A stretch of DNA of 63,575 nucleotides, filler included, from an uncultured virus (IMG/VR IMGVR_UViG_2049941000_000092) (Duplodnaviria > Heunggongvirae > Uroviricota > Caudoviricetes). It is 5 parts of one record of this genome, joined end to end, with 100 filler letters (N's around TTAATTAATTAA, not from the genome) between each part and the next. Parts side by side here need not be neighbours in the genome. Positions count along the whole stretch, not along the records: positions 3,723 to 23,812 come from IMGVR_UViG_2049941000_000092; positions 23,913 to 41,403 come from IMGVR_UViG_2049941000_000092; positions 41,504 to 60,246 come from IMGVR_UViG_2049941000_000092; positions 60,347 to 63,575 come from IMGVR_UViG_2049941000_000092; 1 more part is not named here. One strand, given 5' to 3'. The translations under genes were made by a program, and so were the position numbers. The stretch's first letter is position 1. Each line of letters starts with the position of its first letter. Shown here one piece after another: positions 1 to 63,575 of this stretch. Under the pieces are notes generated by a model. That model was not told the DNA's origin. It worked only from the letters and a program-made list of their open reading frames with translations, and ran no database searches.

Positions 1-80
1 TTGACTTCACAAAGTTCCTGATGAGCCTTCTTGAACTGATCAAGAATGCTGTTTCTTTTGGCAACGAGTTCAGAGTACAT
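1..80 (-). CDS. hypothetical protein, N-terminal part (runs off window)
   Basis: ATG at 80, MYSELVAKRNSILDQFKKAHQELCEV, directly downstream of 93..434 on the same strand. Confidence 0.6.
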   Translation of the reverse strand, partial: MYSELVAKRNSILDQFKKAHQELCEV

Positions 81-92
81 AATTGTTTATTT

Positions 93-434
93 TTACCAGC
101 CCCAGTAGTCTGAGGGTTTTGTTTCTTCGACGATAGGAGTAGTTTCTTCGGGATGGCATAATTTGCAATCTGGCGAATGTTCAATGTTGATGATGTCATC
201 ATCATCATAAGACTTACCATTATTGCCTTCTTTAATGAACATCCACATGTCATGCCCTTCTTGTTGGAAATCAATCCTTCCAATCAGAAAGTCATGTCCG
301 GAACAATTTTCACTGTGGTGGTATTCAATAAGCGTCTTCTTGACGAGAACACCTTGTTCGGAATCCTTTTTGTCTGCGGAACAAAGTCCACAGACAAAAA
401 GAAATCCTAGCAGTAAAATCATAAACCGTTTCAT
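93..434 (-). CDS. hypothetical secreted/lipoprotein-like protein (113 aa)
   Basis: Signal-peptide-like N-terminus MKRFMILLLGFLFVCGLCSA; start overlaps the upstream gene's TAA. Confidence 0.75.
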   Translation of the reverse strand: MKRFMILLLGFLFVCGLCSADKKDSEQGVLVKKTLIEYHHSENCSGHDFLIGRIDFQQEGHDMWMFIKEGNNGKSYDDDDIINIEHSPDCKLCHPEETTPIVEETKPSDYWGW

Positions 435-1648
435 TACTTCTGATCAGCAATGCTTTCGGTAATGTCGAGAAGCATTTTCAGACCGACGGCGTCCATGGCA
501 GAGTTGTTACTACTACCACTGCCGCCCATCATCACCTTCGGCACCCAGCTCACACCGGATTTCGAAAGAGCTTCTGCGATTCCGACCTGTGTCTTGTATT
601 TCCACTCAGCGGCTTCCTGAGGAGTCAGGCCAGCTGCGACTTTAGCCCTATTTGCGGCTGCCTCAGCCTCACCTTCGGCAATGATACGTTTCTTGTCGAA
701 TTCGGCCTTCTCGGCAGCAAGCTTGGAAACTTCACGTTCCTGTTCTGCTTCAGTCACAGCTACGGCCTTGATTTTCTCCTGCTCCCACTTAGCTTTCTCA
801 GCGGCTGCTTTACCTTCCTCTGTAATCTGGACAGTACGTTGGATANNNNNNNNNNGGCGGTAATAACAGCCAGGTTAGCCGATTTTTGAGCGTCAATCTG
901 GTCTTGGGTAGCTTTATCGTACTTGATGTCGATAATGGAAACCAGTCCACTCGTAATACCATACATGGAGAATGGAGAAACTTCCTGACGTGCATATCCA
1001 CCGACCGAGTTGGGATCGGAAATAATCTCAGCGCGCACTCGTGTTTCTTTATCACCTGTAAGTTCATTGGTGACTTCCTCCTTGATGGAACGAGTTTTAT
1101 AAACACCGTTGTTAAGCTGGTCGGTAATATACGAAATCAAGTCAGTTCTAGTTTCAGAAACTGATTCAAGACTCGACATCAGAGGACCGCAGGCGGTAAC
1201 AACCTTGTAGAGAGTAGGACGGACTAGATTGTTGATGAGAGCTTCTTCACTACCGAAATCTCGCTGAATCTTTTGCANNNNNNNNNNGCGAATCATTCGG
1301 AAGCACCACTCGGAATGAACCAACAATCATGCCGCGGCCTTTGTCATTGAAGGTCAGTGCTGCTGCAGGATTTTTTCCTTCTGCAACATAACCGTTCTCA
1401 TCCTTCCGGAGTTCAGAGAACTCAACCTGAGAGGTCTTGTTATAGACAGAAACATTACCGAAGAGCTGCCACTGCAGACCACCGTCGGTCCACACATGAT
1501 AGGCGCCGGTAAGCGGCATCTGACAAACATAGTTTTTGGACTTGTTTGCATCTTCTGCAATCTTGGGGATAAACAGAAGAAGAAACACCGCGACAGCAGC
1601 AGTAACTATGATCCAGATACTGCTACGATTCACTTGAACCGGTTTCAT
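434..1648 (-). CDS. SPFH/band-7 (prohibitin/flotillin-like) membrane protein
   Basis: Three ORF pieces separated only by 10-N gaps: N-terminal TM, FNDKGRG..GSFRVVLP, LVRPTL..ACGPLMSS core, Ala/Glu/Lys coiled coil (AEAEQEREVSKLAAEKAE), VPKVMMGG tail. Confidence 0.8.
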
Positions 1649-1862
1649 TTTCGTTTGTTTGTTTAATAGGTTTAACAAGTTTGTCTTTCTTGCGTTTCGA
1701 CTGCTCTTGAGGTTTTGCGAGCCAATAGTAGAACGGAATGAACATTCTACCAGGCGTGAGTTTTCGATTGGTGAATTGAATCACTCCCGCACCTTGCAAG
1801 ATTACCATGATGTAATATACCAATGCCAGTAATCCTACAAGCATAATAAATAATCTCCACAT
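1623..1862 (-). CDS. small membrane protein (79 aa)
   Basis: Hydrophobic N-terminus and IPFYYW motif; overlaps the SPFH start. Confidence 0.65.
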   Translation of the reverse strand: MWRLFIMLVGLLALVYYIMVILQGAGVIQFTNRKLTPGRMFIPFYYWLAKPQEQSKRKKDKLVKPIKQTNENETGSSES

Positions 1863-2079
1863 NNNNNNNNNNNNNNNNNNNNNNNNNNNNNNNNNNNNNN
1901 NNNNNNNNNNNNNNNNNNNNNNNNNNNNNNNNNNNNNNNNNNNNNNNNNNNNNNNNNNNNNNNNNNNNNNNNNNNNNNNNNNNNNNNNNNNNNNNNNNNN
2001 NNNNNNNNNNNNNNNNNNNNNNNNNNNNNNNNNNNNNNNNNNNNNNNNNNNNNNNNNNNNNNGCTACAAGACCAATCTG

Positions 2080-2153
2080 TGGCCCCACACAGGTTTGAAC
2101 TGTGGACCGGCGGATTATGAGTCCGCTGCTCTAACCAGCTGAGCTATGGGACC
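2080..2153 (-). tRNA. tRNA with CAT anticodon (Ile2-like, or Met)
   Basis: GGTCCCA/TGGGGCC acceptor stem, TAGCTCAGCTGGTTAGAGC D arm, GCGGA-CTCATAA-TCCGC anticodon arm, CACAG-TTCAAAC-CTGTG T arm; resembles bacterial tRNA-Ile2. Confidence 0.93.
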
Positions 2154-2403
2154 GGTTATTCTTTTCGGCGAGTAATCGTCATTATTGTATCGGAATAGGT
2201 AATCACCGATAAATGGGAACTTCTGCCAGTAATAATTCTGATTCCCTTTGTAGGCCTGCTTTGGTGCCTCCCTCCAACGTTGTAATCTGCAACGTTACAT
2301 AGCCCTTTATGTAGAAAGGACGAAACTATCCAATGTTACTTGGATTAAAGGCTCAAGGAATAATTCAAAGTTTTACTTTGTGAGCCCACCGACGAAATAA
2401 GTC

Positions 2404-2500
2404 TTATAGCTTAGAACAGAATTCAAAGAGTTTCGTAAATGCTTCTTTCAATGATCCGCAGTGATCGAACTCCTGTTCGAACTTTGCGCCACCTTTTGAG
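2404..2500 (-). CDS. C-terminal fragment of a hypothetical protein
   Basis: SKGGAKFEQEFDHCGSLKEAFTKLFEFCSKL* reading out of a gap. Confidence 0.4.
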
Positions 2501-3108
2501 NNNNNNNNNNGTTTTGCATTTTACACCCATAAAACCAGTAAACCACTTTACTAGAACACTAACTGACAGAGGTCATACTCGCCAATTATGCAAAGTAATG
2601 ATATACAGTAAAATTCAGGGTGCCATCAATGACTTTGGATGTTTAGAATTTTATTACGATAGCCTTTGGCAAAGCTTGTGTTTTAAAAACAACGGCCTGC
2701 TTACACAATTACCCGGTAGTCTATCTACCGTATTTTACCTCTTTATATGTGGCAGTAACGGACGTTTAATTTTTGAAAATGGAGGGGCCTGAAAGAGTGG
2801 TCGTTGTTTTTATTATTCTACCCAAACACTGGGGAGTCGCAGTATACGGAATACGAACTTAATACATGTTGTAAAATCATAAGTCGGTAATCCGTGTNNN
2901 NNNNNNNTGTGTGGCCTTTATCGCTATAGTATTCGATGCCTTTATTAATCATGATAAATTGGTTTTAAAAGGGGCCTTTGGAATGTTAAGGCAGCCATCA
3001 ATAACCCTACTCGGAATCAGCGCAGGTTACTAAACGACAATAGGCCCCTTTGCAGAATGTAAAGAGCGTCGCTACTTTCTTTAGGTGCTAGCGTTAGACC
3101 TACAGGAA

Positions 3109-3348
3109 TTACTTCCTGTTTTTCTTCTTATTGAACCAGTTACGGTCCATCTTGGTGAGAGCGAACCAACGTTCGACAGATACCTCATCGACGTGATGTC
3201 CATCAATGAACCACCCACGATTGGTCTGAACCATCTCACGACCAGGAATTTCTTTGTCTTTGCTCTTCCAACGGAAGAATTTCTTCTCGTTTCGACGAAC
3301 AGTCTTGTTCGAGATTACGGAATAAGTTCCGTAAAGTTCGTTTGCCAT
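3109..3348 (-). CDS. hypothetical basic protein (79 aa)
   Basis: ATG start after an AT-rich leader, TAA stop, same strand as neighbours. Confidence 0.65.
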   Translation of the reverse strand: MANELYGTYSVISNKTVRRNEKKFFRWKSKDKEIPGREMVQTNRGWFIDGHHVDEVSVERWFALTKMDRNWFNKKKNRK

Positions 3349-3500
3349 AACTTAGCTGTTTAAAATAACATGTGCTTTTTAGAGTGAAAACACAATGGAA
3401 AACTTTGGGAGAAAAGCCAAGACTTACATTGCGGCAATACCANNNNNNNNNNAAACGCTTGGTCTTATAATCTCCCTACTCCGATAGGTTAGAAGGAATC

Positions 3501-3622
3501 TTACTCATTAAACATTTTAGCTATATCGGAGTATACTTGTTCCACCATCTGTCGTTTAGATGCAGACAACTTTGATTTCTTGTCCTCAATGAGGAAATGC
3601 TCATTTTCCAACTCATTAAAAG
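3501..3622 (-). CDS. C-terminal fragment of a hypothetical protein
   Basis: FNELENEHFLIEDKKSKLSASKRQMVEQVYSDIAKMFNE* at the contig edge. Confidence 0.5.
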
Positions 3623-3722
3623 NNNNNNNNNNNNNNNNNNNNNNNNNNNNNNNNNNNNNNNNNNNNTTAATTAATTAANNNNNNNNNNNNNNNNNNNNNN
3701 NNNNNNNNNNNNNNNNNNNNNN

Positions 3723-4957
3723 AGATAAAGCCCCGTTATTCACAGGGCTTTATTTTCTTCCATAGTACTTCACAGCAATACGGAATAGCAAAGGCAGTTT
3801 AATTATGTCAAAACACCAACTCGTAGAACCTCAGAAGACTGTCAGGTCTCCTGAGATTGGATAGGGCCCTTTTGGGATGCTTTTTTAATGTGGAATATAC
3901 TGCTCAATACTAGGTTGAGGGATACCAAACCACTACTAGGATTGTCCTAGCACAAAAATGAAACTGAAAATAATGTGTTCAAGGAAAACCTGGCAGTCTG
4001 TGCGTGGATAGATGTGCTATGAGTGAATCACTTACACCAAAACTCACTCTTTTACCTTCCTACCAGGTTTGAGGATTCAGCTCATGGCTTCAATAGTAGC
4101 CGTGGGAGTCCTGCTAAAAAAACGTGTCCGATAAGCGTTTTGATTGGAAACGTTCTCGGTATACTAGCATAGCACCATAAAACACACGCGTATATTTTGT
4201 GATGCATAGGATTGGTGCCCAACCACACCCTCTGGACCAGATTATTTAACTTCACTTTATACCAGACTTTCGTTGAAGCGATCCTGTAGCATGATACCAT
4301 ACAGGCTTGGATTAACTAACCAGTGTTAAAAGATTGAACGGACTAGGCGTCACCGTTGTGTAGGGTTTACTGCCATTTTCACCCCTTCAGACCGTCAAAC
4401 CTCAGCGTATAGGGACGGACAGCCTTTCTTCTGCGGGCTCTACTGGATGTTTTTGCGTGAGTCTCCCTCTCATAATTTGAGAGCCGCTCGATGTTGGGAA
4501 GTTTTAAGTCTGGTCCGTCAGTTCGTTTCCCCAAGACTATCCCTATTAAGCCAGGATGGACTGACCAGTTTACGTGTGTCATCCACGCCTGAATTTAGGC
4601 TGTTTTCGCCAAGGATCGGTGTTCCTTCACGTCGCGAGAAATGATTCGCTAGTGACAACCAGGTCATATATAATCCGTATGATACGGCTACGCATCTATC
4701 TGGTCTTTCGATGCCTTAAAAAAGGATGGGGGAATAGGCATCACCCCCGATGAGACAGCCACAAGTCTCTTTAAGTCGTGTGTTACCTATAAGGAATGAA
4801 TCCGAAGATTAAATTCCTGTCTAGGTTTAGAAGCCAGAATCCGCGAGCGTCTGGATACATATCTCAGTTATCTGGTGAGAACGTACCCGAAGGTGATTTA
4901 ATTGTGCCACCATGCATGAATCCATACACGGTGACACAATTAGGAAATCACTGCTTC
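3723..4957 (-). ncRNA. candidate large structured ncRNA or ncRNA cluster
   Basis: No credible ORF over 1.2 kb; more than 12 hairpins, most with G-U pairs only on the minus strand; two cUUCGg tetraloops. Confidence 0.5.
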
Positions 4958-4958
4958 A

Positions 4959-5627
4959 TTACGCCTGCGGAGCGGCGGGAGCCGCGGCCTCGACCGGAGC
5001 GGCATTGTCAGCCGGTGCGGCAGCGGCGAGTTCTGCGACTACGCCTCCGACCGGAGTGACATGATGCGCATCTTGCTCTCTCGTCTCGACGTGAGTGACG
5101 GCGGTGCCGTACTGGTCGACGAGCTGTTCCTTGGTGATAGGATCGAGCGTCGGAACGCGGTTGGGACGGCCACCCTGGAAGACAGGAACGCGAATCTTCA
5201 GGTCGTCGAGGACCTTGATCGCACCCATTTCGCAGAGTTTCGCCAGACGGGCTTCGTGGCCACCGGCCTTGTACCAGCTCTCGTTGACAGGACGCTGGTC
5301 GGAATCGGTGCGGCTGAGGAAGCTCAGAGAGAACCACTCGTTAGTGGTGACACCACCGCGGGTACGCGTGGCCAGAACGAAGAACGCATAGCGAGGCTTC
5401 TCGCCAGTACGCAGGTCACGCTGGACACGCTGCTTGCGACGGAGTTCCGGACGAGTCTTATACGCTTCGAGAGAAGCAAACTGCCAGATGTCACCCTGCT
5501 GAGTGAGGAATCCACCGAAAGGCTCACCTACGCCTTTCAATTCGTCGAAGTCGAAAGACTCCGAGGGGCGCTGTGCCTCCTGATACATCTCAGGAATGGC
5601 GCCGCTGATAGTAACGTTTTTTGCCAT
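4959..5627 (-). CDS. hypothetical early protein (222 aa, Ala/Pro-rich tail)
   Basis: Clean ORF with strong C/G-ending codon bias and AT-rich leader; similar to 5737..6285. Confidence 0.85.
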   Translation of the reverse strand: MAKNVTISGAIPEMYQEAQRPSESFDFDELKGVGEPFGGFLTQQGDIWQFASLEAYKTRPELRRKQRVQRDLRTGEKPRYAFFVLATRTRGGVTTNEWFSLSFLSRTDSDQRPVNESWYKAGGHEARLAKLCEMGAIKVLDDLKIRVPVFQGGRPNRVPTLDPITKEQLVDQYGTAVTHVETREQDAHHVTPVGGVVAELAAAAPADNAAPVEAAAPAAPQA

Positions 5628-5685
5628 ACTTATAAGGAGTTTGTTATTTGCTTTCGGATTTATTTTATGCCTTAGTTCCCAAACG

Positions 5686-5717
5686 AAAAAGAAAAGCCCC
5701 GTTTTTGACGGGGCTTA
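5686..5717 (-). terminator. intrinsic terminator
   Basis: Minus strand AAGCCCCGTC-AAAA-ACGGGGCTT followed by TTCTTTTT. Confidence 0.8.
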
Positions 5718-5736
5718 ACTCGAGAGTTGGTGGTGA

Positions 5737-6285
5737 CTAGGAAGCGAGGTTGAACCGGTGACACATCAGCGGACGACGTTCCGACTCAGGCTTCTCGGCA
5801 CTGTCACGGATGACCTTGCCATTCTGGTCGAAGTCGTTGGTGTGGAACGGAGCGTCAGTGACGCGGATCATGCCCTCGCCAGCAAGCTGAGAGAGTTTGG
5901 CCAGACGCTTGATGTCGGACATCTTGGACAGAAGCGGTGCTCCCAGCACATTGCCCTCCATAAGCTTGGAAATCTCATCTTTGAGGGCAGGCATGCGTCT
6001 CAGGATAGAGAGAGGCATCTCGATCGCACCCTGACGATCGGACTCGATCGCAGTGTAGAGAATCGGGAAGGTCTTCTTCCCAATCTTCTCACGACGACCC
6101 CAGATCCGGATCTTGTCGAAGGGCGGCAGCGTGATGATCTCGCCATCGAAGAACTCGAAGGGAATACCCTTCTCGCCACATTCGAGCCACTCGGAGAATT
6201 CCTCAGGTTTCTCCCCAACCTGCTTGAAGTCGAAAATGACATCCTTAGAGGCCTCTTTCACGACCTCTTCAATGTTCTTTGCCAT
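5737..6285 (-). CDS. hypothetical early protein (182 aa), probable paralog of 4959..5627
   Basis: Clean biased ORF; shared MAKN, FDF, LSxLxR and RLAKL motifs. Confidence 0.85.
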   Translation of the reverse strand: MAKNIEEVVKEASKDVIFDFKQVGEKPEEFSEWLECGEKGIPFEFFDGEIITLPPFDKIRIWGRREKIGKKTFPILYTAIESDRQGAIEMPLSILRRMPALKDEISKLMEGNVLGAPLLSKMSDIKRLAKLSQLAGEGMIRVTDAPFHTNDFDQNGKVIRDSAEKPESERRPLMCHRFNLAS

Positions 6286-6409
6286 AGAACAATTAGTTAT
6301 TAGTGTTTGACATATCCTGTTTTAAACGCACAGGTGCGTCGGTTCGTATATCGCCCCACCGCGAAGGCGCCCCATTTATAGAGGAGCTGTTGTGTACGTG
6401 CTCTTAATA

Positions 6410-6745
6410 CTAAGGAATGTAACGTTCTTGCCAGTCCTGATATCTGTCAAGATTGGCAGGATCGGCTTTAAACTCACGAACCAGTCGCTTGGCAAGATCT
6501 ACCAAGTTGTCGACCGTCATAGTTTTACCAGGCGAGGCGAAGATAGACAGCTCGTAGTCGTTGATGACTTTGCCGTCCAACCACACCTTGATGCCTGCAC
6601 GCGGAAACTCACCACCCATATCCTTGATGGTGAGTTCGTACATAGGAACGGTGCGAGCATTTCTCACTTTATCGGCGCTTGTCTCGCAGACACGCAGACT
6701 CACGAGAAGCTCGGGTGACTTGTGTTGAGTTGATGTTGGTAACAT
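6410..6745 (-). CDS. hypothetical protein (111 aa)
   Basis: Part of a tightly packed minus-strand operon. Confidence 0.75.
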   Translation of the reverse strand: MLPTSTQHKSPELLVSLRVCETSADKVRNARTVPMYELTIKDMGGEFPRAGIKVWLDGKVINDYELSIFASPGKTMTVDNLVDLAKRLVREFKADPANLDRYQDWQERYIP

Positions 6746-6748
6746 AGG

Positions 6749-6973
6749 CTAATCCCAGTAAGGATCTGGAGTTGGGCACTGTTCAAGAATCTCATACTCA
6801 ATCTGTGATTTCACTTCGTTGAGCATGGCTACGAGAGCTTCGCATTCGGCTATTGCAGCTTTGCACTGGCCGTTTGCTCCTTCGGGGTCATCGCCTTCTT
6901 GGCGATCGATGAGAGGCCGGATTGCCTGTGTGACGGTTTCCAGCTGTTCTGAGAGTGTGACAACGTGTGCCAT
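6749..6973 (-). CDS. hypothetical protein (74 aa)
   Basis: Tightly packed operon, ATG to TAG. Confidence 0.75.
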   Translation of the reverse strand: MAHVVTLSEQLETVTQAIRPLIDRQEGDDPEGANGQCKAAIAECEALVAMLNEVKSQIEYEILEQCPTPDPYWD

Positions 6974-6979
6974 AGATTG

Positions 6980-7360
6980 TTACTTTGCGACCTTCTCGAC
7001 TTTGGCCTCTTGGGCCTCATCGTCGAAGATGTTGCTCTCACCAAGCTTGATATGGCAGAGCTTACGGCAGAACTTGCGCAGTTTCCGCTGCTCTTCCATT
7101 GGATCGAAGCCCATCTTGTGAGCTTCTTCCATCGGGTCACCAGGACGAGGATTGTCCTTGGCCCACTGAGACGGCTCCCAACAGCCAGTCTCTTCATTAA
7201 GCTCCTGGAGCGTGTGACATTCTGCCTCTTTGTCCCACGCGTCGATCTTCTCGACGAAACCGTCGAAACGATCAAGATTGTCAAGAACCTGACACAGAAT
7301 GATCTGGTCGTTGATGTTGAGTTTGGCAGACACGGCGAGGATACCCCAGCCTTCCTTTGC
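6980..7360 (-). CDS. hypothetical protein, 5' end in gap
   Basis: KEGWGILAVSAKL...KVEKVAK*. Confidence 0.7.
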   Translation of the reverse strand, partial: AKEGWGILAVSAKLNINDQIILCQVLDNLDRFDGFVEKIDAWDKEAECHTLQELNEETGCWEPSQWAKDNPRPGDPMEEAHKMGFDPMEEQRKLRKFCRKLCHIKLGESNIFDDEAQEAKVEKVAK

Positions 7361-7681
7361 NNNNNNNNNNNNNNNNNNNNNNNNNNNNNNNNNNNNNNNN
7401 NNNNNNNNNNNNNNNNNNNNNNNNNNNNNNNNNNNNNNNNNNNNNNNNNNNNNNNNNNNNNNNNNNNNNNNNNNNNNNNNNNNNNNNNNNNNNNNNNNNN
7501 NNNNNNNNNNNNNNNNNNNNNNNNNNNNNNNNNNNNNNNNNNNNNNNNNNNNNNNNNNNNNNNNNNNNNNNNNNNNNNNNNNNNNNNNNNNNNNNNNNNN
7601 NNNNNNNNNNNNNNNNNNNNNNNNNNNNNNNNNNNNNNNNNNNNNNNNNNNNNNNNNNNNNNNNNNNNNNNNNNNNNNNNN

Positions 7682-7983
7682 TGAACAAATCGCATCCACG
7701 TTTTGTCATCATGCTTGTACCGTTCCGTTGTACGTTCAACAACCTTTACAGTTGATCCAACGTCAAATTTGGACAGTTGTTTGGCAAGACTGTGTTGGGA
7801 AGAAATTGTGTATATAGAACCTTTCCACACAATCTTAACTTCTGAATCATCTCGATAACCAACGGTGAGTTGTTCACCTACAACAAGACGGAACCACCAC
7901 GGAGCCCCAAATTCAACAAGTTCTTGAAAACTGATCGTTTTTCTTAATCTCTGTTCGAGATTGATGTTGATGAATCTGCACAT
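7682..7983 (-). CDS. hypothetical protein; C-terminus lies in displaced segment 9538..9580
   Basis: MCRFININLEQ...KTWMRFV; 7682-7702 is repeated at 9560-9580, which continues HKFEIVK*. Confidence 0.65.
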
Positions 7984-7999
7984 GTTTGCTTCGCTTGCG

Positions 8000-8398
8000 T
8001 TAAACGATAGTATCGTCATAGACGTGTCGAAGTTCAACAAGAAACAGATGTTTCACGATGACTTCTCCGTGTAGAACTTTGACACAAATGCCACGATAGA
8101 TGCCAAGATGGCCCTCGTCGGCATAACGCTGAATCGCCTCCTTAATAGGCAACTTGTAATAATCCTGGTTCTTTCTGAGCCACTCGATATCGGCGGGTGT
8201 GATTGCCTCGGGCTCTAAGAATACCAGTGAATCAGGCATGTCCTTCTTCTCATTGTGGTCGGGAAGAAACAGGACTTCGCCAAAACGGCACCGATCGACA
8301 TACATGTTGATGCCGTCCTGGACACTTGCGGTTATGCGATCAACAAGGCGTGAGTTGCCGTGTTTGTCGCAGAGTTGGAATACGCAGTACGTTCTCAT
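8000..8398 (-). CDS. hypothetical protein (132 aa)
   Basis: Operon packing, ATG to TAA. Confidence 0.75.
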   Translation of the reverse strand: MRTYCVFQLCDKHGNSRLVDRITASVQDGINMYVDRCRFGEVLFLPDHNEKKDMPDSLVFLEPEAITPADIEWLRKNQDYYKLPIKEAIQRYADEGHLGIYRGICVKVLHGEVIVKHLFLVELRHVYDDTIV

Positions 8399-8410
8399 GA
8401 TGTTTGCACA

Positions 8411-8749
8411 TTAAACGTCCCATTCTCTACGGGCTTCCTCGAAAGTATTGCCCATCTTCATCCATACCTCAATTTCATCACGGAGAGCAATGAACATTCG
8501 TTCCTTGTCAGAACCGAGATAATTGAGATCTCCATCGTCACCCAGCAGGCCAAAGATCTGGTCTGCGGTATAGTTCTCCAGAAGTGCAGGAACAGCGTCT
8601 TCTGGACTGATAACATCGCCTGTACGCTCGTTGATCATGTTGAGGTAATTCGTGATGATCCCGTTGATTGCAGGCATTGCGATTTCGGCGGACATGTCGC
8701 CCCATCCCAGCTTTTCGCTGATCGCAAGATGGAAAGACTCGAGAAGCAT
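8411..8749 (-). CDS. hypothetical acidic protein (112 aa)
   Basis: Operon packing, ATG to TAA. Confidence 0.75.
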   Translation of the reverse strand: MLLESFHLAISEKLGWGDMSAEIAMPAINGIITNYLNMINERTGDVISPEDAVPALLENYTADQIFGLLGDDGDLNYLGSDKERMFIALRDEIEVWMKMGNTFEEARREWDV

Positions 8750-8751
8750 TG

Positions 8752-9207
8752 CTAATCGTTATTGTTTTCTTGGGTTTTCATCCATTCGTAGAACTCATCA
8801 TCGATGATGTTGAGTATTCCGACGAGAATGTGTCGCGGCATCTTGGCCGTGGTCGAGAAGTACGACTCACCAACTTCGTTGTGAGTGCGATAGAGTGAGA
8901 ATTGAATTCTGCCAATCTGGATCGAGTTAGATGTGTAGAATCCTTCTCTCCGAAGCTTGTACTCACGGCGGAGGAAATCGTAGAACGCATCATCGTCATC
9001 CGGTAAGGACCAGTAACAATGAGATTCTTTCTTTCCATCACGAAGAGGTACGAGTTCACTCCACACCTCAAACGTGAGTGGCTTCCATGCGTCGTTTTCG
9101 CCGACGATACGGAAGGAGCGGGCCTCACCAAGACCCTTGACCATGTAAGTCTTTTTCTCCTTCGGGTTGAACATGAGTTGCATATGATGCTTGGTATTGA
9201 TTGTCAA
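8752..9207 (-). CDS. hypothetical protein (~143-151 aa, start uncertain)
   Basis: Operon packing; a downstream ATG (MQLMFN) may be the true start. Confidence 0.7.
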   Translation of the reverse strand: MTINTKHHMQLMFNPKEKKTYMVKGLGEARSFRIVGENDAWKPLTFEVWSELVPLRDGKKESHCYWSLPDDDDAFYDFLRREYKLRREGFYTSNSIQIGRIQFSLYRTHNEVGESYFSTTAKMPRHILVGILNIIDDEFYEWMKTQENNND

Positions 9208-9311
9208 ATCACAATTTTGAAAACTTAGACCCTACCCCGGTCATTGGTATATTTAATTTCATTTCCCCAATGATACTGGCAGGGGGTGCTGATTACTGAG
9301 TNNNNNNNNNN

Positions 9312-9366
9312 GCTTTCGCCTACTTGGGCATCGTTTCGCTAGAATTTCACTAGCTCATCAGCGGTC
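9312..9366 (-). ncRNA. hammerhead ribozyme-like core, 3' part lost in gap
   Basis: GACCG-CTGATGA-GCTAG(TGAAATT)CTAGC-GAAAC-GATGC: exact CUGAUGA / stem II / GAAA core. Confidence 0.6.
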
Positions 9367-9516
9367 TTTTACAAACTCACAATAAGCTATAAACATAATA
9401 CCAGTCCTTGTAAGGAGAGGATGTTTCTTAATAACTATTTTGTGTTTGACTCCGTTTATAAGAACGTGTTTTGTATCAACGAAGTCTATCTTATCTCCAA
9501 CTTTCAAATCTACCAT
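9358..9516 (-). CDS. small hypothetical protein (52 aa) ending in TGA
   Basis: MVDLKVGDKIDFVDTKHVLINGVKHKIVIKKHPLLTRTGIMFIAYCEFVKDR; the TGA lies inside the hammerhead core. Confidence 0.45.
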   Translation of the reverse strand: MVDLKVGDKIDFVDTKHVLINGVKHKIVIKKHPLLTRTGIMFIAYCEFVKDR

Positions 9517-9590
9517 ATGAATTGAGAGAATCGGGAGTTACTTTACGATTTCAAACTTGTGAACAAATCGCATCCACGTTNNNNNNNNNN

Positions 9591-10251
9591 CTGGTATATG
9601 CTAACATTAGAAGGTATATGAATAAGGACACTAAATGCTGCTGACCATCGCTGAACACAGTTGCCACGGCATGTGATTGTTCTGTCCCCACGATTAGGAC
9701 GAGTATTAAGAGATTACATAAAGAGGGTTTGATTGAGATCATTAAGAGGAAAGGCCAGTCAGACATGTATCGTTTCAAGGAATTGCTCAAGAATTTCGAA
9801 CGGTTTACTCCGGAATTCCTTGATAATAAGAAGATAACTCCCGANNNNNNNNNNNNNNNNNNNNNNNNNNNNNNNNNNNNNNNNNNNNNNAAGGCCTATT
9901 TAATAGGCCTGCACTCGCAATCTTTTAAAAGCGAGGATTACGCAGTTACCACATACTCCAATCAGGAGATTGCAAACAATCTGAACATCCCGTTAAGAAC
10001 CGTTCAGAACTATAATAAGTCTCTGCAGGAGAAGGAGATTATGACTGAGATAGCCACTTCCTTGACGGATGACGCTGGTTTCAACATTCCTGCCAAGGCG
10101 GTTGATATGCATAAGATTGGACAGGCCATTCTTTACATTAATAAAAGGGTTGATAATCATGAGGACAGAATCACCAATCTGGAACGCATGTTGGAAATGG
10201 CTCTTCGGGAGAATAAGAACTTAAAGAAGGAGAATGAATTATTGAAGGTTA
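9591..10251 (+). CDS. winged-helix/HTH (HTH_36-like) DNA-binding protein, partial, code 4
   Basis: LVYANIRRYMNKDTKCC[TGA=W]PSLNTVATACDCSVPTIRTSIKRL; second HTH YSNQEIANNLNIPLRTVQNYNKSL; C-terminal coiled coil. Confidence 0.75.
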
Positions 10252-10287
10252 NNNNNNNNNNNNNNNNNNNNNNNNNNNNNNAATTAT

Positions 10288-10319
10288 TTTGTTTTTGTCA
10301 ATTTTTTTCACTATATTTG
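10288..10319 (+). promoter_or_regulatory. Bacteroidota sigma-A promoter (-33/-7)
   Basis: TTTG-N20-TATATTTG upstream of 10342. Confidence 0.75.
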
Positions 10320-10341
10320 CGCGAACTATAAATACCTTGAT

Positions 10342-13300
10342 ATGAACTATAAAACTGACAACAAGATAATAAAACTGCAACGGGCGGGCAAGGTACCCGA
10401 AGTGGAGCCTGTCCAAACGCAGAGAGACAATACATCAGTCAAGATTTTCCCTATCGATACTGGCCAGAGACGTATAAAATTCAAGAATGATAAACAATCG
10501 GAGGAGATATTGCACGAGATACTTGCCGAAGCAGCCTCCAAATCCGATGGTCGTGCCAGTGGAAAATTCAATAAAGATTTACCGCTCCAGACGGAACATC
10601 CAGAACTGGCGGTATTATTTGCTCCCGAATTCACGACATATGGTGCGTTAGGCGGCGCTGCCAGGATTGCTGGTGGCTTGGCCGCCAGTAATGTTGCGTC
10701 CAATGCTCTGGGTAAAGCCGGAGATTGAGTAGATAGTAAGCTTGCCAGTAATTTTGTCGGTCCGACGATGCGTATCGCCGGAGGACTTGGTGGTTATGTA
10801 CTAGGCTCTGGTGCTGTAAATCCCCTGTTAAGATCTGCCGCCGGAAATGGTATTACAATGGGAATACCAAAAGAAACGTTTTCCGATTTGAGAGGGCAGT
10901 ACTTTAATAAAGTGTATAATAAGGCTCCGAAACCCGCTGACAATAAGTACATTGACCGTACAATAGATCATCTGTTCATGGAAAATCCTGAACTTAGAAA
11001 GATTGGATCGAAACAGATGTATAGACAGTATTATGATACTGTTTTTCCTGCGTCTAAGGTACAGATACCATATGCACATGGTACGAATTCCGATTTGTCG
11101 GAAGGTTTGTCCAAATCAACAAAACAAATAAACACAGGTGCTCCGGAAACACTAGGACGTAACGATATGTATTTCAATCTACAGCCAGAAACGTCGCTGC
11201 AATATGTTGACGGAATCGGAATTCCTTTTGGACATTGGAATAAACGAGTGTATTGACCGCTGAAAGAAATCCTTGGTAAACCATATACATCGGACGCCTG
11301 GAAAACTCAACCAATTACTTCTGCGACATTGCGGGAAAAGATTCCGAACAGAGCTGGAAAGTTCACAAGAGATACTGGCGGGACCAACGGCAAATGGTTA
11401 TCCGAATATAAGGCTGAATTTGGAGCTGGAGATAAATCAAATGCAGATTTCTTGAAACAGCTTGGTGTACGGGAAGGGGAAACATTCAATGACTTTGTCA
11501 ACAGGAACAGGAAGATATTCTCTGATATATACAATTCCGGAAAATATAACGGATTGTATCATGTAAAAGTAGATGCTTCTAAACCTCTTAAAATCAATGG
11601 TGGGAACACGTATTATTCCGAAAGAGGTATATGAGATTTAATGAAAAAGAAGGGAGCTGATGTACTGTTACACAATAACGCCGATAATGAATTTGGTTCG
11701 GATGTACTGGTTGTTCCCGATGTAAATCCAGAGCGAATCCAAATCCTGGGAAGTAAACCCGATGTGGAAAAGTTCAAAGATTTCGTTGGGGGACATTTTC
11801 AGTATAATGAGCCGGGCATCNNNNNNNNNNNNNNNNNNNNNNNNNNNNNNNNNNNNNNNNNNNNNNNNNNNNNNNNNNNNNNNNNNNNNNNNNNNNNNNN
11901 NNNNNNNNNNNNNNNNNNNNNNNNNNNNNNNNNNNNNNNNNNNNNNNNNNNNNNNNNNNNNNNNNNNNNNNNNNNNNNNNNNNNNNNNNNNNNNNNNNNN
12001 NNNNNNNNNNNNNNNNNNNNNNNNNNNNNNNNNNNNNNNNNNNNNNNNNNNNNNNNNNNNNNNNNNNNNNNNNNNNNNNNNNNNNNNNNNNNNNNNNNNN
12101 NNNNNNNNNNNNNNNNNNNNNNNNNNNNNNNNNNNAAATATTTCGGACTCCGAATTTAATGATTTGATTGACATAACATATAACACGTTCCCTAATAAGA
12201 CGTTCGATGCTGCAGGATTAAATAGTAAAATAATTGGATTTTATGATAAGAACGCGGCTACGGGTAAAGACTATGTTGCCATTAAGGGCTCTGAAAATCC
12301 AGAAGATGTTATTCCGCATGAACTGAGACATCTTGTAGATCAACATTTACCATTAACTGNNNNNNNNNNGAGAAAATAGTGGAATCGATTGAGAACGCAA
12401 GTGGATATGGAAAGAGATTTGTAGAATCTTTAAGAAACAAGAATTTGTTAACTCCCGAAAGAATAAAATCGTTTAGAGAAGCTATGAAATATGTTGGTGC
12501 CGCAGCTCCTATAGGACTAGGTACAGCTACGATTTCTAAGGAAAAGCGAGGCGGAATCCTAAAAGGACAGGAAGGCCTTTCCGTTAGAAAACAGAACATG
12601 ATTAAAGAAGGTGAGGATTGGCTAACTCATTGATTGATTAACAGAAAGGGTTTGCTCGANNNNNNNNNNNNNNNNNNNNNNNNNNNNNNNNNNNNNNNNN
12701 NNNNNNNNNNNATCTAAATACTCATCTCACGACGGAAACGGATCCTACGGGTTATGTATATAGTACCTATTATCCCAGTTTAAACGAGGAATTGTCCAGA
12801 CAACTATCCCAATTATACAGAACAAGCTATAAAGATACTGGATATAGTTCATTCAGATCCGGTTCTACTGGAAATGTAAGACATGTTGAATCGGAGGATC
12901 AATTGAATTGATGGTCTGGTTTATCCTATATCGCTCCAAACGGCAGAACAGACATACAACGCCCTCCTAGATATAGAGACAATCCTGAAATTAAAATATA
13001 TAAAGGTAACTGACATCCGGGCACTATCCTTCACGAACAAAGTCACGCTCTCGGTGGTGCGCCACAGGAAGTGCAGATACGTGACTTTATGAAAAATGGA
13101 GACTATCTGTCGAAGAATGCTTTCCCAACGGACCGTGCCGATTATTGGGATCATCCCACCGAAATTTATTCGAGGAGAAATGAGATATTAAAACAATTCG
13201 GAAAATCTCCGCAATATAAGTATTCTAAGGACGACCTTGATGTAATGCGAAGAACTGTTAAAGATAAAGATAGTCTGAAAGTAATGTTTTTGGACAGATA

Positions 13301-13415
13301 TACGGATGATTTTCTATTACATCTATTTAATGATGTGGCCTCTAATTTTAGTAGGACGGTTACACCCGATATGATCAGAAATGGCGGTAGATTTAAGAAC
13401 CCATTACATAAATAA
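10342..13415 (+). CDS. large polyvalent-type protein (ART-like plus zincin HExxH domains); gapped, may be more than one gene; code 4
   Basis: 10342..11820 is continuous if TGA=W (10726, 11254, 11632); YAHGT..MYFN..QILGSKPDVEKFKDFV; HELRH (~12316); HEQSH..EIYSR (~13031). Confidence 0.7.
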
Positions 13416-13418
13416 AAC

Positions 13419-13452
13419 AAAAAATCCCGGGCATTGCTGCTCGGGATTTTTT
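13419..13452. terminator. bidirectional intrinsic terminator
   Basis: AAAAATCCCGGGCA-TTGC-TGCTCGGGATTTTTT between convergent genes. Confidence 0.85.
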
Positions 13453-13453
13453 A

Positions 13454-15691
13454 TTATCTATAGTCGGCTTTGTGCGCCCATATTCATCTCACGAAATCTT
13501 GCATTCCTTTCGGCAACTTTGAAAGATCTTCTCCGGGTTCGTACATAGTTAACGCCCAGTGTGTAGATGGGGCACTGAATCATGTATATCCCAGTCTTCT
13601 TTGTAAGTCTGTAGCCATACCATCATACCTAACCGGATCCGCACCGGTTTTTAATCCTTCAATCTGTTCTAATCTATGAACATCTTCAAGAGACGGACGT
13701 TCCGCATTCTGGTCTACAAAATCGAAATGCATTTGCTGAATTTTATCAGACACATCTGTTTCAGCCTTATGTAATTTATAGTATTCTTCATCCGGAAGCC
13801 AATCGTGTTCGGCAAGATATTTATCAGCAACACCATTCTTCGCGTTATATTCTCTAAGCAACGCTTCCAGTTCCTCCGAGAACTTCGAATCTACACCGTG
13901 CTGTGTGTAATAATCGTGTACCGCTCTATCTCCAGTAAAGACTTTTGCGCCCTTCGTACTGAAACGCAAACCATTATAGTTCGGGAAGAACGTATCCATT
14001 GGTTCCAGATTTATCGGTGCGGCAACTTTTCGAAGATTCCCATACGGGAATAAGAGGGTGGTGGATGCTGAATCTCAACTACCGCCGCTGTTTCCAGTTA
14101 CAGGTTCGTTTATGGTAAAGTGAACCGAAGCAAGACGTTTCGATACTTCTGGTGATTCGAGAGCGAAACTGTCGCCTTCAATCGGCAAGTATGAATTCGA
14201 CCTATTGATTAACGATATCGGAATGTGATGTCTTGGTGCCGGTTGATTTCTCTCACCTCTAGGTGTTCCGGCTAATTCAGCATCGCTTATCGGTCTGCTC
14301 ATTACTTTCGCCCGCGGATCTCAGTGATATGTTGTCGCCGCTTCTTGTGGTGTAGGTTCGAATTCCTTGGGAACCACATACTTCATCCAACCAAACGTTT
14401 TGGTTAGTGGATTGTATTGCATCTGTACGGTATTTAGCTTCGGATCTGCTAAGTCCACTGCACCTGTCAATCGAGTTGGATAGTCTGAATTGACGTTTCC
14501 GATTGCTGATTTGGACGGGACCACATCGTTTATTCGAGTGGTAATTTCACCTTTCGACCAGAACGGATTGTTTCTCTGCCATCATAGAAAATCTTGATCG
14601 ACACGGCGTAACGGATCCGGACGAGGCTTCATTACAGTACCATCCATATTTGGCGGGCCTATGTGTACTAAGGTAGGATCTTTTCCTTCGGTTTTGAACT
14701 TACCGAGATAGTATCTGATATTGCTGTTTCTTGGATATTCCAGATATTCGGTACCATCGACTGTTCTGTGCATAACGCCTTGTATTACAGGTCTGCCGTA
14801 ACTATAACCTTGTCCATCAGGAGCGGCATAGAACGTCTTACGTAACGACTTGTTTATAGGCTTCGATGTATCGTAGAAGTCAATATATCCTGTTTCTGGA
14901 GTACTGCTCGGAGCTATTTGTAAATCCTTGAGTATCTCTGGATCACCAAGTTGAATTCTATCACCTAATCACCGACTTGCAGAAGCTTTAGCTTCATCCA
15001 TTGTTATCGGTTCCGATAAATCGACTGACGGTTTGTTTTTGAACGCGTTCTCATAAACATCATAGTTGGAATAGTTCTCCCAGCCCTTGTTAGGAGTCTG
15101 GATTTTTGCCCTTCCTGCAGTATTATTAAGATATTGTGTCCTTAAGTTATTGAATTCCATATTGCTGGCGGGAAGATTGACTCCCTTTCCGGCAGCTCAC
15201 TGCAAACTTTTCTTTGCTCCAGAAGCACCAAGTATTACTCCGGACAACGTTCCTAGTTTCTGGAAATCCAGGAACGGATTGGATGTTCCCAATTTATTAT
15301 CTACTCATTTTCCAGCCTGATTCAGTCCTTCCGCACCTACAGCACCACCGACAAGTTCTCCAGCGGTAGTCAGATATTTCTTTGCCTTCAGGCCTTTTAG
15401 GAGTCAGTTTCCACCGGCAAGCATAAGACCTTTGTCGGCAGCTCATTTAAGTGTGTTTAATGCACGTACGGCTTCCTGTCCTTTGGCAGTGTCCTGTGCT
15501 CATCATGTCAGAGCGTTTCGTTTCTTACCATCGCCTTGGGTAATATAGCCCAAAGAGTCCGTGAAGGCTGCCTCTCTTTCTCTTTGGGCCTGTGTTTCCC
15601 ATGCACGACGTATCGAATCTTCAGGATTGGGCATTGTTGTTCACGCATTTTGCAATTTTACGACACCGCCGTCCTTAAACTTGTATTTCAT
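13454..15691 (-). CDS. 745-aa hypothetical protein with 13 in-frame TGA, code 4
   Basis: Gap-free frame with no TAA/TAG joining five track ORFs; MKYKFKDGGVVKLQNA[W]...; HFTINEPVTGNSGGS[W]D motif. Confidence 0.85.
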
Positions 15692-15692
15692 G

Positions 15693-16970
15693 TTATTTTA
15701 CAATTAAACTACCAGGATTCTCACCACCATATAATATACCAAGTCCGCTGAACACATTGGATGGTGTACCAGAAATCTTTTCTGGAACGAATGTTGCAAT
15801 TCTCGGAGCATAGTCATTGGGATAGAATTTCAGGCTTTCTCTTGTAAGGGCTTGCTGATCGACGGTATTTCCGACAGGAGCGTGCCCGCTTATGCTAAAT
15901 ATACCAGTTCCGGGTTGATATGGTCCGACAACACCTGTAGGATTAGGCATCTGCCATCTGTTGAACGATTGCTGTTCGTAGATATGTTTTTCCGGAGTAG
16001 GAACGCGCACAGGCGATTCGACTGGTGGCGGTACGAAGACCGGAGACATAACAGGACGGAATGGTACGGGATTGACCGGTACGGCAGGAATATTCTTATC
16101 CGGCGCAATCCATCTGGTCGCATTTCCAGAAGACTGGTTACCAAACGTACCTTTAGCGCTAGCGTTCGGTTGGTATCCGCCAACATGTCCTGCACGAACT
16201 GTGCCAGTTTTACCAACACCTTTTCCACCAGATGTATACACAGTACCGAAAGTTTGATTACCGGGCTGCATTTGTACCTGTCTTTGCATACCAGTGGTAC
16301 GTAAGGCATTCTGCATCATTCCGCGTCCATTCTGAGCCACATACCGTATCCAGTTCGGAAGATTTCTTAATGCAGCACCACCAGCGAGTCCTGTACCAGC
16401 GTCAATCATTATAGATTTTCCAGGGTTCTCCTGCGCATATCGTGTACCCATTACAGGTGTATAATCTAACAAATCTCCAATTCCATATTCATGTCTTCCA
16501 GATGCAGCATCATTTACATATGCCGCGCCTTTTTGCGAAGCAAGAGCGAGACCGTAGCCTATAGGATCTGTCATGGCCAAACCTGTGTTGAGGCCCGCAT
16601 TAAAGATAGTGTGTGCGGCTTTGTCAGTAGTATTTGTAATCATCTTCTGATACACAGCGGTCTTATATACCTTCGGTACCTGATCAAACTTTAACTTACC
16701 TTGTCTTACAGCCAATGCATACTTATTAATCAAATCCTGTCCAGTCTCTCCGAACTCTGTATAGTCCTGAGGTGCCTGTGCAGTAACCATTGACGGTTGC
16801 AATCTGTATGGATCTGATATGTATAACTCTGCGCCAGGATTTATCATTGGCAATTGTTCTCTGGACATAGGGTCGATTCCGTTCCAGTATAACAGGTCAT
16901 TAAGATTGAGGCCGTTATTGTTAGCAATGCTTATCCAGGAATCGCCTTTTCTTACTTTGTATTTTCCCAT
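15693..16970 (-). CDS. LysM-domain protein (425 aa)
   Basis: N-terminal YKVRKGDSWISIANNNGLNLNDLLYWN..INPGAELYI. Confidence 0.85.
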   Translation of the reverse strand: MGKYKVRKGDSWISIANNNGLNLNDLLYWNGIDPMSREQLPMINPGAELYISDPYRLQPSMVTAQAPQDYTEFGETGQDLINKYALAVRQGKLKFDQVPKVYKTAVYQKMITNTTDKAAHTIFNAGLNTGLAMTDPIGYGLALASQKGAAYVNDAASGRHEYGIGDLLDYTPVMGTRYAQENPGKSIMIDAGTGLAGGAALRNLPNWIRYVAQNGRGMMQNALRTTGMQRQVQMQPGNQTFGTVYTSGGKGVGKTGTVRAGHVGGYQPNASAKGTFGNQSSGNATRWIAPDKNIPAVPVNPVPFRPVMSPVFVPPPVESPVRVPTPEKHIYEQQSFNRWQMPNPTGVVGPYQPGTGIFSISGHAPVGNTVDQQALTRESLKFYPNDYAPRIATFVPEKISGTPSNVFSGLGILYGGENPGSLIVK

Positions 16971-17071
16971 TATTTAACATTATTTAATTAATTTAATCCA
17001 GACGCTTATTATAATCCTCTGGAACTCTTCTTTCTTAGTTTATGTCGTTATGATATCCACATAATTTCTTG

Positions 17072-17119
17072 CAAATATAGAAAATATTTTGCATATCTCA
17101 AAATTTTTTTGTATATTCG
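17072..17119. promoter_or_regulatory. overlapping divergent Bacteroidota promoters
   Basis: Minus: TTTG(17102-17099)-N19-TATATTTG(17079-17072); plus: TTTG(17088)-N20-TATATTCG(17112). Confidence 0.7.
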
Positions 17120-17153
17120 CGGCGATATAAAATTTAAATTTAAAACTAATAAC

Positions 17154-17233
17154 ATGAAATATTTTTTAATTGGAATTATTGTCGTTTTGTGCCTGATAAT
17201 CAGCATCATGGCTATCAAGTGGCCCAAAACTAT
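17154..17233 (+). CDS. small membrane peptide, partial
   Basis: MKYFLIGIIVVLCLIISIMAIKWPKT running into a gap. Confidence 0.5.
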
Positions 17234-17285
17234 NNNNNNNNNNGTTTAGAAAATGGAAATGTTAAACTAAAAATTGTAAAGTAAT

Positions 17286-18562
17286 ATGCCGGAATGATTA
17301 AAACGTCTTCTTGGAGAGAAATCACAAGAACAAATCGGTAATGAAGTAGCTAGAGAAATTTTGGACCAAAATAAAGCGGCACAAGCATATGCAGGGAAGC
17401 CACAAGGTGACCCCTTAGTAGATGAACATCCTGGCTATTATCTGGCTTTTGGTGCCGCACAGCCCGGCGGTATACTAACCAAGGCGATGGCTCCCTATGT
17501 ATATAAGAATGTGGTTTCCGGTCTGCAAAATGGAGAAAGTGCGTTAGAAGCATTTGCTCCCGGATTTAAGAAAATTAAAACCTTTGGAGAATTAGGGGAT
17601 TTAAAAAAGCGAATGGAATTTGCGGAAGGCATCAATAAACCTGTCGACGCTTCCAAAAATGTAAGGCAGGGAAAAAGACCCAGAGTTAAAGCGACGACTG
17701 AAGAACCACCAACAGCGGTTAAGACTTTCACACAAGATGTTGTGGTTCCAGAGCATACAGAATTTAAACCGTATTATATAAAAAGCGGAGAACCAGTTAG
17801 TTTATCGGCCAAACAGCAAGCACAGAAAGCAGCGGATGTAAAAACCAACCAGATCTATTTGGCCAGATACCTGCAAAGATTGGCTAATGAACGGGGAATT
17901 AATACTACAGCCAGACAAGATCGGAAGAGCGTCGTGTAGGGAAAGAGTGTAGATCTCNNNNNNNNNNAAATCCTGCCGCATCCGCACCGCCCGCTTTGGG
18001 TCCCGGAATGGTTCCATATAGAACAGGATATACAAGAGGTGTACCTGTAACGATAGTGGATCCTCAAACACATATTTCCAAGACTGTGTATCAAGGTGGT
18101 GAGCAGAAGATGTTTATGGGAGAACCCCTTGTCGACTGAATGGAAGCTGCAGATAAACAGTTTGGTCCGCACTCTACCGTACTACAGTTAGAAAAGCCGT
18201 TGAAAGCTGCAAATAATTACTGGGAGGCTTCTAAAGGTTCCCAGTTAGGCAAATGGACCGCCGGTTCCGCCAATATCCAAATGTTGAGCGAAGGATTGGA
18301 AAATGCGGCAAGTCTGATTAAGAAGGCGGGTGGTGTTCTGTCTGCTAAATCCGGAATTCACATCAAGAAGGAGAACCGTGGTAAATTTACAGATTATTGT
18401 GGTGGAAAAGTCACTTCCGAATGCATTGCTCGTGGTAAGAATTCTTCCAATCCAGCAATACGCAAGAGAGCAACTTTTGCCGCCAATGCAAGAAAATGGA
18501 AACATGAGAATGGTGGAGTCATTATCCCCAATTGAGTATACGAATTAATTAGAAATAAGTAA
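17286..18562 (+). CDS. crAss-type protein with IHIKKENRGKFT..RKRATFAANARKWKH motif; gapped; code 4
   Basis: MPE[W]LKRLLG start; C-terminal motif typical of crAss-like phages; interrupted by adapter and gap at 17918-17967. Confidence 0.7.
17918..17957 (+). other. Illumina TruSeq adapter contamination
   Basis: AGATCGGAAGAGCGTCGTGTAGGGAAAGAGTGTAGATCTC. Confidence 0.98.
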
Positions 18563-18563
18563 A

Positions 18564-20061
18564 ATGTGAGACGAACTTGATTACACAAAAATAAATCCTA
18601 AAGCTACCAAGGTATTCGAATACATAAATTCGGAATTACAAAAAGCTGGATATGGTGTATATCAAAGGGCCGCGATCTTAGGAAACATACAACGTGAATC
18701 TAGTGGAAATCCACTCGCTATCAGTTCAAACGGATTATGGCACGGCCTAATTCAATGAGATTCGGATAGATATAGGATTGGAAGCAATGATAGAAACGCC
18801 GAACTCAAAAGACAAACAGCGGTATTATTGAACGAACTGGAAAAGAAGGGCTGGAGCGGTCGTACTTGGCGGGACCAAGTTGCGAATTCAGACGCTTTCA
18901 AACAGGCTGANNNNNNNNNNNNNNNNNNNNNNNNNNNNNNNNNNNNNNNNNNNNNNNNNNNNNNNNNNNNNNNNNNNNNNNNNNNNNNNNNNNNNNNNNN
19001 NNNNNNNNNNNNNNNNNNNNNNNNNNNNNNNNNNNNNNNNNNNNNNNNNNNNNNNNNNNNNNNNNNNNNNNNNNNNNNNNNNNNNNNNNNNNNNNNNNNN
19101 NNNNNNNNNNNNNNNNNNNNNNNNNNNNNNNNNNNNNNNNNNNNNNNNNNNNNNNNNNNNNNNNNNNNNNNNNNNNNNNNNNNNNNNNNNNNNNNNNNNN
19201 NNNNNNNNNNNNNNNNNNNNNNNNNNNNNNNNNNNNNNNNNNNNNNNNNNNNNNNNNNNNNAAGAGCTGTAGAAATCTTTACTCGTAGGTTCGCACGTCC
19301 GGCGAACGTGGACTCTGAAATTCAGAAGCGTTTGGAATATGCCAAGTTGGGAATGGTTCCAATCCCAGAAGATCCGGAATATGATACGAAAGCTGCTATA
19401 AGGGAACTTCCTCCGGAATTGATCGATGCTTGAAGACAAGATCCTGAAAAAAATCATCTGCCGAGTGGATATACGGACGAAAAAGGAGACTGGCATNNNN
19501 NNNNNNAAAGGATTTTATGCAAATGGAGGAAGTTTAGTTTATAACATGTTTGATGCAAGTACATCACCATCAACGGAACTTCCCGATGAAACTCCACCGT
19601 TGGTATTTGAAAAGATGGATTCTTTTCCTGTCGAATCCGTATCAGCGTGGGATGTTGACGATTTTAGTAGAAATTGACATTATACAGTTCCTGAACAAAA
19701 AGATAGAGGCGCTGTTGAACTTAAACAGCAAAACATGGACTTAGGTAATATGAAGGAACTTATCGATCTTATGGCCGAAGAAGGAATTTCGTTCAGAATC
19801 ACTTCTGTGTCTAGACCTGGTGCGAGAACAAGTACCGGTAAGGTTTCTCACCATGCGCACGGTAATGCAATGGATATCACGCCATTGGCAGGACAGTCAT
19901 GGGATGAACTGCTTTCCAAGATATATGGTAGTCCAAGAGTATGTGCTTATCTGAGGGAACATAGATGAGGCATACTCGATGAAAGAAGTAAAGAGATGCA
20001 AAGACGAACTGGAGCTACGGGTGCTCATTTGCACATTGGCCCAGACGGCAAAACGATTTAA
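18564..20061 (+). CDS. virion peptidoglycan hydrolase: phage tail lysozyme plus M15-like peptidase; gapped; code 4
   Basis: AAILGNIQRESSGNP..GLIQ[TGA=W]..FTRRFARP; then ITSVSR..SHHAHGNAMDI..HLHIG. Confidence 0.8.
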
Positions 20062-20073
20062 TAAGAACTATAT

Positions 20074-21125
20074 ATGGAATTTAAAAAGAAAACAATCATC
20101 TGGGAAGATAATAACGAACCACCGAAAAATTACATCTGGGTAAAATCGGATGGTAAGATGTATGAGTATAGTTATATAGAAAAGGCCTGAGTTGAATCTG
20201 GAGCTGTATCAGGTAATACTAATAACGAAGAAAATAGTGGCGAAGGAAATAACGACAATGAAGGCGCGGAAGGTAAGGAAGTAGGTATCGATTACGATTT
20301 CCTAATGGAAGCCAAGAGACTTATAGAAAACTCTTTCAATCATACATTTACTTCGGACGATGTTTATCCGGTTGACCAAACTAGTTACGAACCGGGGGAA
20401 GAAAATGTTGTTACTTTAGGAGATAAAGACACCGCTGAATATATGACCTGAGCTTACGATGCAGATACAAACACACCATATATTATATATCTTAAGAATA
20501 AAGAATTAATTCTGCTCTCACAAATGATAGGTCCGTACGACACTTCTGTTGGTTGAGTTGACTTGGGACTACCATCAGGTAATTTATGGGCAGATATGAA
20601 TGTTGGTGCGAAGGTTTCTACAGCCAGTGGCCCATTTTTCTATTTTGGTATATGCAACCCTATAAACGAGTATTCTACAACTGGAGCAAATGCATTATGG
20701 CCAAATCCAGATGTGCTATACGCGGAGATGTTTGGGGCTCCACAAAAGNNNNNNNNNNTTTCGAAGAACTGATTAGTGGAACGATACAAACCGTTGAAAC
20801 AATAGACAACGTGGAGGGTATATTATTTACATCCAAAGTTAATTCAAATTCCATCTTCATACCATTATTAGGATATTATGAACCAACTGGAGCAACTGGC
20901 GACGAATTTAGAAGCAATGGTACAAGACTTCATACGGCTACAGAAGATGGACAATATGTATATTATGTACAGCTTAGAGTTGAACAAGGTGAACCTGAGA
21001 TTGGTATAAATTTAGGATATACAAATGGCGCATGTACTGTTAGACCATGTAAACATACTTCTTCGGTTGTTTGGCCATGAACCATAAGTGCTGCAGACGA
21101 CCCCACCCCGATAAAATCTATGTAA
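20074..21125 (+). CDS. putative adhesin/tail-associated protein with VDLGLPSG domain, code 4
   Basis: G[W]VDLGLPSGNLWADMNVGA..SIFIP..G..VRPC, a Bacteroidota motif. Confidence 0.75.
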
Positions 21126-21143
21126 TAAGACTTTAATTATATT

Positions 21144-22327
21144 ATGAATAATCCTAAACAAATATTATGAATTGACTTAAATAGCATACNNNNNNNNNNA
21201 AAAACTATCTGTGGCTGAAAGAAGACGGTATATATACCTATACCAATGGCTGAAAGAAAACGAAAGTTTCTGAAAAAGTAGAAGGTATCGAAGAATCTTT
21301 AGGTGAATCCGCAGATCCAAAACAGATATTGTGGGGAGATCTTAACTCTGTACCACCAAGAAATTATTTATGGAACAGAAAAGACGGTATATACAAATGG
21401 TTTGGTGACTCATGGAAAAAATATTGGACACTTAAAGATGTAGATGGAGAAGAGGAAGAAGAGAATCCTTATGCAAAAATGCCATTTACTGCAGAATTTA
21501 TTGTAGGTGGACGTGTATGATGTATAACAAAAGGAAATCCTGTGGAATATTCAATAAACGGTGGTGAGTGGACATCGGAATTCGACTATAGTACTTTTGT
21601 CGTTGAAGATGGAGACGTCGTACAGTTCAGAGGAACTGGCAGTAGTTATGCGCAGGGTAACGGATTTACGTTTTTACATGATGAGCGTCGTACCGGAATT
21701 CGATTTAATCTTAAAGGTAACATCATGTCACTTATTGCTGGAGAAGATTTCGAAAATGCAGATGGTTCAGAACTTGGAGCAGGCGCTTTCAACAGCATGT
21801 TTTATAATAGCGAGAGTGTTGTAGATGTAAGTAATCTGGTTCTTCCGGCCACGGTACTACCACAAAGTTGTTATAATAGCATGTTTTATCAGTGCCCTAA
21901 TCTAGTGGATGCTTCTTTTGAACTGCCAGCTACGACATTATCGAAGTATTGTTATATCAATATGTTTCAAGGGTGTACAAATCTTGTNNNNNNNNNNGAT
22001 GTAAACGTTAAATTTGCTCCGACCGTTATATCAAGCTGTTATCTCAGTATGTTCGAAGGATGTACGAATCTCGTTATGTCTCCGGAACTACCTGCTACAG
22101 CTTTAACCGGTGCATATAGCTGTTATTATCAAATGTTCAAAGGATGTTCTAAGATAAATCGTGTGAAAGCTATGTTTATTTCTGTAGATCCACATCCGAG
22201 TTCATTTATGTATGGTTGACTTACAGGTACTGCTGCGAACGGAGTATTGATAAGAAATCCAGAAGCGGTATGAGATCCGACAAATGAATTCATTGTACCT
22301 TCAGGATGAACGGTACAATCTGCATAA
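21144..22327 (+). CDS. BspA-like LRR surface/tail protein, code 4
   Basis: LPATxLxxxCYxxMFxGCTNL repeats; ends VPSG[W]TVQSA*; duplicated N-terminal module. Confidence 0.85.
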
Positions 22328-22334
22328 AAACAAT

Positions 22335-22361
22335 AAACCCCGACCATTTGGCCGGGGTTTT
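22335..22361. terminator. intrinsic terminator between convergent genes
   Basis: AAACCCCGACC-ATTT-GGCCGGGGTTTT. Confidence 0.75.
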
Positions 22362-22366
22362 CTATT

Positions 22367-22906
22367 TTAATCACCTACGTAGAAGAAAAATACGTAAAAA
22401 TCATCATTATCTTTTATAATATAACTGCCGTTGCTACGATTGCTTCAATTATAATATTCCTCGACTGGTGTTCTTCAAACGACATGATTTTCACTAAGAT
22501 CCTGAGGTGGATCATTTATCTTTCACGCAAAGAAAATGTATTTTTCTGGTTCCATATTTTCATCGAATGTACTAATGTCTACGAGATTCCATCAGTCATC
22601 CACTCCAGTTTGGTATACGGACGAATAATATGCAGCTTGTGTAACATAATCTGGAATATCTTCTGCGGGATCAATATAGCTATTCATATCTCAAACATAG
22701 TGGTTTGCATCCATAACAAGTATTTTATCGGGAAGAACGCCTGTGTTACCATTTGTACCCCAGAAGTTTTCTAACTTATATTTATTACGATTATATTTAA
22801 TACCTGTAGCATCGGAAATACAACTGACGTGCGGTTCCACATAATTCGAACTGACTCTAAAACTACTTTGTTCTGCCTCTGAATCGAAAGTTTTTAAATG
22901 TTTCAT
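22367..22906 (-). CDS. hypothetical protein (179 aa), code 4
   Basis: MKHLKTFDSEAE..YVEPHVS start; 5 in-frame TGA and no TAA/TAG until 22367. Confidence 0.75.
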
Positions 22907-22907
22907 A

Positions 22908-23198
22908 TTATATACCTAATATTCTATAAGCAAATTCAAAATATCATTTTAACGGATAGTCTAAATCAACGTCGCGAGTACGATGTTGTTTATATCCCAA
23001 TCTATACAATCTATTGTGCGTTCTTCATTCCGCAATCAAACTAGTGTAACTTCTTTTGAATGCTTCACATTCTGGATGCTTGTGTTGGATTGCGTATAAA
23101 ATCTCTGCCATATCGGCACGAGATTTTATTTTGTAACTATCCTTTATCTTTATTTTATTGGAGGTTACAACGCATACCATGTCATCAAATACTTCCAT
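22908..23198 (-). CDS. conserved phage hypothetical protein (96 aa), code 4
   Basis: RSYTSLIAE[W]RTHNRLYRLG..RTRDVDL; start overlaps the endolysin stop. Confidence 0.75.
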
Positions 23199-23617
23199 TA
23201 TACAGTGAGCATTTTGACTTCTTTTCTTTGAGCACCATATCTATTCTTTAATCCGATGTGCACCCACTGCGAAGTCTTAGATTTCTCTAACAATAGTTGA
23301 TCCCATTGCTTATCTTTGATTCATTTCTGACAGAATGTCTTAAATTCCTCCATTTTTCCATTCTGAGGAACTAGGTCTGCAGCATATCCAACTAAGTGTG
23401 CAGAAGTAGTAGAGCCACCAACAGCACGATTTAGTTTAGCACACCGATAACCACTAGTTACGATGATAGGGCTTCCTCATGCAGCACGTAATCCATCTAA
23501 GAAGTCCATCAACTCATTTAGATGCGTTACAGCACTTGATGGCGGAACATTTGTAATACCTAATTTCTTTGCGGTATCGGACGCGTACATTTCTCTAAGT
23601 GTAAAATATTTTGCCAT
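23198..23617 (-). CDS. endolysin, peptidase M15 (M15_3-like), 139 aa, code 4
   Basis: KYFTLREM..LDGLRAA[W]GSPIIVTSGYRCAKLNRAVGGSTTSAHLVGYAADL..DQLLLE..WVHIG; absent from the ORF track. Confidence 0.9.
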
Positions 23618-23811
23618 TATTTTTTAACTCCTTTAAATAAATATTTTAATCATGTAAATCTCTTTCTTTCATCTAAATAAGTCGGATTTTCTTCATTGAG
23701 ATAACTCTCCTGTTCGAAACTTATACTTTTATAGGGCTTGTATCCCAGTAACGCTCACGGTAATTTGAAAATTCATTCCAGCACATACAATGGATAAAAT
23801 AAGAAATATCC
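23617..23811 (-). CDS. conserved Bacteroidota-phage membrane protein, C-terminal part, code 4
   Basis: FYPLYVLE[W]..YKSISFEQESYLNE..RKRFT[W]LKY. Confidence 0.7.
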
Positions 23812-23987
23812 GNNNNNNNNNNNNNNNNNNNNNNNNNNNNNNNNNNNNNNNNNNNNTTAATTAATTAANNNNNNNNNNNNNNNNNNNNNNNNNNNNNNNN
23901 NNNNNNNNNNNNATATTTGCGCCGATAATATCGGATAAATGTGTTTATAAGAAAATGAATGTTTAACTTTAAACTTTTGATATATAG

Positions 23988-24404
23988 ATGATTGAATGAG
24001 GAACTGTTGTTCTTGCCGTTATTGGAACGTTCAGTGTGAGCGAGATTATTCATCTGTTCACTATAAGAGAAACCAAACGCGGCATGAAGCTGGATAATAA
24101 GCAAAAAGAGGATAGTAGATGGGAGCACTTGGTCGATCAATTGCAAGATCAAGTCGAAAGACTCCAGGCCCAGAACGAAAAGAAAGACGAGGCTCTTGCC
24201 AACAAGGACGGACGTATAATCGAATTGAGTGACAAAAATGCTGAACTAAGGAACAAATTAGATGAGGCAAACACAAATTTAGCGAAAGCAACACTCTTAA
24301 AGTGTACAAGACTCGTCTGCGATCGGCGCAAACCCCCACTTGGTTATACGGAACTTAGCCCGGAAGAAGTAATCACAGAAAAACTGGACGTCAGCGAAGA
24401 ATAA
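23988..24404 (+). CDS. TM plus coiled-coil protein, putative holin/lysis accessory, code 4
   Basis: MIE[W]GTVVLAVIG hydrophobic segment, coiled coil, CxxxxCxxRxPP tail. Confidence 0.65.
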
Positions 24405-24435
24405 ATAGATTATGTTATGTTAATGATTATGTTAT

Positions 24436-24886
24436 ATGCCTAAAGCTCAAAATATAGAAGAAAAATATATTAATGGAATTCGAGTTGACAAGGAAGATGA
24501 ATTATGTGCATTCAATGACGAAAAGCATCTCTATTTTAATAAACAAACTGGTGAAAAGTACACATCGGTCACGCAGTTAATTTCGCAATATTCGCAGCCA
24601 TTTGATGAAAATTTCTGGAGTGCGTATAANNNNNNNNNNCTTCTTATTTCGATAAAAAAAGAAAGAAGTATCAAATGATGAAAGCTCCCATAAACAATCT
24701 CATGGATTCTACCCTTGTTCACTATCAATTACAGTTAAGTCTATATGCAAGAATGCTGCAGCAGAGAAATCCGAAATATAAGATTAAACAATTGCAGATT
24801 ATTCATATAGATCATGATGGCAACCAATCCTTATACGAAGTCCCTTATTTAAAGGAAGACGTGGATAGACTTATCAAGGACTTTGC
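24436..24886 (+). CDS. PD-(D/E)XK exonuclease, N- and C-terminal pieces
   Basis: FNDEKHLY..YTSVTQLI and HYQLQLSLYARML; the middle piece is displaced to 26661..27097. Confidence 0.8.
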
Positions 24887-25047
24887 NNNNNNNNNNNNNN
24901 NNNNNNNNNNNNNNNNNNNNNNNNNNNNNNNNNNNNNNNNNNNNNNNNNNNNNNNNNNNNNNNNNNNNNNNNNNNNNNNNNNNNNNNNNNNNNNNNNNNN
25001 NNNNNNNNNNNNNNNNNNNNNNNNNNNNNNNNNNNNNNNNNNNNNNA

Positions 25048-25533
25048 ATGAATATACCTAATGGTTTCGAGCAGCTTGTTAAGAATACAGCTGATGTTAT
25101 TGTAGAAAAAAATACTGAGGATATCTGCATGGATGAGGTTTATGTGACACCCGTTAATGCGGATGTGTTGATACAACCTTATAAGACGAATCCTTATAGA
25201 CATATAGAAACTACTGAATCCGGCTTAATCGTCGGTATAGAAAGTAGCAAAACCTATAAATCAAATGAGACTGGAGAGATTGAACAGAATAAACAAGTAA
25301 TTAAATGTGGAAAGGTTCTGGCTATCGGTCCAGCATGTAAAAATGTTAGAGTTGGAGACGATGTTTATTATACAACTTATTCTGAGACGGTTATTCCGTT
25401 TAGAAAAAAAGGTTGGGTTATGACAGGTGAACAGCTCATTATATGTAGAATTAGTAAATGTAAAAAGTATGAATGGTTTGAACGAGTCGTACGTTTTCTT
25501 TTCCCCAGGAGATTTGGTCACCGTACGGCATAA
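25048..25533 (+). CDS. GroES-like co-chaperonin
   Basis: TTESGLIV..GKVLAIGPACKNVRVGDDVYY. Confidence 0.75.
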   Translation: MNIPNGFEQLVKNTADVIVEKNTEDICMDEVYVTPVNADVLIQPYKTNPYRHIETTESGLIVGIESSKTYKSNETGEIEQNKQVIKCGKVLAIGPACKNVRVGDDVYYTTYSETVIPFRKKGWVMTGEQLIICRISKCKKYEWFERVVRFLFPRRFGHRTA

Positions 25534-25583
25534 TGTTGATAATAAGCCCATTATGTGGGTAGTAGAGAAGTCAAGTCGAAATA
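25469..25583 (+). CDS. DUF2158/YodC-like small protein, partial
   Basis: MNGLNESYVFFSPGDLVTVRHNVDNKPIMWV. Confidence 0.5.
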
Positions 25584-25618
25584 NNNNNNNNNNATAAAAG
25601 AATAAAATATAAAATATT

Positions 25619-26650
25619 ATGTTTGAAAATCCTTTAAATAAGTATGCTGCTGGTGGAACCACAATGGCTGAACAACAAGCTGAGGAAGATTTCATCAACG
25701 CGATTGCTCAGCAGTTAGGACAAAATCCAGAAGACGTAAGGGCTAGATTTGAAGAGATAAAATCCAATCCTGAAGAATCGCGACAGCTTCATGATGCGGT
25801 TCAAGTAATGCAAACCGATAAAAAGAAAGGTGTGCAGTTAATTGTTAATTTATTTACGCAAANNNNNNNNNNNNNNNNNNNNNNNNNNNNNNNNNNNNNN
25901 NNNNNNNNNNNNNNNNNNNNNNNNNNNNNNNNNNNNNNNNNNTCTATGCGAGACGGCGGAAAATTCCGCGACTTTATTTGTAAGCATGGAAAAGGTGGAA
26001 AGGCCGATTGCGGATGTAGCCCAAAAGAAAAACTTGCTGGAATGGAAAATGGAGACAAGATTGAAAAACATCAGAACTCCAACGGCGTTATAGGAAAACG
26101 CAGTGTATCTAGTGGTAAGTTTGATGTTCCATTCTTAGCTTATATGAAAGCATATTTTAATTCTAAGAGAACTCCGACTGTAGGTGCTGCTATGAATAGA
26201 AAATTTGGTCATGCGACACAGAACGGAAACGAATATTATCTTGAACAAGCCAGTATTAATGGTACTTCTGCTGATACTTGGGTAAACGTAACTCCTAAAA
26301 AAGATACGATTATCATGCAGAAACTTCCTTCCGAACATCTTACTCCTCTGGATAGTTATGACCGCGAAGCAATTATGCAAAGAATGCGTCCAGATATTCA
26401 ACGGGTTTCGTCCAAACAGGATGGGGGCAATGTCGATGTTTTCGGAAGAGTTACTCCATACCAGAAGCCTGTTTCTACAACGCCGATGGATTCCAGTAAA
26501 GTTACATATAATCCTTTATTTAAAGCATTAAATTTTAAAGATATTAATGGAAATGATGTATCGTGGAGTAGACTTCGTGACGGTTCTTATTCATATCGAA
26601 ACGGTCCAGATATAATGTTCTTTAATCCAAATCAAGTAGACGGTTTTATT
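25619..26650 (+). CDS. crAss-type hypothetical protein with repeated xxGG motifs, gapped
   Basis: KYAAGG, MRDGGKF, SKQDGGNV. Confidence 0.7.
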
Positions 26651-26660
26651 NNNNNNNNNN

Positions 26661-27097
26661 CTCTTGAAGAAATGGTCGATTGCGATAGATGATCGTTCTT
26701 GAAACCAAAGTTACTTGCTACAAAGCAATTTTCCAGTAAAACATTAGATTATATTGTTGAAAACTATAATATTAATCGCGAAGCGTTTCTTCTAAAACAA
26801 AACGAAATAAAATTAGAATATAAAGAAAAACGAGATACGGCATGTGAAAGAGGTACAGCCATACATTTGGAAAAAGAATTGCAGATGTATGGCTCACATA
26901 CCTTCGATTTTGAACCATATGGTTTCAAAGGATTGAAGGGTTCGTTCACATGCATCCAGAATCACAACATTCTTGATTTAGATAAAGGTGTCTATCCTGA
27001 ATTTCTGATATCAGCTACATTCGAAGATTTAACTCTGGTAGGACAAGCGGACCTATTAATAGTAGATGGAAATGATGTTTATATTGGCGACTATAAA
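26661..27097 (+). CDS. PD-(D/E)XK exonuclease, central part (displaced), code 4
   Basis: ACERGTAIH..YPEFLI..GQADLLIVDGNDVYIGDYK. Confidence 0.8.
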
Positions 27098-27109
27098 TNN
27101 NNNNNNNNG

Positions 27110-27232
27110 AATGTGCCCAATAATGAGGATGACCGAAGATGGAATGAAATGTGACGATAGAAAATGAATCAGTCCTGATGGTACGAAAGGTTCGTTTTTT
27201 GTACATCCCGGATGAAAAAAAGGCTGTGGATG
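27110..27232 (+). CDS. Cys-rich small protein fragment, code 4
   Basis: CPIMRMTEDGMKCDDRK[W]ISPDG..HPG[W]KKGCG. Confidence 0.55.
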
Positions 27233-28246
27233 NNNNNNNNNNTCTTCATTAGGAAAAGCCGCTTCTAAACTCGACGATGAAGTAAAAGTTCTTGGATACT
27301 TCGACGAACTAGGAAATTTCATTAAGACGGAAGGTGACGATGTGATAAGAAATGCTGGAGATTATATGAATAAGACCAAATGGCCGGAATTTGAAATGCC
27401 GGAGTATAATCAACCAAATTTCATAGAAACGGATTATAGTGGAATTGATTTCAATAATATCACAATGCCTCATGCAAATCTAGAAGATTGACTTATTGGT
27501 GGTGGCATTACAGCAGCTNNNNNNNNNNNNNNNNNNNNNNNNNNNNNNNNNNNNNNNNNNNNNNNNNNNNNNNNNNNNNNNNNNNNNNNNNNNNNNNNNN
27601 NNNNNNNNNNNNNNNNNNNNNNNNNNNNNNNNNNNNNNNNNNNNNNNNNNNNNNNNNNNNNNNNNNNNNNNNNNNNNNNNNNNNNNNNNNNNNNNNNNNN
27701 NNNNNNNNNNNNNNNNNNNNNNNNNNNNNNNNNNNNNNNNNNNNNNNNNNNNNNNNNNNNNNNNNNNNNNNNNNNNNNNNNNNNNNNNNNNNNNNNNNNN
27801 NNNNNNNNNNNNNNNNNNNNNNNNNNNNNNNNNNNNNNNNNNNNNNNNNNNNNNNNNNNNNNNNNNNNNNNNNNNNNNNNNNNNNNNNNNNNNNNNNNNN
27901 NNNNNNNNNNNNNNNNNNNNNNNNNNNNNNNNNNNNNNNNNNNNNNNNNNNNNNNNNNNNNNNNNNNNNNNNNNNNNNNNNNNNNNNNNNNNNNNNNNNN
28001 NNNNNNNNNNNNNNNNNNNNNNNNNNNNNNNNNNNNNNNNNNNNNNNNNNNNNNNNNNNNNNNNNNNNNNNNNNNNNNNNNNNNNNNNNNNNNNNNNNNN
28101 NNNNNNNNNNNNNNNNNNNNNNNNNNNNNNNNNNNNNNNNNNNNNNNNNNNNNNNNNNNNNNNNNNNNNNNNNNNNNNGATGAACGGGAGATATTCACAA
28201 ATGTTGCCAGAGGTAATGGGGCTATATATTCAAAATATCTAAAATA

Positions 28247-28819
28247 ATGCAAATCTTTATATTCGATAATACAACAAACTCTCTTCGAATAGACGATTAT
28301 AGCATATTATTAGTTAAGGAATTCGCAAAATTATGAGAACCAGAAAGAAATAAATGTAAGGAGGATAAAAAAGGCGAGCTGCGAATTCGCGCCTATAAGG
28401 AACTGACTTACATTTATTTGGTTCTTGATTTCAAAAGTCCTTATTTTAAGTATCTTGAAAAAGATAAACACGAAGCTGCTTTAGCTGATTCCGGTTTAAC
28501 GGAAGCAGATTTAGAAGACGACGTTTTTCTTGCAGCATTTAGAAAATATAGGGAGATTCAGGAAGAAGATCCTATATTGGCACTAATTAAGACAGCGTAT
28601 AATACGATTTATAAGATGAGAATCCATCTGGATAATATCGATTTCAGTGAAGTTGACGCTGATGGAAAACCAATCTATAAACCAAAAGACGTAATTGCTG
28701 ACTTAACAAGTATTAGTAAAATAAGAACTGAATTGAAGACTCTTGAAGAGTTACATAAAACTAGTATGGAAGCAGAAGCTGCTGTGCGTGGTGGAGTTTC
28801 CTTAGGAATGTTGGACTAA
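28247..28819 (+). CDS. conserved crAss protein upstream of TerL (possible small terminase), code 4
   Basis: MQIFIFDN..VKEFAKL[W]E..AYKELTYIYL..GKPIYKPKDVI..AVRGG; position next to TerL. Confidence 0.75.
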
Positions 28820-28820
28820 T

Positions 28821-31100
28821 ATGGCTATTGATAAAGTTACAGGTACGAGGAAAAAAATAGTAAAGACCGTTCTGGAGGAACAAGAGGAAAAACGCAAGAA
28901 AGCCCTCCCGAAGTTCGATACTACCTACGAAGAAGAGTTAATTAAACAGCTTTTTGAAGACAAAAAACAGAAATTAGAAANNNNNNNNNNATTATGTAGA
29001 TGATTCAACTATTGGTTTAGAAGAAACAAATTATGCTGGTCCATTTGTACATCACGAAAGACCTAATGAAGAATGGGATGTACCAATTACCGAAGAGATT
29101 CAGTATTTTGATCCAGAGTTATCATACGAATTGACAGGTTATCGGCCTATCACTATGGAGAAAGGATTGGATTTCGACCCAACGCCGTTTACAGAAATGG
29201 CGGCAATCTATAATTCAAACGGAAAATATACAGATTTTCCTGAAGGAACTAAACCATATAGAGATTTTTGATTCGCGGAAATTGATAAGATGGTAAACGG
29301 TTATACTGTTGGAAAATACAGAATAACAGGGGATAATTATTATTTTATCAACTACTATAGAATGCAAACCATTCCAGAGGATAGAATCGCTGGTGAAGGT
29401 CGTGTGGAGAACTTTCCCTCGTTTCTTGCCAAACAATACGAATGGTTTCATTATGTGGAGATGGGCGAACGGTTACACATNNNNNNNNNNATGTCGGTGC
29501 TTTAAAGGCTAGAGGTACTGGTTGATCAGAGATGACTGCTGCGATGTCTGTCAGACCCTACACGACCAACAGTTCGTATAAGATACTTCTTACTTGTGAA
29601 GCTGACGATAAATTACAGCCGCTGCGTGATAAATGCTGGTTGCAGTTGGACTGATTGAATATGAATACGTGTGGAGGACTTAGGCACGTAAGACAAAAAG
29701 TCAATAACAATGAAACGAAACGTGCGTCTAAAGTAACTCGCGATAATCAAGAATTCGGTTGAATGTCTGAGATTAACTCTATTGTTGCAGATAATCCAAA
29801 TAAAATCAGAGGACATCGTGTTGATAGACTCGTATATGAGGAAGCTGGTTCTAACAAGCAGCTTATCAAATCGTGGATTCAGGGTGCTGCTCTAACACAG
29901 TTGGGTGGTATACATTTCGGAACAAGAATTTTCTTAGGCACCGGTGGTGACGAAGTCGCTGTTGGTGGTATAGGTACACTTTTTACCAATCCGAAAGGTT
30001 TTGACGTATTGCCCTATAAGAACTATGACACTTATGATGGCAAACCAGAACTTACCGCATTCTTTGCACCCGCCCATAAATTTGCATTATCTAAAAAATA
30101 TCTCGATAATCGTGGCGTTACCAATTGGCCGGAATTAAAGAAATATTACGAGGAACAACGTTCTAAACTTAGCGGAAAGGCGTACTTAGACGAATGTGCT
30201 GAGCACTGTTTCGTTCCAGAAGAAGCTTTGGCTAAAACTGGTGCGAACGTCTTTGATGCCGAACTGATCTCTCAACAGATGATGAATATTAAGATTCGAA
30301 ATCTAGGAGAGAAGGTGACATCCATGCAGTTAGAATGGGATAAGGAGGCTCCTCGATATTCTAAAGTTAACGCTTATACATCCGGAGATTCAAAAATTCA
30401 GATAATTGAGCCTCCGCAGAGAGATCCGGATGGAAACGTATGAAAGAATTTATATGTAGCTGGTATAGATAGTATCGATATTGGTACAGATAATTCTGCA
30501 GAAGACGCGGATGTGTCCAATTTCTGCATTGTGATTAAGAAACGTGTTTTTGGCGATCAAGAACCGAAGTATGTTGCTTTGTATAAAGATCGCCCGAGAG
30601 ATATTAGAGTTGCATACATGATTGCATTAAAACTACTCACGTGGTATAACTGTCAATGTATGCTGGAATTTACAAAAGTGAGTTTCCAGCAGTTTTTGAT
30701 TGAGCGTAAAAAAGAAGGCTTACTTATGAGTAGACCAGAATATGCAGTATCTGCAAAGAATAAGAAAAAAACTACGAAACGCTTGATTGGTATTCCGTCA
30801 ACAGAAGCGGTTATAAAACATGGACTGGAATTGATATCTGCATTCTTAAGTGACTATTATTATACAATATCTTATACAGAAATGCTTGATGAGTTACTTA
30901 AGTATACATATGAAGATAAAAGAAAGTTCGATATAATTGCTGCTATGTCGGCATGTGAAATTGGTGATGAAGCAATGTCCGGAATTACTCCTAAAAAAGT
31001 AGACGCTGTTACATCACAATGAAAAGATATTGGTTGGTATAGGGATGAACGAGGTTATTTGAAACACGGCGTAATCCCAAGTAAACAAAATTATTTATAG
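28821..31100 (+). CDS. terL: terminase large subunit, gapped, code 4
   Basis: YRITGDNYYFINYY, Walker A KARGTG[W]SE, Walker B RLVYEEAG, GTGG, nuclease YVAGIDSID, KFDIIAAM. Confidence 0.93.
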
Positions 31101-31101
31101 T

Positions 31102-31374
31102 ATGCAAGAGCAAGAGGTTTATGAATTAATAAAAGAAACAACTGGTTACGAATATATTGGTAAGTTACGAATATTGAACGATGGCAATATGTGGCAGTTA
31201 TTATTATATTTTGATAGAGAATATACTCCTACTGTATTCGCCATGGAAGGAACGGAAACCGAGTTTAAAAAGTTTCTTCGTCACGAATTCAAAACTCGTA
31301 AAATGGAAAAGACTCGTTACTATAAGATAGTTCGTGAACCTTTTGTCGATTTAACTGATTGGGACGATGAATAA
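31102..31374 (+). CDS. hypothetical protein between TerL and portal (90 aa)
   Basis: Tightly packed ORF. Confidence 0.75.
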   Translation: MQEQEVYELIKETTGYEYIGKLRILNDGNMWQLLLYFDREYTPTVFAMEGTETEFKKFLRHEFKTRKMEKTRYYKIVREPFVDLTDWDDE

Positions 31375-33419
31375 AAAACAAGAAATAGAAAAAATAGACC
31401 TTTGTATTGCGGAATTAGTTTATGATAAAGTAGCGTTGCGAAAGGCATACAATTATTATCACGGCAAATTAGATGCCGAGCAATACAGAAGTATAGAAGA
31501 GAATTATGGAATTGGCGTCCCAACAAGTGTTGAGTTTATTCCATTAATGAAGAAACATATTGATGTTTTGGTTGGTGAGTATCTCGAAATGGATCCGAGC
31601 ATGCAGGTTACATGTAAGGATGATGAGACTATTGCGAAGATTCAGAGAGACAAAAAATTAAAAATCGATACAGAAGTATATAAATATCTTCAAAAATATC
31701 TTCATAATGCGTTAATAGGCATTTTATTAGATGGAAGAGCGCCAATAAACGATCCGTTTGTTGAAAAAGAATTGGAAAGAATTAAGAATGATGTTGAAAA
31801 TTCTTTCGAATCGGATTTCGAAATTGCCGCACAAANNNNNNNNNNCGAACGTAATTCAAATGAGTTCTTTCTTAATAAATCCAGACGTGCTGTTATTCGT
31901 CGCTGGCTTACAAAAGATGAAATTTTTGAAGAATTTGGAGAGGATCTTTCTGACGATGCTGCATCCAAGTTGGAAAGTTACTATTCCACGCAAAATAGAA
32001 ACGATCAATCTGTCGCCCATATTACAGTACCCAATGTAATGGAATCATACCTGGACGACGGAGAACGATCATCAAAAGCGGGACTTAAACCAGGTATTTT
32101 AGCAGGTTTGGAAGCACATCCGATTTGAGATAGAGAGGAATACTTTACAAGATGGCGAAACAAAGTTATTCCGGTGTATGAGTGTCAATGACTTGAATTC
32201 GATAGAAAAAAGAATAGGTCTGTTTTGCACGAAGGCGTTAAAATAGGTGATGACATATACGTAGTTCGTGGAGAACCAGACTATTATATTCGAAGTAAAC
32301 ACAATCCTCGTTCCTGTAGTTTGAACATAAACGGCATGTTCTTCAATGATAAGAACGGACAACCATTTTCTCTTATAGGTTCAACAATGGCTCTGCAGGA
32401 GAAATATAATCTACTCATTTACTGCAGAGATAATCTTATTGCCACTTCTGGCACAATCGGAGATTGGATTGATGTTGCAAGTCTACCAGCGTTCTTAGGG
32501 GTTGAATTGCCTGAAAGATTACAGAAATGGCAGGCATATAAAAAGAACGGAATGGCACTATACGATTCTTCTCAGGACGGCGCCCAATTGTTAAATACCA
32601 CATTTAATGGATATGATGATACCTTAAAAGCACAAGCGATTCAGGCAATCCAGATTGCAATTGATTCTATCGAAGCCCAAGCATCTGCGATTTCTGGAGT
32701 ATTTCCTCAGAAACTTGGCCAGATCCAAGAACGTGAGGCTGCATCAAATGTGAAGGTGGGAATTCATCAGTCCAGTTTGATTACAAAACAATACTTCTAT
32801 GCAATGGATTTGGCGCAGAGAGAAATCTATTATGATTTACTTAATCTGTCCAAGTTCGTATTNNNNNNNNNNNNNNNNNNNNNNNNNNNNNNNNNNNNNN
32901 NNNNNNNNNNNNNNNNNNNNNNNNNNNNNNNNNNNNNNNNNNNNNNNNNNNNNNNNNNNNNNNNNNNNNNNNNNNNNNNNNNNNNNNNNNNNNNNNNNNN
33001 NNNAACTTATTAAGAACAATCAAGTTGATGTTGAAATGGCAATCGACATTATAACTGCAAAAAATGAAACTCAGTTACGTCGTAGACTGACAAAAGCAAT
33101 ACGACAAAAGAAAGCCGAGAATAATATGCTCGAGCAATTACAGCAACAAGTGCAACAGTATGAGTCTGATGCCAAACAGGCACAGAAGACTATTTCCGAC
33201 CTACAGAACGAAATCAAACGTCTGCAATCCCAGGTTGAGGCTAATAATCAGGCTAAACTCGAACTTGAAGCTCAGAGAGTCAAAATCGAAGAGAAAGAGG
33301 CTCGTGATAAGAAGGATTATAATGATAAACTCATCGGAGTGAAAGAGAAACAATTGCAATCTGAAATTATGCAAATGTGAGACGGTAATCCTTATAATAA
33401 TCAAATACGTGATGTATAA
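31367..33419 (+). CDS. portal protein, gapped, code 4
   Basis: KAYNYYHG..GIGVPTSVEFIPLMKKHIDVLVGEYL; ISGVFPQKLGQIQEREAASNVKVG; C-terminal coiled coil; follows TerL. Confidence 0.88.
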
Positions 33420-33846
33420 TGACTAAATTTGATATTTCTGCATACATGAATGGTTGCCATCTCGTTATAGATGTGGCGAATGGCAACCAGAATATGTATC
33501 AAGTTTTATTGAATGAAGAAACAAAAGATGTTTCGGAATTTGTACAATGAACAGGTGATTTTGAATACGACTTATCCAAAGATGGAATCTATAAGTTGTA
33601 TATGATTGAAGGAAACGATATCTCACTTCAGAATGGAAACTTACGTATTGGTTCTGTTTCATATACAGTCAAAGAGTTTATAGATGCTGTTGAATCTGGT
33701 GTTGTCGGATTTAATAACGCAAAACTTGATACAGATGAAATATTCTGTAATTGTAAATTAAAGAAATGTCTCTTAAATTTACAAATGAAAGTATTCCAAG
33801 AGATGTTAAAGAACTGCGGTTCAATGCGTTGCAAAAACGATGAACT
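33419..33846 (+). CDS. Cys-rich structural protein, partial, code 4
   Basis: MTKFDISAY..FVQ[W]TGD..CNCKLKKCL..CGSMRCK. Confidence 0.65.
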
Positions 33847-34158
33847 ANNNNNNNNNNNNNNNNNNNNNNNNNNNNNNNNNNNNNNNNNNNNNNNNNNNNN
33901 NNNNNNNNNNNNNNNNNNNNNNNNNNNNNNNNNNNNNNNNNNNNNNNNNNNNNNNNNNNNNNNNNNNNNNNNNNNNNNNNNNNNNNNNNNNNNNNNNNNN
34001 NNNNNNNNNNNNNNNNNNNNNNNNNNNNNNNNNNNNNNNNNNAGGACACGTACTTACCGATGGTATGGTATGCGAAATCTGAGATATGATGAATGCCTAC
34101 GAGTTATTAGATAGTAATACTTTAAGTTTAAAAGAACGTAAACAAATTTTAGACTATT

Positions 34159-37100
34159 ATGATTAAAACTACAACAAGAGATATCGCATCAAGCCCTAAT
34201 GTTTCTGTGCCCAAACTAAACTTTTATGTGTATCAGCAAGGAGCTACTTACCATAATAATGGAACAGACGTAGACTTTGTTACCGATGGCCGAAATCTTT
34301 ATGTGTGCGCAGTGCAGGAACTTGTTACTACTGCAGCTCATATAGAAGATCAGGTCAACTTAATGAAGATTGTTAGTGAAGGTGAGACCGGACACGATGG
34401 TGCTACTGGAGCTCAGGGTATTCCTGGACGTACTCCTAGAATTACCGCAAGATTCGACAACGGACAGGTGATTCTTTATGCTGACGGAGAACGTATTGCT
34501 GCCACTACGGATCTAACCCCTCCTTCCTGGAGACCGGAACGAATTAATAATACAATCGTTTGGGAAAGAACGAGAAGCAATCGTGCTCCTGCACCAATTA
34601 ATTTAGACGATCTTCGTGCACAGGATTACAAACCTCTTATCCTTAGAGTTGATTCCGATAATACTAAGCGTTCTGACGAAGAATCAGGACCTGCTAATTT
34701 CATTCAATGGAAACGCGAAGGCGATGAAGAATGGAACAACCTAATTCACATCTCAGACTTGATGAACCTGGCTCTTGCAGGAGTCTCGTTCTGGGCCGAT
34801 GACGATGGTTATTATCACTTTGGACACCGACAGGTTATTCATGCCACATACGATAGCACTGCCGAAGGTCATAGAGTTATTTCCGACGTTGAATTAGGCG
34901 ATATTCTGTTTGATGCTGGTAAAATTCCTTTCGCCAATTACGAAATAGATTTAAATCAAATTAATAATAAATTACGTCAACTGGAAATTGCCGTCAATAG
35001 CATCGCTCCTGTTGATGCATACAGCAAGACTGAATCTGATTTAAGATATCAGACCAAGGGTGCTTATCTTACTGCAGAAAATCTAAGCGATTACGCCAAG
35101 AAATCCGAAGTTCCGGATGCATACACAAAGGCTGAATCTGATGCACGCTTCCTTAAGGATTCCGACATGGCTACGATTAATGGCCAAAAGATTACCGAAG
35201 GTGGAAATATCGTTATCACCGGTGGCGGCGGAAATCAGGATTTATCTGCATATGCTACTAAAACCGAACTTAATAATCTTTCCGCTACACTTCAGGATCT
35301 AGTTGCTAACGGTTTTAATATCAAACTTAAGATTGAGGACAACTATCTTTATATCTCATATCGAAACGGTGTTGCAGATTCTTGGCAACCAGTCGGTGCT
35401 GTTGGTGGTGGTGGTTCCGGTACTTCCGCAGATCTTACTGCGCTGAAGATAAAGATTGGTGATGGTAGTGTTGGAACTCCTGCACAAAATCATCTATATA
35501 TCTCTTATAACAATGGTTCTACTTGGACCGATGTAGGAGAGTTCATTGACAGCGATACAATTCAGGATTTGACCGACTATGTTACAAGAGCTACTTATCA
35601 GGCCGGTATTGACGCACTTAATGCGCGTATCGATAATCTTGCTGGCGGTCAGTTCAATGTGGTAACTTCCAGAACATTCCTTGTCTATCGTTGGTATAAG
35701 CCGGGTACTGGTGATCCTGCCGTTCCTGCTAAACCCGCTGGTTGTGCATGAGATAGATCTACTAACACGCTTACGTTAGCTGCTGGCAGCCCTTGGAAGG
35801 AAAGTCCGGAAAACAATCCAAACGATGGTAGTCGATTATGGATGACTTCTGCTACATTTGATTCCGATGGTACAGTTATTGCCTCATCTGATTGGCAAAC
35901 GCCTATATGTATTTCTGGTATAGATGGCAATCCTGGTGTCGATGGAGATAGCGTTGAATTCATCTTCAAACTATATGCTGATTTAGCCGCATTTAATGCA
36001 GATAAGGTTAATATTCCTCCGAGCACCGAACCTGAAGATTCTGTTGGACACTGGTACAATCACCCTCAGGGTATTGATGTGGATCACGAAATCGAAGGTG
36101 CGTCCATGCGTATCAAGGATGGAGAAACTGGCCAGTGGGGTGCCTACTGCACTCCGTTTATCTGGTCCATGTGGGGAGAAAACGGTGTTGATGGCGACGG
36201 TGTCGAATACATCTATAGACTCGCTGGAGAAAGCGATGTTACTATTGACGGCGTAACCCGTGCTGTTACTCTTAACAATACTGGTGGCGCTGTATATCCT
36301 CCTACTGTAGAAGACTTTGAGGATAATGAATTTGTCGTACCGCCTCACTATCAGGAAAACGACTGGATTCCTGGTGGAACCAATCCTAATGCAACGACTG
36401 GTATAACCGAGGAAGGCTGGCAGTCCGATACTGGTTGGGATAGAAACTGGACCGNNNNNNNNNNNNNNNNNNNNNNNNNNNNNNNNNNNNNNNNNNNNNN
36501 NNNNNNNNNNNNNNNNNNNNNNAACAAGTATTAACCTTTCTACAGCTGTACTAAGTAACGATACCGACCCTTCTGACATTGTAACTACCATTAATGGAAG
36601 TACAGTTAATGTCGAATGGAGTGATAGTATCCCTAGTGGTTCTGCTCCAGTTTGGATGTCCTACAACTTGATTGGAGATGTTCCTGATACTGGCTGGTCT
36701 TCACCTTGTATGCTGGGCGACTCTTCTCGAATCCAGATTGAATTCAGTGCCGAAGAGAATGCCAAGACCGCATACCCGCTCCCTAATCTTAACAACGATG
36801 CATACATTGATGATACTGCTTTGGGTGGTGTTGACGAAGTTGCCTTTAGAACTGCCGCTGGATTAAAAGATGGCAATGTTGTCTGGGGCGACGAAAATGA
36901 CATTCCTTCCCCTGTATGGATGGCAACGGCTGTCAGAAACGGTGGTACTTGGAGTGGCTGGACGTATGCTAAGATTAAAGGTGAAACTGGTAGGCGAGGT
37001 GAGGATGGTACATCCTTTGCTCCTATTGGTACTGTAAACGCCCTTATTACTGAATACGAAGGCTGTACTGAAGCAACCAGTAATTGGAAGTCCAATATGG

Positions 37101-40100
37101 CCGCGTTCAATTCTGTTGCAACGGTTGGTGCTTCCATCTTGGTAACTGTATTTGATAGTAACAATATTATCGACCATACTGATATGTGGGTCTATACCGG
37201 AGAAACTCCCGCTGTTGATGACTGTGCAAATGGTCTTGTATACGGTTGGAGATGTGTTGGTCCCCTTCAAGGTCCTGCTGGTGAAAGTTCCTACATCCAT
37301 CAGAAGTTTGCTAACGAAGCTCCTAACGGTGCTTTATGTACGGTAATGGGTGTTGGACAGGTTCGTCTCGCATTTACTCCAGTTACACAACCGTTCACGC
37401 AAATTGGTGAATTCCCTGGTAAGTATGTTGGTATGTATGTTGACTTCAATGTAGAAGATTCTTCTACGATTACCGATTACACTTGGGCAAAATGGTCTGG
37501 TGATGACGGCTTCGGTATGGAGCAAATCTTTATACTAAGCGCCACAAGACCTACAACTCCTACTTCATCTAATGTTGGTGCTATTGATTTGCCCGACGGT
37601 TCTACGGTAACTACGAATCTGAACGAGTACTACTATCAGTATAACGTTGTTCCAAGAGTTCGTATTGTTGATAATAGCACAACTCCCGCAACTATTACTT
37701 ATGAAACGTGGGAAGATACCCCTATTACTCCTGCTAACGGAATGCCTTGCTGGATTTCCGTAAGAAAGCTTGACAATCCAACTCTAAGAGAGTGGTCCCA
37801 ACCGCAAATATATAATCGTTACGCTGAAGATGGTAAAGACGGTGACTATGTAGAATATATATATCATCTGTATGATCACGAGCTTAACGCTACTGAATTA
37901 CTCAATGCAATTCATCAGACGAAGGGCTATGTTTCCGGAGATACTAATAGGACTGTTGTAAATAATCAGCATAAGGATTTCATTCCGGGCGATAACGCAA
38001 GTGTTACTACGCCGTCTTCGTTCTGGTCAGATAATCCCGAAGGTGTTGATGCAGTCAATAAGTACGAATATGTATCTCAGCGTGATATCACCTACGACGC
38101 CTCCAATAATCCTGTGTATGGTTCATTCAGCACGCCTGTTATCTGGAGTAAGTTTGGCGAGAATGGTAGAGATGGCGATGGGCTTGAATATGTATTCTTT
38201 GCTGTAACTGACGCTCAGCATCGATTAATTCAGAGCAATAATAGTGGTAAGTTAACCGTTATCAATCTTGCAGTATATCATACTCAAGATGAGGCACGTC
38301 CTTACTGCAAATATAAGAACGCTCTTAACGCTTGGGTAGAACCTGGTCTGCAGGCAACCGATAACAATCCTGGCGTTACCGACGCTCGTCCGTTCGTTTA
38401 TGCTTCCAAGCGTAAATACCACGATGACGGCACTGGTGGCGAATGGGGAGACTTCCAAGACGCAGTTCTCTGGGCTGGTATAGACCCTCGTGTTACAAAG
38501 GCTTGTTCATTAAGCGTTGAGAATCAGAATCATCCGACGATGATTAATAACGTAGATAGAGTGGAGAATGCATCGCTGAAGACCACGTTCAATCTTGGAT
38601 TCCTTGCTATGTACGATAATAGCGGGACCCTTCGTACAATTGACAATGTTGCAATTAACGGTATAGATTTCGTATCATTCAATAATACAAATCTTACTAA
38701 GACGTTAAGCAACAACTATGTTACGCTTCCATTATCTACTGGTACAGTAACGATTCGCCCGGCATATGCATATATTTCCGAACATATCTACTATAGTGTT
38801 TCGCTATCTGTTACGTTTACAGATCCGGCAATATTGGACGACACGCTTGTACTGACCATCACCGCTTCTAATGCTGATGGATATAGTGGTTCTGAAACGA
38901 TAACGATCTCTCCTGTATTTGCAGAAAAGATTGTGACGGTTCTTGATACTATGCCTGCCGCAATTAAGAAGGGTGGCGAGGATGCTACAGACTATAGTCC
39001 AAATCAGGTTATGATTTCTGGTTATATGGGCACGAATAGTCTGGATGCACAAAGAAATATGGTTCTTGGCTACTCTCTTGATGGTGGTGCTCAGAAGTTA
39101 GTATATCTTAAGAATTATATCGCCACACCGTCCGGCAACGATAGAAGTACATTCAACTTCACAGAATATGGTGGAAGTGTTTCCGCTGGTGTCTCTGATG
39201 CAACATTATACTTTGACGAAAGTGGCAATCGGGTTGGTAATGCAGCATCTGCTGTATTCACAGTTCGATTCTATAATTCCGATGATAATCAGCGTAATTA
39301 CGACGATTACAGCTGTTATGGTATACTCGATCTGACGAAGCTATCTGCTGTTGTCAAGAACAACGTGTTGGCGATTGTTGGTTATAATCAAACTGTTACT
39401 GATACAGAACCTGTTGGTGTAATTTATCCTGGTAAACAGGGTGAGCCCGGTGAAACTGTGGTAACATATCAATATCTTGACGGTAAGGTTGTAAGAGTTT
39501 CCGATTGGACCGATCCTCAGAACGAGTACTCTAGTGGAACGACTGCTGTTAACGGTATATATTGTCTCGATGTTGTAAGATATGTTTCTGGACAAACGAC
39601 TTCTTATTATAAATGTAAGGCTGATGTAACTTGTTCGAATAATAAGCCCGCAAGTCCTGCTTCAGATCCTAGTCATTGGGAAACATATACTCCTCAAAGC
39701 GATAGTTGGTTTGAAACAATGCTGGCTAATTCCGCATATATCAATCAACTTTCCGCAAAACAGGTTATTATCACCGATGGAAACGCTGTTGTTGCTGGTA
39801 TGGCATCTAGTGCAGATGTTGCTTCTGCTTCTGGTGCAAATACCGTTGGCAACGTTCGTATCTGGGCTGGTGAACCAGAAACTCCGGGAGATCTAACTAC
39901 CGCTCCATTTACTGTTGATAATACTGGTAAACTTGTCTCCGACGATGCTGAAATTACTGGTACAATTCATGCAGAAAGTGGTACAATTGACGGTGTATTA
40001 ACTATTGGTAGCGAAGGTGGCATTACTACAACAGCAGTTACAGTTGGAAGTAACGGCGATGGTGGGACTAGCACATGAACTCAAAAATCAACACTCTCAC

Positions 40101-40448
40101 CAGATGAAATTAGAAACGATCTTGGNNNNNNNNNNNNNNNNNNNNNNNNNNNNNNNNNNNNNNNNNNNNNNNNNNNNNNNNNNNNNNNNNNNNNNNNNNN
40201 NNNNNNNNNNNNNNNNNNNNNNNNNNNNNNNNNNNNNNNNNNNNNNNNNNNNNNNNNNNNNNNNNNNNNNNNNNTCGCAACAATTGCAATTCCAAGATGT
40301 AACTAATGGTAATACTTATCAAGTTATTAAAACACCAACTATAAAAGATAGCGTTTATAATGTTAGTAATATTGTTGACCGTATCGAAGTAGTTAGTGCC
40401 TTGCCACAGAGTCGTGATCCTAGAACTCTTTATTTCGTTTTAAATTAA
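34159..40448 (+). CDS. giant tail/tail-fibre protein (~2000 aa), gapped, code 4
   Basis: Collagen-like GxxGxxG runs, repeated GENGxDGDGxEYI and WxDxP modules, RIWAG..APFTV; TGA only at 35749 and 40076. Confidence 0.8.
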
Positions 40449-40449
40449 T

Positions 40450-41403
40450 ATGGGAGATATTAAATATAGTATTTCTGGTTCCATAAACGAAATGTGATAT
40501 GGAAACAGTCAAGTAAAATCGGTTTATTATGGTTCAACACGGGTGTGGGGTTCTACCGCACCCGTAGAGAACCTACAAGTAAGTCCAAATTCGACTTTTA
40601 GTTGTCAGGCAAGTGGCGGTTCTAGAACAGTAACGGTTACATGTACTGGAACTTGGACAGCTAGTTCAAATAGGGCCTGGATTACTTTGAGTCGAAATAG
40701 CGGAACGAACGGAAACACTTGTGTAATAACCTGTGCAGAAAATAATAGTTTTGATACAAGGACCGGAACGGTAACGTTCACATATGGCAATCTATCGGTA
40801 ACAATTACTGTTTATCAGGATAGTTTGCCGGTGACAATTACTGTAAATCCTGATACAATCAGTGCTCCCGCCGCAGGTTTAACTACACAGTTTAGTTTCA
40901 CCATCGATTCTCGTCTTGAATGAACTATCAGTTCTGACCCTTGGATAACAGTCGATTCAAACAATTTAAATGGTTCTGGAAGTCGTACAAATGTTTCGGT
41001 AGTGATTGCCGCAAATACAGGTGCTTTAAGAACTGGATATATTTATATTTCGGAAAGTGAGGGTCGTGAATCGGCAACAATAACTGTTACACAATCTGGT
41101 TCTGGTGGTGGTGGATCACAATCATCCGTGACCATTACACCAAGAGTAATCAACTGATATAATGATTCCAATAATAGTTGGTTGAATAAACAAAGCTGGC
41201 AGATTGAATTTGTCGGAGGTGATACCACCACATATTACAATGGAATTGAAGTGTTTATTCAAAATATAGATAATGGACAAGTAGAACAAGTATTAATGAC
41301 TAACCAATCACTGAGTCTTGGTGCTCACCAGACTGTTTATTGGGGTCTTAATGCAGCGAACTTTGCCGATCATACTAAAGCCCAGTTAACTTATAATGGG
41401 GCT
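40450..41403 (+). CDS. tandem BACON-domain protein, partial, code 4
   Basis: WTASSNRAWIT..AENN..RTGTVTF..TITVYQ and [W]TISSDPWIT..AAN..RTG..ITVTQ. Confidence 0.85.
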
Positions 41404-41546
41404 NNNNNNNNNNNNNNNNNNNNNNNNNNNNNNNNNNNNNNNNNNNNTTAATTAATTAANNNNNNNNNNNNNNNNNNNNNNNNNNNNNNNNNNNNNNNNN
41501 NNNATCGTGTTTATTATAATAGGAATGTATTTAAAAGAAAAGAGTA

Positions 41547-41807
41547 ATGTCAAAAATAGAATTAGTGCGAACAGCGCTTCAGACAATAATCAATAATATA
41601 GATTGTAATAACTCCAATATGCCGGACGAACAGTGTGATGAAGTGTTAGATATGATAAACAAAACAACTAACGCAAAAGAAAAACTGAGTAAGTATCAAG
41701 CTTGCAAATTTTTAAATAAAAGCAGAGCCACTTTCGACAATTGAGTTAGAGATGGAAAAATTCCTAAAGGAAAAAGGAACAAGGGTTTAAAGAACTCTTT
41801 TGACTTA
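41547..41807 (+). CDS. excisionase-like HTH protein, partial, code 4
   Basis: LSKYQACKFLNKSRATFDN[W]VRDGKIPKG. Confidence 0.7.
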
Positions 41808-41817
41808 NNNNNNNNNN

Positions 41818-43111
41818 CAAGTTCTTCCAACGGAAAGAACTCGTTTAATCCACAGACTGTATATAAGGATTTAACCGCACAGAACTTTTTACTTACGGGA
41901 AATACCAGAAGCGCTTGCCGTAGTGAAACAGAGACCACATTTATTACGGTAGATAAAATTATTGGAAGGGAACCACGACATTATTCTTTCACGCAGGTTA
42001 ATATAGATATAGATACCACTGGAAATAGTTCTAGTTATGCTGCCAGTAGATTGTCAGCAAATACAATCTCCCGTCAGTATGTAACAAAAAGTGATTATTG
42101 GTATTATATGGAAATTACAAATAATTCCACTAGAACAAATATATCTACCGGTAGTGTAGAGAATATAAGTCCTGTTTTTACTTTCGGGAATACGTATCTT
42201 TCTTCAATTTCTNNNNNNNNNNNNNNNNNACAAGATCGCAATATGTTATTGTTAAAGCGAATACCAATCTAACAACTTTAAAAAATACAGTATCTGTTGG
42301 ATCTAATACGAATTCGGGAACAAAAAAATATTATTATCATGTGTTGATCGATGGGTTTATTTGTTCATTAAACGATCTGCTGCGTCCCGAAGAAATAGTT
42401 GAATTAGAAAACACAAGCAATAAATATACATATATACATAGTCTAGGATACGATATTACTAAAAATGGAGAAATTAATAATATCGTTCTGCATCCGATTG
42501 TTACTATCGGCGAACACACATTTGAAACCGAAGCGTTTTTATCCGGTGTGGGAAGTATGTGTGATATTGCATATCCGAAATATATTGAAAAATATGCACA
42601 CGATTTACTTCTGAACGGAGACTATAGCTACGAATCTGATATGCATATGTATACGTATCATACGGTATTAAACGACACTCCCATATCCGATCTATATACA
42701 GAGAAGTTTTATTCTGCTAGATATGGCGACGTTGTTAATTTAAATGGCACAATACAGTTGGGAAATAAAAAGGCTGGCTTCGATATAAATGGTGATACGC
42801 TTGTACTATATATATGTGACGATTCTATTACAGATAGATCTGAGTTGGAAGAACTTGCAAAAATTCAATATGCATCAATGACTCCTACACGCATAGATAT
42901 GGATAATTGAACAGACGGAATTGTTTCTACTGAAATTGGAACTCCCATAGAAATTACATCGGAGAGCGGTGGTTTCCCAACTGTTTATATAACAGAGTAC
43001 ACAACAAAAAATATCGAAGATGTCATTATCGAAAACGAAAAGGTGACTGCGGCGGCGTTAAATGAACTTGACGATAGAGTCAGATCCATAGAAGCGTCTA
43101 TTGCCGGTTAA
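41818..43111 (+). CDS. tail-fibre-like protein, C-terminal part, gapped, code 4
   Basis: Ends IIENEKVTAAALNELDDRV..IAG*; read-through at TGA 42908. Confidence 0.6.
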
Positions 43112-43143
43112 TGATAGATTAAAAATTTAAAATTTTAATGATT

Positions 43144-43509
43144 ATGGAAGAGAATCAAGAAATTCAAGAAGTAGTGAAAACTCAGGAAGAGTTGGAACAA
43201 GAAGAAAAAGAACTCGCGTGGGTTAAGGAAAATAACAAATGAAGTCATAAAGCCTTTGCTGTTATTGCAGCATCTGTTGCTGGTTTCATTTGGATTCTAG
43301 GACTAATTTTTGGAAAGGTTGTTGAAGCAACTCTATTCGAGGAAGTAGCCAAATGGATTGTCGGCGGAATTGCCGTTGGCATACTTGTAAGTCTTATTTT
43401 CTACGCACCGGTAGAGCTAATGAAACTGGCTCGATATAAATACTATCCGATTTATGGAAAGAAATGGTTCATAAAAGCTTGGAGAAAAGAAATTACTCAT
43501 AAGGAATAA
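43144..43509 (+). CDS. two-TM membrane protein, code 4
   Basis: Acidic N-terminus, NNK[W]SHKAF, two hydrophobic helices. Confidence 0.7.
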
Positions 43510-44338
43510 TGGATATAGATCTGGTGTTGCNNNNNNNNNNNNNNNNNNNNNNNNNNNNNNNNNNNNNNNNNNNNNNNNNNNNNNNNNNNNNNNNNNNNNN
43601 NNNNNNNNNNNNNNNNNNNNNNNNNNNNNNNNNNNNNNNNNNNNNNNNNNNNNNNNNNNNNNNNNNNNNNNNNNNNNNNNNNNNNNNNNNNNNNNNNNNN
43701 NNNNNNNNNNNNNNNNNNNNNNNNNNNNNNNNNNNNNNNNNNNNNNNNNNNNNNNNNNNNNNNNNNNNNNNNNNNNNNNNNNNNNNNNNNNNNNNNNNNN
43801 NNNNNNNNNNNNNNNNNNNNNNNNNNNNNNNNNNNNNNACTTCTTTTCGGAAGATTGAAAAATACGAGCGAACATAAGAATAGAAACACAGAAAGTTGAT
43901 ACATATAGGTCAATGTTGAAGTATTCTGAATTATTTGTAAAACGTATTTTAGGAATTAGAGCAAGAAATAATTCTAACCAGTTCTATCGCGATGGACATT
44001 CCTGGACAGCAATGCATAAATCCACGTGAGATATATTGCACAAAGATGAAAAAAACTTTAAACAATATTGTAGCACATTTCGTAAAGGTTGTAACCTAGT
44101 TCAACAGATAAGTACATATTACGAGTATTTCACCGGTAATGTAGTATCTCGAGATATTAAGACTAAATACTACGATTTTAAAAAGTGTATCAATTTAAAA
44201 GATTTACTTAACGGAGAATATCATATAGTTTGCATTAATGATACGGGCCTAGACACCGCTGTTGATGCACAGACGCAACAACTAAAAGATTGATTTGAAG
44301 AGATAGTCCCCGAAAAATCAGATAAATATGAGAATTAG
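43509..44338 (+). CDS. Stealth-family sugar-phosphotransferase, gapped, code 4
   Basis: CR1-like MDIDLVL, CR3-like HSWTAMHKS..STFR, CR4-like IVCIND..FEEIVPEKSDKYE. Confidence 0.7.
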
Positions 44339-44365
44339 CAATGTGTTGCTAATTTATAAACTTAC

Positions 44366-44408
44366 AAACCCTTGTGACCCTATAGGTTGCGAGGGTTTAT
44401 TTTTTTTT
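44366..44408 (+). terminator. intrinsic terminator
   Basis: AAACCCTTGTGACC-CTATA-GGTTGCGAGGGTTT then a T-tract. Confidence 0.8.
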
Positions 44409-44499
44409 ATTAGTATTGTGTCGATTTTATATTATTTACATAGTATTTTTGTATTGTTGATCAACAAATATTTCATGTATAACTTTAAATTTTATTAAA

Positions 44500-45629
44500 A
44501 TGGCAGACGAAAAAACTTATGTATTTGATGGTGCTTCTCGTAACGATATCCCACTTGCTTACGCTCTCAATAATGGAGGCGGATGAGGTAACGGATTAGG
44601 TGGCTGAGGTGGCGGAATCGTAGGATTCCTGCTCGGTCTCGCTTTTGGCGGTTTTGGTGGTTGAGGTGGTTTCGGCGGCTTTGGTGGAAACGGCATTAAC
44701 GGTATGGTTAATTCNNNNNNNNNNNNNNNNNNNNNNNNNNNNNNNNNNNNNNNNNNNNNNNNNNNNNNNNNNNNNNNNNNNNNNNNNNNNNNNNNNNNNN
44801 NNNNNNNNNNNNNNNNNNNNNNNNNNNNNNNNNNNNNNNNCCTTCAAGCAATTAATGGAACCGATGCAGATGTTCGTCAGTTAGCTACCACTTTAGGAAT
44901 GAATTATGAAACTATAAGTCAGGGAATCTCTGATGCTAGATTAGCTCTTGCTAATGTTGGCTCTCAGGTTGGACTTTCTGGTTTACAGGTACAAAACGCA
45001 ATNNNNNNNNNNNNNNNNNNNNNNNNNNNNNNNNNNNNNNNNNNNNNNNNNNNNNNNNNNNNNNNNNNNNNNNNNNNNNNNNNNNNNNNNNNNNNNNNNA
45101 ATCTAGAAGTATTACAGAATCTACTAGTTCTGTTACTTTCAATTTCAATACTTCTCCAGCAGTTAACTCTAGATTTTCTGGTTTAATTGCTGTAAGAATT
45201 GATGAACAAGCAGCAACAAGTGGAGACGCACTTCCTGTTTATTTCAATGTTCCTAGTGTAGCTGGCACTAATATCGCCGTTACTACATTTGGAGGTACAC
45301 CTGTAAGTGGAGTTGAAATGACAGAAGGAATACATCTAGTATTCTATGATAGAGAAAATGGTATATTACAATTATTAATTTAGTTTAATTATGNNNNNNN
45401 NNNCTAATAATACAGCTCTTAAGACTCAGATTGATAATGCTAATCAAACAGCTGCTGTTGCCGCTATGCTCGCTCCAATTCAGAAAGAAGTTTCTGAAAT
45501 CAAAGCTGCACAACCTNNNNNNNNNNTACAGTACAGTATCCTCAATTAACCGCTATTCCGTCTTACTATTTATACGGTAATTCTAATTATTTCCCATATT
45601 ACGGAGGCACTGGCTCCATCTGAGCATAG
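44500..45629 (+). CDS. Gly-rich membrane/coiled-coil protein of a conserved Bacteroidota-phage cassette; gapped and mis-ordered; code 4
   Basis: MADEKTYVFD..GGG[W]GNGLGG[W]GGG..FGG[W]GGFGG; QAING; ends GSI[W]A*. 45100-45383 probably belongs to the next gene (ATG 45644). Confidence 0.7.
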
Positions 45630-45971
45630 GAGGGCTCCTAACTATGGCAACGAATTTCGTATATAACAGAGTAAATATTANNNNNNNNNNNNNNNNNNNN
45701 NNNNNNNNNNNNNNNNNNNNNNNNNNNNNNNNNNNNNNNNNNNNNNNNNNNNNNNNNNNNNNNNNNNNNNNNNNNNNNNNNNNNNNNNNNNNNNNNNNNN
45801 NNNNNNNNNNNNNNNNNNNNNNNNNNNNNNNNNNNNNNNNNNNNNNNNNNNNNNNNNNNNNNNNNNNNNNNNNNNNNNNNNNNNNNNNNNNNNNNNNNNN
45901 NNNNNNNNNNNNNNNNNNNNNNNNNNNNNNNNNNNNNNNNNNNNNNNNNNNNNNNNNNNNNNNNNNNNNNN

Positions 45972-46375
45972 CTAATGCGTTTGGACAACCTCAAGAATTG
46001 GTAGTAGATTTAGTTATTAAACTCAACGATATTACTGTAAATATGAATGCTATTCCAGCTCAATTGGATATAGCGGATTCTTACAGTAATGGTGAAAATT
46101 TAGTTATTTCAGATAGTAGAGAAGCGATGAATTCTGAAATATTGAGTTTAAAGCAGAAGAGTGTTGATATAATTAATAGTGCACCATATCATAAAAGTTT
46201 AATTACAACTTATGATAAATTGTTATCTGATTTTAATCCAGAAATGGCTGAAAAACAGGCACAACAAAAAGAAATAAGTGAACTACGCGCTCAAATGGAT
46301 GAAATGAGTAGGAATATGGCCTTATTGATTAAAGAACTTAAAGGAGGACCAATTAATGAGAATGTGGGAAATTAG
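45972..46375 (+). CDS. conserved phage hypothetical protein, C-terminal part
   Basis: VVDLVIK..ISDSREAMNSEI..NPEMAEKQAQQKEISEL. Confidence 0.75.
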
Positions 46376-46538
46376 AGAAAAAGACCGTGGTTATAAAAAC
46401 ATGCGTCACGATGAAAAATCAGTAGAGGAAGCATACGAGTGTGGCTACGAAGATGGCTGGGAAGATGCAATGAAAGAGATGGAAGAAGGAGAGAAGTCTT
46501 ATAAAATGTCTTCTCGTTCATATAGAATGCGTAGATAA
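46356..46538 (+). CDS. small charged protein (60 aa)
   Basis: EEAYECGYEDGWEDAMKEM. Confidence 0.7.
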   Translation: MRMWEIREKDRGYKNMRHDEKSVEEAYECGYEDGWEDAMKEMEEGEKSYKMSSRSYRMRR

Positions 46539-46941
46539 TGAGATTAGATGCAAGAGATAGTTTTCCTTCAGGAATGGAGGAATACTTAGCTCAAAACGGT
46601 TGACATTTTTCTAAAAAGATGTTTGAATGAGTAAGTTCTATGATGTATAAAAAAGAACCAAACGGAAGAAAGGTTAAAGTTCAAACACTTTCAAAAGAAA
46701 ATGTCGATGAGCTTCTAAAAAGATACGGAATTACTCTGGAAAACAAATTTGGATATGATTACGTATTTGCAGCAAATATGTGTAAAGCTGATTATTTAGN
46801 NNNNNNNNNGAGCAACATCTTGCATTATTTGTTAAAGATTACGTGGATGATCCAGATGGATATCCAGAACTTCCGTTCACAAGATTTTATGGAGATTGTA
46901 TAGGAACAGGTACTCCAATTAATTGAGAGGATTTGATATAA
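46538..46941 (+). CDS. conserved phage protein, code 4
   Basis: YLAQNG[W]HFSKKMFE[W]..YDYVFAANMCKADYL..PIN[W]EDLI*. Confidence 0.8.
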
Positions 46942-47238
46942 TGCTACTTGGACAGGATTTTACGTTGGAAAAATGAAACTGACGTGTTAGGGCATTTTAT
47001 GTCGTCGATCTTATTCCCATTGATTTTATTATTGATGAATTAGTTGAGATTGGATGCGATGAACAAGATATCGAATCTGCAATTGAAGTATTAGATTCCG
47101 ATAAAGATAACAGAGGTATTACATTTTCCAATAGTGAAAATCGTGAATCTATAATCGTTATAGGTGAAACGAGCTGTCCTGCAGAATTTGCACATAGTTA
47201 TGATCATGAAAAACTACATTTGGCAATGCATATTGCAC
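46941..47238 (+). CDS. HExxH metalloprotease-like protein, partial, code 4
   Basis: NRGITFSN..SIIVIG..EFAHSYDHEKLHL. Confidence 0.7.
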
Positions 47239-47283
47239 CTATAGCTACGAATCTGATATGNNNNNNNNNNCTCGCCTTTTCTT

Positions 47284-47314
47284 TTTGATATTTAATAATT
47301 TTTTTGTATATTTG
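47284..47314 (+). promoter_or_regulatory. Bacteroidota sigma-A promoter
   Basis: TTTG-N19-TATATTTG. Confidence 0.75.
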
Positions 47315-47420
47315 CGGCAAATGTATTATTATGTCCATAAGAGAGTAAGATTCCCGATAGCTGTAGATTTGGTTTTAGGGAAAGTAATCAATAAAGTTTT
47401 TTAATATAATAGATACAAGC

Positions 47421-50400
47421 ATGTCAAAAAATGTAATTCTTAAAAAGAAAGGTGAAGCGATATTTCCTATAACCAAGTATGAAAATATATTAAATCCTCC
47501 GGATATAAAAGTGGAAGAGGTGCATGTTGGAGACACCGCTCCAGAACACGCGTCCATGTGGATTGATACTTCGGATAATGTAGGAGATTTGCCTGTTGAC
47601 CAATCTACAATTATTAGATCTATTCAGACAGCTGTATATACATTACAGCAGAAAGTATCGAAACTGATGTTACTAAGAACCAACGGTGTTGTTTCCGGTA
47701 ACCTTACAGACGGTACTCTGACAGAACTAGGCAACAGTACCGAAGCGGTAATTCCATCTATTATTGAAGATGATTATGAAGAATCCGGAGATGTTGAATT
47801 TCCAGAATACGCTTCGGAAAGTGAGCCTACGGTTAATCATGTGTCTATTAAAATGGGCACATATCAAGAGATACAAAGTAGTAAAAGATTTTTTATTAAC
47901 GGAGAATTAGTATGGTGTACAGATCGTTTATGTATGTACATTTATAATAATGGTAATTTCTACATAGTGGCATCTTCGAATTCTCCCACACCAACTGATG
48001 ACGAAATGGATACTGCAGAACTTCAAAATTATTTAAACAATCTTTCTTCGATTAGTTTTGTACCACTAAACGACGAAAATTCCACATATACTGTTCGTGT
48101 TAATGAATACGGAAATCTAATCGTTTACGATTCAAATAACGATGTTGTACAGGCCGAGCCAACAAGTAACACCATTTACTTCAATAATAGTGGAATGGGA
48201 AGCCTGATTATCAACTCGTTCTATTTAGGTGGGCTGGATACAGACGAACACTCATATCAGCCGTGTTCTCATAACTATGTGGAAATCGCAAATATATCTT
48301 ACGACGATATTAATCTAAACGGTTTACAGTTAATGTATACCTATGATAACAGTAGGTGGTTTAAACTTCCGTTATGGGGTGTTTGCAAAGCTCAATCTAC
48401 ATTCCTAATTCGTGGTGCCCAATGTTCCGTAATGGATGTTAATACGACTCTAATAAAGGTTAAGACATTCGATATGGAATGGCGTGCTGACGGAGAATTA
48501 ATCAAATTTGATAGAAATAATCAATGTGCCACATTCTATCTGTGCTGATATGATATTGAATCTGGCAAAATTTATGTAAGAGATACGTCCGGTGGAACAT
48601 CCAATCCTATGAAGGATTATCCGGAATCTGCACTGGACTTAATTAATACTGATGAAAACGCGCCTTCTGTTGCTCGCGGTTACGTTGATTTAGCAGGCGT
48701 TGGTAATGGAGCGAGCATAGCTGAAAAGAATAAGTATGTTCCTACCAGCGGCATTACTCCGTATACCCTATTCAAGAGAAACTATACTCTTGATCCGGTA
48801 TCTCAATCTAACGCTAAATCAATTGATAAACGAAACAACAAGAAATTTTGGAAAGATATCGATATGTCTAAGGAGGTATTCGACAATATCGTCGACTTTA
48901 CTCCAAAGGCTAGTTTTGAAAATAAGAACGCTTCTTTCGATAAGCATAACTTCTTAGAGGATCGCCCGAATACACTAACTTGTTCCTTTGGTATCCAGGC
49001 TACTGATAATACTGGTTCGGGTGGCAATGGTGCTACACGATGCTTTAACTGGAACTCGGTTGGATACTATGACGAATTCCTGTGGTATAAGAAATCTACA
49101 GACGCCGATTGGTCATGCGTCGAATCTTATAAGGAAGGTGTCGATTATACTGCTGCAACCGGCCTGAATCGCCCTACTGATCCTGAATGTATCAAACTCG
49201 GCCTATCCGAATATTACACTCGTATTAGATGGGAGACTTATTATGGTGCTGCTATAACAACTCACAAAGTGATGATTGCTGGTTTGACTGCTGGTACATA
49301 TAGTTTCAAGGTTGGCAGAAAGAACGCTTCTGGAGAAGTTAGCGATTATGTGAGTAAGACCAGAACGTTTGTTGTTCGTGCTGATAATGATGTGCAATCG
49401 TTTGACTTCATTCAGACGACTGATCAACAAGGTGCAAACTGGGAAGAATATCAAGTATGGGATCTGTCGGCAGATTATATCAATAGAAACGAGCGTGTTG
49501 GACAGACACCTGTGGTCGCACAAGGCGATCCCACCCCTTCTGCAAACGAACACGATTTTGACTTTACTATCAATACTGGCGACATCACCTATAACGGTTC
49601 CCGTCCGAATGAATGGATTGACTACTATAGAGGATATTCTTATCTTGATGATAAAGAGGAAATGCTGACGCTTGGCAATAATGACCTTGCTCCAGTTCCG
49701 GAAAATCCTAATGACGTATCTAATCCTGAATTACTTGGAATGACGTTACTAGGAAATGGTTCCGAAACTCCTTATAAAGTAAATCATGTTGTTGCAGATC
49801 TGTTCTATACTCAGGAAATGGATTACAATAATCCTCCTATTTTCGAAGGCACATCTGTTGTCAGTGGTGCTACAAAGACGTATAAGGTTCCTTCGCTGTA
49901 TTCATTCAACTACGGCCCTTATCACTTCATAAGCCTCAACTCTGAGATTAGAACTATGCCGGACGACCCTTCGAAGATTACTACGCTACGTGGTGAATTT
50001 GGTGTAGAAGATCAGGCCAACGGCGCAAGACGTTCCGTTATTTATGATCAAATTGAGGATTGGATGGTTAGAGATCTTCTTATCTGGAAACAAGGTTCTG
50101 TTCCCGCAGAATATGACAGATATACTCCTCAGAATTGCCAGAAAGCAATCGTATACTGCCATGAAATGCCATTCACTATTACTGCTGAAGCTACATATGA
50201 AGAATATGTCGATCCTACTAAGGAAGGTACTATCTGGCGTGAAAAAGCAAAGGCCAACCTCAACCTAAGACATAATTTCGAATTCCAGAGACTATTTAAG
50301 ATTTGGAATATCCGTCTTGTTTTCGGTGGACATAAGCACACGTGCTCAATTTCCTATCCAATTTACGACGCTCCTACGGCATATGTTCCTTATTCTGATA

Positions 50401-50987
50401 CTCCTCAGGATTTAATGGGAGATCTGTCAAACAAGGATACGTTTAATCCTATTATCCAGGTGCTTAGAACGTCCAACGAAACTACTCACGGACTAAACGA
50501 TAAACTTTCTTATCTGCTTACTAACTTTAGCGATAAGCGCGGTAATATCTTCAATTCGACAAATACAGCCGTTACTATCGGAAGTACAACGTTTGACGCA
50601 CAATCAACAAACACTTCCGCTAATGGACGACCTCTGGTTCGTGCGGAAATTGTTGATGCTGTTACAGCTCCTACGTATGTAATGTGTCAGGCAACAGGAT
50701 TTAAGAATCTGTCTAACTCCGATACTTCTGCAGATACAGATTACTGCCAGTGACTACGTAATCTTGTTCCGCTGGGTGGTTCTGCACAGTGGTATCCATT
50801 CTATACTCGCTTTAGAATAACGCCTACTCGCATCTATGTAAATATGGAACGCGTTGGCGGACTTTATACGCCGAGTTCCAAAGCAGACTTCTGAAATATT
50901 AGTAGAGATATGCCAAATGGTCATGATGCAAAGATGAGTAATGTATATCGTTATCATTGGGCAAGTTGTGAAATTCCATTAGATTAA
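47421..50987 (+). CDS. 1188-aa protein with purple-acid-phosphatase-like metallophosphoesterase, code 4
   Basis: Gap-free with 3 TGA; THKVMIAGLTAGTYSFKVG (FN3-like), TDQQG, NTGDIT, GNNDL, HEMPF, GGHKHT. Confidence 0.85.
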
Positions 50988-50991
50988 TTAT

Positions 50992-53900
50992 ATGGCCATA
51001 ATTAAAAAGAAAAATCCAGAGACTGGGCAATGAGTCCCTTGGGCTGCTAGTTCAGCCTCTGGAATTTATTCTATAAATCCTTTACTTTTAGAGAATTCGG
51101 AACAATATGTAACTGTGGATCAAGCACTTGTTCGTAACAAAGAAGATATCGAACTGCTTAAGAAAAATGTTGCATGACTAGCATTGCACGGAGGTGGTGG
51201 CTCCGGTGGCGGCGGTGGAAGTTCCGAAGTAGAAAATTCAATCGAATTTATAAACAACGGTGATGTTGTAACATCTATATTATGGACAGAGAATTCCAAA
51301 TCAGTAGATTACAGNNNNNNNNNNNNNNNNNNNNNNNNNNNNNNNNNNNNNNNNNNNNNNNNACTATCATCGAAAACATCTACCAGATTTACCGTTACCG
51401 TCTTGCTTGACGGTACGCAGATTTGGTCTGGTACTGGTCTACAGCCTTCTGCGACTAATGTAAGAAGTGTTCAGATTCGTAACATTAACGCCTATTCTTC
51501 AAATGCGATTCACCGGCTCAGAATAATTGCCACCGATGCATTTGGAAACGAAATCTATGCAGACTGCACAATCGCAGAATTATCTGTAAAGATTCTTGTT
51601 CCAAACTCCATCAATGTTAATCGAACGGACTTTGAAACTTCTGGATTGAATGTATCTTATAGTGCTAGCGAAATTGGCATATATAATTTATATTATAGCC
51701 GTGATAAAGACCTGTATAAGAATTTATCCTTAGCGGAAGGTGTTGTGGAATTAAATATTCCGACAACAAGTATGTTGGATTATACGATTCCTTATACAGA
51801 ACTATTACATAACGTACAAACTATTGCCACAGGACAGACGTTCGATCTGTATTTCATACTTGTTAATGCTTCGGATAGTGTGCTACACTCTGAACAGGTA
51901 AACTCTACAATATTAATTGTGAGTCCTGATAATATCGCGGTTGCTAAGGTTAGCCTTTCTACAGACATATCCAATCCAGCCGTAGTCTCGAGGAGTAGTG
52001 TGTTATATGCTAACTTTATCGCATATCTCGCAGGAGGTAGTGCTTTCTATAGATATAACATCGGTGCTCAGGAAATCGAACTTAGTGGAGAGGAATGAAT
52101 TAATGTCGGAGAACCTTATACGATAATTACGGACGGACGTGGTGAATATGGACGAACAACGGTTGTTCAGTATAATGAGTTTCCGAGTGTTTCTTGATTT
52201 AGAAGAAATGCGTATTATAGAATTACAACTTCTGTAACAGACGTCNNNNNNNNNNAAACAGGCTCTCTTGATACTTATATCTTTGTGTCCTCCGGTGCCG
52301 GAGAAACACTTCCTGTCGATGCAGATTATAACAATATCTTCGATTTCTATGTGTTTGGCTCTAACGCTACAATAAACTCTTGGGTATCTACGAACGATTC
52401 GTTCCTATATAACAATGCCGTTCGTACAGTAACTACCGAACTGGAAATGTTCAACATGGGTGGTAAATCTGTCATTACGTCTTCGCACTGTAGATTTTCC
52501 AATAAGGCTCACGGTATCATTCAACCTTCCGTGTTAAATGGTGTATCGCAGAAATGGTTCCCCGAATCAACATCTAATGGTTTGATTTCGGCACAAAGAC
52601 CACAGTTTACGCTGTCCATTTCGTACTATAATGACTTTACACCGGATGATAATCGTACAATACTTAAATTAGGTAACTATGTTCCTGAGAGTTATGAAAA
52701 TGGCGGTGTAGCAACTGGTACTGGTATTCTTATCAATAATCATGATTACTATATACAGTTGGGTGGCTCTTCATCTCGAATCACTGGTAAATTACAAGAT
52801 TCTATATTCCAGCAAATCGATATTGTATTTGGCGAGGTCATTAAGACTACAAATAATGGAACTTCTGTGTTCGTCAAAGTCTATCAGAACGGCGTACTGC
52901 TTCAGACAGTAGAAACTCAGGACNNNNNNNNNNTTTCAGGAATTTTAATCAGATTTTCCTTGGTTGTGATGAAAATCAAGAGAATTACACAAACTTTAAT
53001 CTACAGTCCATAGCGTTATGGAATACTTGTCTGAACCCTTATCAGATTACCTGCAGATGGATTAATAACCTCGCAAGATATAATCTTACTGGCGAGAATA
53101 ACAACGAGCTTAATTACGATATCATCGAAGAGAAGATGCGTTCCAACCTTATTGTTTACGATTCTTCTACAGAAAAATTTAGTTGTGCACTATGAAATAA
53201 CGGTGGATTTAATGACAAACAGTGGATTAATATTTCCAATAATACAATCTCGCTGTCGTCTAACTTGGCTGATGCTGCAAAGATACCTGTCGTGGTTCTT
53301 GACTTCAGTACATCTACAAACTGGACATGAGATAACTTCACGCAGGTTATGTCCGCAAGTGGCAAGATCCCTCCTGCTGAAAATGTAGCAATCTACTATT
53401 TCGTTGATGGCGTAAACGTCCTTCCTGCTGGTACGACATGTACTGTTGAAATTCAGGGTACGACTACTACAGGATACACCATTAAGAACATTGATATTGA
53501 CTTTGGAGAAAACAGACTGTTCTGGGCTAAGAGTGATTGGTTCCCAGAGAGGGTATATACCTTAAAGGCTGATGTTGTTGACTCTGCACACGCTAATAAC
53601 GCTTGTATTGGTAGATTTATTAATAAGTGCGCAGAAGTCGGTATAGTCGATCCTACGCCCGCAATGGAATACTATGACGCTAATAAGTCTTCAAATAACT
53701 TTATAATTCCAAGCACTTGTAATGCGTCTATTAAGCATACATTGGAAGGATTCCCGGTATTGTTAATCTGCAAACGAAACAACAAGAAATTTTGGANNNN
53801 NNNNNNTTCTATTCTGCCGTAACAACCGATGTGCGTTCCCTTGGTATCTATTCATTCAACCTTGGACGTTCGGCATACTTCAACTTAGGTTTTAAGATTC

Positions 53901-54803
53901 TTAATAAGTTTAGAAACATAAGTGGCGACGTTCTTGGTGACAGTAGTTCTGCTCCAATGCTATTAGGTGCTCCTGTAGAATCCACGGATGTCATTGATAT
54001 GAACGCGGAGTCTTGGGAAGGTGCCGACTCTTTGAACTGCGACACCAAGCCTATTGATTACGAACCTACTTCCGAAATGGAACAAGAAATGCCGGTTAGA
54101 CCAACTGGATATTTCTGATCTAGTCTTGAAGGACATATCCGACACTTCTGGAATAATAAATATCCTGGTGGTGCACCAATTGCTGGTTTCCAGGAACTAT
54201 TCCGAGAACTTGTGTTACACCCGTACGCTAAGGGCAATCTAAACCTCAACATCGGTACCTCGTTCAAGGAATATGACTGGAGTGCCGCTCGCGGCTTCTT
54301 CATTCCAGATGGTGCCGAGCCTAAACAGATGGGCCGTGTTGGCGACGGTGGTGCGCAATCTATTAAGTTCAATATCAAGAACGCAAGATTCTATTATATT
54401 GTTTGCTTGCTCGCAGGACTTGTTGATAACCTCGGTAAGAACCTTAATATGCGAACATGGCGTAGAGGATTAGGAAGTTACGTATCTAAATGATTTACTT
54501 CCTTCTACGATATGGATACAGCGTTCGGTATCGATAACGCCGGTTATGAGACTGTCAAACCCGATGTATTTGACGAAACATTGTATAACATCGACGATGT
54601 TCTTGTGAACGGATTTGTAGCCGGAGATGAAACGTCTGATAATATATATACTGTTAAGGATGCTAAATTATGAGGTATCCTCGATTCTACAGAATTCAAA
54701 CGTCAGTATGATGACTTATCTGGTGACTCCTCCTATAATTCCTTATATGCCCAAATGTGGAACGAAATTCGTGAGAAATTAATTCCGAGCGTCGACTCGT
54801 TTA
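50992..54803 (+). CDS. giant virion-type protein, N-terminal half with CotH-kinase-like domain, gapped, code 4
   Basis: IQGTTT..IKNIDI, YTLKADVVDSAHANN, GIYSFNLGR, GLVDNLGKN, [W]FTSFYDMDTAFGIDNAG. Confidence 0.75.
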
Positions 54804-54843
54804 NNNNNNNNNNGTTTAACTCTACTAAAAGGACTAATGTTGT

Positions 54844-55980
54844 ATGAATATTTCTAACGAATTTACAGGGAGTTATGATTCCCTACTCGATGATCCGGTG
54901 GATAACACTGGACAAGAAACAGTAGACTTTAACGCGGCACCAATTGAGCCGCTTCTTCCAGATCAGCCTAGTGATAAAGAGCCTGAACAGGAAGAACCAA
55001 CTGAAAAAGTCGAAGAGACTCCAAGTGAGCCGACAGAACCAGTTAATGCGGAACCTACAAATCCGGAACCTTCTGTCATGGAAAGTTTATTAATGTCTCT
55101 TGGAATCAAAGATCCCACAAAGCTCCAGTTCGAGAATGAGGCTGGAGAGATAGAAGAGCAAGATTTTAACGCTTTGTCGAAAGAGGAACAGCTAAGTGTT
55201 ATTCAGGAACTAACTAATAATCAGTACACTGATTATGAGAAGCAGGTTATCGATATTCTTCGTAAGAATAATACTACGCTCGAAAATCTAATTGCTGCCT
55301 ATCAGCAAAAGGCAATTGAAGCATATCTTGCTGAAAATCCAGAAGCTGTACATCAGAAGTCATATAAAATTGACGATTATTCTGATGACGAATTATATAT
55401 GGCCGATTTATTCGCAAAATTCCCAGATTTTACTGAGGACGAAGTTCGCAGTAAACTTGAATCGGCAAAAACTAATGAGGAACTTTTCAAGAAAGAGGTA
55501 GATGCTCTCCGAGTATACTATAAAGGCGAAGAAGATCGTCAGGCAGAAGCTGCCCAACAGGCAGAACGAATGCAGTATGAAGCGCTTCAGAATTCACTTT
55601 TAGATGCAGTAAATAGGTTTTCTGAGGTTGTTTTAGATACAGACGATCCAGAGAGCGACGCTCTTGAAATTGAGGAGGGAGATAAGGCGGCAATTATGAA
55701 TTACCTTCTTGCTCCAGATAAGGACGGTAGGAGTCAATTTGATAAAGATTTGTCAGATCCTGCAGCTTTAATTGAGTTAGCTTGGCTTCGTACGAACGGA
55801 CGTAGTGTTATCACGGGTATTTCACAATACTGAAAGAAAGCACTTGCAGAAACTCGTAAAGAATTGGCTACGACAAAAAAAGCGTTGGAGAAGTACGCAA
55901 AAAAGAACGACACCGTTGTTGTTAATAAACCCAAATCAGATTTAAACCCTAATCCTAATATATTTGATATGTGGAAATAA
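54844..55980 (+). CDS. acidic scaffold-like protein (crAss capsid-module gene), probably displaced, code 4
   Basis: Acidic Pro/Glu N-terminus, GIKDPTKLQFE, IDDYSDDELY, ISQY[W]KKAL. Confidence 0.7.
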
Positions 55981-56021
55981 TGATTTGGTAACATCTACTA
56001 ATTAATTTTATNNNNNNNNNN

Positions 56022-59000
56022 AAGGAGACGCCACTAAGCCATATTCGCTGAAATCAATTAATCTGAGTAACACTAAGTCACCTAATGTAACATCATTCCC
56101 GTTGAGTTTAACCGCCGTTTCGGATATGATTTATGCGAACCCGTTCGAAAACCTAACGGATATCGATATTACTAACTCTTGTGTTACGAGCGTCAGTCTT
56201 CCGGACGGAGTTTCTCTGTTTACACTGAATGTTGCAGGATCTGCGGTCCGTAACGTAGAACTTAGAGGACAGTCTATTATTGATAATGTTGACTTTACAG
56301 GATGTAGTGCTTTGAACACGTTGGTGCTTAATCAGTGCTCTGTATATCGTAAACTGTCATTAATGAATATGGCATCACTGCAAAATGTCACCGTCAGTGA
56401 ATGTCCTGCGTTAACGGAAATTGAAATCGACTGTAATAAATCTAAGAATAATTTAATTCTGAACGTTTCCGATACTCCGAATCTGACATCCGTGAAGATT
56501 AACGGTTGTTATGGTACGAGCGCACAGATTTCGCTGGCTGGTGCTACACAACTGGAAGAACTTGATTTAAGTGATTGCTACTTCGGTACGGTATATCTTC
56601 CTATTGAGTGTAGAGACACACTGAGAGTGCTTAATTTAAGTGCCTCCAGAATAAAATCTATCACATGGATCACTCCTTCTGGAAGTATAATCACAGACAC
56701 TCTTAATTTAAAGGGTTGCACAGCTCTTGAAAGTTTGAGTTTAGGTTCCAACGTTAGTGTCGAATATGTGCAGTTTGATAATATTGAGGACGAACCTATT
56801 ATTATAAATTCTTCCTTCAGTGGATGTACATCATTAAAACGTGTTTATGGTAATGTTCGAATCAATTGCTCTTCTGCATTTAGCGGATGTTCGCAGTTCT
56901 CGATATTGGGCAGTCCATTGAGCGAAGCTACATTTAATGGAGAGTCTGCAATGGATGGAGACTATATTAAGCACTTTACGGACGATGTTAGTTCCAACGA
57001 AGCAATTCATTTCGAAGCTTACGTGCCCGGTGACGAAGTAACGAACATGACGTTCCAGAATACAACTGCCACAAGTTCCTTTGAGTCTACAAGTTGCACG
57101 AACTTCGACGTTTACTACATTCTCTGNNNNNNNNNNTGGTTTGGCTGATATGTTCAGACATTGTAAGAACGTTGAGTTTACTTGTACCGAAACGGTAGAT
57201 AATTCGCCACATTGAACGATGTTTAACAAGTGCGGAAGAGTTACTACGGTTAATTCCATGTTCTATTCTACTGGAAGCAATAACTTCAGAATATTTACCA
57301 TGTGCTCGTCACACCAAGGACTATTTAGTCCGCTGGCAAGCTGTAAGAATTATGGTACAATATTCTATAGTTCAAGATATATTAGTGATAGACGTGCGTT
57401 TGAAGGACTGAATGGTAGTAATCTTCCAGCAACCACAATTGCATATTTCTCTCCGGTATTGATTGTAGCAAATGTCAACACTTTGGATACAGCAAGCACT
57501 TATGCAAGACTTACTACACCTTCGGATTATTTATTTGGTTCGGGTAATATATCAAATTTCTTCAGGTATATTCCTGGTCTAACTGGAACGATGGATTCTT
57601 TGTTTTATAATACTGCGATAATTGATTACGATACGTTCAGTAAGATTCCCGCGACTGTTACTACCGTGAGAGGTTGCTTTATCAGTACTAATGGAAAGGG
57701 AACCCTTAATGTTCAAAACTTGTTCGAGAATAAGTCTAAGGTTATAAATATATATCATAGCTTTAGAGTATCGAGTTCAAGCAATTCGACAGTAACCATG
57801 CCGATTGACGATCAAACATTCTTCGGATTCAGCAATCTAACAAGAGTTGGATATATTGCTTCTGGTTCCAATGTCGGTTCTGCTACGAATACGGCATTTA
57901 GCGGAAGTGGTATCGTAAAAGTCATCCAGGGTAATGCGTTCCCGTACGATATTATTCGTAATAGTGGTGCTGCAAGAAAACTTGTGATGTTTACGGGATT
58001 CTTTAAGAACGCTTCGTTCGAAAATCCAGTTGGAACGGTTGAGTTACCAGGAACATTGTTCACGGGCTGTTCGAGTCTTGAAAATGTAGAGCACTGTTTC
58101 TACAATTTCAACAATCCTTATCAGTTGACTTCCGACGGTTTTGTTGGAACGAAGCTGAAACAGGCGAGATACTGTTTTGCTTCGGATAACAGCCAACTTA
58201 TCGGCGAGATTCCCAGACGTCTGTTCAATCTTGGTTTTACTACATCTACTCGCACATTACGTGGTACAACCGAGACCTCAAGAACAAAGACGGTTACGTT
58301 TGATAGTCAGAGCGTTATAGGAAACTATCTCGTGCTTACTTCTGCTGCTGGTACGGAAGTTGTTGATGGAGAGACGGTAAATGTTCAATACCGCGATTCC
58401 TACACTTACTGTTCTTTGGAAGACGATGTACTTACATACACGCCGTTGTCCGAAATAACAAGAGAGGTGCAGTATTGGCAGAATAATGATTGGGTAACAG
58501 TTTCCAGTACAACAGAATATGTTGACGACACATGAACCGTCACATCTGTAAGCTACGACATTAGTCTGCCTAAGAACACGATTACCGACTTAACAGGATG
58601 CTTCGCCGGAGTTAACTGTGATCCATATGTATGTCTCGAACCTACTGTGGAAAACAATCCAACCTATTGTCCATATGAATACCTTGTCAGTGGCGGTGTA
58701 TGAACCAGAGCTAATAAGGATGAGAACGATAAGACCTATATGTGGGAATTCGATGGTTGTAATTACATCGATGAAACTGGAAATTCATACCTATCGCTCG
58801 ATGAGTTTACCGAAGAAGATGATGTATTTGCAAGTTGGCATCCTCTGTTTGACAGTAACGCAACACCTGTGCTTAACTTCTGCGCTCCTCCAGATCTACT
58901 TAGATGGTGCACTAGTAACGCATCGGTCGCATATATGTTCACGGGCGCTGGTCATGATACAAACGGTACGTTGAGTTACTCGTCACACTTATCCGGTCCT

Positions 59001-59562
59001 TATGGTCTGAAGGGTAGAATTTGTCCATATATGCTTAAACCGGTTCCAAATACAACTTCCATACAGGAAATGTTCGCTTGATGTACGCATCTATATTCAT
59101 ATAATATTAATGGACAGGCATATTTGATTCCTCCATCATTCTTCTCATATGCGCCAAGGGTTACCAACCTGTCATACGCATTCGAAGGTGTTTCCTTCCT
59201 GAAGAATCCGCAGTTATATGAAGTATTTAGCAAACTTACCGGTNNNNNNNNNNCAGATCTTCTATCATGCTTGATTCGCAGAAGGTTCTGCTAATGATAA
59301 GACTCTCGTAACTAATGTGTTCTCACGTAATAATGTCGCCAATGCTTACGGTGCATTTGCACAGTCTAACATGAAGTCGACACCGAATGAAACAAGAGAC
59401 AATGTATCAAGACAATATGTGGCGTTCAACAATGTCTTCGGTAAATCTACCAACAATAATGAATACTATGTATTTGATGGATACAATCCTAATACTGTAA
59501 CGCACGAGTCGCCTCGTACTGTATCGACGGCAACTTCGCGTCATAACTATCGTACATTCTAA
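56022..59562 (+). CDS. leucine-rich-repeat C-terminal half of the giant protein (likely continues 50992..54803), code 4
   Basis: LxxLxLxxCxxL and FxGCxxL repeats; pieces joined by TGA or short gaps. Confidence 0.75.
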
Positions 59563-60205
59563 TGAGTAAATTAAAACTTTGGATAATTGGTATTTTGATT
59601 GCCACATTCATTGGATTGGGTGTGGCAGTCAAAACCCAATCCGATAAAATTCATGAATTGAACACCGAGCTTTTAGTTACTTCCTTCTACGANNNNNNNN
59701 NNNNNNNNNNNNNNNNNNNNNNNNNNNNNNNNNNNNNNNNNNNNNNNNNNNNNNNNNNNNNNNNNNNNNNNNNNNNNNNNNNNNNNNNNNNNNNNNNNNN
59801 NNNNNNNNNNNNNNNNNNNNNNNNNNNNNNNNNAAAAAGCTGAAAATAAAAGATAAGGAAATAACCGAATTGCAGTATATAGCGTCCTTAACGCAGAAGA
59901 AAGATAGTATCTTTGTTCACGATACAATATTTAAAAAAGGTGTTCTGTTAGACACATTGGTTGGGGATGATTGGAGTACGGTTGCGATTCACGCAGAATA
60001 TCCAAACATTCTAAATGTAGATTATGCGTTTAAGAATTCGACAATTGTGGCGTTCCACGATGAGAAGGTCACCGTCGACCCTCCCAAAAAATGCTGATTA
60101 GCCAGGCTATTTCAAAAGAAACAAATTGTTGTAGAGGCGGACGTTATTCAAGAAAATCCATATTGTGTTCAAAAAGAACAGAAATTTATCAAAATAATTA
60201 AGTAA
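59562..60205 (+). CDS. N-terminal TM protein, putative spanin-like, gapped, code 4
   Basis: TM plus coiled coil; KLKIKDKEI..DPPKKC[W]LARLFQKK..NPY. Confidence 0.6.
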
Positions 60206-60209
60206 AAAT

Positions 60210-60240
60210 TTTGATTTCCAATTTTTTATTTGTATATTTG
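60210..60240 (+). promoter_or_regulatory. Bacteroidota sigma-A promoter
   Basis: TTTG-N19-TATATTTG at the contig end. Confidence 0.7.
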
Positions 60241-60348
60241 CAGCGANNNNNNNNNNNNNNNNNNNNNNNNNNNNNNNNNNNNNNNNNNNNTTAATTAATT
60301 AANNNNNNNNNNNNNNNNNNNNNNNNNNNNNNNNNNNNNNNNNNNNTT

Positions 60349-63300
60349 TTTGCAGCACAATTAAATGCACCAGAAGATTTTACATTATTAGATTTTTACG
60401 CGTATGGCCTTACTCCGAGTAACACCGGACTAAAGGATGCGAGTTATTACAAAGGAATTGATAAAGTAGTTGAACGATTTTCTGATGACGAAGGAAATTT
60501 TGATGAGAACGCATTTAATCAATTTTATGATAGTGCTAGAAGGGCATATAACGAATGAGCAAATACCGATTTTGCGGATACTATTGTAAAAAGTATTGCA
60601 AGAAGTCCAGAAGATATCTCCAGAATGGGTGATACAAACATCTGGGATACTAGTACAAAAGTATTCGAAGTAAACGATATGTGGCGACACCAGAGAGGCC
60701 TTGGTAATCTACGTGAAACCGGAAAGGAAAGTTATGATTATCGAGAGGTTGCTCAGGCTAATCGTGTTCACGACGCTGATGATAATGTCTTGGACTATAC
60801 ACCAAACGATAAGGGCGGTTTGTTCAAGGCATTATCAAGAAAGCCGATGTATATTGCTACTGACGAAAACGGTGTTCCGTTGCTAGACCCAGATACGGGA
60901 GATCCGTATTATAAGGAGCTTCGTGATGGAGAGAGTTCTTTTGGCAAAGAGATGCTCCATTACACAGACACCCTTACTGCTGAAGACACCTGGCTAAACA
61001 AATATGATTTCTTTGACAACGATAGTTTGGATAAGAGTGTTGCCGGTACAATTGCAAGAACAGTTACTATGGTCGCTCCATACTTGATTCCATATGTTGG
61101 TCCCGCTCTTGGTGCCATTGGTGCTGTATATGGACTTGCAAGATCACTACCAGTACTTGCTAAAGCTGTAAATGGTATTCTTACACACGATTCGGATAGT
61201 ACCGAATATGGTAAGAGACTTAATAACAGAATTGCGTTCTTCTCGCAATTTGACACGTCTAAGAGTAGACATTCGCTTGAAAATCAGTGGTCCTTTGAAA
61301 ATATCGGTGATATGATTGTTACTTCTGCGAAACAACTGTTTGAGCAGAGAACATTTACAAGAATTCCTGAAATCTTAAAACTTCCTTCAACGAAATTCAA
61401 TACAGGCTTGTTCGGATCCATGAGCCTTGGTTATATGGCATTAACGTCTGCAGAAAGCTCACTAGAAACCTTTAAGAAAGCCGGCATGTCTGATGTATCA
61501 GCAGGTGTTTCTATGCTTGCCTATACTGCTGCAATGTTCGGATTAATGCAGTCCAATTATTTTAAAGGCTGGTTATTCAGAAATACTTGGGTCAACGCAG
61601 CACCTGAAATAACAGACGCTCTTAAGAAACAGTCTGATATTGTAGCAGATGGAATTGCGCAGAGTGTTAAGGCTAGTAAGAAAGGACAGCATTTACTGAA
61701 ATTGGCTCCTACCGCAACGGAGAAAGAAGCTCAGAACCTATTTAAACGCGTATTCAATGCTACCAAACAGGCATGAACGGAAAAGAGTTTCGCTCCTATT
61801 AAGGCGTTAGATCTTGCAATACCCGGAAGCGTTGGCGCGATAAAGAATGTTGGTGGTGTATATGTACATCATGCATTAAACGAAGGTATTGAGGAAGTAA
61901 TGGAAGAGCAGGCTCTTGATGTCATCAAACTCGTTTCTCTCGGACTTGAACATCTTGGATATAAGATTTCTGACGATACTCATGATCAGCTTGAATTCGG
62001 ACTTACGTGGAACGACGCAATGCAACGATATGCAACGGCGTTTGTTGGTGGCGCTGTTGGTGGCGCTGTATTCCAAGGATTGGACGATTGGCATAGCAAA
62101 GTACTCAATAGTAATATTTCTAAATATACTGGCACAGGTGTCGATGGTGCACTTATCAGAGCAATTCAATTATATGGTGAAGATCGTACTATAGGTGAAT
62201 TAAATCGTCTATATAAGCGTGGTCTTGCTAATACAAATCTGTCCATGGATGGAAAATGAGTAAAAGATGCAACAGATCCATCCAAGGAAGTTTGGACGTG
62301 AGATGAGAAGGGAGACAAACCTAGCCAGAACGACGTTGTGTATAACGCCCTTAAGGTTAAGATCAAAGCTCTTGCGGAAATAATGAAAAAGAATCAGTTA
62401 CTTCTTACAGATGAAGAAGTTTTACGTAAGGTTCTTTCTCCCGAACAGTTTAAACAATTCGAAAATAGTGGCAATCCTATCATGGACCAACTCCGTAAGG
62501 AAGTTAAAGAGGGTGCCAAAAAAGAAGGAATTACTGAACAGGAATACCGTAAAAAGCATAAAATCAACAACTTTGAGGAATTTGCCAAACGCACTGGTTT
62601 TGCAAATATCATTCTTACCGATTTTGGTAATCTCGCACTCGATATCGTTGAGTTAGAACAAGAAATTGAAGGCCGCAAAGGATTCTTAACGGCTCAGTTC
62701 CCAGACACACGTTCTGCAGAACGAAACGAAGCCATTAACAAAGATCCGTTCATCAAAGACCTAGAGGAAAAAAAGAAACAGAAACAAGAACAGTTAGAAG
62801 CACTATTTAGTGGTAAAGCGGCATCTTATTACATAAGATATGCTCACTACGCTTCACATTCTGGTCTCGTTAGTTCGATGATTTCCGCTCAGGGCCCTAA
62901 CGTTCTCAGCAAAGATTCCTTTGCATTCTTAAGACATCGTACCACCTATAGTGATGCTGATGAAAACGAAAAGAAAATCATTGATAAAGAATACGAGAAC
63001 TATATTAAGTCCACAGGAATCGATGCTCTTCAACGCTCTAACGAACTATTCCAATATGCACAGGACTTGTTTACTCCTGTGTTACAACAGCAACTTGGCG
63101 ATATAACCGGTGTCAATCTTACATCTGATGTATATGGTCAAACGCTCGAACATCCTGAAAACGTAGATCCGTCTACTTTACTCGATCGTGCTACACGTAT
63201 CAACGTAAAGGCACTGGATGCCGAAAATCCGGATCTCGACGAACTATTCCAAAGTCTACACGGACAAATTGATATTATTATTAATTCTGGTATAGACGAG

Positions 63301-63575
63301 CTTGGCAACGCGTTAACGATCGGGCAACGTTATCATAAGTTACTCGACTTCGCAATAAATCAGTATAAGGCCATGAAAGAGCAGAACATCGTTGGTTTAG
63401 GTGCTGACGATTTTATCAAATATGCTTTTAAGGCCATCAGTCAAGATTTATCAAGACGCATTAATGCCGTTCCTGTTAATACGGAGGATTTTATCAAACA
63501 GACCCCTGTAATTCATGAATACGATTTGATGAAAAACGAATCGAATAATGAGGTGATTATCAAATTGTTTGAAAA
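60349..63575 (+). CDS. giant crAss virion cargo/ejection-type protein, partial at both ends, code 4
   Basis: Single open frame over 1070 codons with TGA at 60556, 61774, 62257 and 62299; EGIEEVMEE and FVGGAVGG motifs with hydrophobic helices. Confidence 0.75.

Follow-up and report, generated by a model that had tools for sequence, protein, structure and literature searches.

Publications on crAss-like phages and on other phages of the gut have already described how TGA is recoded to tryptophan in late genes, next to an early block that keeps the standard code. In the text available to us, Yutin et al. (2021; PMC7886860) describe crAss-like phages of the human gut in which the change from TGA to Trp is confined to the putative late-gene part of the genome, and they report in-frame TGA codons in terminase, portal and other late genes, suppressor tRNAs that often went undetected and a link to Bacteroidota. 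According to the 'code change' model of Borges et al. (bioRxiv 10.1101/2021.08.26.457843), late and lytic proteins are locked until a suppressor tRNA has been made. A suppressor was detectable in only 35% of their TGA-recoded genomes, and TGA-recoded phages from cattle were included in their collection. For the Zeta crAss-like phages (155-189 kb; PMC12386605), which include the opal-recoded Lera (179,624 bp), TGA is described as Trp codon in terminase, structural and lysis genes, about 18% of the ORFs are recoded and several opal-recoded members have no detected suppressor. The Mgcod study (bioRxiv 10.1101/2022.06.29.495998) is a tool paper that annotates genomes in blocks of two genetic codes and, in the text available to us, proposes no mechanism.

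Here, we analysed a stretch of 63,575 nucleotides (the window) of an uncultured virus (IMGVR_UViG_2049941000_000092). We consider it likely (probability of roughly 0.8) that this virus is a crAss-like phage of the cattle gut, large in genome size (about 170-180 kb), that reads TGA as Trp in virion, cargo and lysis genes and carries a divergent block that is compatible with the standard code. Like the phages of PMC7886860, it has in-frame TGA in terminase and portal and only in the late part, no suppressor tRNA detected in the window and a probable association with Bacteroidota, but those phages come from the human gut. With the named crAss-like phages its terminase shares no more than about 27% identity, and the RNA polymerase and replication blocks lie outside the present window. 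As described by Borges et al., recoded structural and lysis genes adjoin standard-code genes, whereas the 'code change module' of their Jade phages (tRNA, TrpRS, RF1) was not seen in the window and their Agate phages measure about 127 kb, compared with contigs of 170-181 kb on which the relatives of the present phage sit. The Zeta phages are alike in size class and in the use of TGA as Trp in terminase, structural and lysis genes, a likeness by description only; in Lera, TGA occurs also in the genes of RNA polymerase and helicase, both of which are absent from the present window. The combination of a standard-code block (TGA as stop) with an opal-reassigned block also resembles the genomes described with Mgcod.

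The record is a pseudo-molecule of five contigs, which are joined by stop-codon linkers and interrupted by about 60 gaps, and it represents about one third of the genome, the size of which we put at roughly 180 kb (about 170-180 kb). N letters account for 4,488 nt (7%), which leaves about 59 kb of visible sequence. The first artificial linker (3623-3722; no strand, 100 nt: 44 N, TTAATTAATTAA, 44 N) has stops in six frames and joins two contigs, so that the stretch 93-9516 spans both; identical copies were found at 23813-23912, 41404-41503 and 60247-60346. A 321-N gap (7361-7681, no strand) is filled in two other assemblies (runs X1 and X5) by 86 letters plus the piece that now lies at 9312-9559, and a 21-nt overlap (9560-9580 equals 7682-7702) can be seen directly in the window. 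The piece 9312-9580 was misplaced by the scaffolder and its true site is inside the 7361-7681 gap. As a practical warning, the record is a pseudo-molecule stitched together by linkers and full of gaps, in which at least one piece is misplaced.

All genes of the TGA-free block are on the minus strand. On the first contig (1-3622) we found E1 (93..434; 113 aa, three TGG, no TGA, stop TAA), homologues of which occur on contigs up to 93 kb, an SPFH/band-7 gene (434..1678; three frames via two 10-N gaps, six TGG, no TGA, stop TAA) and a small membrane-like ORF, E3 (1623..1862; two TGG, stop TAG). They are followed by a tRNA-Met(CAT) gene (2079..2153, minus strand), which is the only tRNA detected in the window, and between 2154 and 4958 no convincing gene was found. 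The second contig carries E4 (4959..5627; 222 aa, GC 0.60, three TGG, stop TAA), E5 (5737..6285; 182 aa, two TGG, stop TAG), E6 (6410..6745; 111 aa, two TGG, stop TAG), E7 (6749..6973; 74 aa, one TGG, stop TAG) and E8 (6980..7360; four TGG, stop TAA), for which 126 of 130 codons are visible, its own ATG lying 12 nt inside the gap (P0004, 130 aa). The 5' part of E9 (7682..8040; four TGG) continues into 9559-9538 and ends at TAA (9538-9540); E10 (8000..8398; 132 aa, one TGG, stop TAA), E11 (8411..8749; 112 aa, three TGG, stop TAA) and E12 (8752..9207; 151 aa, four TGG, stop TAG), the final gene of the block, complete the series. The block includes 4959-9207, and the SPFH contig (93-1862) is probably part of it as well. 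The label 'early' derives only from orientation, freedom from TGA and the position of the SPFH gene in crAss001. This gene, the sole one of the twelve with a known function, shares 66% nucleotide identity with gp91 of the Bacteroides phage crAss001, and phrog_11908 matches it in three collinear pieces.

The sequence-only reading had stated that the minus-strand genes from 93 to 9207 carry more than 30 Trp codons, all of them TGG, and end in TAA or TAG. Our counts agreed with this: the 12 genes end in seven TAA and five TAG, and together with a small ORF they hold 35 TGG and no in-frame TGA in 1,888 codons; out of frame, these stretches contain 123 TGA. The frames are real genes, because 22 of the 34 differences listed between them and two related phages are at third codon positions (p=2e-4). 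For comparison we used the sequence from 9591 to the window end with TGA read as sense, leaving out four minus-strand ORFs inside plus-strand blocks. This set (62 ORF pieces, 15,799 codons) contained 103 in-frame TGA versus 180 TGG, and 45 of the 62 pieces had at least one TGA. The TGA/TGG count proposed earlier, when run on the window, separated the blocks clearly (Fisher p=5e-7; 2e-7 in a beta-binomial model with gene-to-gene scatter), and chance is ruled out as its cause. The late genes differ among themselves: in two giant genes (34153-40123) there are two TGA versus 43 TGG, and nine of the 48 late pieces of at least 100 codons are free of TGA. Under table 11, ORFs of at least 100 codons already covered 95-97% of the early stretches and nothing was gained from table 4, whereas in the three large late contigs coverage rose from 49-73% (table 11) to 88-91% (table 4). 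For the short last contig (60347-63575) the values were 92% and 100%.

Part of this contrast is compositional, because the TGA share of the late pieces falls as GC3 rises (rho -0.44, p=0.014) and the early block is richer in GC. One might thus argue that a higher GC3 alone made the block prefer TGG over TGA, with no selection for code compatibility. However, with logistic adjustment for GC3, 6.6 of the 35 Trp codons in the early block would still be expected to be TGA (P(0)=6e-4), five TGA versus six TGG remain in late pieces with GC3 of at least 0.40, and one gene of the block terminates at TGA TGA. We therefore regard a purely compositional origin as very improbable.

This last gene is the small ORF of 52 codons (9355..9516, minus strand; ORF 9516..9358), the true place of which is between E9 and E8. 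It had been reported before to end in TGA, and in fact it ends in a tandem TGA TGA. In relatives, 47 of 52 residues are kept up to TGA TGA and there is no conservation beyond. In one relative a 64-aa call under table 4 reads WW and meets a stop 10 codons on, again with unconserved downstream sequence. Since a conserved gene terminates at this tandem, its sequence shows that TGA is used as stop inside the early block. The gene might even act as an inbuilt sensor of the code switch, giving a short protein early, which may be terminated twice over by RF2, and a product with Trp-Trp plus tail later, but we consider this quite unlikely. If it were true, the switch itself would alter or disable the 52-codon protein, and a stop codon would become a timed isoform switch within a standard-code block. 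Inactivation would then be favoured over a functional extension, because the tail past TGA TGA is unconserved.

The two blocks are separated by a divergent intergenic region (9208..9728, no strand). A Logan contig of 17,367 nt (run X1, which is possibly the source sample but was assembled by a different program) contains 8168-9301, then 328 letters that are absent from the window, and then 9591-13400 and beyond; the real sequence thus joins 9301 to 9591. Run X5 yields a contig that spans 4800-9301, and in two other runs both parts are present at similar depth. Six early proteins and a late LysM protein, as exact or near-identical copies, have a common longest contig of 181,669 nt, and for the small ORF, E10, E12 and the LysM protein this contig measures 39,461 nt. 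These data bear on the possibility, raised with the earlier reading, that the TGA-free genes came from another genome through an assembly or binning error. Such a chimera would fit a window of five concatenated contigs with about 60 gaps, the demonstrable misplacement of one small contig, the GC contrast between the blocks and a contig 1-3622 that is tied in through binning alone. For contig 3723-23812 the independent assemblies, the shared long contigs and the depth values argue against it, and the aligned sequences place early and late blocks on one genome. We consider a chimera hardly credible.

The first plus-strand gene (9729..10251) has a weak HTH (GerE) match and no Trp codon at all. 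It is followed by the first TGA-containing gene (10342..11820, plus strand; three TGA and three TGG in the gap-free piece 10282-11820), which shares an N-terminal domain with a 745-codon gene (13454..15691, minus strand; 13 in-frame TGA, eight TGG), and TGA falls on a Trp common to both. The LysM protein (15693..16970, minus strand; 425 aa, no TGA, five TGG) adjoins this most recoded gene. In-frame TGA was also found in an endolysin gene (Peptidase_M15_3; 23198..23617, minus strand; two), in the portal gene (31367..33013, plus strand; two) and in a gene for a BACON-domain protein (40450..41451, plus strand; three). The gene of the large terminase (28821..31100, plus strand) spans two 10-N gaps and has five TGA in 29493-31100, and the PHROG match (residues 21-519) runs across all five. 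In an alignment with 51 homologues, some of which are possibly table-4 translations, these columns hold W in 27, 50, 50, 24 and 51 sequences. Taken together, the alignments indicate that TGA is a Trp sense codon in structural and lysis genes.

When the terminase was searched by tblastn, 85 phage records were retrieved, which by the first word of the organism name comprised 37 'uncultured' (those listed carry names of the form crNNN), 30 Bacteroides phages, eight 'Bacteriophage sp.' and a few others. The listed crAss-like phages that have names showed 26-28% identity, and the unclassified MT835470.1 showed 44.6%. In the crAss-like test of terminase and portal we obtained matches to phrog_6681 and phrog_6547, and by these comparisons both proteins group with the crAss-like phages (Crassvirales). 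Crassvirales signature genes (MCP, IHF, conserved unknowns, giant RNA polymerase) were not found among the window ORFs with PHROGs and Pfam. The BACON domain and the Bacteroides-phage relatives hint at a host in Bacteroidota. This matters for the suggestion that code 4 (or 25) is the host's own code and that all of the phage conforms to it, which would agree with a phage decoder not being visible in the window. In the text available to us, Borges et al. describe phages of recoded hosts as using the recoded codon in about 90% of genes, whereas here a block of 1,888 codons has none and ends one conserved gene with TGA TGA; moreover, the TGA columns correspond to Trp and not to Gly, and the relatives infect Bacteroides. 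Because such a host leaves the TGA-free block with its TGA TGA stop unexplained, we regard this suggestion as very unlikely.

A different account is that a standard-code source recently donated the TGA-free block, or only the GC-rich core E4-E8, as a cassette, in which TGA is absent for want of time to accumulate and not from a need of early reading. E4-E8 have a GC content of 0.50-0.60 and a GC3 up to 0.71, compared with a GC of 0.27-0.45 in most of the window. Two related phages diverge by 1.1-1.7% over 4800-7360 versus about 4% over 10713-11820 and 12712-13373, and the 181,669-nt contig carries an identical E4 protein but variant forms of the neighbouring proteins. However, the early genes of ordinary GC (E1-E3, SPFH, E9-E12; GC 0.39-0.52) also have no TGA and 23 TGG, the block is a coherent, divergent and tightly packed operon, and the same partition is repeated in published recoded phages. 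Recent ancestry as the reason for the missing TGA is in our view improbable, if less so than the other alternatives. It can coexist with a timing model and is not exclusive of it.

In recoded phages, the usual agent of UGA decoding is a suppressor tRNA(UCA). In the window (about 59 kb visible) neither a tRNA(UCA) nor a tmRNA was detected by ARAGORN, also under relaxed settings, or by Rfam at gathering thresholds and E up to 5, and none of 60 translated window ORFs matched release factor or aaRS families (RF1 and TrpRS included) in Pfam or PHROGs. The earlier observation that no decoder is visible here was thus reproduced; about two thirds of the genome lie outside the window, which also lacks 328 nt of the early/late spacer. 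The idea that the early proteins are decoder candidates found no support, neither from these searches nor from E4, the only early protein folded. E4 belongs to a small family of unnamed proteins, and its structure model is confident but without a clear known fold and weakly resembles a phage ssDNA-binding protein. None of the runs that hold the stretch is on record as RNA.

The temporal switch proposed by the sequence-only reading stands as far as TGA as Trp in late genes and a TGA-free early block with a TGA TGA stop are concerned, and is unsupported for early proteins as decoder; as an interpretation, it corresponds to the published model for such phages, from which the timing of the blocks and the identity of the decoder are taken. 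After injection, the host ribosome and release factor 2 would translate only the TGA-free genes, including the 52-codon TGA TGA gene. Later, a UGA decoder made by the phage, which in relatives is a tRNA with the anticodon UCA according to the literature, would beat RF2, and the TGA-containing late genes would become translatable. Since late translation would depend on this decoder, the code difference would keep late and lytic functions under a translational lock. Which molecule decodes UGA when a suppressor tRNA goes undetected is a persisting question of the literature, and the present window opens no new one.

Since standard-code gene calling breaks up two thirds of the window, annotation of this bin requires block-wise codes. 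Public data contain more than 1,000 homologues of the terminase, and with this phage a lineage from the cattle gut joins the opal-recoded crAss-like phages known so far. The phage also provides a clean within-contig example of TGA in two roles, that of a conserved tandem stop and, a few hundred bases off, that of a tryptophan codon.

The terminase gene (28821-31100, plus strand) contains five TGA codons within its last 535 codons. When the corresponding alignment columns were inspected in 51 homologues sharing 58-84% identity with the terminase, tryptophan was found in 27, 50, 50, 24, and 51 of these sequences, while the more distant MT835470.1 carries F, Y, F, P, and L at the same positions. 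A domain of roughly 93 residues recurs close to the N-termini of two large proteins without known function, encoded at 10342-11820 and 13454-15691 (minus strand, 745 amino acids). The two copies are 33% identical (E=3e-11), and TGA falls on a tryptophan common to both. On the basis of the terminase columns and this shared tryptophan, comparative evidence indicates that TGA encodes tryptophan and not glycine.

The sequence-only reading had stated that the minus-strand genes between 93 and 9207 use TGG exclusively for tryptophan and terminate with TAA or TAG, and our counts bear this out. Reading the early minus-strand ORFs piecewise between the gaps, we obtained twelve genes (E1, 93..434; SPFH, 434..1678; E3, 1623..1862; E4-E12 within 4959..9207), which together with a small ORF (9516..9358) comprise 1,888 codons. 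They involve 35 TGG and no in-frame TGA, but 123 off-frame TGA were counted in the same stretches. The genes end in TAA (7) or TAG (5), and with table 11, ORFs of at least 100 codons account for 95-97% of the early sequence. Among the 34 listed differences to two related phages inside E4-E8 and E11, 22 are located at third codon positions (p=2e-4). This distribution argues that the early frames are real genes. E4-E8 (4959-7360) is the part closest to the two related phages (1.1-1.7% differences), and its GC content of 0.50-0.60, with GC3 values up to 0.71, stands against 0.27-0.45 in most of the window; these genes may constitute a cassette of recent spread. We also considered that the early block might shun TGA as stop codon, but the difference between one of 13 genes here and four of 18 around the SPFH gene of Bacteroides phage crAss001 was not significant (binomial, about 0.19).

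For comparison, a late set was assembled from the longest non-overlapping stop-to-stop ORFs in gap-free segments from 9591 to the end of the window, counting only TAA and TAG as stops and leaving out four minus-strand ORFs inside plus-strand blocks. These 62 pieces (15,799 codons) contain 103 TGA versus 180 TGG; at least one TGA is present in 45 of them and in 39 of the 48 pieces of at least 100 codons. Wherever an end is visible (27 cases), it is TAA (22) or TAG (5). The early and late TGA/TGG counts differ strongly (Fisher, 5e-7), and a beta-binomial model fitted to the late pieces gives a probability of 2e-7 that all twelve early genes lack TGA. Base composition might account for part of this contrast, since the TGA share of the late pieces falls with increasing GC3 (rho -0.44) and GC is higher in the early block. 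Even after logistic adjustment for GC3, 6.6 TGA would still be expected among the 35 early tryptophan codons (P(0)=6e-4). Under tables 11, 4, and 15, respectively, ORFs of at least 100 codons account for 49-73%, 88-91%, and 59-76% of the three large late contigs, and for 92%, 100%, and 97% of the short last contig (60347-63575).

The most recoded gene is that of the 745-codon protein (13454-15691), which carries 13 TGA. It is adjoined on the same strand, within 13454-16970, by the gene of a LysM protein (425 codons) with five TGG and no TGA. Two giant late genes (34153-40123), which probably encode tail-fibre or host-range proteins (the phrog_10693 match is weak), contain 43 TGG and two TGA. 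This is well under the late mean of 36% TGA, so that recoding is uneven inside the late block. The pooled positions suggested that TGA might crowd at the 5' end of genes as a kind of lock (median codon 83 versus 286, p=3e-4), but this turned out to be a length artefact. Permutation of TGA positions within the 12 genes having both codons and a visible start gave p=0.37, and the first tryptophan codon was TGA in six of these genes versus 4.6 expected.

The window contains 4,488 N in 63 runs. Four identical linkers (3623-3722, 23813-23912, 41404-41503, and 60247-60346), each consisting of 44 N, TTAATTAATTAA, and 44 N, have a six-frame-stop design and are artificial. Thus, the window is a pseudo-molecule in which five binned contigs (1-3622, 3723-23812, 23913-41403, 41504-60246, and 60347-63575) have been concatenated, and contig order and orientation across the linkers carry no meaning. 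Most other N runs are placeholders of 10 N over which the reading frame is not preserved; for instance, the SPFH gene (434-1678) is collinear with crAss001 gp91 over two such gaps but continues in a different frame after each. About 2.7 kb on both sides of the first linker (2154-3622 and 3723-4958) yielded no convincing ORF under tables 11, 4, and 15. ORFs of at least 100 codons cover 12%, 39%, and 24% of 2154-4958 under these tables, and neither an Rfam match nor notable repeats were found there. To recover the missing letters and find long relatives, DNA searches were made in collections of viruses, metagenomes, and genomes, but they returned nothing or loci that were short or weak. The same was true for related-locus searches with E4, the 745-residue protein, the terminase, E8, and E12, for blastn of 3723-9301 against phages, and for E4 and the 745-residue protein against MT835470.1.

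The region 4800-13400 was recovered nearly completely in runs of a bovine gut sample, which may be the source sample, and partially in runs of ten other study codes, and Logan contigs of four of these runs were compared with it. A contig of 17,367 nt from run X1 comprises 8168-9301, 328 letters absent from the window between 9301 and 9591, then 9591-9844 and 9891-11820, and continues to 13400 and beyond. With this contig, E10-E12 and the first TGA-containing genes are placed on a single contig by another assembler. A second X1 contig (10,370 nt) spans 4800-8197, and a contig of 6,420 nt from run X5 spans 4800-9301. In exact look-ups, the longest contig measured 181,669 nt for E4 as well as for close variants of E5, E6, E8, E11, E12, and the late LysM protein (15693..16970), and 39,461 nt for the small ORF, E10, E12, and the LysM protein. 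From these equal lengths we infer that early proteins and the LysM protein reside on the same contigs. Contig 1-3622 (E1, SPFH, E3, and a tRNA-Met) is linked to the rest by binning only; homologues of E1 occur on contigs of up to 93 kb.

These contigs also correct the position of the small ORF. In both X1 and X5, window positions 9312-9559 follow 86 letters within the interval from 7360 to 7682, and 9560-9580 is identical to 7682-7702, a 21-base end overlap. Thus, the 269-nt contig 9312-9580 was misplaced by the scaffolder and belongs in the 321-N gap at 7361-7681. With the piece moved to this gap, E9 runs from 8040 via 7682 into 9559 and terminates at a TAA (9538-9540); it is followed by the 52-codon ORF and then by E8. 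The small ORF had been noted to end in TGA, and a second TGA in fact follows directly. Its 52 residues are kept in relatives, and the database protein P0007 is identical at 47 of them. Another relative, P0008 (64 amino acids, called under table 4), reads WW at TGA TGA and stops ten codons later with a tail unlike that of the window. Since the 52 residues are kept and the tails differ, constraint stops at the tandem TGA. The small ORF and E8 have matching frames over the filled gap, but their fusion by read-through was rejected because E8 possesses a separate ATG four codons ahead of 7360 (P0004, 130 amino acids), the relative's table-4 reading ends 10 codons past TGA TGA, and the downstream sequence is not conserved. 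Judged from conservation, TGA is used as a true stop within the otherwise TGA-free block.

The earlier remark that no decoding factor is visible holds for the window. The only tRNA found is a tRNA-Met(CAT), and no ORF matched release factor or aminoacyl-tRNA synthetase families. Relaxed ARAGORN gave two candidates with a tca anticodon, at 21937-22027 across a gap and at 33595-33670 in a gene. In the latter both the anticodon stem and the T arm are poor, and neither candidate was considered credible. A GroES (Cpn10)-like gene upstream of the terminase (24883-25533) is without TGA and followed by gaps; the spacer behind it includes a 10-N gap and yielded no tRNA. The proposal that early proteins of unknown function might act as decoder found no support. 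E4 (4959-5627) belongs to a small family of about 33 unnamed representatives of some 170-200 amino acids and gave a confident AlphaFold model (pLDDT 88). It had no Pfam or PHROG match, no Foldseek match in the PDB at E up to 0.001, and one unnamed viral protein in BFVD. With VIA-align, the model was most similar to ssDNA-binding proteins of phages (Z 3.5 and 3.3), which is too weak to name the protein. E4 and E5 were considered as paralogues, which BLASTP did not support (E=0.41).

The terminase search returned 85 phage records, among them by organism name 37 'uncultured' phages and 30 Bacteroides phages. The best match was MT835470.1 (unclassified, 44.6%), and the named matches listed are crAss-like phages with 26-28% identity. 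More than 1,000 metagenomic terminase homologues were found, many of them on contigs of 145-181 kb. The SPFH gene shares 66% DNA identity with that of crAss001, which is located in a minus-strand block together with a helicase. The late parts encode terminase, portal, GroES-like, BACON, LRR, tail lysozyme, and M15 peptidase proteins. As described, Zeta crAss-like phages (PMC12386605) agree with this phage in size class and opal recoding. Yutin et al. (2021; PMC7886860) describe TAG/TGA reassignment in crAss-like phages as mostly confined to the late-gene part of the genome and suppressor tRNAs as often undetected. Borges et al. (bioRxiv 10.1101/2021.08.26.457843) propose that early genes use the host code before phage products switch it, and mention suppressors in just 35% of TGA-recoded genomes. 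The temporal switch put forward in the sequence-only reading is this published model. Taken together, the observation was correct and the phenomenon already known, with a new, poorly assembled member. What this member adds to the known picture is limited to two details of the small ORF, namely its corrected position and the conservation of its tandem opal stop.

Follow-up and report, generated by a model that had tools for sequence, protein, structure and literature searches.

A non-coding tract of a crAss-like phage, present in RNA libraries and beginning with a conserved hairpin, with a syntenic link to a GOLLD-like RNA

What is specified by 1.2 kb of phage DNA that holds no evident gene and many apparent hairpins is the question raised by positions 3723-4957 of the window, by which we mean the whole stretch of DNA that was analysed (63,575 nucleotides, filler included). 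An earlier note, made from the sequence alone, had read this tract on the minus strand as one or more undescribed large RNAs, either a new class or an array of small RNAs in a recoding phage. The tract was found to be unclassified, non-coding, present in RNA libraries and syntenically linked to GOLLD, without being established as an ornate large RNA. On balance, it is probably a co-transcribed, modular non-coding tail, in which a hairpin (P1) is followed by a leaky terminator, then by a small conserved element and lastly by a second terminator, and which occupies a slot for stable RNAs.

The left border of the tract at 3723 is an artificial junction of joined segments; reading of the sequence revealed four N44-TTAATTAATTAA-N44 linkers in the window, one of them at 3623-3722, together with many runs of N. 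A 177,170-bp virus record (G001) contains the tract on the opposite strand with 100% identity (1235/1235 bases), and beyond window position 3723 its sequence departs from that in the window. The tract occupies 113.9-115.1 kb of this record, within a locus (L002) whose plus strand is the minus strand of the window, a window position being 14826 minus the L002 position. A Crass_capsid match (32 bits), a muzzle protein in two pieces and a tRNA with anticodon UCA agree with the assignment of this cattle-rumen phage to the crAss-like group, and recoding Crassvirales are a reasonable context for what had been proposed as a candidate recoding phage. Other genes of G001 are likewise present as fragments. 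The record encodes a tmRNA and at least 14 ordinary tRNAs besides that with anticodon UCA, and its tmRNA/tRNA island begins 5.2 kb downstream of the tract on the same strand. Searches of GenBank phages returned neither a DNA nor a protein match. Two more tracts of over 1.2 kb without an ORF of at least 75 aa were noted in G001, hence such tracts are not unique there.

The tract starts 1 nt past a 222-aa gene (4959-5627), as had been claimed, and this gene has a G+C content of 60%, relative to 37.6% for the genome. Its product had 12 homologues, the closer ones at 65-88% identity, and a family profile found 46 clusters, with no Pfam or PHROG family matched by the protein and a PHROG family found in 0/40 relatives. 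A structural model of the protein (pLDDT 80.5) retrieved nothing from the PDB at E<=0.001 with Foldseek and one uncharacterised protein from BFVD, whilst the best rows against VIA were phage single-strand-binding proteins (SSBs; Z 3.5 and 3.0) and an atlas lead to phage SSB scored 0.83, under the bar. The modelled likeness to SSBs may therefore be regarded as a set of weak leads. A 182-aa gene lies further upstream and is kept in the relatives L003, L004 and L005 (47-55% identity); no paralogy was detectable between the 182-aa and 222-aa proteins (E 0.41).

Relatives of the locus were sought with the 222-aa protein. Metagenome contigs provided four usable syntenic loci, L005 being the same as L006 over 942 nt and counted once, and L007 was left out as doubtful (28 residues matched, E 7e-4). 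Neither the single protein nor alignment A1 found a relative in IMG/VR, nor did A1 in GTDB genomes; a smaller protein alignment then brought in L030, L031 and L032, IMG/VR phages of 168-177 kb that are more distantly related. The features discussed below, all on the minus strand, are as follows.

4959..5627, minus strand: 222-aa gene of an uncharacterised phage family, read as an ORF, from which RNA contigs continue into the tract.
4780..4948, minus strand: Block A, a putative structured module of ~150-170 nt with helices P1 to P3/P4 and a conserved unpaired stretch, from alignments A2/A3.
4900..4941, minus strand: P1, a predicted hairpin with 18 conserved pairs, here ~20 bp plus an extension, from the MFE fold and a 7-sequence alignment.
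4792..4818, minus strand: lineage-specific hairpin with a cUUCGg loop and a UACG variant, from the fold and motif reading.
4720..4748, minus strand: T1, an internal terminator-like hairpin, GGGGG..CCCCC plus a U-run, from a pattern scan (L002 10078-10096 plus tail).
4588..4626, minus strand: Block B core, with AGGAACACCGAUCCUUGG before and CCUAAAUUCAGG after a stem-loop that varies, from the alignment of relatives.
4467..4483, minus strand: hairpin CUCUCA/UGAGAG, a variant of which G-U pairs on the minus strand only, from motif reading and variants.
4172..4205, minus strand: hairpin GCAUCA..UGGUGC, from the fold.
3830..3855, minus strand: hairpin CUCAGGAGAC/GUCUUCUGAG near the 3' end, from the fold, within the low-energy stretch 3723-3872 (z -4.6).
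3727..3751, minus strand: T2, a final terminator-like hairpin of 10 pairs with loop GAAUA, from sequence reading and not in the pattern scan.

The description of the tract as ORF-poor was upheld, in that no credible ORF was present in 3723-4957 under four genetic codes. With table 11 the longest minus-strand ORF comprises 72 aa and the second sense ORF 67 aa, and single stop reassignments yielded no gene, the longest ORF inside the tract being 72 aa with TAG=Q, 90 aa with TGA=W and 123 aa with TAA=Q. Stop-to-stop frames of the tract reach a maximum of 104 aa, one sense frame contains 22 stops, and nine stop-to-stop frames compared with PHROG matched no family at E<=0.01, with a single weak hit at E 0.053. 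That the tract might instead encode several small proteins, whether under the standard code or with TGA as a tryptophan codon, could be proposed from the 72- and 67-aa sense ORFs, from the sense ORFs of 82, 75 and 71 aa obtained with TGA=W and from the tRNA with anticodon UCA, but is in our view highly improbable. The 67- and 72-aa ORFs have no homologue among 5.8 billion clusters, and the L003 and L004 tracts contain no sense-strand ORF of at least 50 aa. RNA contigs from two studies carry a 1-nt deletion at window 4122 that puts the 72-aa ORF out of frame and also disrupts the longest of the TGA=W candidate frames, which look random. When 49 frame pieces were used as tblastn queries, the hits in relatives were confined to Blocks A and B and fell in several frames and on either strand, a pattern usually produced by conserved nucleotide rather than protein sequence. 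No open frame kept in relatives and possessing homologues was found under either standard or recoded reading, and the tract is non-coding.

Evidence at the RNA level was obtained from six RNA runs that contain 29-51% of the words of window 3723-6300, of which four, each from a different study, had their contigs mapped; the runs were selected for containing this stretch, and the contigs give no strand, ends or level. The gene and the tract were covered by contigs in all four libraries, with the longest and deepest contigs located there, whereas the 182-aa gene, which lies inside the search stretch, was covered in none (0/4), and cover as uneven as this speaks against simple carry-over of DNA. 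The stop codon of the 222-aa gene was bridged by contigs of X15 (window 5615-4043), X17 (5593-4584) and X19 (5644-4343, with a further piece at 3973-3792), and pieces from X18 reached down to 3990; window 3723-3791 lies outside this cover and is uninformative. The tract is thus present in RNA libraries in physical continuity with the 222-aa gene and, as far as the contigs reveal, is not an independent unit. We infer that gene and tract are co-transcribed, although a further promoter may lie behind T1; contigs of X15, X18 and X19 span T1.

The minus-strand reading of the earlier note also held. Judging from the sequence, the minus strand is probably the sense strand, as suggested by G-U pairs, including a U-G pair of P1 in 6/7 sequences, by the asymmetry of folding and by colinearity with the gene. 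Among the variants listed, a T>A change at window 4805 in an RNA contig of X19 converts the cUUCGg loop to UACG, an A>G change at 4478 (X15, X18, X19) converts an A-U pair of the CUCUCA/UGAGAG hairpin to G-U, and an A>G change at 4178 (X15, X18) converts a C.A mismatch in the hairpin at 4172-4205 to C-G. Natural variants therefore keep local hairpins in these few cases.

Conservation is concentrated directly behind the stop codon, where the first ~160 nt, corresponding to Block A, align in all syntenic relatives. Across four sequences, 93.4% of the cells of its 34 pairs are paired, against 84.3+-2.1 in shuffles (0/500), with both sides altered in 10 pairs and values of 32-43% in slid controls. 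P1 lies 10-16 nt past the stop codon and was located right behind the gene homologue in 7/7 loci (window, L003, L004, L006, L030, L031 and L032), model R1 having recognised it in the three distant phages L030-L032 at 46.7, 31.4 and 25.7 bits. Over the seven sequences, pairing holds in 94.4% of 126 cells versus 80.2+-2.3 in shuffles (0/500), with slid controls at 24-44%. Seven of the 18 pairs changed on both sides, a count reached by 17/500 shuffles, and the count of further pair types was reached by 152/500. All seven sequences share the upper stem, UCACCGU/ACGGUGA, and covariation is seen in the lower stem. Support thus extends to four sequences for Block A, seven for P1 and three for Block B, with structures derived from the same alignments. 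Taken together, the alignments show P1 and Block A to be conserved and covarying, a well-supported new RNA element. Covariation, which the earlier note had advised looking for, was seen in Block A (P1) and in the stem of Block B, and nothing aligned outside these blocks.

In G001 the R1 model found Block A once, with no second copy. A pattern of the P1 core gave 0 matches in IMG/VR and nine in genomes, of which L014 falls inside a 553-aa ORF and eight, titled Proteobacteria or Actinomycetota, were set aside as chance. A literature search found no paper describing P1 or the tract element, and nothing on non-coding regions came up in term searches of two crAss-like phage papers (PMC7886860, PMC12386605).

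A scan against Rfam, another check that had been suggested, detected no family at its gathering score in the tract, and at E<=10 the matches were small and of chance level (e.g. mir-2300 on P1), with no large-RNA family among them. The GOLLD model (RF02032, gathering score 150 bits) had no match in the tract, scanned at E<=10 as window 3723-5000 and again as 3723-4420, and none at E<=1 across G001. The ROOL model (RF03087, gathering score 99.1 bits) likewise had no match in the tract at E<=10; a ROOL scan of G001 gave none at E<=1, a result that is weak by itself given that control genomes likewise gave none. The GOLLD model matches the sister locus L004 over model positions 1-415 of 416, scoring 79.3 bits (E 1.5e-20), below the gathering score. 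This GOLLD-like RNA lies on the gene strand in the same syntenic slot as the tract and stops at the contig end, the distance from the stop codon to the GOLLD 3' end being ~1247 nt and the tract comprising 1235 nt.

The tract had been called densely hairpinned, and all 21 quoted motifs were recovered at or near their minus-strand places, among them the hairpin of 42 nt at 4900-4941, in whose sequence three G-U pairs can be read. As a statement going beyond chance, this description failed in comparisons with shuffled sequences. Amongst 150-nt windows of the minus strand, only 4848-4997 (z -6.0) and 3723-3872 (z -4.6) stood out, and the mean z of the tract (-0.60 minus, -0.56 plus) was no better than that of the neighbouring genes (-1.31 and -0.71). 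The half 4340-4957 scored z -5.0 on the minus strand versus -0.6 on the plus strand, the former value probably being driven by P1. The central 975 nt (3873-4847) gave z -1.36 on the minus (sense) strand and -1.54 on the plus strand, with 2/20 shuffles equal on each. The folding check that the note had proposed was therefore positive for the two ends on the minus strand and negative for the centre, where no strand asymmetry was seen.

The 816-nt GOLLD-like stretch of L004, used as a control, gave z -4.90 sense (0/20 shuffles) and -1.21 antisense, whilst the L003 counterpart of the tract gave -1.42 sense and -3.12 antisense. As the L004 control was positive, the test can detect an ornate RNA in the same context, and none was detected in the central tract, which lacks the large, stable, strand-specific fold expected of a GOLLD-type RNA; a thermodynamic z-score can miss RNAs folded via tertiary or intermolecular contacts. 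Because most of the tract folds like shuffled sequence, caution is warranted, and poverty in ORFs together with many stems found by hand does not amount to evidence for an ornate RNA.

These results bear on the possibility that the tract specifies one structured RNA of ~0.7-1.2 kb, a new class and the counterpart of GOLLD or ROOL in the same slot. Such an RNA would accord with the GOLLD-like occupant of the L004 slot and the similar distances there, with the presence of the tract in RNA libraries, with the persistence of ORF-poor tracts in relatives, with the covarying stem of Block B and with the variants that preserve some hairpins. We nonetheless regard it as unlikely, in view of the central and L003 z-scores as against those of the GOLLD-like stretch, of the failure of anything outside Blocks A and B to align and of the spacing between these blocks, which is ~170 nt in the window, ~270 nt in L003 and 2.35 kb in L006. 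The suggestion of one new large ornate RNA was thus not borne out, the centre resembling shuffled sequence and only ~150 nt plus ~40 nt being conserved among relatives, whilst the fallback of the earlier note, an array of small RNAs or elements, fits better than a new large-RNA class.

In L003, L004 and L006, ORF-poor DNA of 1.2-2.8 kb extends from the gene as far as the end of the contig. The persistence of such stretches would be odd for a mere phage spacer, and they offer room for a large functional RNA.

Between relatives, the sequence other than Blocks A and B is lineage-specific. The flanks of Block B are identical in the window, L003 and L006 (3/7 loci) and absent from L004 and L030-L032. 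These 18+12 nt are identical though the flanking protein is only ~50% identical, and the alignment shows the variable stem to be closed by differing pairs (GGC/GCC, GGAAU/AUUCC and GGA/UCC); the consensus fold, from three sequences only, is weak. Three IMG/VR matches to a 17-mer of Block B were rejected, as they lie in coding-looking DNA with no similarity past 18-19 nt.

The contents of the place behind P1 differ among sister phages, as judged by model matches, with a GOLLD-like RNA in L004 and tRNAs 280-390 nt behind P1 in L030 and L032. The phage group probably uses this place as a slot for stable RNAs, with differing cargo in the sisters. A decayed remnant of a GOLLD-like RNA, a tRNA island or genes, transcribed by read-through and functionless beyond P1 and the terminators, would account for a middle region with little conservation and no fold signal, for the gain and loss of cargo among sisters and for the indels among natural variants. 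We consider this doubtful: the identity of Block B at such protein divergence argues against decay, and no trace of GOLLD, ROOL or tRNA was found at E<=10. Phage genomes seldom keep 1 kb of junk, which was also counted against a remnant.

A bolder proposal extends the slot itself. Phages of ~170-177 kb from the rumen crAss-like group might possess a dedicated slot, marked by P1 behind an abundant OB-fold-like gene, into which unrelated cargos are swapped; on this view the present tract would specify a novel long RNA with Block B at its core, a functional counterpart of GOLLD and ROOL whose fold depends on a partner or on multimerisation and so escapes z-score tests. We put this forward tentatively, as an improbable extension.

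The hairpins might instead act in DNA, as part of a replication origin or regulatory region, an outcome that the earlier note had named as one that would count against its proposal. The L006 interval between Blocks A and B does contain three iteron-like tandem arrays (31, 21 and 21 nt, three copies each) plus dispersed repeats, and the weak SSB leads for the flanking protein point the same way. Against such a DNA-level element, which we judge very unlikely, L002 9800-11200, which spans the tract, contains 0 direct-repeat families, the G+C of the tract is 40-50% where an A+T-rich unwinding element would be expected, and the cumulative GC-skew minimum and strand switch are at ~109 kb of G001, 4.8 kb off. 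Moreover, the G-U pairs hold on one strand only, and the tract is represented in RNA libraries.

The co-transcribed modular tail would operate as follows. Minus-strand transcription would start from the promoter of the abundant 222-aa gene, pass through P1 and T1 and end at T2. P1 may act as a processing and/or protein-binding site, in the manner of an RNase III site or an operator hairpin, and would thereby separate and stabilise the mRNA and the downstream RNA. T1 would be a leaky internal terminator, with read-through proposed, Block B a small conserved structured element, and the remaining ~800 nt a lineage-specific stretch with a few locally maintained hairpins, before T2 as the final terminator. 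Both T1 and T2 combine a G+C-rich hairpin with a U-run, as intrinsic terminators do, and are predicted terminators; the U-rich tail of T2, AUCUUUUC, is read in G001, past the window junction. The cargo in this phage would accordingly be a lineage-specific tail with the Block B element, any function of which in trans is conjectural.

With respect to known systems, P1 resembles the RNase III hairpins of T7 and the sib site of lambda, in that it comprises ~20 bp, stands behind a stop codon and lies between an abundant mRNA and a downstream RNA; its helix of about two turns is of the length associated with RNase III-type sites. Long inter-cistronic hairpins of this sort are processing and stability sites in phage mRNAs, and RNase III is not known to require conserved sequence in the stem or loop. 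P1 differs in this regard, as the sequence of its upper stem and loop is conserved in seven loci, and such conservation suggests a sequence-specific binder. With its invariant top, P1 is a concrete element on which processing or protein binding can be pursued.

Autogenous control of the mRNA of a phage single-strand-binding protein is exemplified by gene 32 of T4, to which the present arrangement is alike in having an abundant gene for a small, nucleic-acid-binding-like protein and a conserved structured RNA on its own mRNA. It differs in that the SSB likeness of the 222-aa protein consists of weak leads and in that the element is placed 3' rather than 5' of the gene.

To our knowledge, the structures of GOLLD and ROOL are known and their functions are not. 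In PMC12286853, both are described as phage or prophage RNAs, frequently encoded close to tRNA islands, that form nanocages; ROOL is associated there with the rumen and with phages, and GOLLD has a 3' region that is conserved and a 5' region that varies. The tract shares with ROOL its rumen and phage origin and differs in having no match to the ROOL model. It differs from GOLLD in having neither a model match nor a strand-specific fold signal, unlike the RNA of its sister, and resembles it in being long, non-coding and carried by a phage, with a tRNA/tmRNA island 5.2 kb downstream, a location near tRNA genes that is a context feature only, and with the GOLLD-like match of the sister in the same slot. 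A GOLLD-like RNA, tRNAs or an unclassified tail thus replace one another behind the same hairpin and gene, and this slot offers a comparative context for the purpose and expression of large phage RNAs.

The window is an artificial joining of segments of one phage genome, so that genes on either side of a linker are not true neighbours, and many N runs of 10-660 nt are also present within it. A G+C-raised block of small genes (G+C 47-60% and GC3 55-71%, against a genome G+C of 37.6%) stops at the non-coding tract, window 3723-4957, with the genes behind the tract falling to 36-40%.

Window 3623-3722, 23813-23912, 41404-41503 and 60247-60346: N44-TTAATTAATTAA-N44 linkers
Window 4959-9220 (L002 5606-9867), minus strand: G+C-raised small-gene block

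Beyond the window's segment, a contig of the RNA library X15 was found to begin at L002 11362 (G001 115361, in the matching virus record), and an 18-nt loose end, which looks sequencing-adapter-like, is attached immediately at that point. This junction hints that a fragment has a discrete end at L002 11362, where the next transcript may begin, behind T2, the final terminator-like hairpin of the tract.

Two metagenome contigs syntenic with the tract, L003 and L006, contributed the following elements.

L003 about 6855-6895, plus strand: strong terminator-like hairpin with a U-run, read from the predicted fold
L003 3532-3587, plus strand: match to Hammerhead_3 at 25.3 bits (E 0.1), below the gathering score of 48.5
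L006 about 850-2700: repeat-rich stretch within the 2.35 kb separating conserved Blocks A and B

The L003 hairpin lies approximately 110-150 nt behind Block A, which is the position of the internal hairpin T1 in the window, and is absent from the terminator pattern-scan listing. Between Blocks A and B of L006 there were three tandem arrays (31 nt x3, 21 nt x3 and 21 nt x3), along with dispersed copies of a 44-nt hairpin element (x3) and a 48-nt A+T-rich element (x2); these repeats look iteron-like, and possibly mark an origin or regulatory region.

Elsewhere in G001, further ORF-poor tracts and features relevant to translation were identified.

G001 20326-21837 and 94799-96062: two tracts, each >1.2 kb, in which no ORF reaches 75 aa
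G001 120299-120691 and 120.9-146 kb (L024, L025), and window 2079-2153 (minus strand): tmRNA and tRNA features
G001 145708-145779: tRNA with anticodon UCA
G001 45217-46002 and 47599-48879 (L020): crAss muzzle protein in two separate ORFs, by profile matches
G001 173142-174272 (L026): 377-aa NrdD fragment

In neither ORF-poor tract did any Rfam family reach its gathering score. Among the RNA genes of the phage are a tmRNA (67.1 bits, Rfam) and at least 14 tRNAs, in addition to the one with anticodon UCA, which would be predicted to read UGA. The 1224-position muzzle profile was matched in the two ORFs at positions 964-1185 and 362-544. The divided muzzle protein and the fragmentary NrdD hint that parts of G001 use stop-codon recoding or contain introns or split genes. 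Over the first 140 kb of G001, no intron family scored at or above the Rfam gathering score.

A likeness to a known RNA was found in L004, another metagenome contig syntenic with the tract.

L004 2184-2575, plus strand: GOLLD-like RNA (RF02032; 79.3 bits, E 1.5e-20)

This match, truncated by the contig end, scores under the GOLLD gathering score of 150, and the sense-strand fold of the GOLLD-like RNA has a z of -4.9.

Follow-up and report, generated by a model that had tools for sequence, protein, structure and literature searches.

A predicted type I hammerhead ribozyme kept between early genes of a TGA-recoded phage from cattle-gut metagenomes

According to our analysis, the minus strand of positions 9312 to 9366 in the stretch of DNA examined here (63,575 nucleotides, filler included; hereafter the window), which derives from an uncultured member of the Caudoviricetes (IMGVR_UViG_2049941000_000092), carries a type I hammerhead of 79 nt, of which the 5' 54 nt are present. 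On the evidence of its sequence, the element is deemed a genuine hammerhead that has been kept at this position. It is probably a functional ribozyme which cleaves itself after a GUC triplet, splitting an early polycistronic mRNA. Sequence and fold features, membership in a class of phage hammerheads defined by covariation, and conservation of position are shown here; that the RNA cleaves, what cleavage does to the mRNA, and what a hairpin downstream of the cut does are inferred.

The window is a heavily gapped scaffold with 63 N runs, in which the minus strand from 9366 to 9312 corresponds to the 5' two thirds of the hammerhead and is followed by 10 N. The parts of the ribozyme listed below were read directly from the window, the gap being taken from its N runs.

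9366-9362, minus strand: 5' strand of stem I, GACCG
9361-9355, minus strand: core, CUGAUGA
9354-9350 and 9342-9338, minus strand: stem II, GCUAG and CUAGC, 5 bp
9349-9343, minus strand: loop II, UGAAAUU
9337-9334, minus strand: GAAA
9333-9322, minus strand: 5' side of stem III
9321-9312, minus strand: first part of the stem III cap
9302-9311, no strand: 10-N scaffold gap that removes the last 25 nt of the ribozyme

On the minus strand, the bases of 9333-9312 read C GAUG CCCAAGU AGGCGAAAGC. Every base of the minus-strand hammerhead core with a 5-bp stem II, as claimed in the initial annotation, is present at 9366-9312. The pattern of core plus stem II occurs once in the window, versus none in 100 dinucleotide-preserving shuffles, and once in all of G001, a virus record of 177,170 bp which has 98% of the window's sampled words in common.

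The 3' third of the ribozyme had no match anywhere in the window and is known only from G001 and from relatives of the element. The 269-nt segment 9312-9580 matches G001 at 100% and gave no match in a blastn search of phage GenBank. A megablast map places this segment at G001 111378-111110 and shows the window to run in the opposite orientation to G001 32.8-121 kb, several of its blocks being misplaced. Scaffold order is wrong relative to G001, for example, at 2063-2174, 2166-2897, 26661-27098, 45404-45680, and 54814-56011, and the last block of the window (60347-63575) jumps by about 21 kb, to G001 36001-32773. Window position 7682 maps to G001 111130, and since the segment 9312-9580 overlaps window 7682-7702 by 21 nt on this map, it belongs inside the 321-N gap at 7361-7681, which is filled by G001 111131-111464. 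The placement proposed by the initial annotation is borne out, the 21-nt overlap being real and the G001 map in agreement with it. The 25 nt lost in the 9302-9311 gap comprise the remainder of the stem III cap, ACUUGGG, UUUAA, GUC, and CGGUC, the continuation past the gap in G001 (locus L001) reading AGGCGAAAGCUGAGC ACUUGGG UUUAA GUC CGGUC. The full element spans L001 1716-1794 (G001 111325-111403). Its GUC triplet at L001 1787-1789 falls within the window's gap but is present in G001 and in four further contigs (L084 to L087) described below, and the cut is predicted after the C of GUC, at L001 1789 (G001 111398|111399). Closing the gap with the near-identical G001 supplied both the stem I partner and an NUH triplet. 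Of the continuation predicted earlier, ATCGT-H-CGGTC, the NUH triplet (GUC) and CGGUC were found exactly, and the simple closure of stem III by ATCGT was not.

We applied the invariant-core criteria given in the methods of PMC3088659 (C3 U4 G5 A6 N7 G8 A9 ... G12 A13 A14 A15.1). CUGAUGA and GAAA are found both in the window and in G001, and all invariant positions are present, namely C3-A9, G12-A14, A15.1-U16.1, C15.2-G16.2, G10.1-C11.1, and H17, which is C in GUC. The pairs adjoining the core are canonical (G-C at 10.1-11.1, C-G at 1.1-2.1, and A-U at 15.1-16.1), and U16.1 and H17 are provided by the GUC located 3' of stem III. Stem I is open, and stems II and III are closed by loops, so that the G001 sequence and its fold give type I topology and the earlier type I assignment holds. 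Stems I and II are perfect 5-bp helices, the former made of GACCG and CGGUC. At the base of stem III, A15.1-U16.1 and C15.2-G16.2 are followed by an internal loop of about 3 by 4 nt (GAU versus UUAA), beyond which a helix of 7 to 8 bp forms from a G.U pair plus CCCAAGU/ACUUGGG and is capped by 15 nt containing a small GGC-GAAA-GCU hairpin. A reading of the internal loop as a kink-turn was rejected by eye because of a misfit in register.

In the isolated 80-nt L001 RNA, the minimum free energy (MFE) fold is the three-way hammerhead junction, at -24.3 kcal/mol, and the junction is also the MFE fold of the isolated RNA in three of four relatives. When the full context is folded, a downstream hairpin competes with stem I and stem II is lost too. 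Fast hammerhead cleavage needs a contact of loop II with stem I or a tail; inspection by eye identified no tertiary partner for loop II. How often closure would arise by chance was estimated given the core, by requiring GUH after a partner of C15.2 and then five bases pairing with stem I in shuffles of the 130 nt downstream. Such a site was present in 511 of 200,000 shuffles when only Watson-Crick pairs, the kind observed in the L001 closure of stem I, were counted, and in 3,067 of 200,000 when G-U was allowed.

A search of viral contigs for the exact 29-nt core retrieved one unrelated contig (L011/L038), where stem II and loop II are identical, stem I is GCCUA/UAGGU, stem III is CCUAC-UUCG-GUAGG, and the triplet is GUA; this hammerhead also lies between co-directional ORFs. 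The pattern CTGATGAG-N4-TGAAATT-N4-CGAAA matched 74 sites in 72 viral-contig loci. With L001 added, an automatic descriptor which demands GUC or GUA, at least 4 bp in stem I, and at least 3 pairs in stem III, including A15.1-U16.1, closes 65 of 75 cores (33 unique sequences) as type I hammerheads. The L001 element is among the 10 that were left unclosed, in its case because of its weak stem III base. As for the other unclosed cores, visual inspection shows a stem I of 3 bp for L051 and for the four cores in L072 and L073 and no partner within 90 nt for L012, L040, and L071; L066 looks unrelated. We define the class by a 5-bp stem II with loop UGAAAUU, a 5-bp stem I, and GUC or GUA, with an A at the 5' position adjoining stem I and a place directly after an ORF stop as further features, and the L001 element has all of them.

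Covariation argues for pairing in this class. The four stem II positions left unconstrained by the pattern show complete pairing in 33 of 34 unique sequences, each position having 2 to 5 pair types. Over the 22 short-stem-III members, pairing reaches 98.9% of cells, compared with 68.6% in shuffles, and their covariation score was reached in 0 of 500 shuffles; slid registers gave 28 to 36% pairing. It is to be noted that stem I pairing was part of the filter by which the covariation set was selected and stem II pairing was not. Stem III spans 9 to 61 nt across the class, so that a long insert is normal for it. A model (R1) built only from the 22 short-stem-III members scores the element at 42 bits, yet closes it wrongly via an internal GUA/GGCG, so that R1 lends no independent support; the score comes from the core, with which the members had been searched for. 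A MAFFT alignment of all 33 class members was dropped as their 3' ends were misaligned.

Clusters of hammerhead cores occur in other phages. The G006 contig has six hammerhead cores in 6.7 kb (49367-56046, plus strand), with varied stem II and loop II, and one viral contig (L072/L073) has four in 3.6 kb; each of the clustered cores in G006, L072, and L073 precedes an RBS-ATG. The commonest subgroup of the class comprises about 25 viral contigs with a common 40-nt upstream flank. In L014, the sole member of this subgroup that was scanned, the hammerhead (385-433, minus strand) lies 58 nt downstream of a match to the two-piece or alpha-type tmRNA (RF01849, 58.9 bits; 492-662, minus strand), which is cut by the contig end.

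Conservation at this very position was assessed by scanning metagenomes for a pattern that specified the arms of stem III but not its cap. This returned the four contigs L084 to L087; the stem III pattern had no matches in the viral contigs. Because the pattern fixed the stem III arms, identity of the arms in these contigs is by construction, and the contrast with the flanks is not. All four carry the 5' half of the ribozyme, which lay outside the pattern's requirement. The hammerhead block is 94 to 100% identical over 81 to 119 nt in L084, L086, and L087 and 85% identical over 119 nt in L085. The changes are few: G-U replaces G-C at the outer stem I pair of L084 and L087, loop II is UGAGAUU in L086, stem II of L085 is rebuilt (GC-A-UGC ... 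GCA-GC) and still able to pair, and L085 and L087 have one change each in the cap. The neighbouring genes are instead 72 to 78% identical, or unalignable or replaced. L084 and L086 are syntenic with G001, with an upstream 132-aa gene at 72 to 75%, and a downstream block of L084 aligns at 73%; L085 and L087 have a downstream block in common, at 75 to 78%. The ORFs directly upstream differ from contig to contig (100, 129, 157, and 170 codons). Contigs from four DNA sequencing runs, of cattle-gut and other animal-gut origin, were also compared and are consistent with these observations; among the runs listed as containing the stretch, none is recorded as RNA. A 152-nt contig of X10 matches L001 1713-1793 with three differences, with flanks unmatched on both sides, and an X6 contig joins L001 1548 to 1743 through 45 other letters in place of 194. 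Contigs of all four runs match L001 only from 1804 on.

The ribozyme sits in a 120-nt spacer that separates a 52-aa ORF from a co-directional 130-aa gene, among small, tightly packed genes on the plus strand of G001. The features of this neighbourhood in the window are as follows.

9358-9516, minus strand: 52-aa ORF, whose stop is the first UGA of CUGAUGA, with the second UGA in frame
7682-8040, minus strand: upstream 126-aa early gene without a family match, its last 22 nt in the gap
7361-7681, no strand: 321-N gap, the true place of segment 9312-9580 and of the ribozyme 3' end according to the megablast map
6980-7360, minus strand: downstream 130-aa gene, its first 4 codons in the gap and its start 54 nt past the predicted cut

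The 52-aa ORF ends in GAC CGC TGA TGA, so the claim that the UGA of CUGAUGA is its stop proved correct, both core UGAs being in frame. Neither Pfam nor PHROGs gave a match for this ORF or for any of ten neighbouring early proteins, and a protein search of the viral contigs with the 130-aa gene found no relatives. The 52-aa ORF is absent or replaced in the relatives, and the X6 join of 45 letters in place of 194 means that most or all of it is missing there. No promoter- or terminator-like sites were found beside the ribozyme, the region being no richer in them than its own shuffles. We surveyed 38 unique class members for an upstream frame of at least 50 codons with its stop at -8 to +12 relative to the first core base. 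A clear upstream ORF was found in 22 of them, with stops at -8 (9 members), at -7 (7 members), at the core UGA (4 members), and at +12 (2 members); the 16 that stop 7 to 8 nt before the core do so with TAA, TAG, or TGA. In 28 of the 38 members a downstream ATG ORF of at least 40 codons begins no more than 200 nt from the cut, and in 22 of these 28 it lies 7 to 60 nt away, although the first ATG found may not be the real start.

Perreault et al. (2011) report that hammerheads flanking prophage genes cut polycistronic RNAs in vitro and that bacterial type I hammerheads are about as frequent as types II and III (PMC3088659). The phage and prophage hammerheads described there have a canonical core, three stems, and a position between co-directional genes as seen here, and clusters occur in some phages, as in G006 and one viral contig in our data. 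Since its layout is that of these prophage hammerheads, the present element is read most likely as an intercistronic processing site; the processing of polycistronic phage RNA described in that work is the role we propose. As compared with the hammerheads of PMC3088659, the element differs by its 38-nt imperfect stem III insert with an internal loop 2 bp from the core, by its class-typical UGAAAUU loop II, and by its location in a TGA-recoded phage with the stop of the upstream ORF inside the core.

In the mechanism we propose, the 177-kb TGA-recoded phage, known from cattle-gut metagenomes, would transcribe the element as part of a polycistronic mRNA from its early arm, where the standard code is used. 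The RNA would cut itself after GUC when stems I and II and the long stem III have formed. The hammerhead reaction leaves a 2',3'-cyclic phosphate on the upstream product and a 5'-OH on the downstream one. The upstream fragment would end at the 52-aa ORF, and the downstream fragment, with its 5'-OH, would start 54 nt before the 130-aa gene that it carries, so that the two halves of the operon may become independent of each other in stability and translation. In addition, the first 14 nt of the 3' product may refold as a 5'-terminal hairpin, CGGUC-AUAU-GAUCG. This putative hairpin, located at L001 1790-1803, would consist of the 3' strand of stem I and a downstream copy of the 5' strand, and it can also form in L085 to L087 (with GACCG in L086). 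Class-wide, a 5'-terminal hairpin occurs in 20 of 37 members versus 13.2 expected from shuffles, which is a weak hint of such a hairpin on the 3' product across the class.

The Rfam hammerhead models, run on the window, on L001, on a 126-nt region, and on all of G001, gave nothing at the gathering score, so the model check suggested in the initial annotation returned no support. The best scores on the element were 16.8 bits versus a threshold of 48.5 for Hammerhead_3 and 12.6 versus 56.3 for RAGATH-1-hammerhead, and RF00163 (Hammerhead_1) had no match at E≤10 on G001. By gathering threshold the element is not a member of RF00163, RF00008, or RF03152, this threshold being an operational cut-off of the model and no defining feature of the ribozyme class. 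The core consensus of RF00163, RF00008, RF03152, and clan CL00010 is the same as that of the element, and RF00163 also has the open-stem-I topology in common with it. Since 0 of 20 other class members (from L013 to L078) were matched by Rfam 15 at E≤0.01, the UGAAAUU type I class appears to be missing from, or poorly covered by, the Rfam seeds.

With regard to the genetic code of the phage, treating TGA as sense lengthens the longest open frames in G001 from 1,202 to 3,473 aa and raises ORF coverage from 0.77 to 0.93. In-frame TGA codons number as many as 18 per frame in the minus-strand genes of G001 at 11-108.6 kb and are almost absent from the plus-strand arm at 108.9-142 kb; the ribozyme lies about 2.7 kb into this standard-code arm. 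In the window, the late genes on the plus strand at about 9891-63575 (G001 minus strand, 32.8-108.6 kb) need TGA as a residue, with open frames of 2,646, 2,118, 1,622, 1,258, and 1,200 codons containing 3 to 14 in-frame TGA. BACON domains are present in a 348-aa late product (Pfam E 1.6e-19), a hint that the host belongs to the Bacteroidota. G001 has 17 tRNA matches, among them tRNA(UCA), plus a tmRNA. The 72-nt tRNA with anticodon UCA (L009 5708-5779, corresponding to G001 145708-145779, outside the window) belongs to a cluster of 16 tRNAs at 120.9-145.8 kb. It is called SeC by ARAGORN but has ordinary tRNA length, and it is likely the UGA suppressor of the recoded phage. The full-length tmRNA (L008 299-691, corresponding to G001 120299-120691) lies just outside the first base of the window and is identified by Rfam RF00023 (67.1 bits, E 6.6e-24) and by an ARAGORN call with a tag peptide. 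That TGA is read as Trp rests on tRNA(UCA), on the late-gene codon usage (TGG 0.96%, TGG+TGA 1.55%), and on published precedent; when a recoded late protein of 758 aa was searched against PDB sequences, to see whether Trp stands at the TGA positions, no match was found.

The theta (HDV-like) ribozymes of Kienbeck et al. (2024; PMC10879173) are likewise small self-cleaving RNAs in gut phages with recoded stop codons, and they are of another ribozyme class; they abut tRNAs, including suppressor tRNAs. The present element, unlike them, lies about 34 kb from tRNA(UCA), between protein-coding genes. A term search found hammerheads unmentioned in PMC10879173 and in the recoding preprint 10.1101/2021.08.26.457843, and the combination may be in print elsewhere.

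Against the reading as a functional ribozyme, the element could be a hammerhead-like relic or a slow or conditional variant, whose G.A/A.A loop cripples stem III, so that it would cut little or need a bound factor to do so, and whose extension is a putative binding site. We consider this unlikely, although it accounts for several peculiarities: the element is alone among 34 unique members in having non-pairs at both 15.3/16.3 (G.A) and 15.4/16.4 (A.A), the descriptor that closed 65 of 75 cores failed on it, and its cap holds the GGC-GAAA-GCU hairpin. No other member of the class has so weak a stem III base, which could make cleavage slow or dependent on conditions, and slow phage variants, perhaps regulated, are discussed by Perreault et al. 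(2011; PMC3088659). However, the core nucleotides and the three core-adjacent pairs are all intact, the 8-bp helix clamps stem III past the internal loop, and three relatives keep the element at 94 to 100% where its neighbours stand at 72 to 78%, while a dead relic is expected to decay. The near-identical hammerhead with replaced genes on both sides in L084 to L087, and the unmatched flanks in the X10 and X6 contigs, would also be explained if the conserved 80 nt were a homology patch or the boundary of a mobile cassette for early-gene exchange, with catalysis secondary. Purifying selection on a ribozyme predicts the same contrast, though, and the compensatory changes across the class preserve the fold rather than the sequence, as does the stem II of L085, altered with its pairing kept; this explanation is therefore deemed extremely unlikely. 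Very many stretches of DNA were scanned, so that some chance cores are to be expected, yet a chance match to the hammerhead consensus is practically out of the question: one core stands against 0 in 100 shuffles, closure has p of about 0.003, and the covarying class with 33 further unique members and the positional conservation in relatives refute it in practice.

A different proposal ties cleavage to the genetic code. The initial annotation suggested that ribosomes would run through the core under code 4, coupling RNA cleavage to the code switch; the ribozyme would then act as a sensor, cutting while the early UGA-UGA stop is obeyed and being melted later by tRNA(UCA) read-through. Recoding itself stands, in that the late genes are TGA-recoded and tRNA(UCA) is encoded at G001 145708-145779, with the ribozyme's own arm nearly free of TGA. 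With TGA as a residue, the 52-aa frame, which stops at the core UGA-UGA, extends by 21 codons as far as a UAA located 3 nt ahead of the cut, and the upstream ORF ends at the core UGA in three of five subfamily members; term searches also found the word hammerhead absent from 10.1101/2021.08.26.457843 and PMC10879173. The coupling to cleavage, instead, does not hold up in comparison. In two of the four close relatives, L084 and L086, an in-frame TAA precedes the UGA by two codons and keeps ribosomes from entering the core whichever code is in use, and the X6 contig lacks most or all of the 52-aa ORF. In the class, 16 of 22 clear ORFs stop before the core and 4 at the core UGA, and CUGAUGA is necessarily a tandem stop in one of three frames. 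Moreover, none of nine other phage records of the class (55-124 kb, size-selected from about 20 contigs over 30 kb) looks recoded, their frames being no longer under code 4 or code 15. Code-switch coupling in this phage is thus unsupported, and we regard the sensor as very unlikely; that a buildup of tRNA(UCA) would drive 21 codons of translation through the core, unfolding the ribozyme and altering the processing of the early operon, appears highly improbable. Were it true, a self-cleaving RNA would report the state of the genetic code.

The reading we prefer, a functional hammerhead that processes an early transcript, gives a large TGA-recoded phage of the rumen a well-supported hammerhead and also brings to light a widespread phage type I class, with a 5-bp stem II, a UGAAAUU loop, and often a long stem III, which lies below every Rfam threshold and is therefore missed by annotation pipelines. 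The strong conservation of the element amid fast-changing early genes, together with the tight abutment of these hammerheads to the stop of the upstream ORF, offers a concrete and testable handle on the function of hammerheads in phages.

Follow-up and report, generated by a model that had tools for sequence, protein, structure and literature searches.

UGA is very probably read as tryptophan in most genes of a crAss-like bovine-gut phage

How is TGA read in a phage whose genes, from ~9.4 kb of the stretch analysed here onwards, are open with respect to TAA and TAG and carry TGA in frame? The stretch (hereafter 'the window', 63,575 nt) comes from a crAss-like phage of ~177 kb that occurs in many bovine-gut metagenome runs, and a sequence-only reading had proposed that its TGA codons are reassigned to tryptophan (Trp) across the late genes. 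The answer reached here is that this phage very probably reads UGA as Trp in most of its genes, a reassignment supported by the residues found at the TGA columns of homologues, by coding density and by TGA/TGG swaps; Trp as the residue inserted is deduced from alignments only.

The window contains 4488 N in 63 runs, which keep neither length nor frame and produce apparent frame breaks, so that some ORF breaks reflect these masks and not TGA. Thus the N run at 29481-29490 divides the gene for the large terminase (TerL) between two frames; in relatives it is one continuous ORF. The best GenBank phage match to this TerL reaches only 44.6% identity, and tblastn against Crassvirales TerL gives 25-28%. 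In the RNA runs X19 and X20 only 0.07-0.08 of the sampled words are present. The features on which the argument draws are as follows.

93..9207, minus strand: early block of tightly packed ORFs that avoid TGA as sense and as stop codon (code-11 ORFs)
2079..2153, minus strand: tRNA-Met (CAT), the sole tRNA in the window and start of the phage tRNA array (ARAGORN)
9343..63575, plus strand: probable recoded block with in-frame TGA and TAA/TAG ends, with a few minus-strand genes inside; 115 TGA vs 179 TGG in the chosen N-free, TAA/TAG-delimited segments beyond 9.3 kb, a set that may include a few spurious short minus-strand segments
9471..10328, plus strand: replication-initiator-like HTH gene, the first plus-strand gene with in-frame TGA (one) (phrog_391, phrog_270, E ~1e-11)
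13457..15691, minus strand: 745-aa gene with 13 TGA and 8 TGG, the highest TGA count of the window; PHROG and Pfam searches returned no match
18564..18908, plus strand: phage tail lysozyme domain, TGA at 18756 (PF18013, E 2.7e-10)
21153..22324, plus strand: repeat-bearing protein with the PKQIL internal control
23201..23617, minus strand: Peptidase_M15_3 endolysin, TGA at 23479 and 23323 (PF08291, E 7e-23; phrog_894)
28993..31097, plus strand: TerL, in two frames across the N run, TGA at 29269, 29523, 29652, 29760, 30441 and 31020 (phrog_6681)
31367..32860, plus strand: portal protein, TGA at 32126 and 32189 (phrog_6547); it matches the phiCrAss001 gp20 structure (PDB 7QOG, portal gp20, E 1.8e-8)
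34153..40123, plus strand: two large tail-fibre-like genes with nearly all TGG (2 TGA, 43 TGG)
40450..41403, plus strand: BACON-repeat protein with TGA at 40921 where repeat 1 has Trp (PF13004, two stretches)
60625..63573, plus strand: giant gene of 3202 codons, cut by the window end after its N-terminal part

All TGA sites on which the sequence-only reading relied are present. They comprise two internal controls, namely NNPKQIL[TGA]IDLNS at 21168 vs PKQILWGDLNS in the following N-free piece (21317), and SRLE[TGA]TISSDPWIT at 40921 in the BACON protein vs GTWTASSNRAWIT of repeat 1 at 40657, together with KARGTG[TGA]SE in TerL (29523), HGLIQ[TGA]DSD in the tail lysozyme (18756) and GLRAA[TGA]GSP in the M15 endolysin (23479, minus strand). 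The family labels given from sequence were likewise recovered, by Pfam for Phage_lysozyme2, Peptidase_M15_3 and BACON and by PHROGs for TerL and portal.

Coding cover was computed with greedy non-overlapping ORFs over 9591-63575. It amounts to 0.703 under code 11 (59 ORFs, mean 206 aa) and is maximal with TGA as sense (0.877; 49 ORFs, mean 317 aa); the controls give 0.755 with TAG as sense (mean 205 aa) and 0.827 with TAA as sense (mean 211 aa), strand coherence being lost in the latter (0.67 on plus). The TerL frame 29493-31097 holds no TAA/TAG and 5 TGA in 535 codons, vs dozens of TAA/TAG in the other two frames. Ends fall as proposed on TAA or TAG (32 and 7 segment ends, respectively, window-wide), and no supported gene ends in TGA. 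For the window, annotation in the standard code is unusable, table 11 fragmenting TerL, portal, endolysin and tail genes.

Use of TGA has a sharp start. Of the 16 code-11 ORFs of the early block, 15 terminate at TAA or TAG and contain ~41 TGG; the lone ORF ended by TGA (4082-4300, 72 aa) is unsupported. This region is read in code-11 frames because these have PHROG support or are tightly packed, and because the rival TGA-rich frames (235-759, 11 TGA; 8430-9224, 7 TGA) have no family match and were rejected as spurious. Family support in the block comes from three ORFs only, at 437-1678, which are one phrog_11908 protein split into three pieces by N runs. The continuation of the block can be followed in a near-identical complete record of 177,170 bp (G001), whose tRNA-Met at 120949-121022 would be that of the window. 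G001 has 17 tRNAs, among which no tRNA-Trp(CCA) was found and one carries the anticodon UCA (145708-145778, 72 nt). This tRNA(UCA) gene closes a TGA-free early block that includes the minus-strand genes at 93-9207 of the window. When the plus-strand ORFs of G001 that are at least 100 codons long are split at tRNA(UCA), the 16 upstream ORFs contain 0 TGA and 44 TGG, and the 36 downstream ORFs 53 TGA and 92 TGG (Fisher p = 6e-8). Late genes carry TGA, as had been claimed, but the restriction to late genes was too narrow, since the gene at 9471-10328 and replication genes of G001 (DNA polymerase, two helicases and primase) carry it as well. For the G001 DNA polymerase, the PHROG match extends over the full length and spans 3 TGA, and a homing endonuclease with 7 TGA and 0 TGG shows strong recoding.

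A tRNA with anticodon UCA, located outside the window, was seen in G001 and in the relatives G004 and G006; relatives measure 167-177 kb and have 20-25 tRNAs. Around 80 TerL loci, no tRNA was found within up to 10 kb on each side (less on short contigs). Among 67 unique phage tRNAs, those nearest to tRNA(UCA) are Gly, Ser and Glu tRNAs (0.68-0.71 identity); by overall similarity it does not appear clearly Trp-like, a comparison that does not settle its amino-acid identity. Its fold is no better than that of shuffles (z -1.4).

The competing explanation that survives best, though it is unlikely, is leaky or dual decoding, in which the host tRNA-Trp(CCA) would read through TGA without a phage tRNA, or TGA would still act as a stop at some ends. 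Genes with 13 to 18 TGA could presumably not be made by low-efficiency readthrough, and the presence of tRNA(UCA), at a position that coincides with the onset of TGA use, also speaks against it. Within segments that have a true end, 8 of 53 TGA lie 20 codons or fewer from the TAA/TAG end and could be real stops; yet TGA is spread evenly over gene quarters (15, 12, 9 and 17), and in the repeat-bearing protein the near-end codons at 22271 and 22307, like that at 22217, align to TGG in the sole matching relative. Two further points would fit leaky decoding: neither RF1 nor TrpRS was found in the phage (0/5 genomes each), and, according to the available text of 10.1101/2021.08.26.457843, only 35% of TGA-recoded phages have a suppressor tRNA.

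If TGA is sense throughout, does it specify Trp? Reading it as glycine (code 25 of Gracilibacteria/Absconditabacteria and their phages) or as another non-aromatic residue such as Cys is highly improbable, although ORF lengths alone cannot separate code 4 from code 25. The columns of homologues bear on this point directly, and the TerL and M15 columns, which are mostly W or aromatic, uphold the Trp assignment. Among 103 of the 120 listed TerL homologues (those of 690 aa or more), which are related and not independent sequences and some of which may be code-4 translations, W is the commonest residue at all five TGA columns and is present in 100 to 103 at three of them. The column of 29523, beside Walker A, had been presented as a conserved Trp site, which it is not: its residues are W 46, L 45, F 8 and A 3, with one gap. 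The other four are, in order, W 102; W 100; W 38, Y 29 and L 26; and W 103. In the M15 endolysin the two columns give W 75/78, and W 46/78 with Y 20/78; 1LBU, the only solved structure matching M15, carries Met in place of the TGA of LRAA[TGA]G.

A codon table built from 28 window segments on greedily chosen frames gives the same picture against relatives, its cells being related and not independent. Window TGA faces TGA in 47.5%, TGG in 16.7%, F in 8.3%, L in 7.3% and Y in 6.7% of 872 cells, and window TGG faces TGA in 46%, TGG in 26%, Y in 11% and F in 5% of 1458 cells. Glycine, the residue that would have told against Trp, is outside the six commonest at TGA columns, whereas 65-88% of the cells facing Gly codons hold G, and 66% of those facing TGT hold C. 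Some columns are non-aromatic in relatives (33378 V/R; 33410 R; 48546 T/G), and G occurs in a few of them (2/6 at 48546, 2/10 at 33410). At portal column 32189, 68 relatives have TGA 58, TGG 9 and F 1, and in the TGG-rich tail-fibre-like genes relatives often have TGA at matching columns (e.g. 7/7 at 36136 and 36172). A table over all six frames was dropped, off-frame segments having contaminated its counts. The standard-code outgroup MT835470.1, with neither TGA nor TAG among the 540 codons of its TerL, shows W, F, Y, F, P and L where TerL of the window has its six TGA, and W, Y, W, Y, T, Y, Y and Y where the latter has its eight TGG; four Suoliviridae TerL have F or Y at three of the five TGA columns.

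Strain variation separates Trp from glycine in another way and bears equally on the view that the TGAs are real stops in broken or split genes, or assembly or consensus errors. In contigs of four independent studies, TerL shows 38 variants, 37 of them at third codon positions. Two exchange the codons in question, 29654 A>G (TGA>TGG; 3 runs) and 31037 G>A (TGG>TGA; 2 runs), and of the remaining 36, 35 are silent and one is Ser>Leu, so that 37/38 are silent under code 4 vs 35/38 under code 11. Such swaps amid nearly all-silent variants argue against code 25, and the third-position excess denotes purifying selection across the TGAs. In 80/80 relatives, which are again related and not independent sequences, TerL has TGA in frame, some relatives having TGA and others TGG at a given column; the two codons act as evolutionary synonyms.

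Real stops or errors, a view to which hardly any weight can be given, would be in keeping with the many short adjacent ORFs seen under code 11 and with a window broken by 63 N runs. They are contradicted by TGA kept in frame at conserved columns in all 80 relatives and by profile matches that span TGAs in TerL and DNA polymerase. Consensus error, which had been named as a possible refutation, is excluded by the independent record G001, 100% identical over TerL, together with the same relatives and with the contigs of the four studies, in which the TGAs are retained or exchange with TGG both ways. Finally, a selenocysteine tRNA with TGA as Sec is barely conceivable, because the ARAGORN label 'tRNA-SeC (tca)' rests on the anticodon alone, the 72-nt tRNA has an ordinary cloverleaf size without a long variable arm, and the window has >100 sites (115) in proteins of all kinds and at Trp columns.

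Reading of UGA as Trp has well-known cellular precedents. In genetic code 4 of Mycoplasma and Spiroplasma, a tRNA with anticodon UCA decodes UGA as Trp, TAA and TAG alone serve as stops, and the change extends to the entire cell, which has lost RF2. In the present case, by contrast, the reading would be imposed by a virus on a host presumably equipped with RF2, and the phage keeps part of its own genome free of TGA. For stop-codon-recoded phages a code-switch model exists, beside which the work of Ivanova et al. (2014) reportedly stands. As set out in the available text of Borges et al. (10.1101/2021.08.26.457843), that model shares with the present phage the recoded structural and lysis genes, a phage-encoded suppressor tRNA, early genes readable in the standard code, the shedding of TGA as a stop and a strongly recoded homing endonuclease. 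Two differences emerge from the same text: replication genes of the phages mapped there are mostly in the standard code, whereas polymerase, helicases and primase carry TGA here, and the Jade phages have an RF1 or TrpRS operon, unlike the five genomes searched here.

The closest likeness is to the Zeta group of crAss-like phages, for which TGA-to-Trp reassignment is described in the consulted portions of Yutin et al. 2021 (PMC7886860) and of the account of the 'Lera' phage (PMC12386605). The comparison is by gene and genome features. Common features, as far as those portions go, are the crAss-type TerL (phrog_6681) and portal (phrog_6547), a genome size (177,170 bp) within the published range of 145-192 kb, a tRNA array with tRNA-Sup(TCA), TGA in TerL, structural, lysis and helicase genes, and homing endonucleases, with intein-bearing TerL in relatives of this phage. 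The present lineage differs in coming from bovine-gut runs, the Zeta set of Yutin et al. being human (PMC7886860). Crassvirales with TAG read as Gln (code 15) belong to the same order and follow the same strategy with a different stop codon and amino acid, and that code has been validated proteomically (Peters et al. 2022, PMC9523058, available text); of the four TerL genes from Suoliviridae compared here, three contain 6 to 8 TAG in frame.

TGA-to-Trp in large crAss-like phages, its late-gene bias and suppressor tRNAs are therefore already in print (PMC7886860, PMC12386605 and 10.1101/2021.08.26.457843, in the parts consulted), and the phenomenon opens no new question. What this phage adds is a further clean example of a virus imposing another stop-codon reading on its host, strain-level evidence from four independent studies (TGA/TGG swaps amid otherwise silent variants) and a suppressor tRNA gene at which TGA use sharply sets in. 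In addition, the available text of PMC9523058 gives peptide evidence for code 15 only and mentions TGA twice; the consulted parts of the papers contain no peptide proof of TGA as Trp in a crAss-like phage, for which the present phage, found in many bovine-gut runs, could serve.

The gene order suggests how such a system may operate. Upon infection, the standard code of the host would serve to express the tRNA array together with the early genes, which lack TGA; host TrpRS would charge tRNA(UCA) with Trp, and this tRNA would then compete with host RF2 at UGA. Recoding may act as a timing gate because TGA-bearing replication, structural and lysis proteins would be full-length only once tRNA(UCA) is charged. 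With phage genes ending in TAA/TAG only, the suppression would be harmless to them. A stronger version, in which the code switch is hard-wired in gene order, with tRNA(UCA) last in the TGA-free block, everything transcribed later needing it and replication itself gated, is tentative and rather doubtful; it was examined over 93-9207 of the window and 123.3-145.7 kb of G001, including the other 16 tRNAs. If it were true, tRNA(UCA) would be needed for DNA polymerase, helicases and primase as well as for the divergent structural and lysis genes, and the code change would gate genome replication and not late genes alone.

Some further observations concern the host, the giant genes and the placement of TGA within genes. 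The BACON domain and the crAss kinship give a hint only of a Bacteroidota host. G001 has giant ORFs of 1527, 3473 and 3202 codons, two of which (1527 and 3202 codons) were scanned and gave no family match; the residues encoded at 60625-63573 of the window are identical to the start of the translation of G001 26430-36035 (minus strand), with 15 TGA and 20 TGG there. A bias of TGA towards the 5' part of genes is not claimed, the trend being weak in replication and late genes: the median relative positions are 0.38 for TGA vs 0.51 for TGG in eight replication genes (p = 0.049), and 0.40 vs 0.57 in the twelve complete late genes of the window (p = 0.20).

Gene families were assigned to the window (63,575 bases, 37% GC, with 4,488 N in 63 runs) by means of PHROGs and Pfam. 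The main features are listed below, to which leucine-rich-repeat proteins are to be added; several very large genes have no match in either collection, and none of the window's genes could be recognised as that of the major capsid protein.

437-1678, minus strand: phrog_11908/phrog_200-type gene ('lipoprotein'), split into three ORFs by the N runs 846-855 and 1278-1287
18564-18908: phage tail lysozyme domain
23201-23617, minus strand: Peptidase_M15_3 (M15) endolysin
28993-31097: large terminase (TerL)
31367-32860: portal
40450-41403: BACON-repeat protein

The terminase is 25-28% identical to Crassvirales terminases, and its best GenBank phage match (44.6%) is MT835470.1, a 117-kb record of an unclassified gut phage. 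For the portal, the match is the solved structure from phiCrAss001. A near-identical record rated complete (G001, 177,170 bp) has 98% of the window's sampled words in common and a terminase 100% identical. Comparison with such records showed that the N runs of the window preserve neither length nor frame (e.g. 29481-29490 and 59693-60346), so that some apparent ORF breaks are masks rather than stop codons. The terminase frame shifts across the 10 N at 29481-29490, where relatives have a single continuous ORF, and the 29.5 kb at 31097-60625 correspond to 51.6 kb in G001, meaning that whole genes are absent from the window. Paired 44-N runs exactly 12 bases apart occur at 3623-3722, 23813-23912, 41404-41503 and 60247-60346 and give the impression of a single repeated element that was masked at each of its four copies; the non-genomic filler joining the parts of the window has this same form.

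Reassignment of TGA to Trp across the late genes (9591..63575) had been proposed from sequence alone, and the five sites quoted in its favor are all TGA in the context described. In the terminase, a frame of 535 codons has no TAA or TAG and five TGA, the remaining two frames being full of TAA/TAG. The coding-density comparison suggested at that time, computed as greedy non-overlapping ORF cover of 9591-63575 under four readings, also favors TGA as a sense codon.

ORF cover of 9591-63575 under four readings
Table 11 (standard): cover 0.703, 59 ORFs, mean 206 aa
TGA as sense: cover 0.877, 49 ORFs, mean 317 aa
TAG as sense (control): cover 0.755, 65 ORFs, mean 205 aa
TAA as sense (control): cover 0.827, 70 ORFs, mean 211 aa

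The cover of the TAA control depends on wrong-strand ORFs, the plus-strand share dropping to 0.67. Chosen N-free segments delimited by TAA/TAG beyond 9.3 kb contain 115 TGA and 179 TGG, a set in which a few short minus-strand segments may be spurious. Across the whole window, segments end with TAA (32) or TAG (7). In the 24 segments of at least 100 codons with a true end, 53 TGA are evenly spread over gene quarters (15, 12, 9 and 17), and 8 of the 53 lie within 20 codons of the gene end. At no point is TGA required to end a gene.

The amino acid specified by TGA was approached by aligning the terminase, with X at each TGA, to the 103 homologues of at least 690 aa (58-86% identical) among 120 listed.

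Residues at terminase TGA codons in 103 homologues
29523: W 46, L 45, F 8, A 3, one gap
29652: W 102, F 1
29760: W 100, F 2, S 1
30441: W 38, Y 29, L 26, F 9, M 1
31020: W 103

Since such database entries might themselves be code-4 translations (TGA as Trp), the DNA of relatives was compared. All 80 IMG/VR relative loci (53-81% identical) have in-frame TGA in the terminase, 2 to 10 each, and a conserved column may read TGA in one genome and TGG in the next. For 28 window segments with matches in these loci, window TGA is aligned with TGA in 47.5%, TGG in 16.7%, F in 8.3%, L in 7.3% and Y in 6.7% of 872 cells, and window TGG with TGA in 46%, TGG in 26%, Y in 11% and F in 5% of 1458 cells, these cells being counts of related sequences and not independent events. 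The two profiles are almost identical; the four Gly codons face G in 65-88% and TGT faces C in 66%. In the standard-code control, MT835470.1, the terminase contains neither TGA nor TAG, with W (TGG), F, Y, F, P and L at six window TGA columns and W, Y, W, Y, T, Y, Y and Y at eight window TGG columns; in four Suoliviridae control terminases, three of the five TGA columns are occupied by F or Y. In the M15 endolysin, W is found in 75 of 78 homologues at the first TGA column and W (46) or Y (20) at the second, and 1LBU, the sole solved M15 relative, has Met at the first. Glycine (code 25) or cysteine at TGA is supported nowhere in terminase, codon table, controls or endolysin. Altogether, TGA occupies Trp-like positions and is evolutionarily synonymous with TGG, in support of the Trp assignment of the sequence-only reading.

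Strain variants dispose of consensus error, a rival already named in the sequence-only reading. The terminase stretch 29493-31097 was found in at least 20 public runs from 10 studies, mostly labelled bovine gut, and two metatranscriptome runs contain a small share of its sampled words. Contigs from four runs of four independent studies, none marked as a possible source of the window DNA, differ at 38 places, 37 of them third codon positions. Substitution 29654 A>G converts TGA to TGG in three runs and 31037 G>A converts TGG to TGA in two. Read with code 4, 37 of the 38 leave the protein unchanged; with code 11, these two become stop-to-Trp and Trp-to-stop changes amid others that are nearly all silent.

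Recoding has a sharp boundary. In the early block (93-9207, minus strand), table-11 ORFs lie tightly packed over the whole stretch; of these 16, 15 end with TAA or TAG, with about 41 TGG; the sole TGA-ended ORF (72 aa) is unsupported. Family support here was found only for the three phrog_11908 pieces of the 437-1678 gene, which by eye looks like an SPFH/band-7 protein; competing TGA-rich frames have no family match and were rejected against these table-11 frames. In G001, the block runs on through a tRNA array and ends at a tRNA with a UCA anticodon. Among ATG-trimmed ORFs of at least 100 codons on the early-block strand, the 16 upstream of this tRNA (123,300-145,707) have 0 TGA and 44 TGG, and the 36 downstream have 53 TGA and 92 TGG (Fisher p = 6e-8), with 21 of the 36 containing at least one TGA.

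Downstream genes of G001
DNA polymerase, profile matched end to end: 3 TGA
SNF2-type helicase: 6 TGA
DnaB-like helicase: 2 TGA
Primase: 5 TGA
NrdD and DNA ligase: TGA-bearing
GIY-YIG homing endonuclease, 175741-176367 (L138 12442-13068): 7 TGA, 0 TGG (all Trp)
GroEL, polynucleotide kinase, thymidylate synthase and an exonuclease: TGA-free

The label 'late genes' therefore holds for structural and lysis genes but is too narrow, since replication genes also carry TGA; it is the TGA-free part that is circumscribed, as an early block ending at the suppressor tRNA. The TGA codons of the homing endonuclease (2, 27, 52, 79, 104, 129 and 157) are spaced by about 25 codons. In G001 replication genes (L137, L138 and L133; 8 genes, 20 TGA, 30 TGG), TGA tends to lie 5′ of TGG (median relative position 0.38 versus 0.51, p = 0.049), a trend not significant in 12 late window genes (p = 0.20). 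Usage also varies within the recoded block: the gene at 13457-15691 has 13 TGA and 8 TGG, its adjoining LysM gene 0 and 5, and two tail-fibre-like genes (34153-40123) 2 and 43. Relatives frequently have TGA at the same columns of the latter, and the TGG preference could stem from an exchange of modules or from recoding having been locally reversed. Their GC is higher (0.43-0.44).

The window encodes one tRNA (tRNA-Met, 2079-2153) and G001 encodes 17, with tRNA-Trp(CCA) absent among them. The candidate decoder, tRNA(UCA) at 145708-145778, at the end of the TGA-free block, is of ordinary size (72 nt), with a G discriminator as read by eye. Its ARAGORN label 'SeC' comes from the anticodon alone, and its amino acid identity does not emerge from overall comparison with other phage tRNAs. 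UCA tRNAs also occur in the relatives G004 and G006. In G004, a 94-nt tRNA (L109 1874-1967, minus strand) has tandem anticodon-type hairpins, UCA and CCA, the UCA arm being identical to that of the G001 tRNA. Neither an RF-1 domain (control positive in 10 of 14 named genomes) nor a class-Ib synthetase of the TrpRS/TyrRS family (control positive in 14 of 14) was found in G001-G005, and so it is by inference that tRNA(UCA) would be charged with Trp by host TrpRS, in competition with host RF2. The early block and tRNAs would be expressed by host machinery, and the charged tRNA would then allow translation of replication, structural and lysis genes, a temporal gate as proposed in the literature for recoded phages, which might extend to replication itself.

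This kind of TGA-to-Trp recoding with a suppressor tRNA is already known in crAss-like phages, of which the present phage is a further member. In the parts consulted, Yutin et al. 2021 (PMC7886860) describe suppressor tRNAs and a Zeta group with genomes of 145-192 kb, in which a PolB contains multiple TGA, and a 2025 Zeta paper (PMC12386605) a 180-kb phage with tRNA-SUP-TCA and TGA in TerL, RNAP, helicase, structural and lysis genes. Likewise, the consulted parts of the Borges et al. preprint (10.1101/2021.08.26.457843) present a code-switch and lysis-timing model; they also report that relatives have given up TGA as a stop, that two Jade phages carry RF1 and TrpRS, and that homing endonucleases are strongly recoded. 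Peptides validate code 15 in Peters et al. 2022 (PMC9523058), where the portion consulted mentions TGA = Trp only as predicted.

Other terminases show further peculiarities. One relative's TerL (L002 3781-4938) contains an insertion of about 1.1 kb inside a single open frame, and the homologue P0043 has the intein homing-endonuclease domains PF05204 and PF05203. The annotated TerL of Suoliviridae cr113_1, cr4_1 and cr124_1 (L128, L130 and L131) have 6 to 8 in-frame TAG, which is the known TAG-to-Gln recoding of other crAss families.
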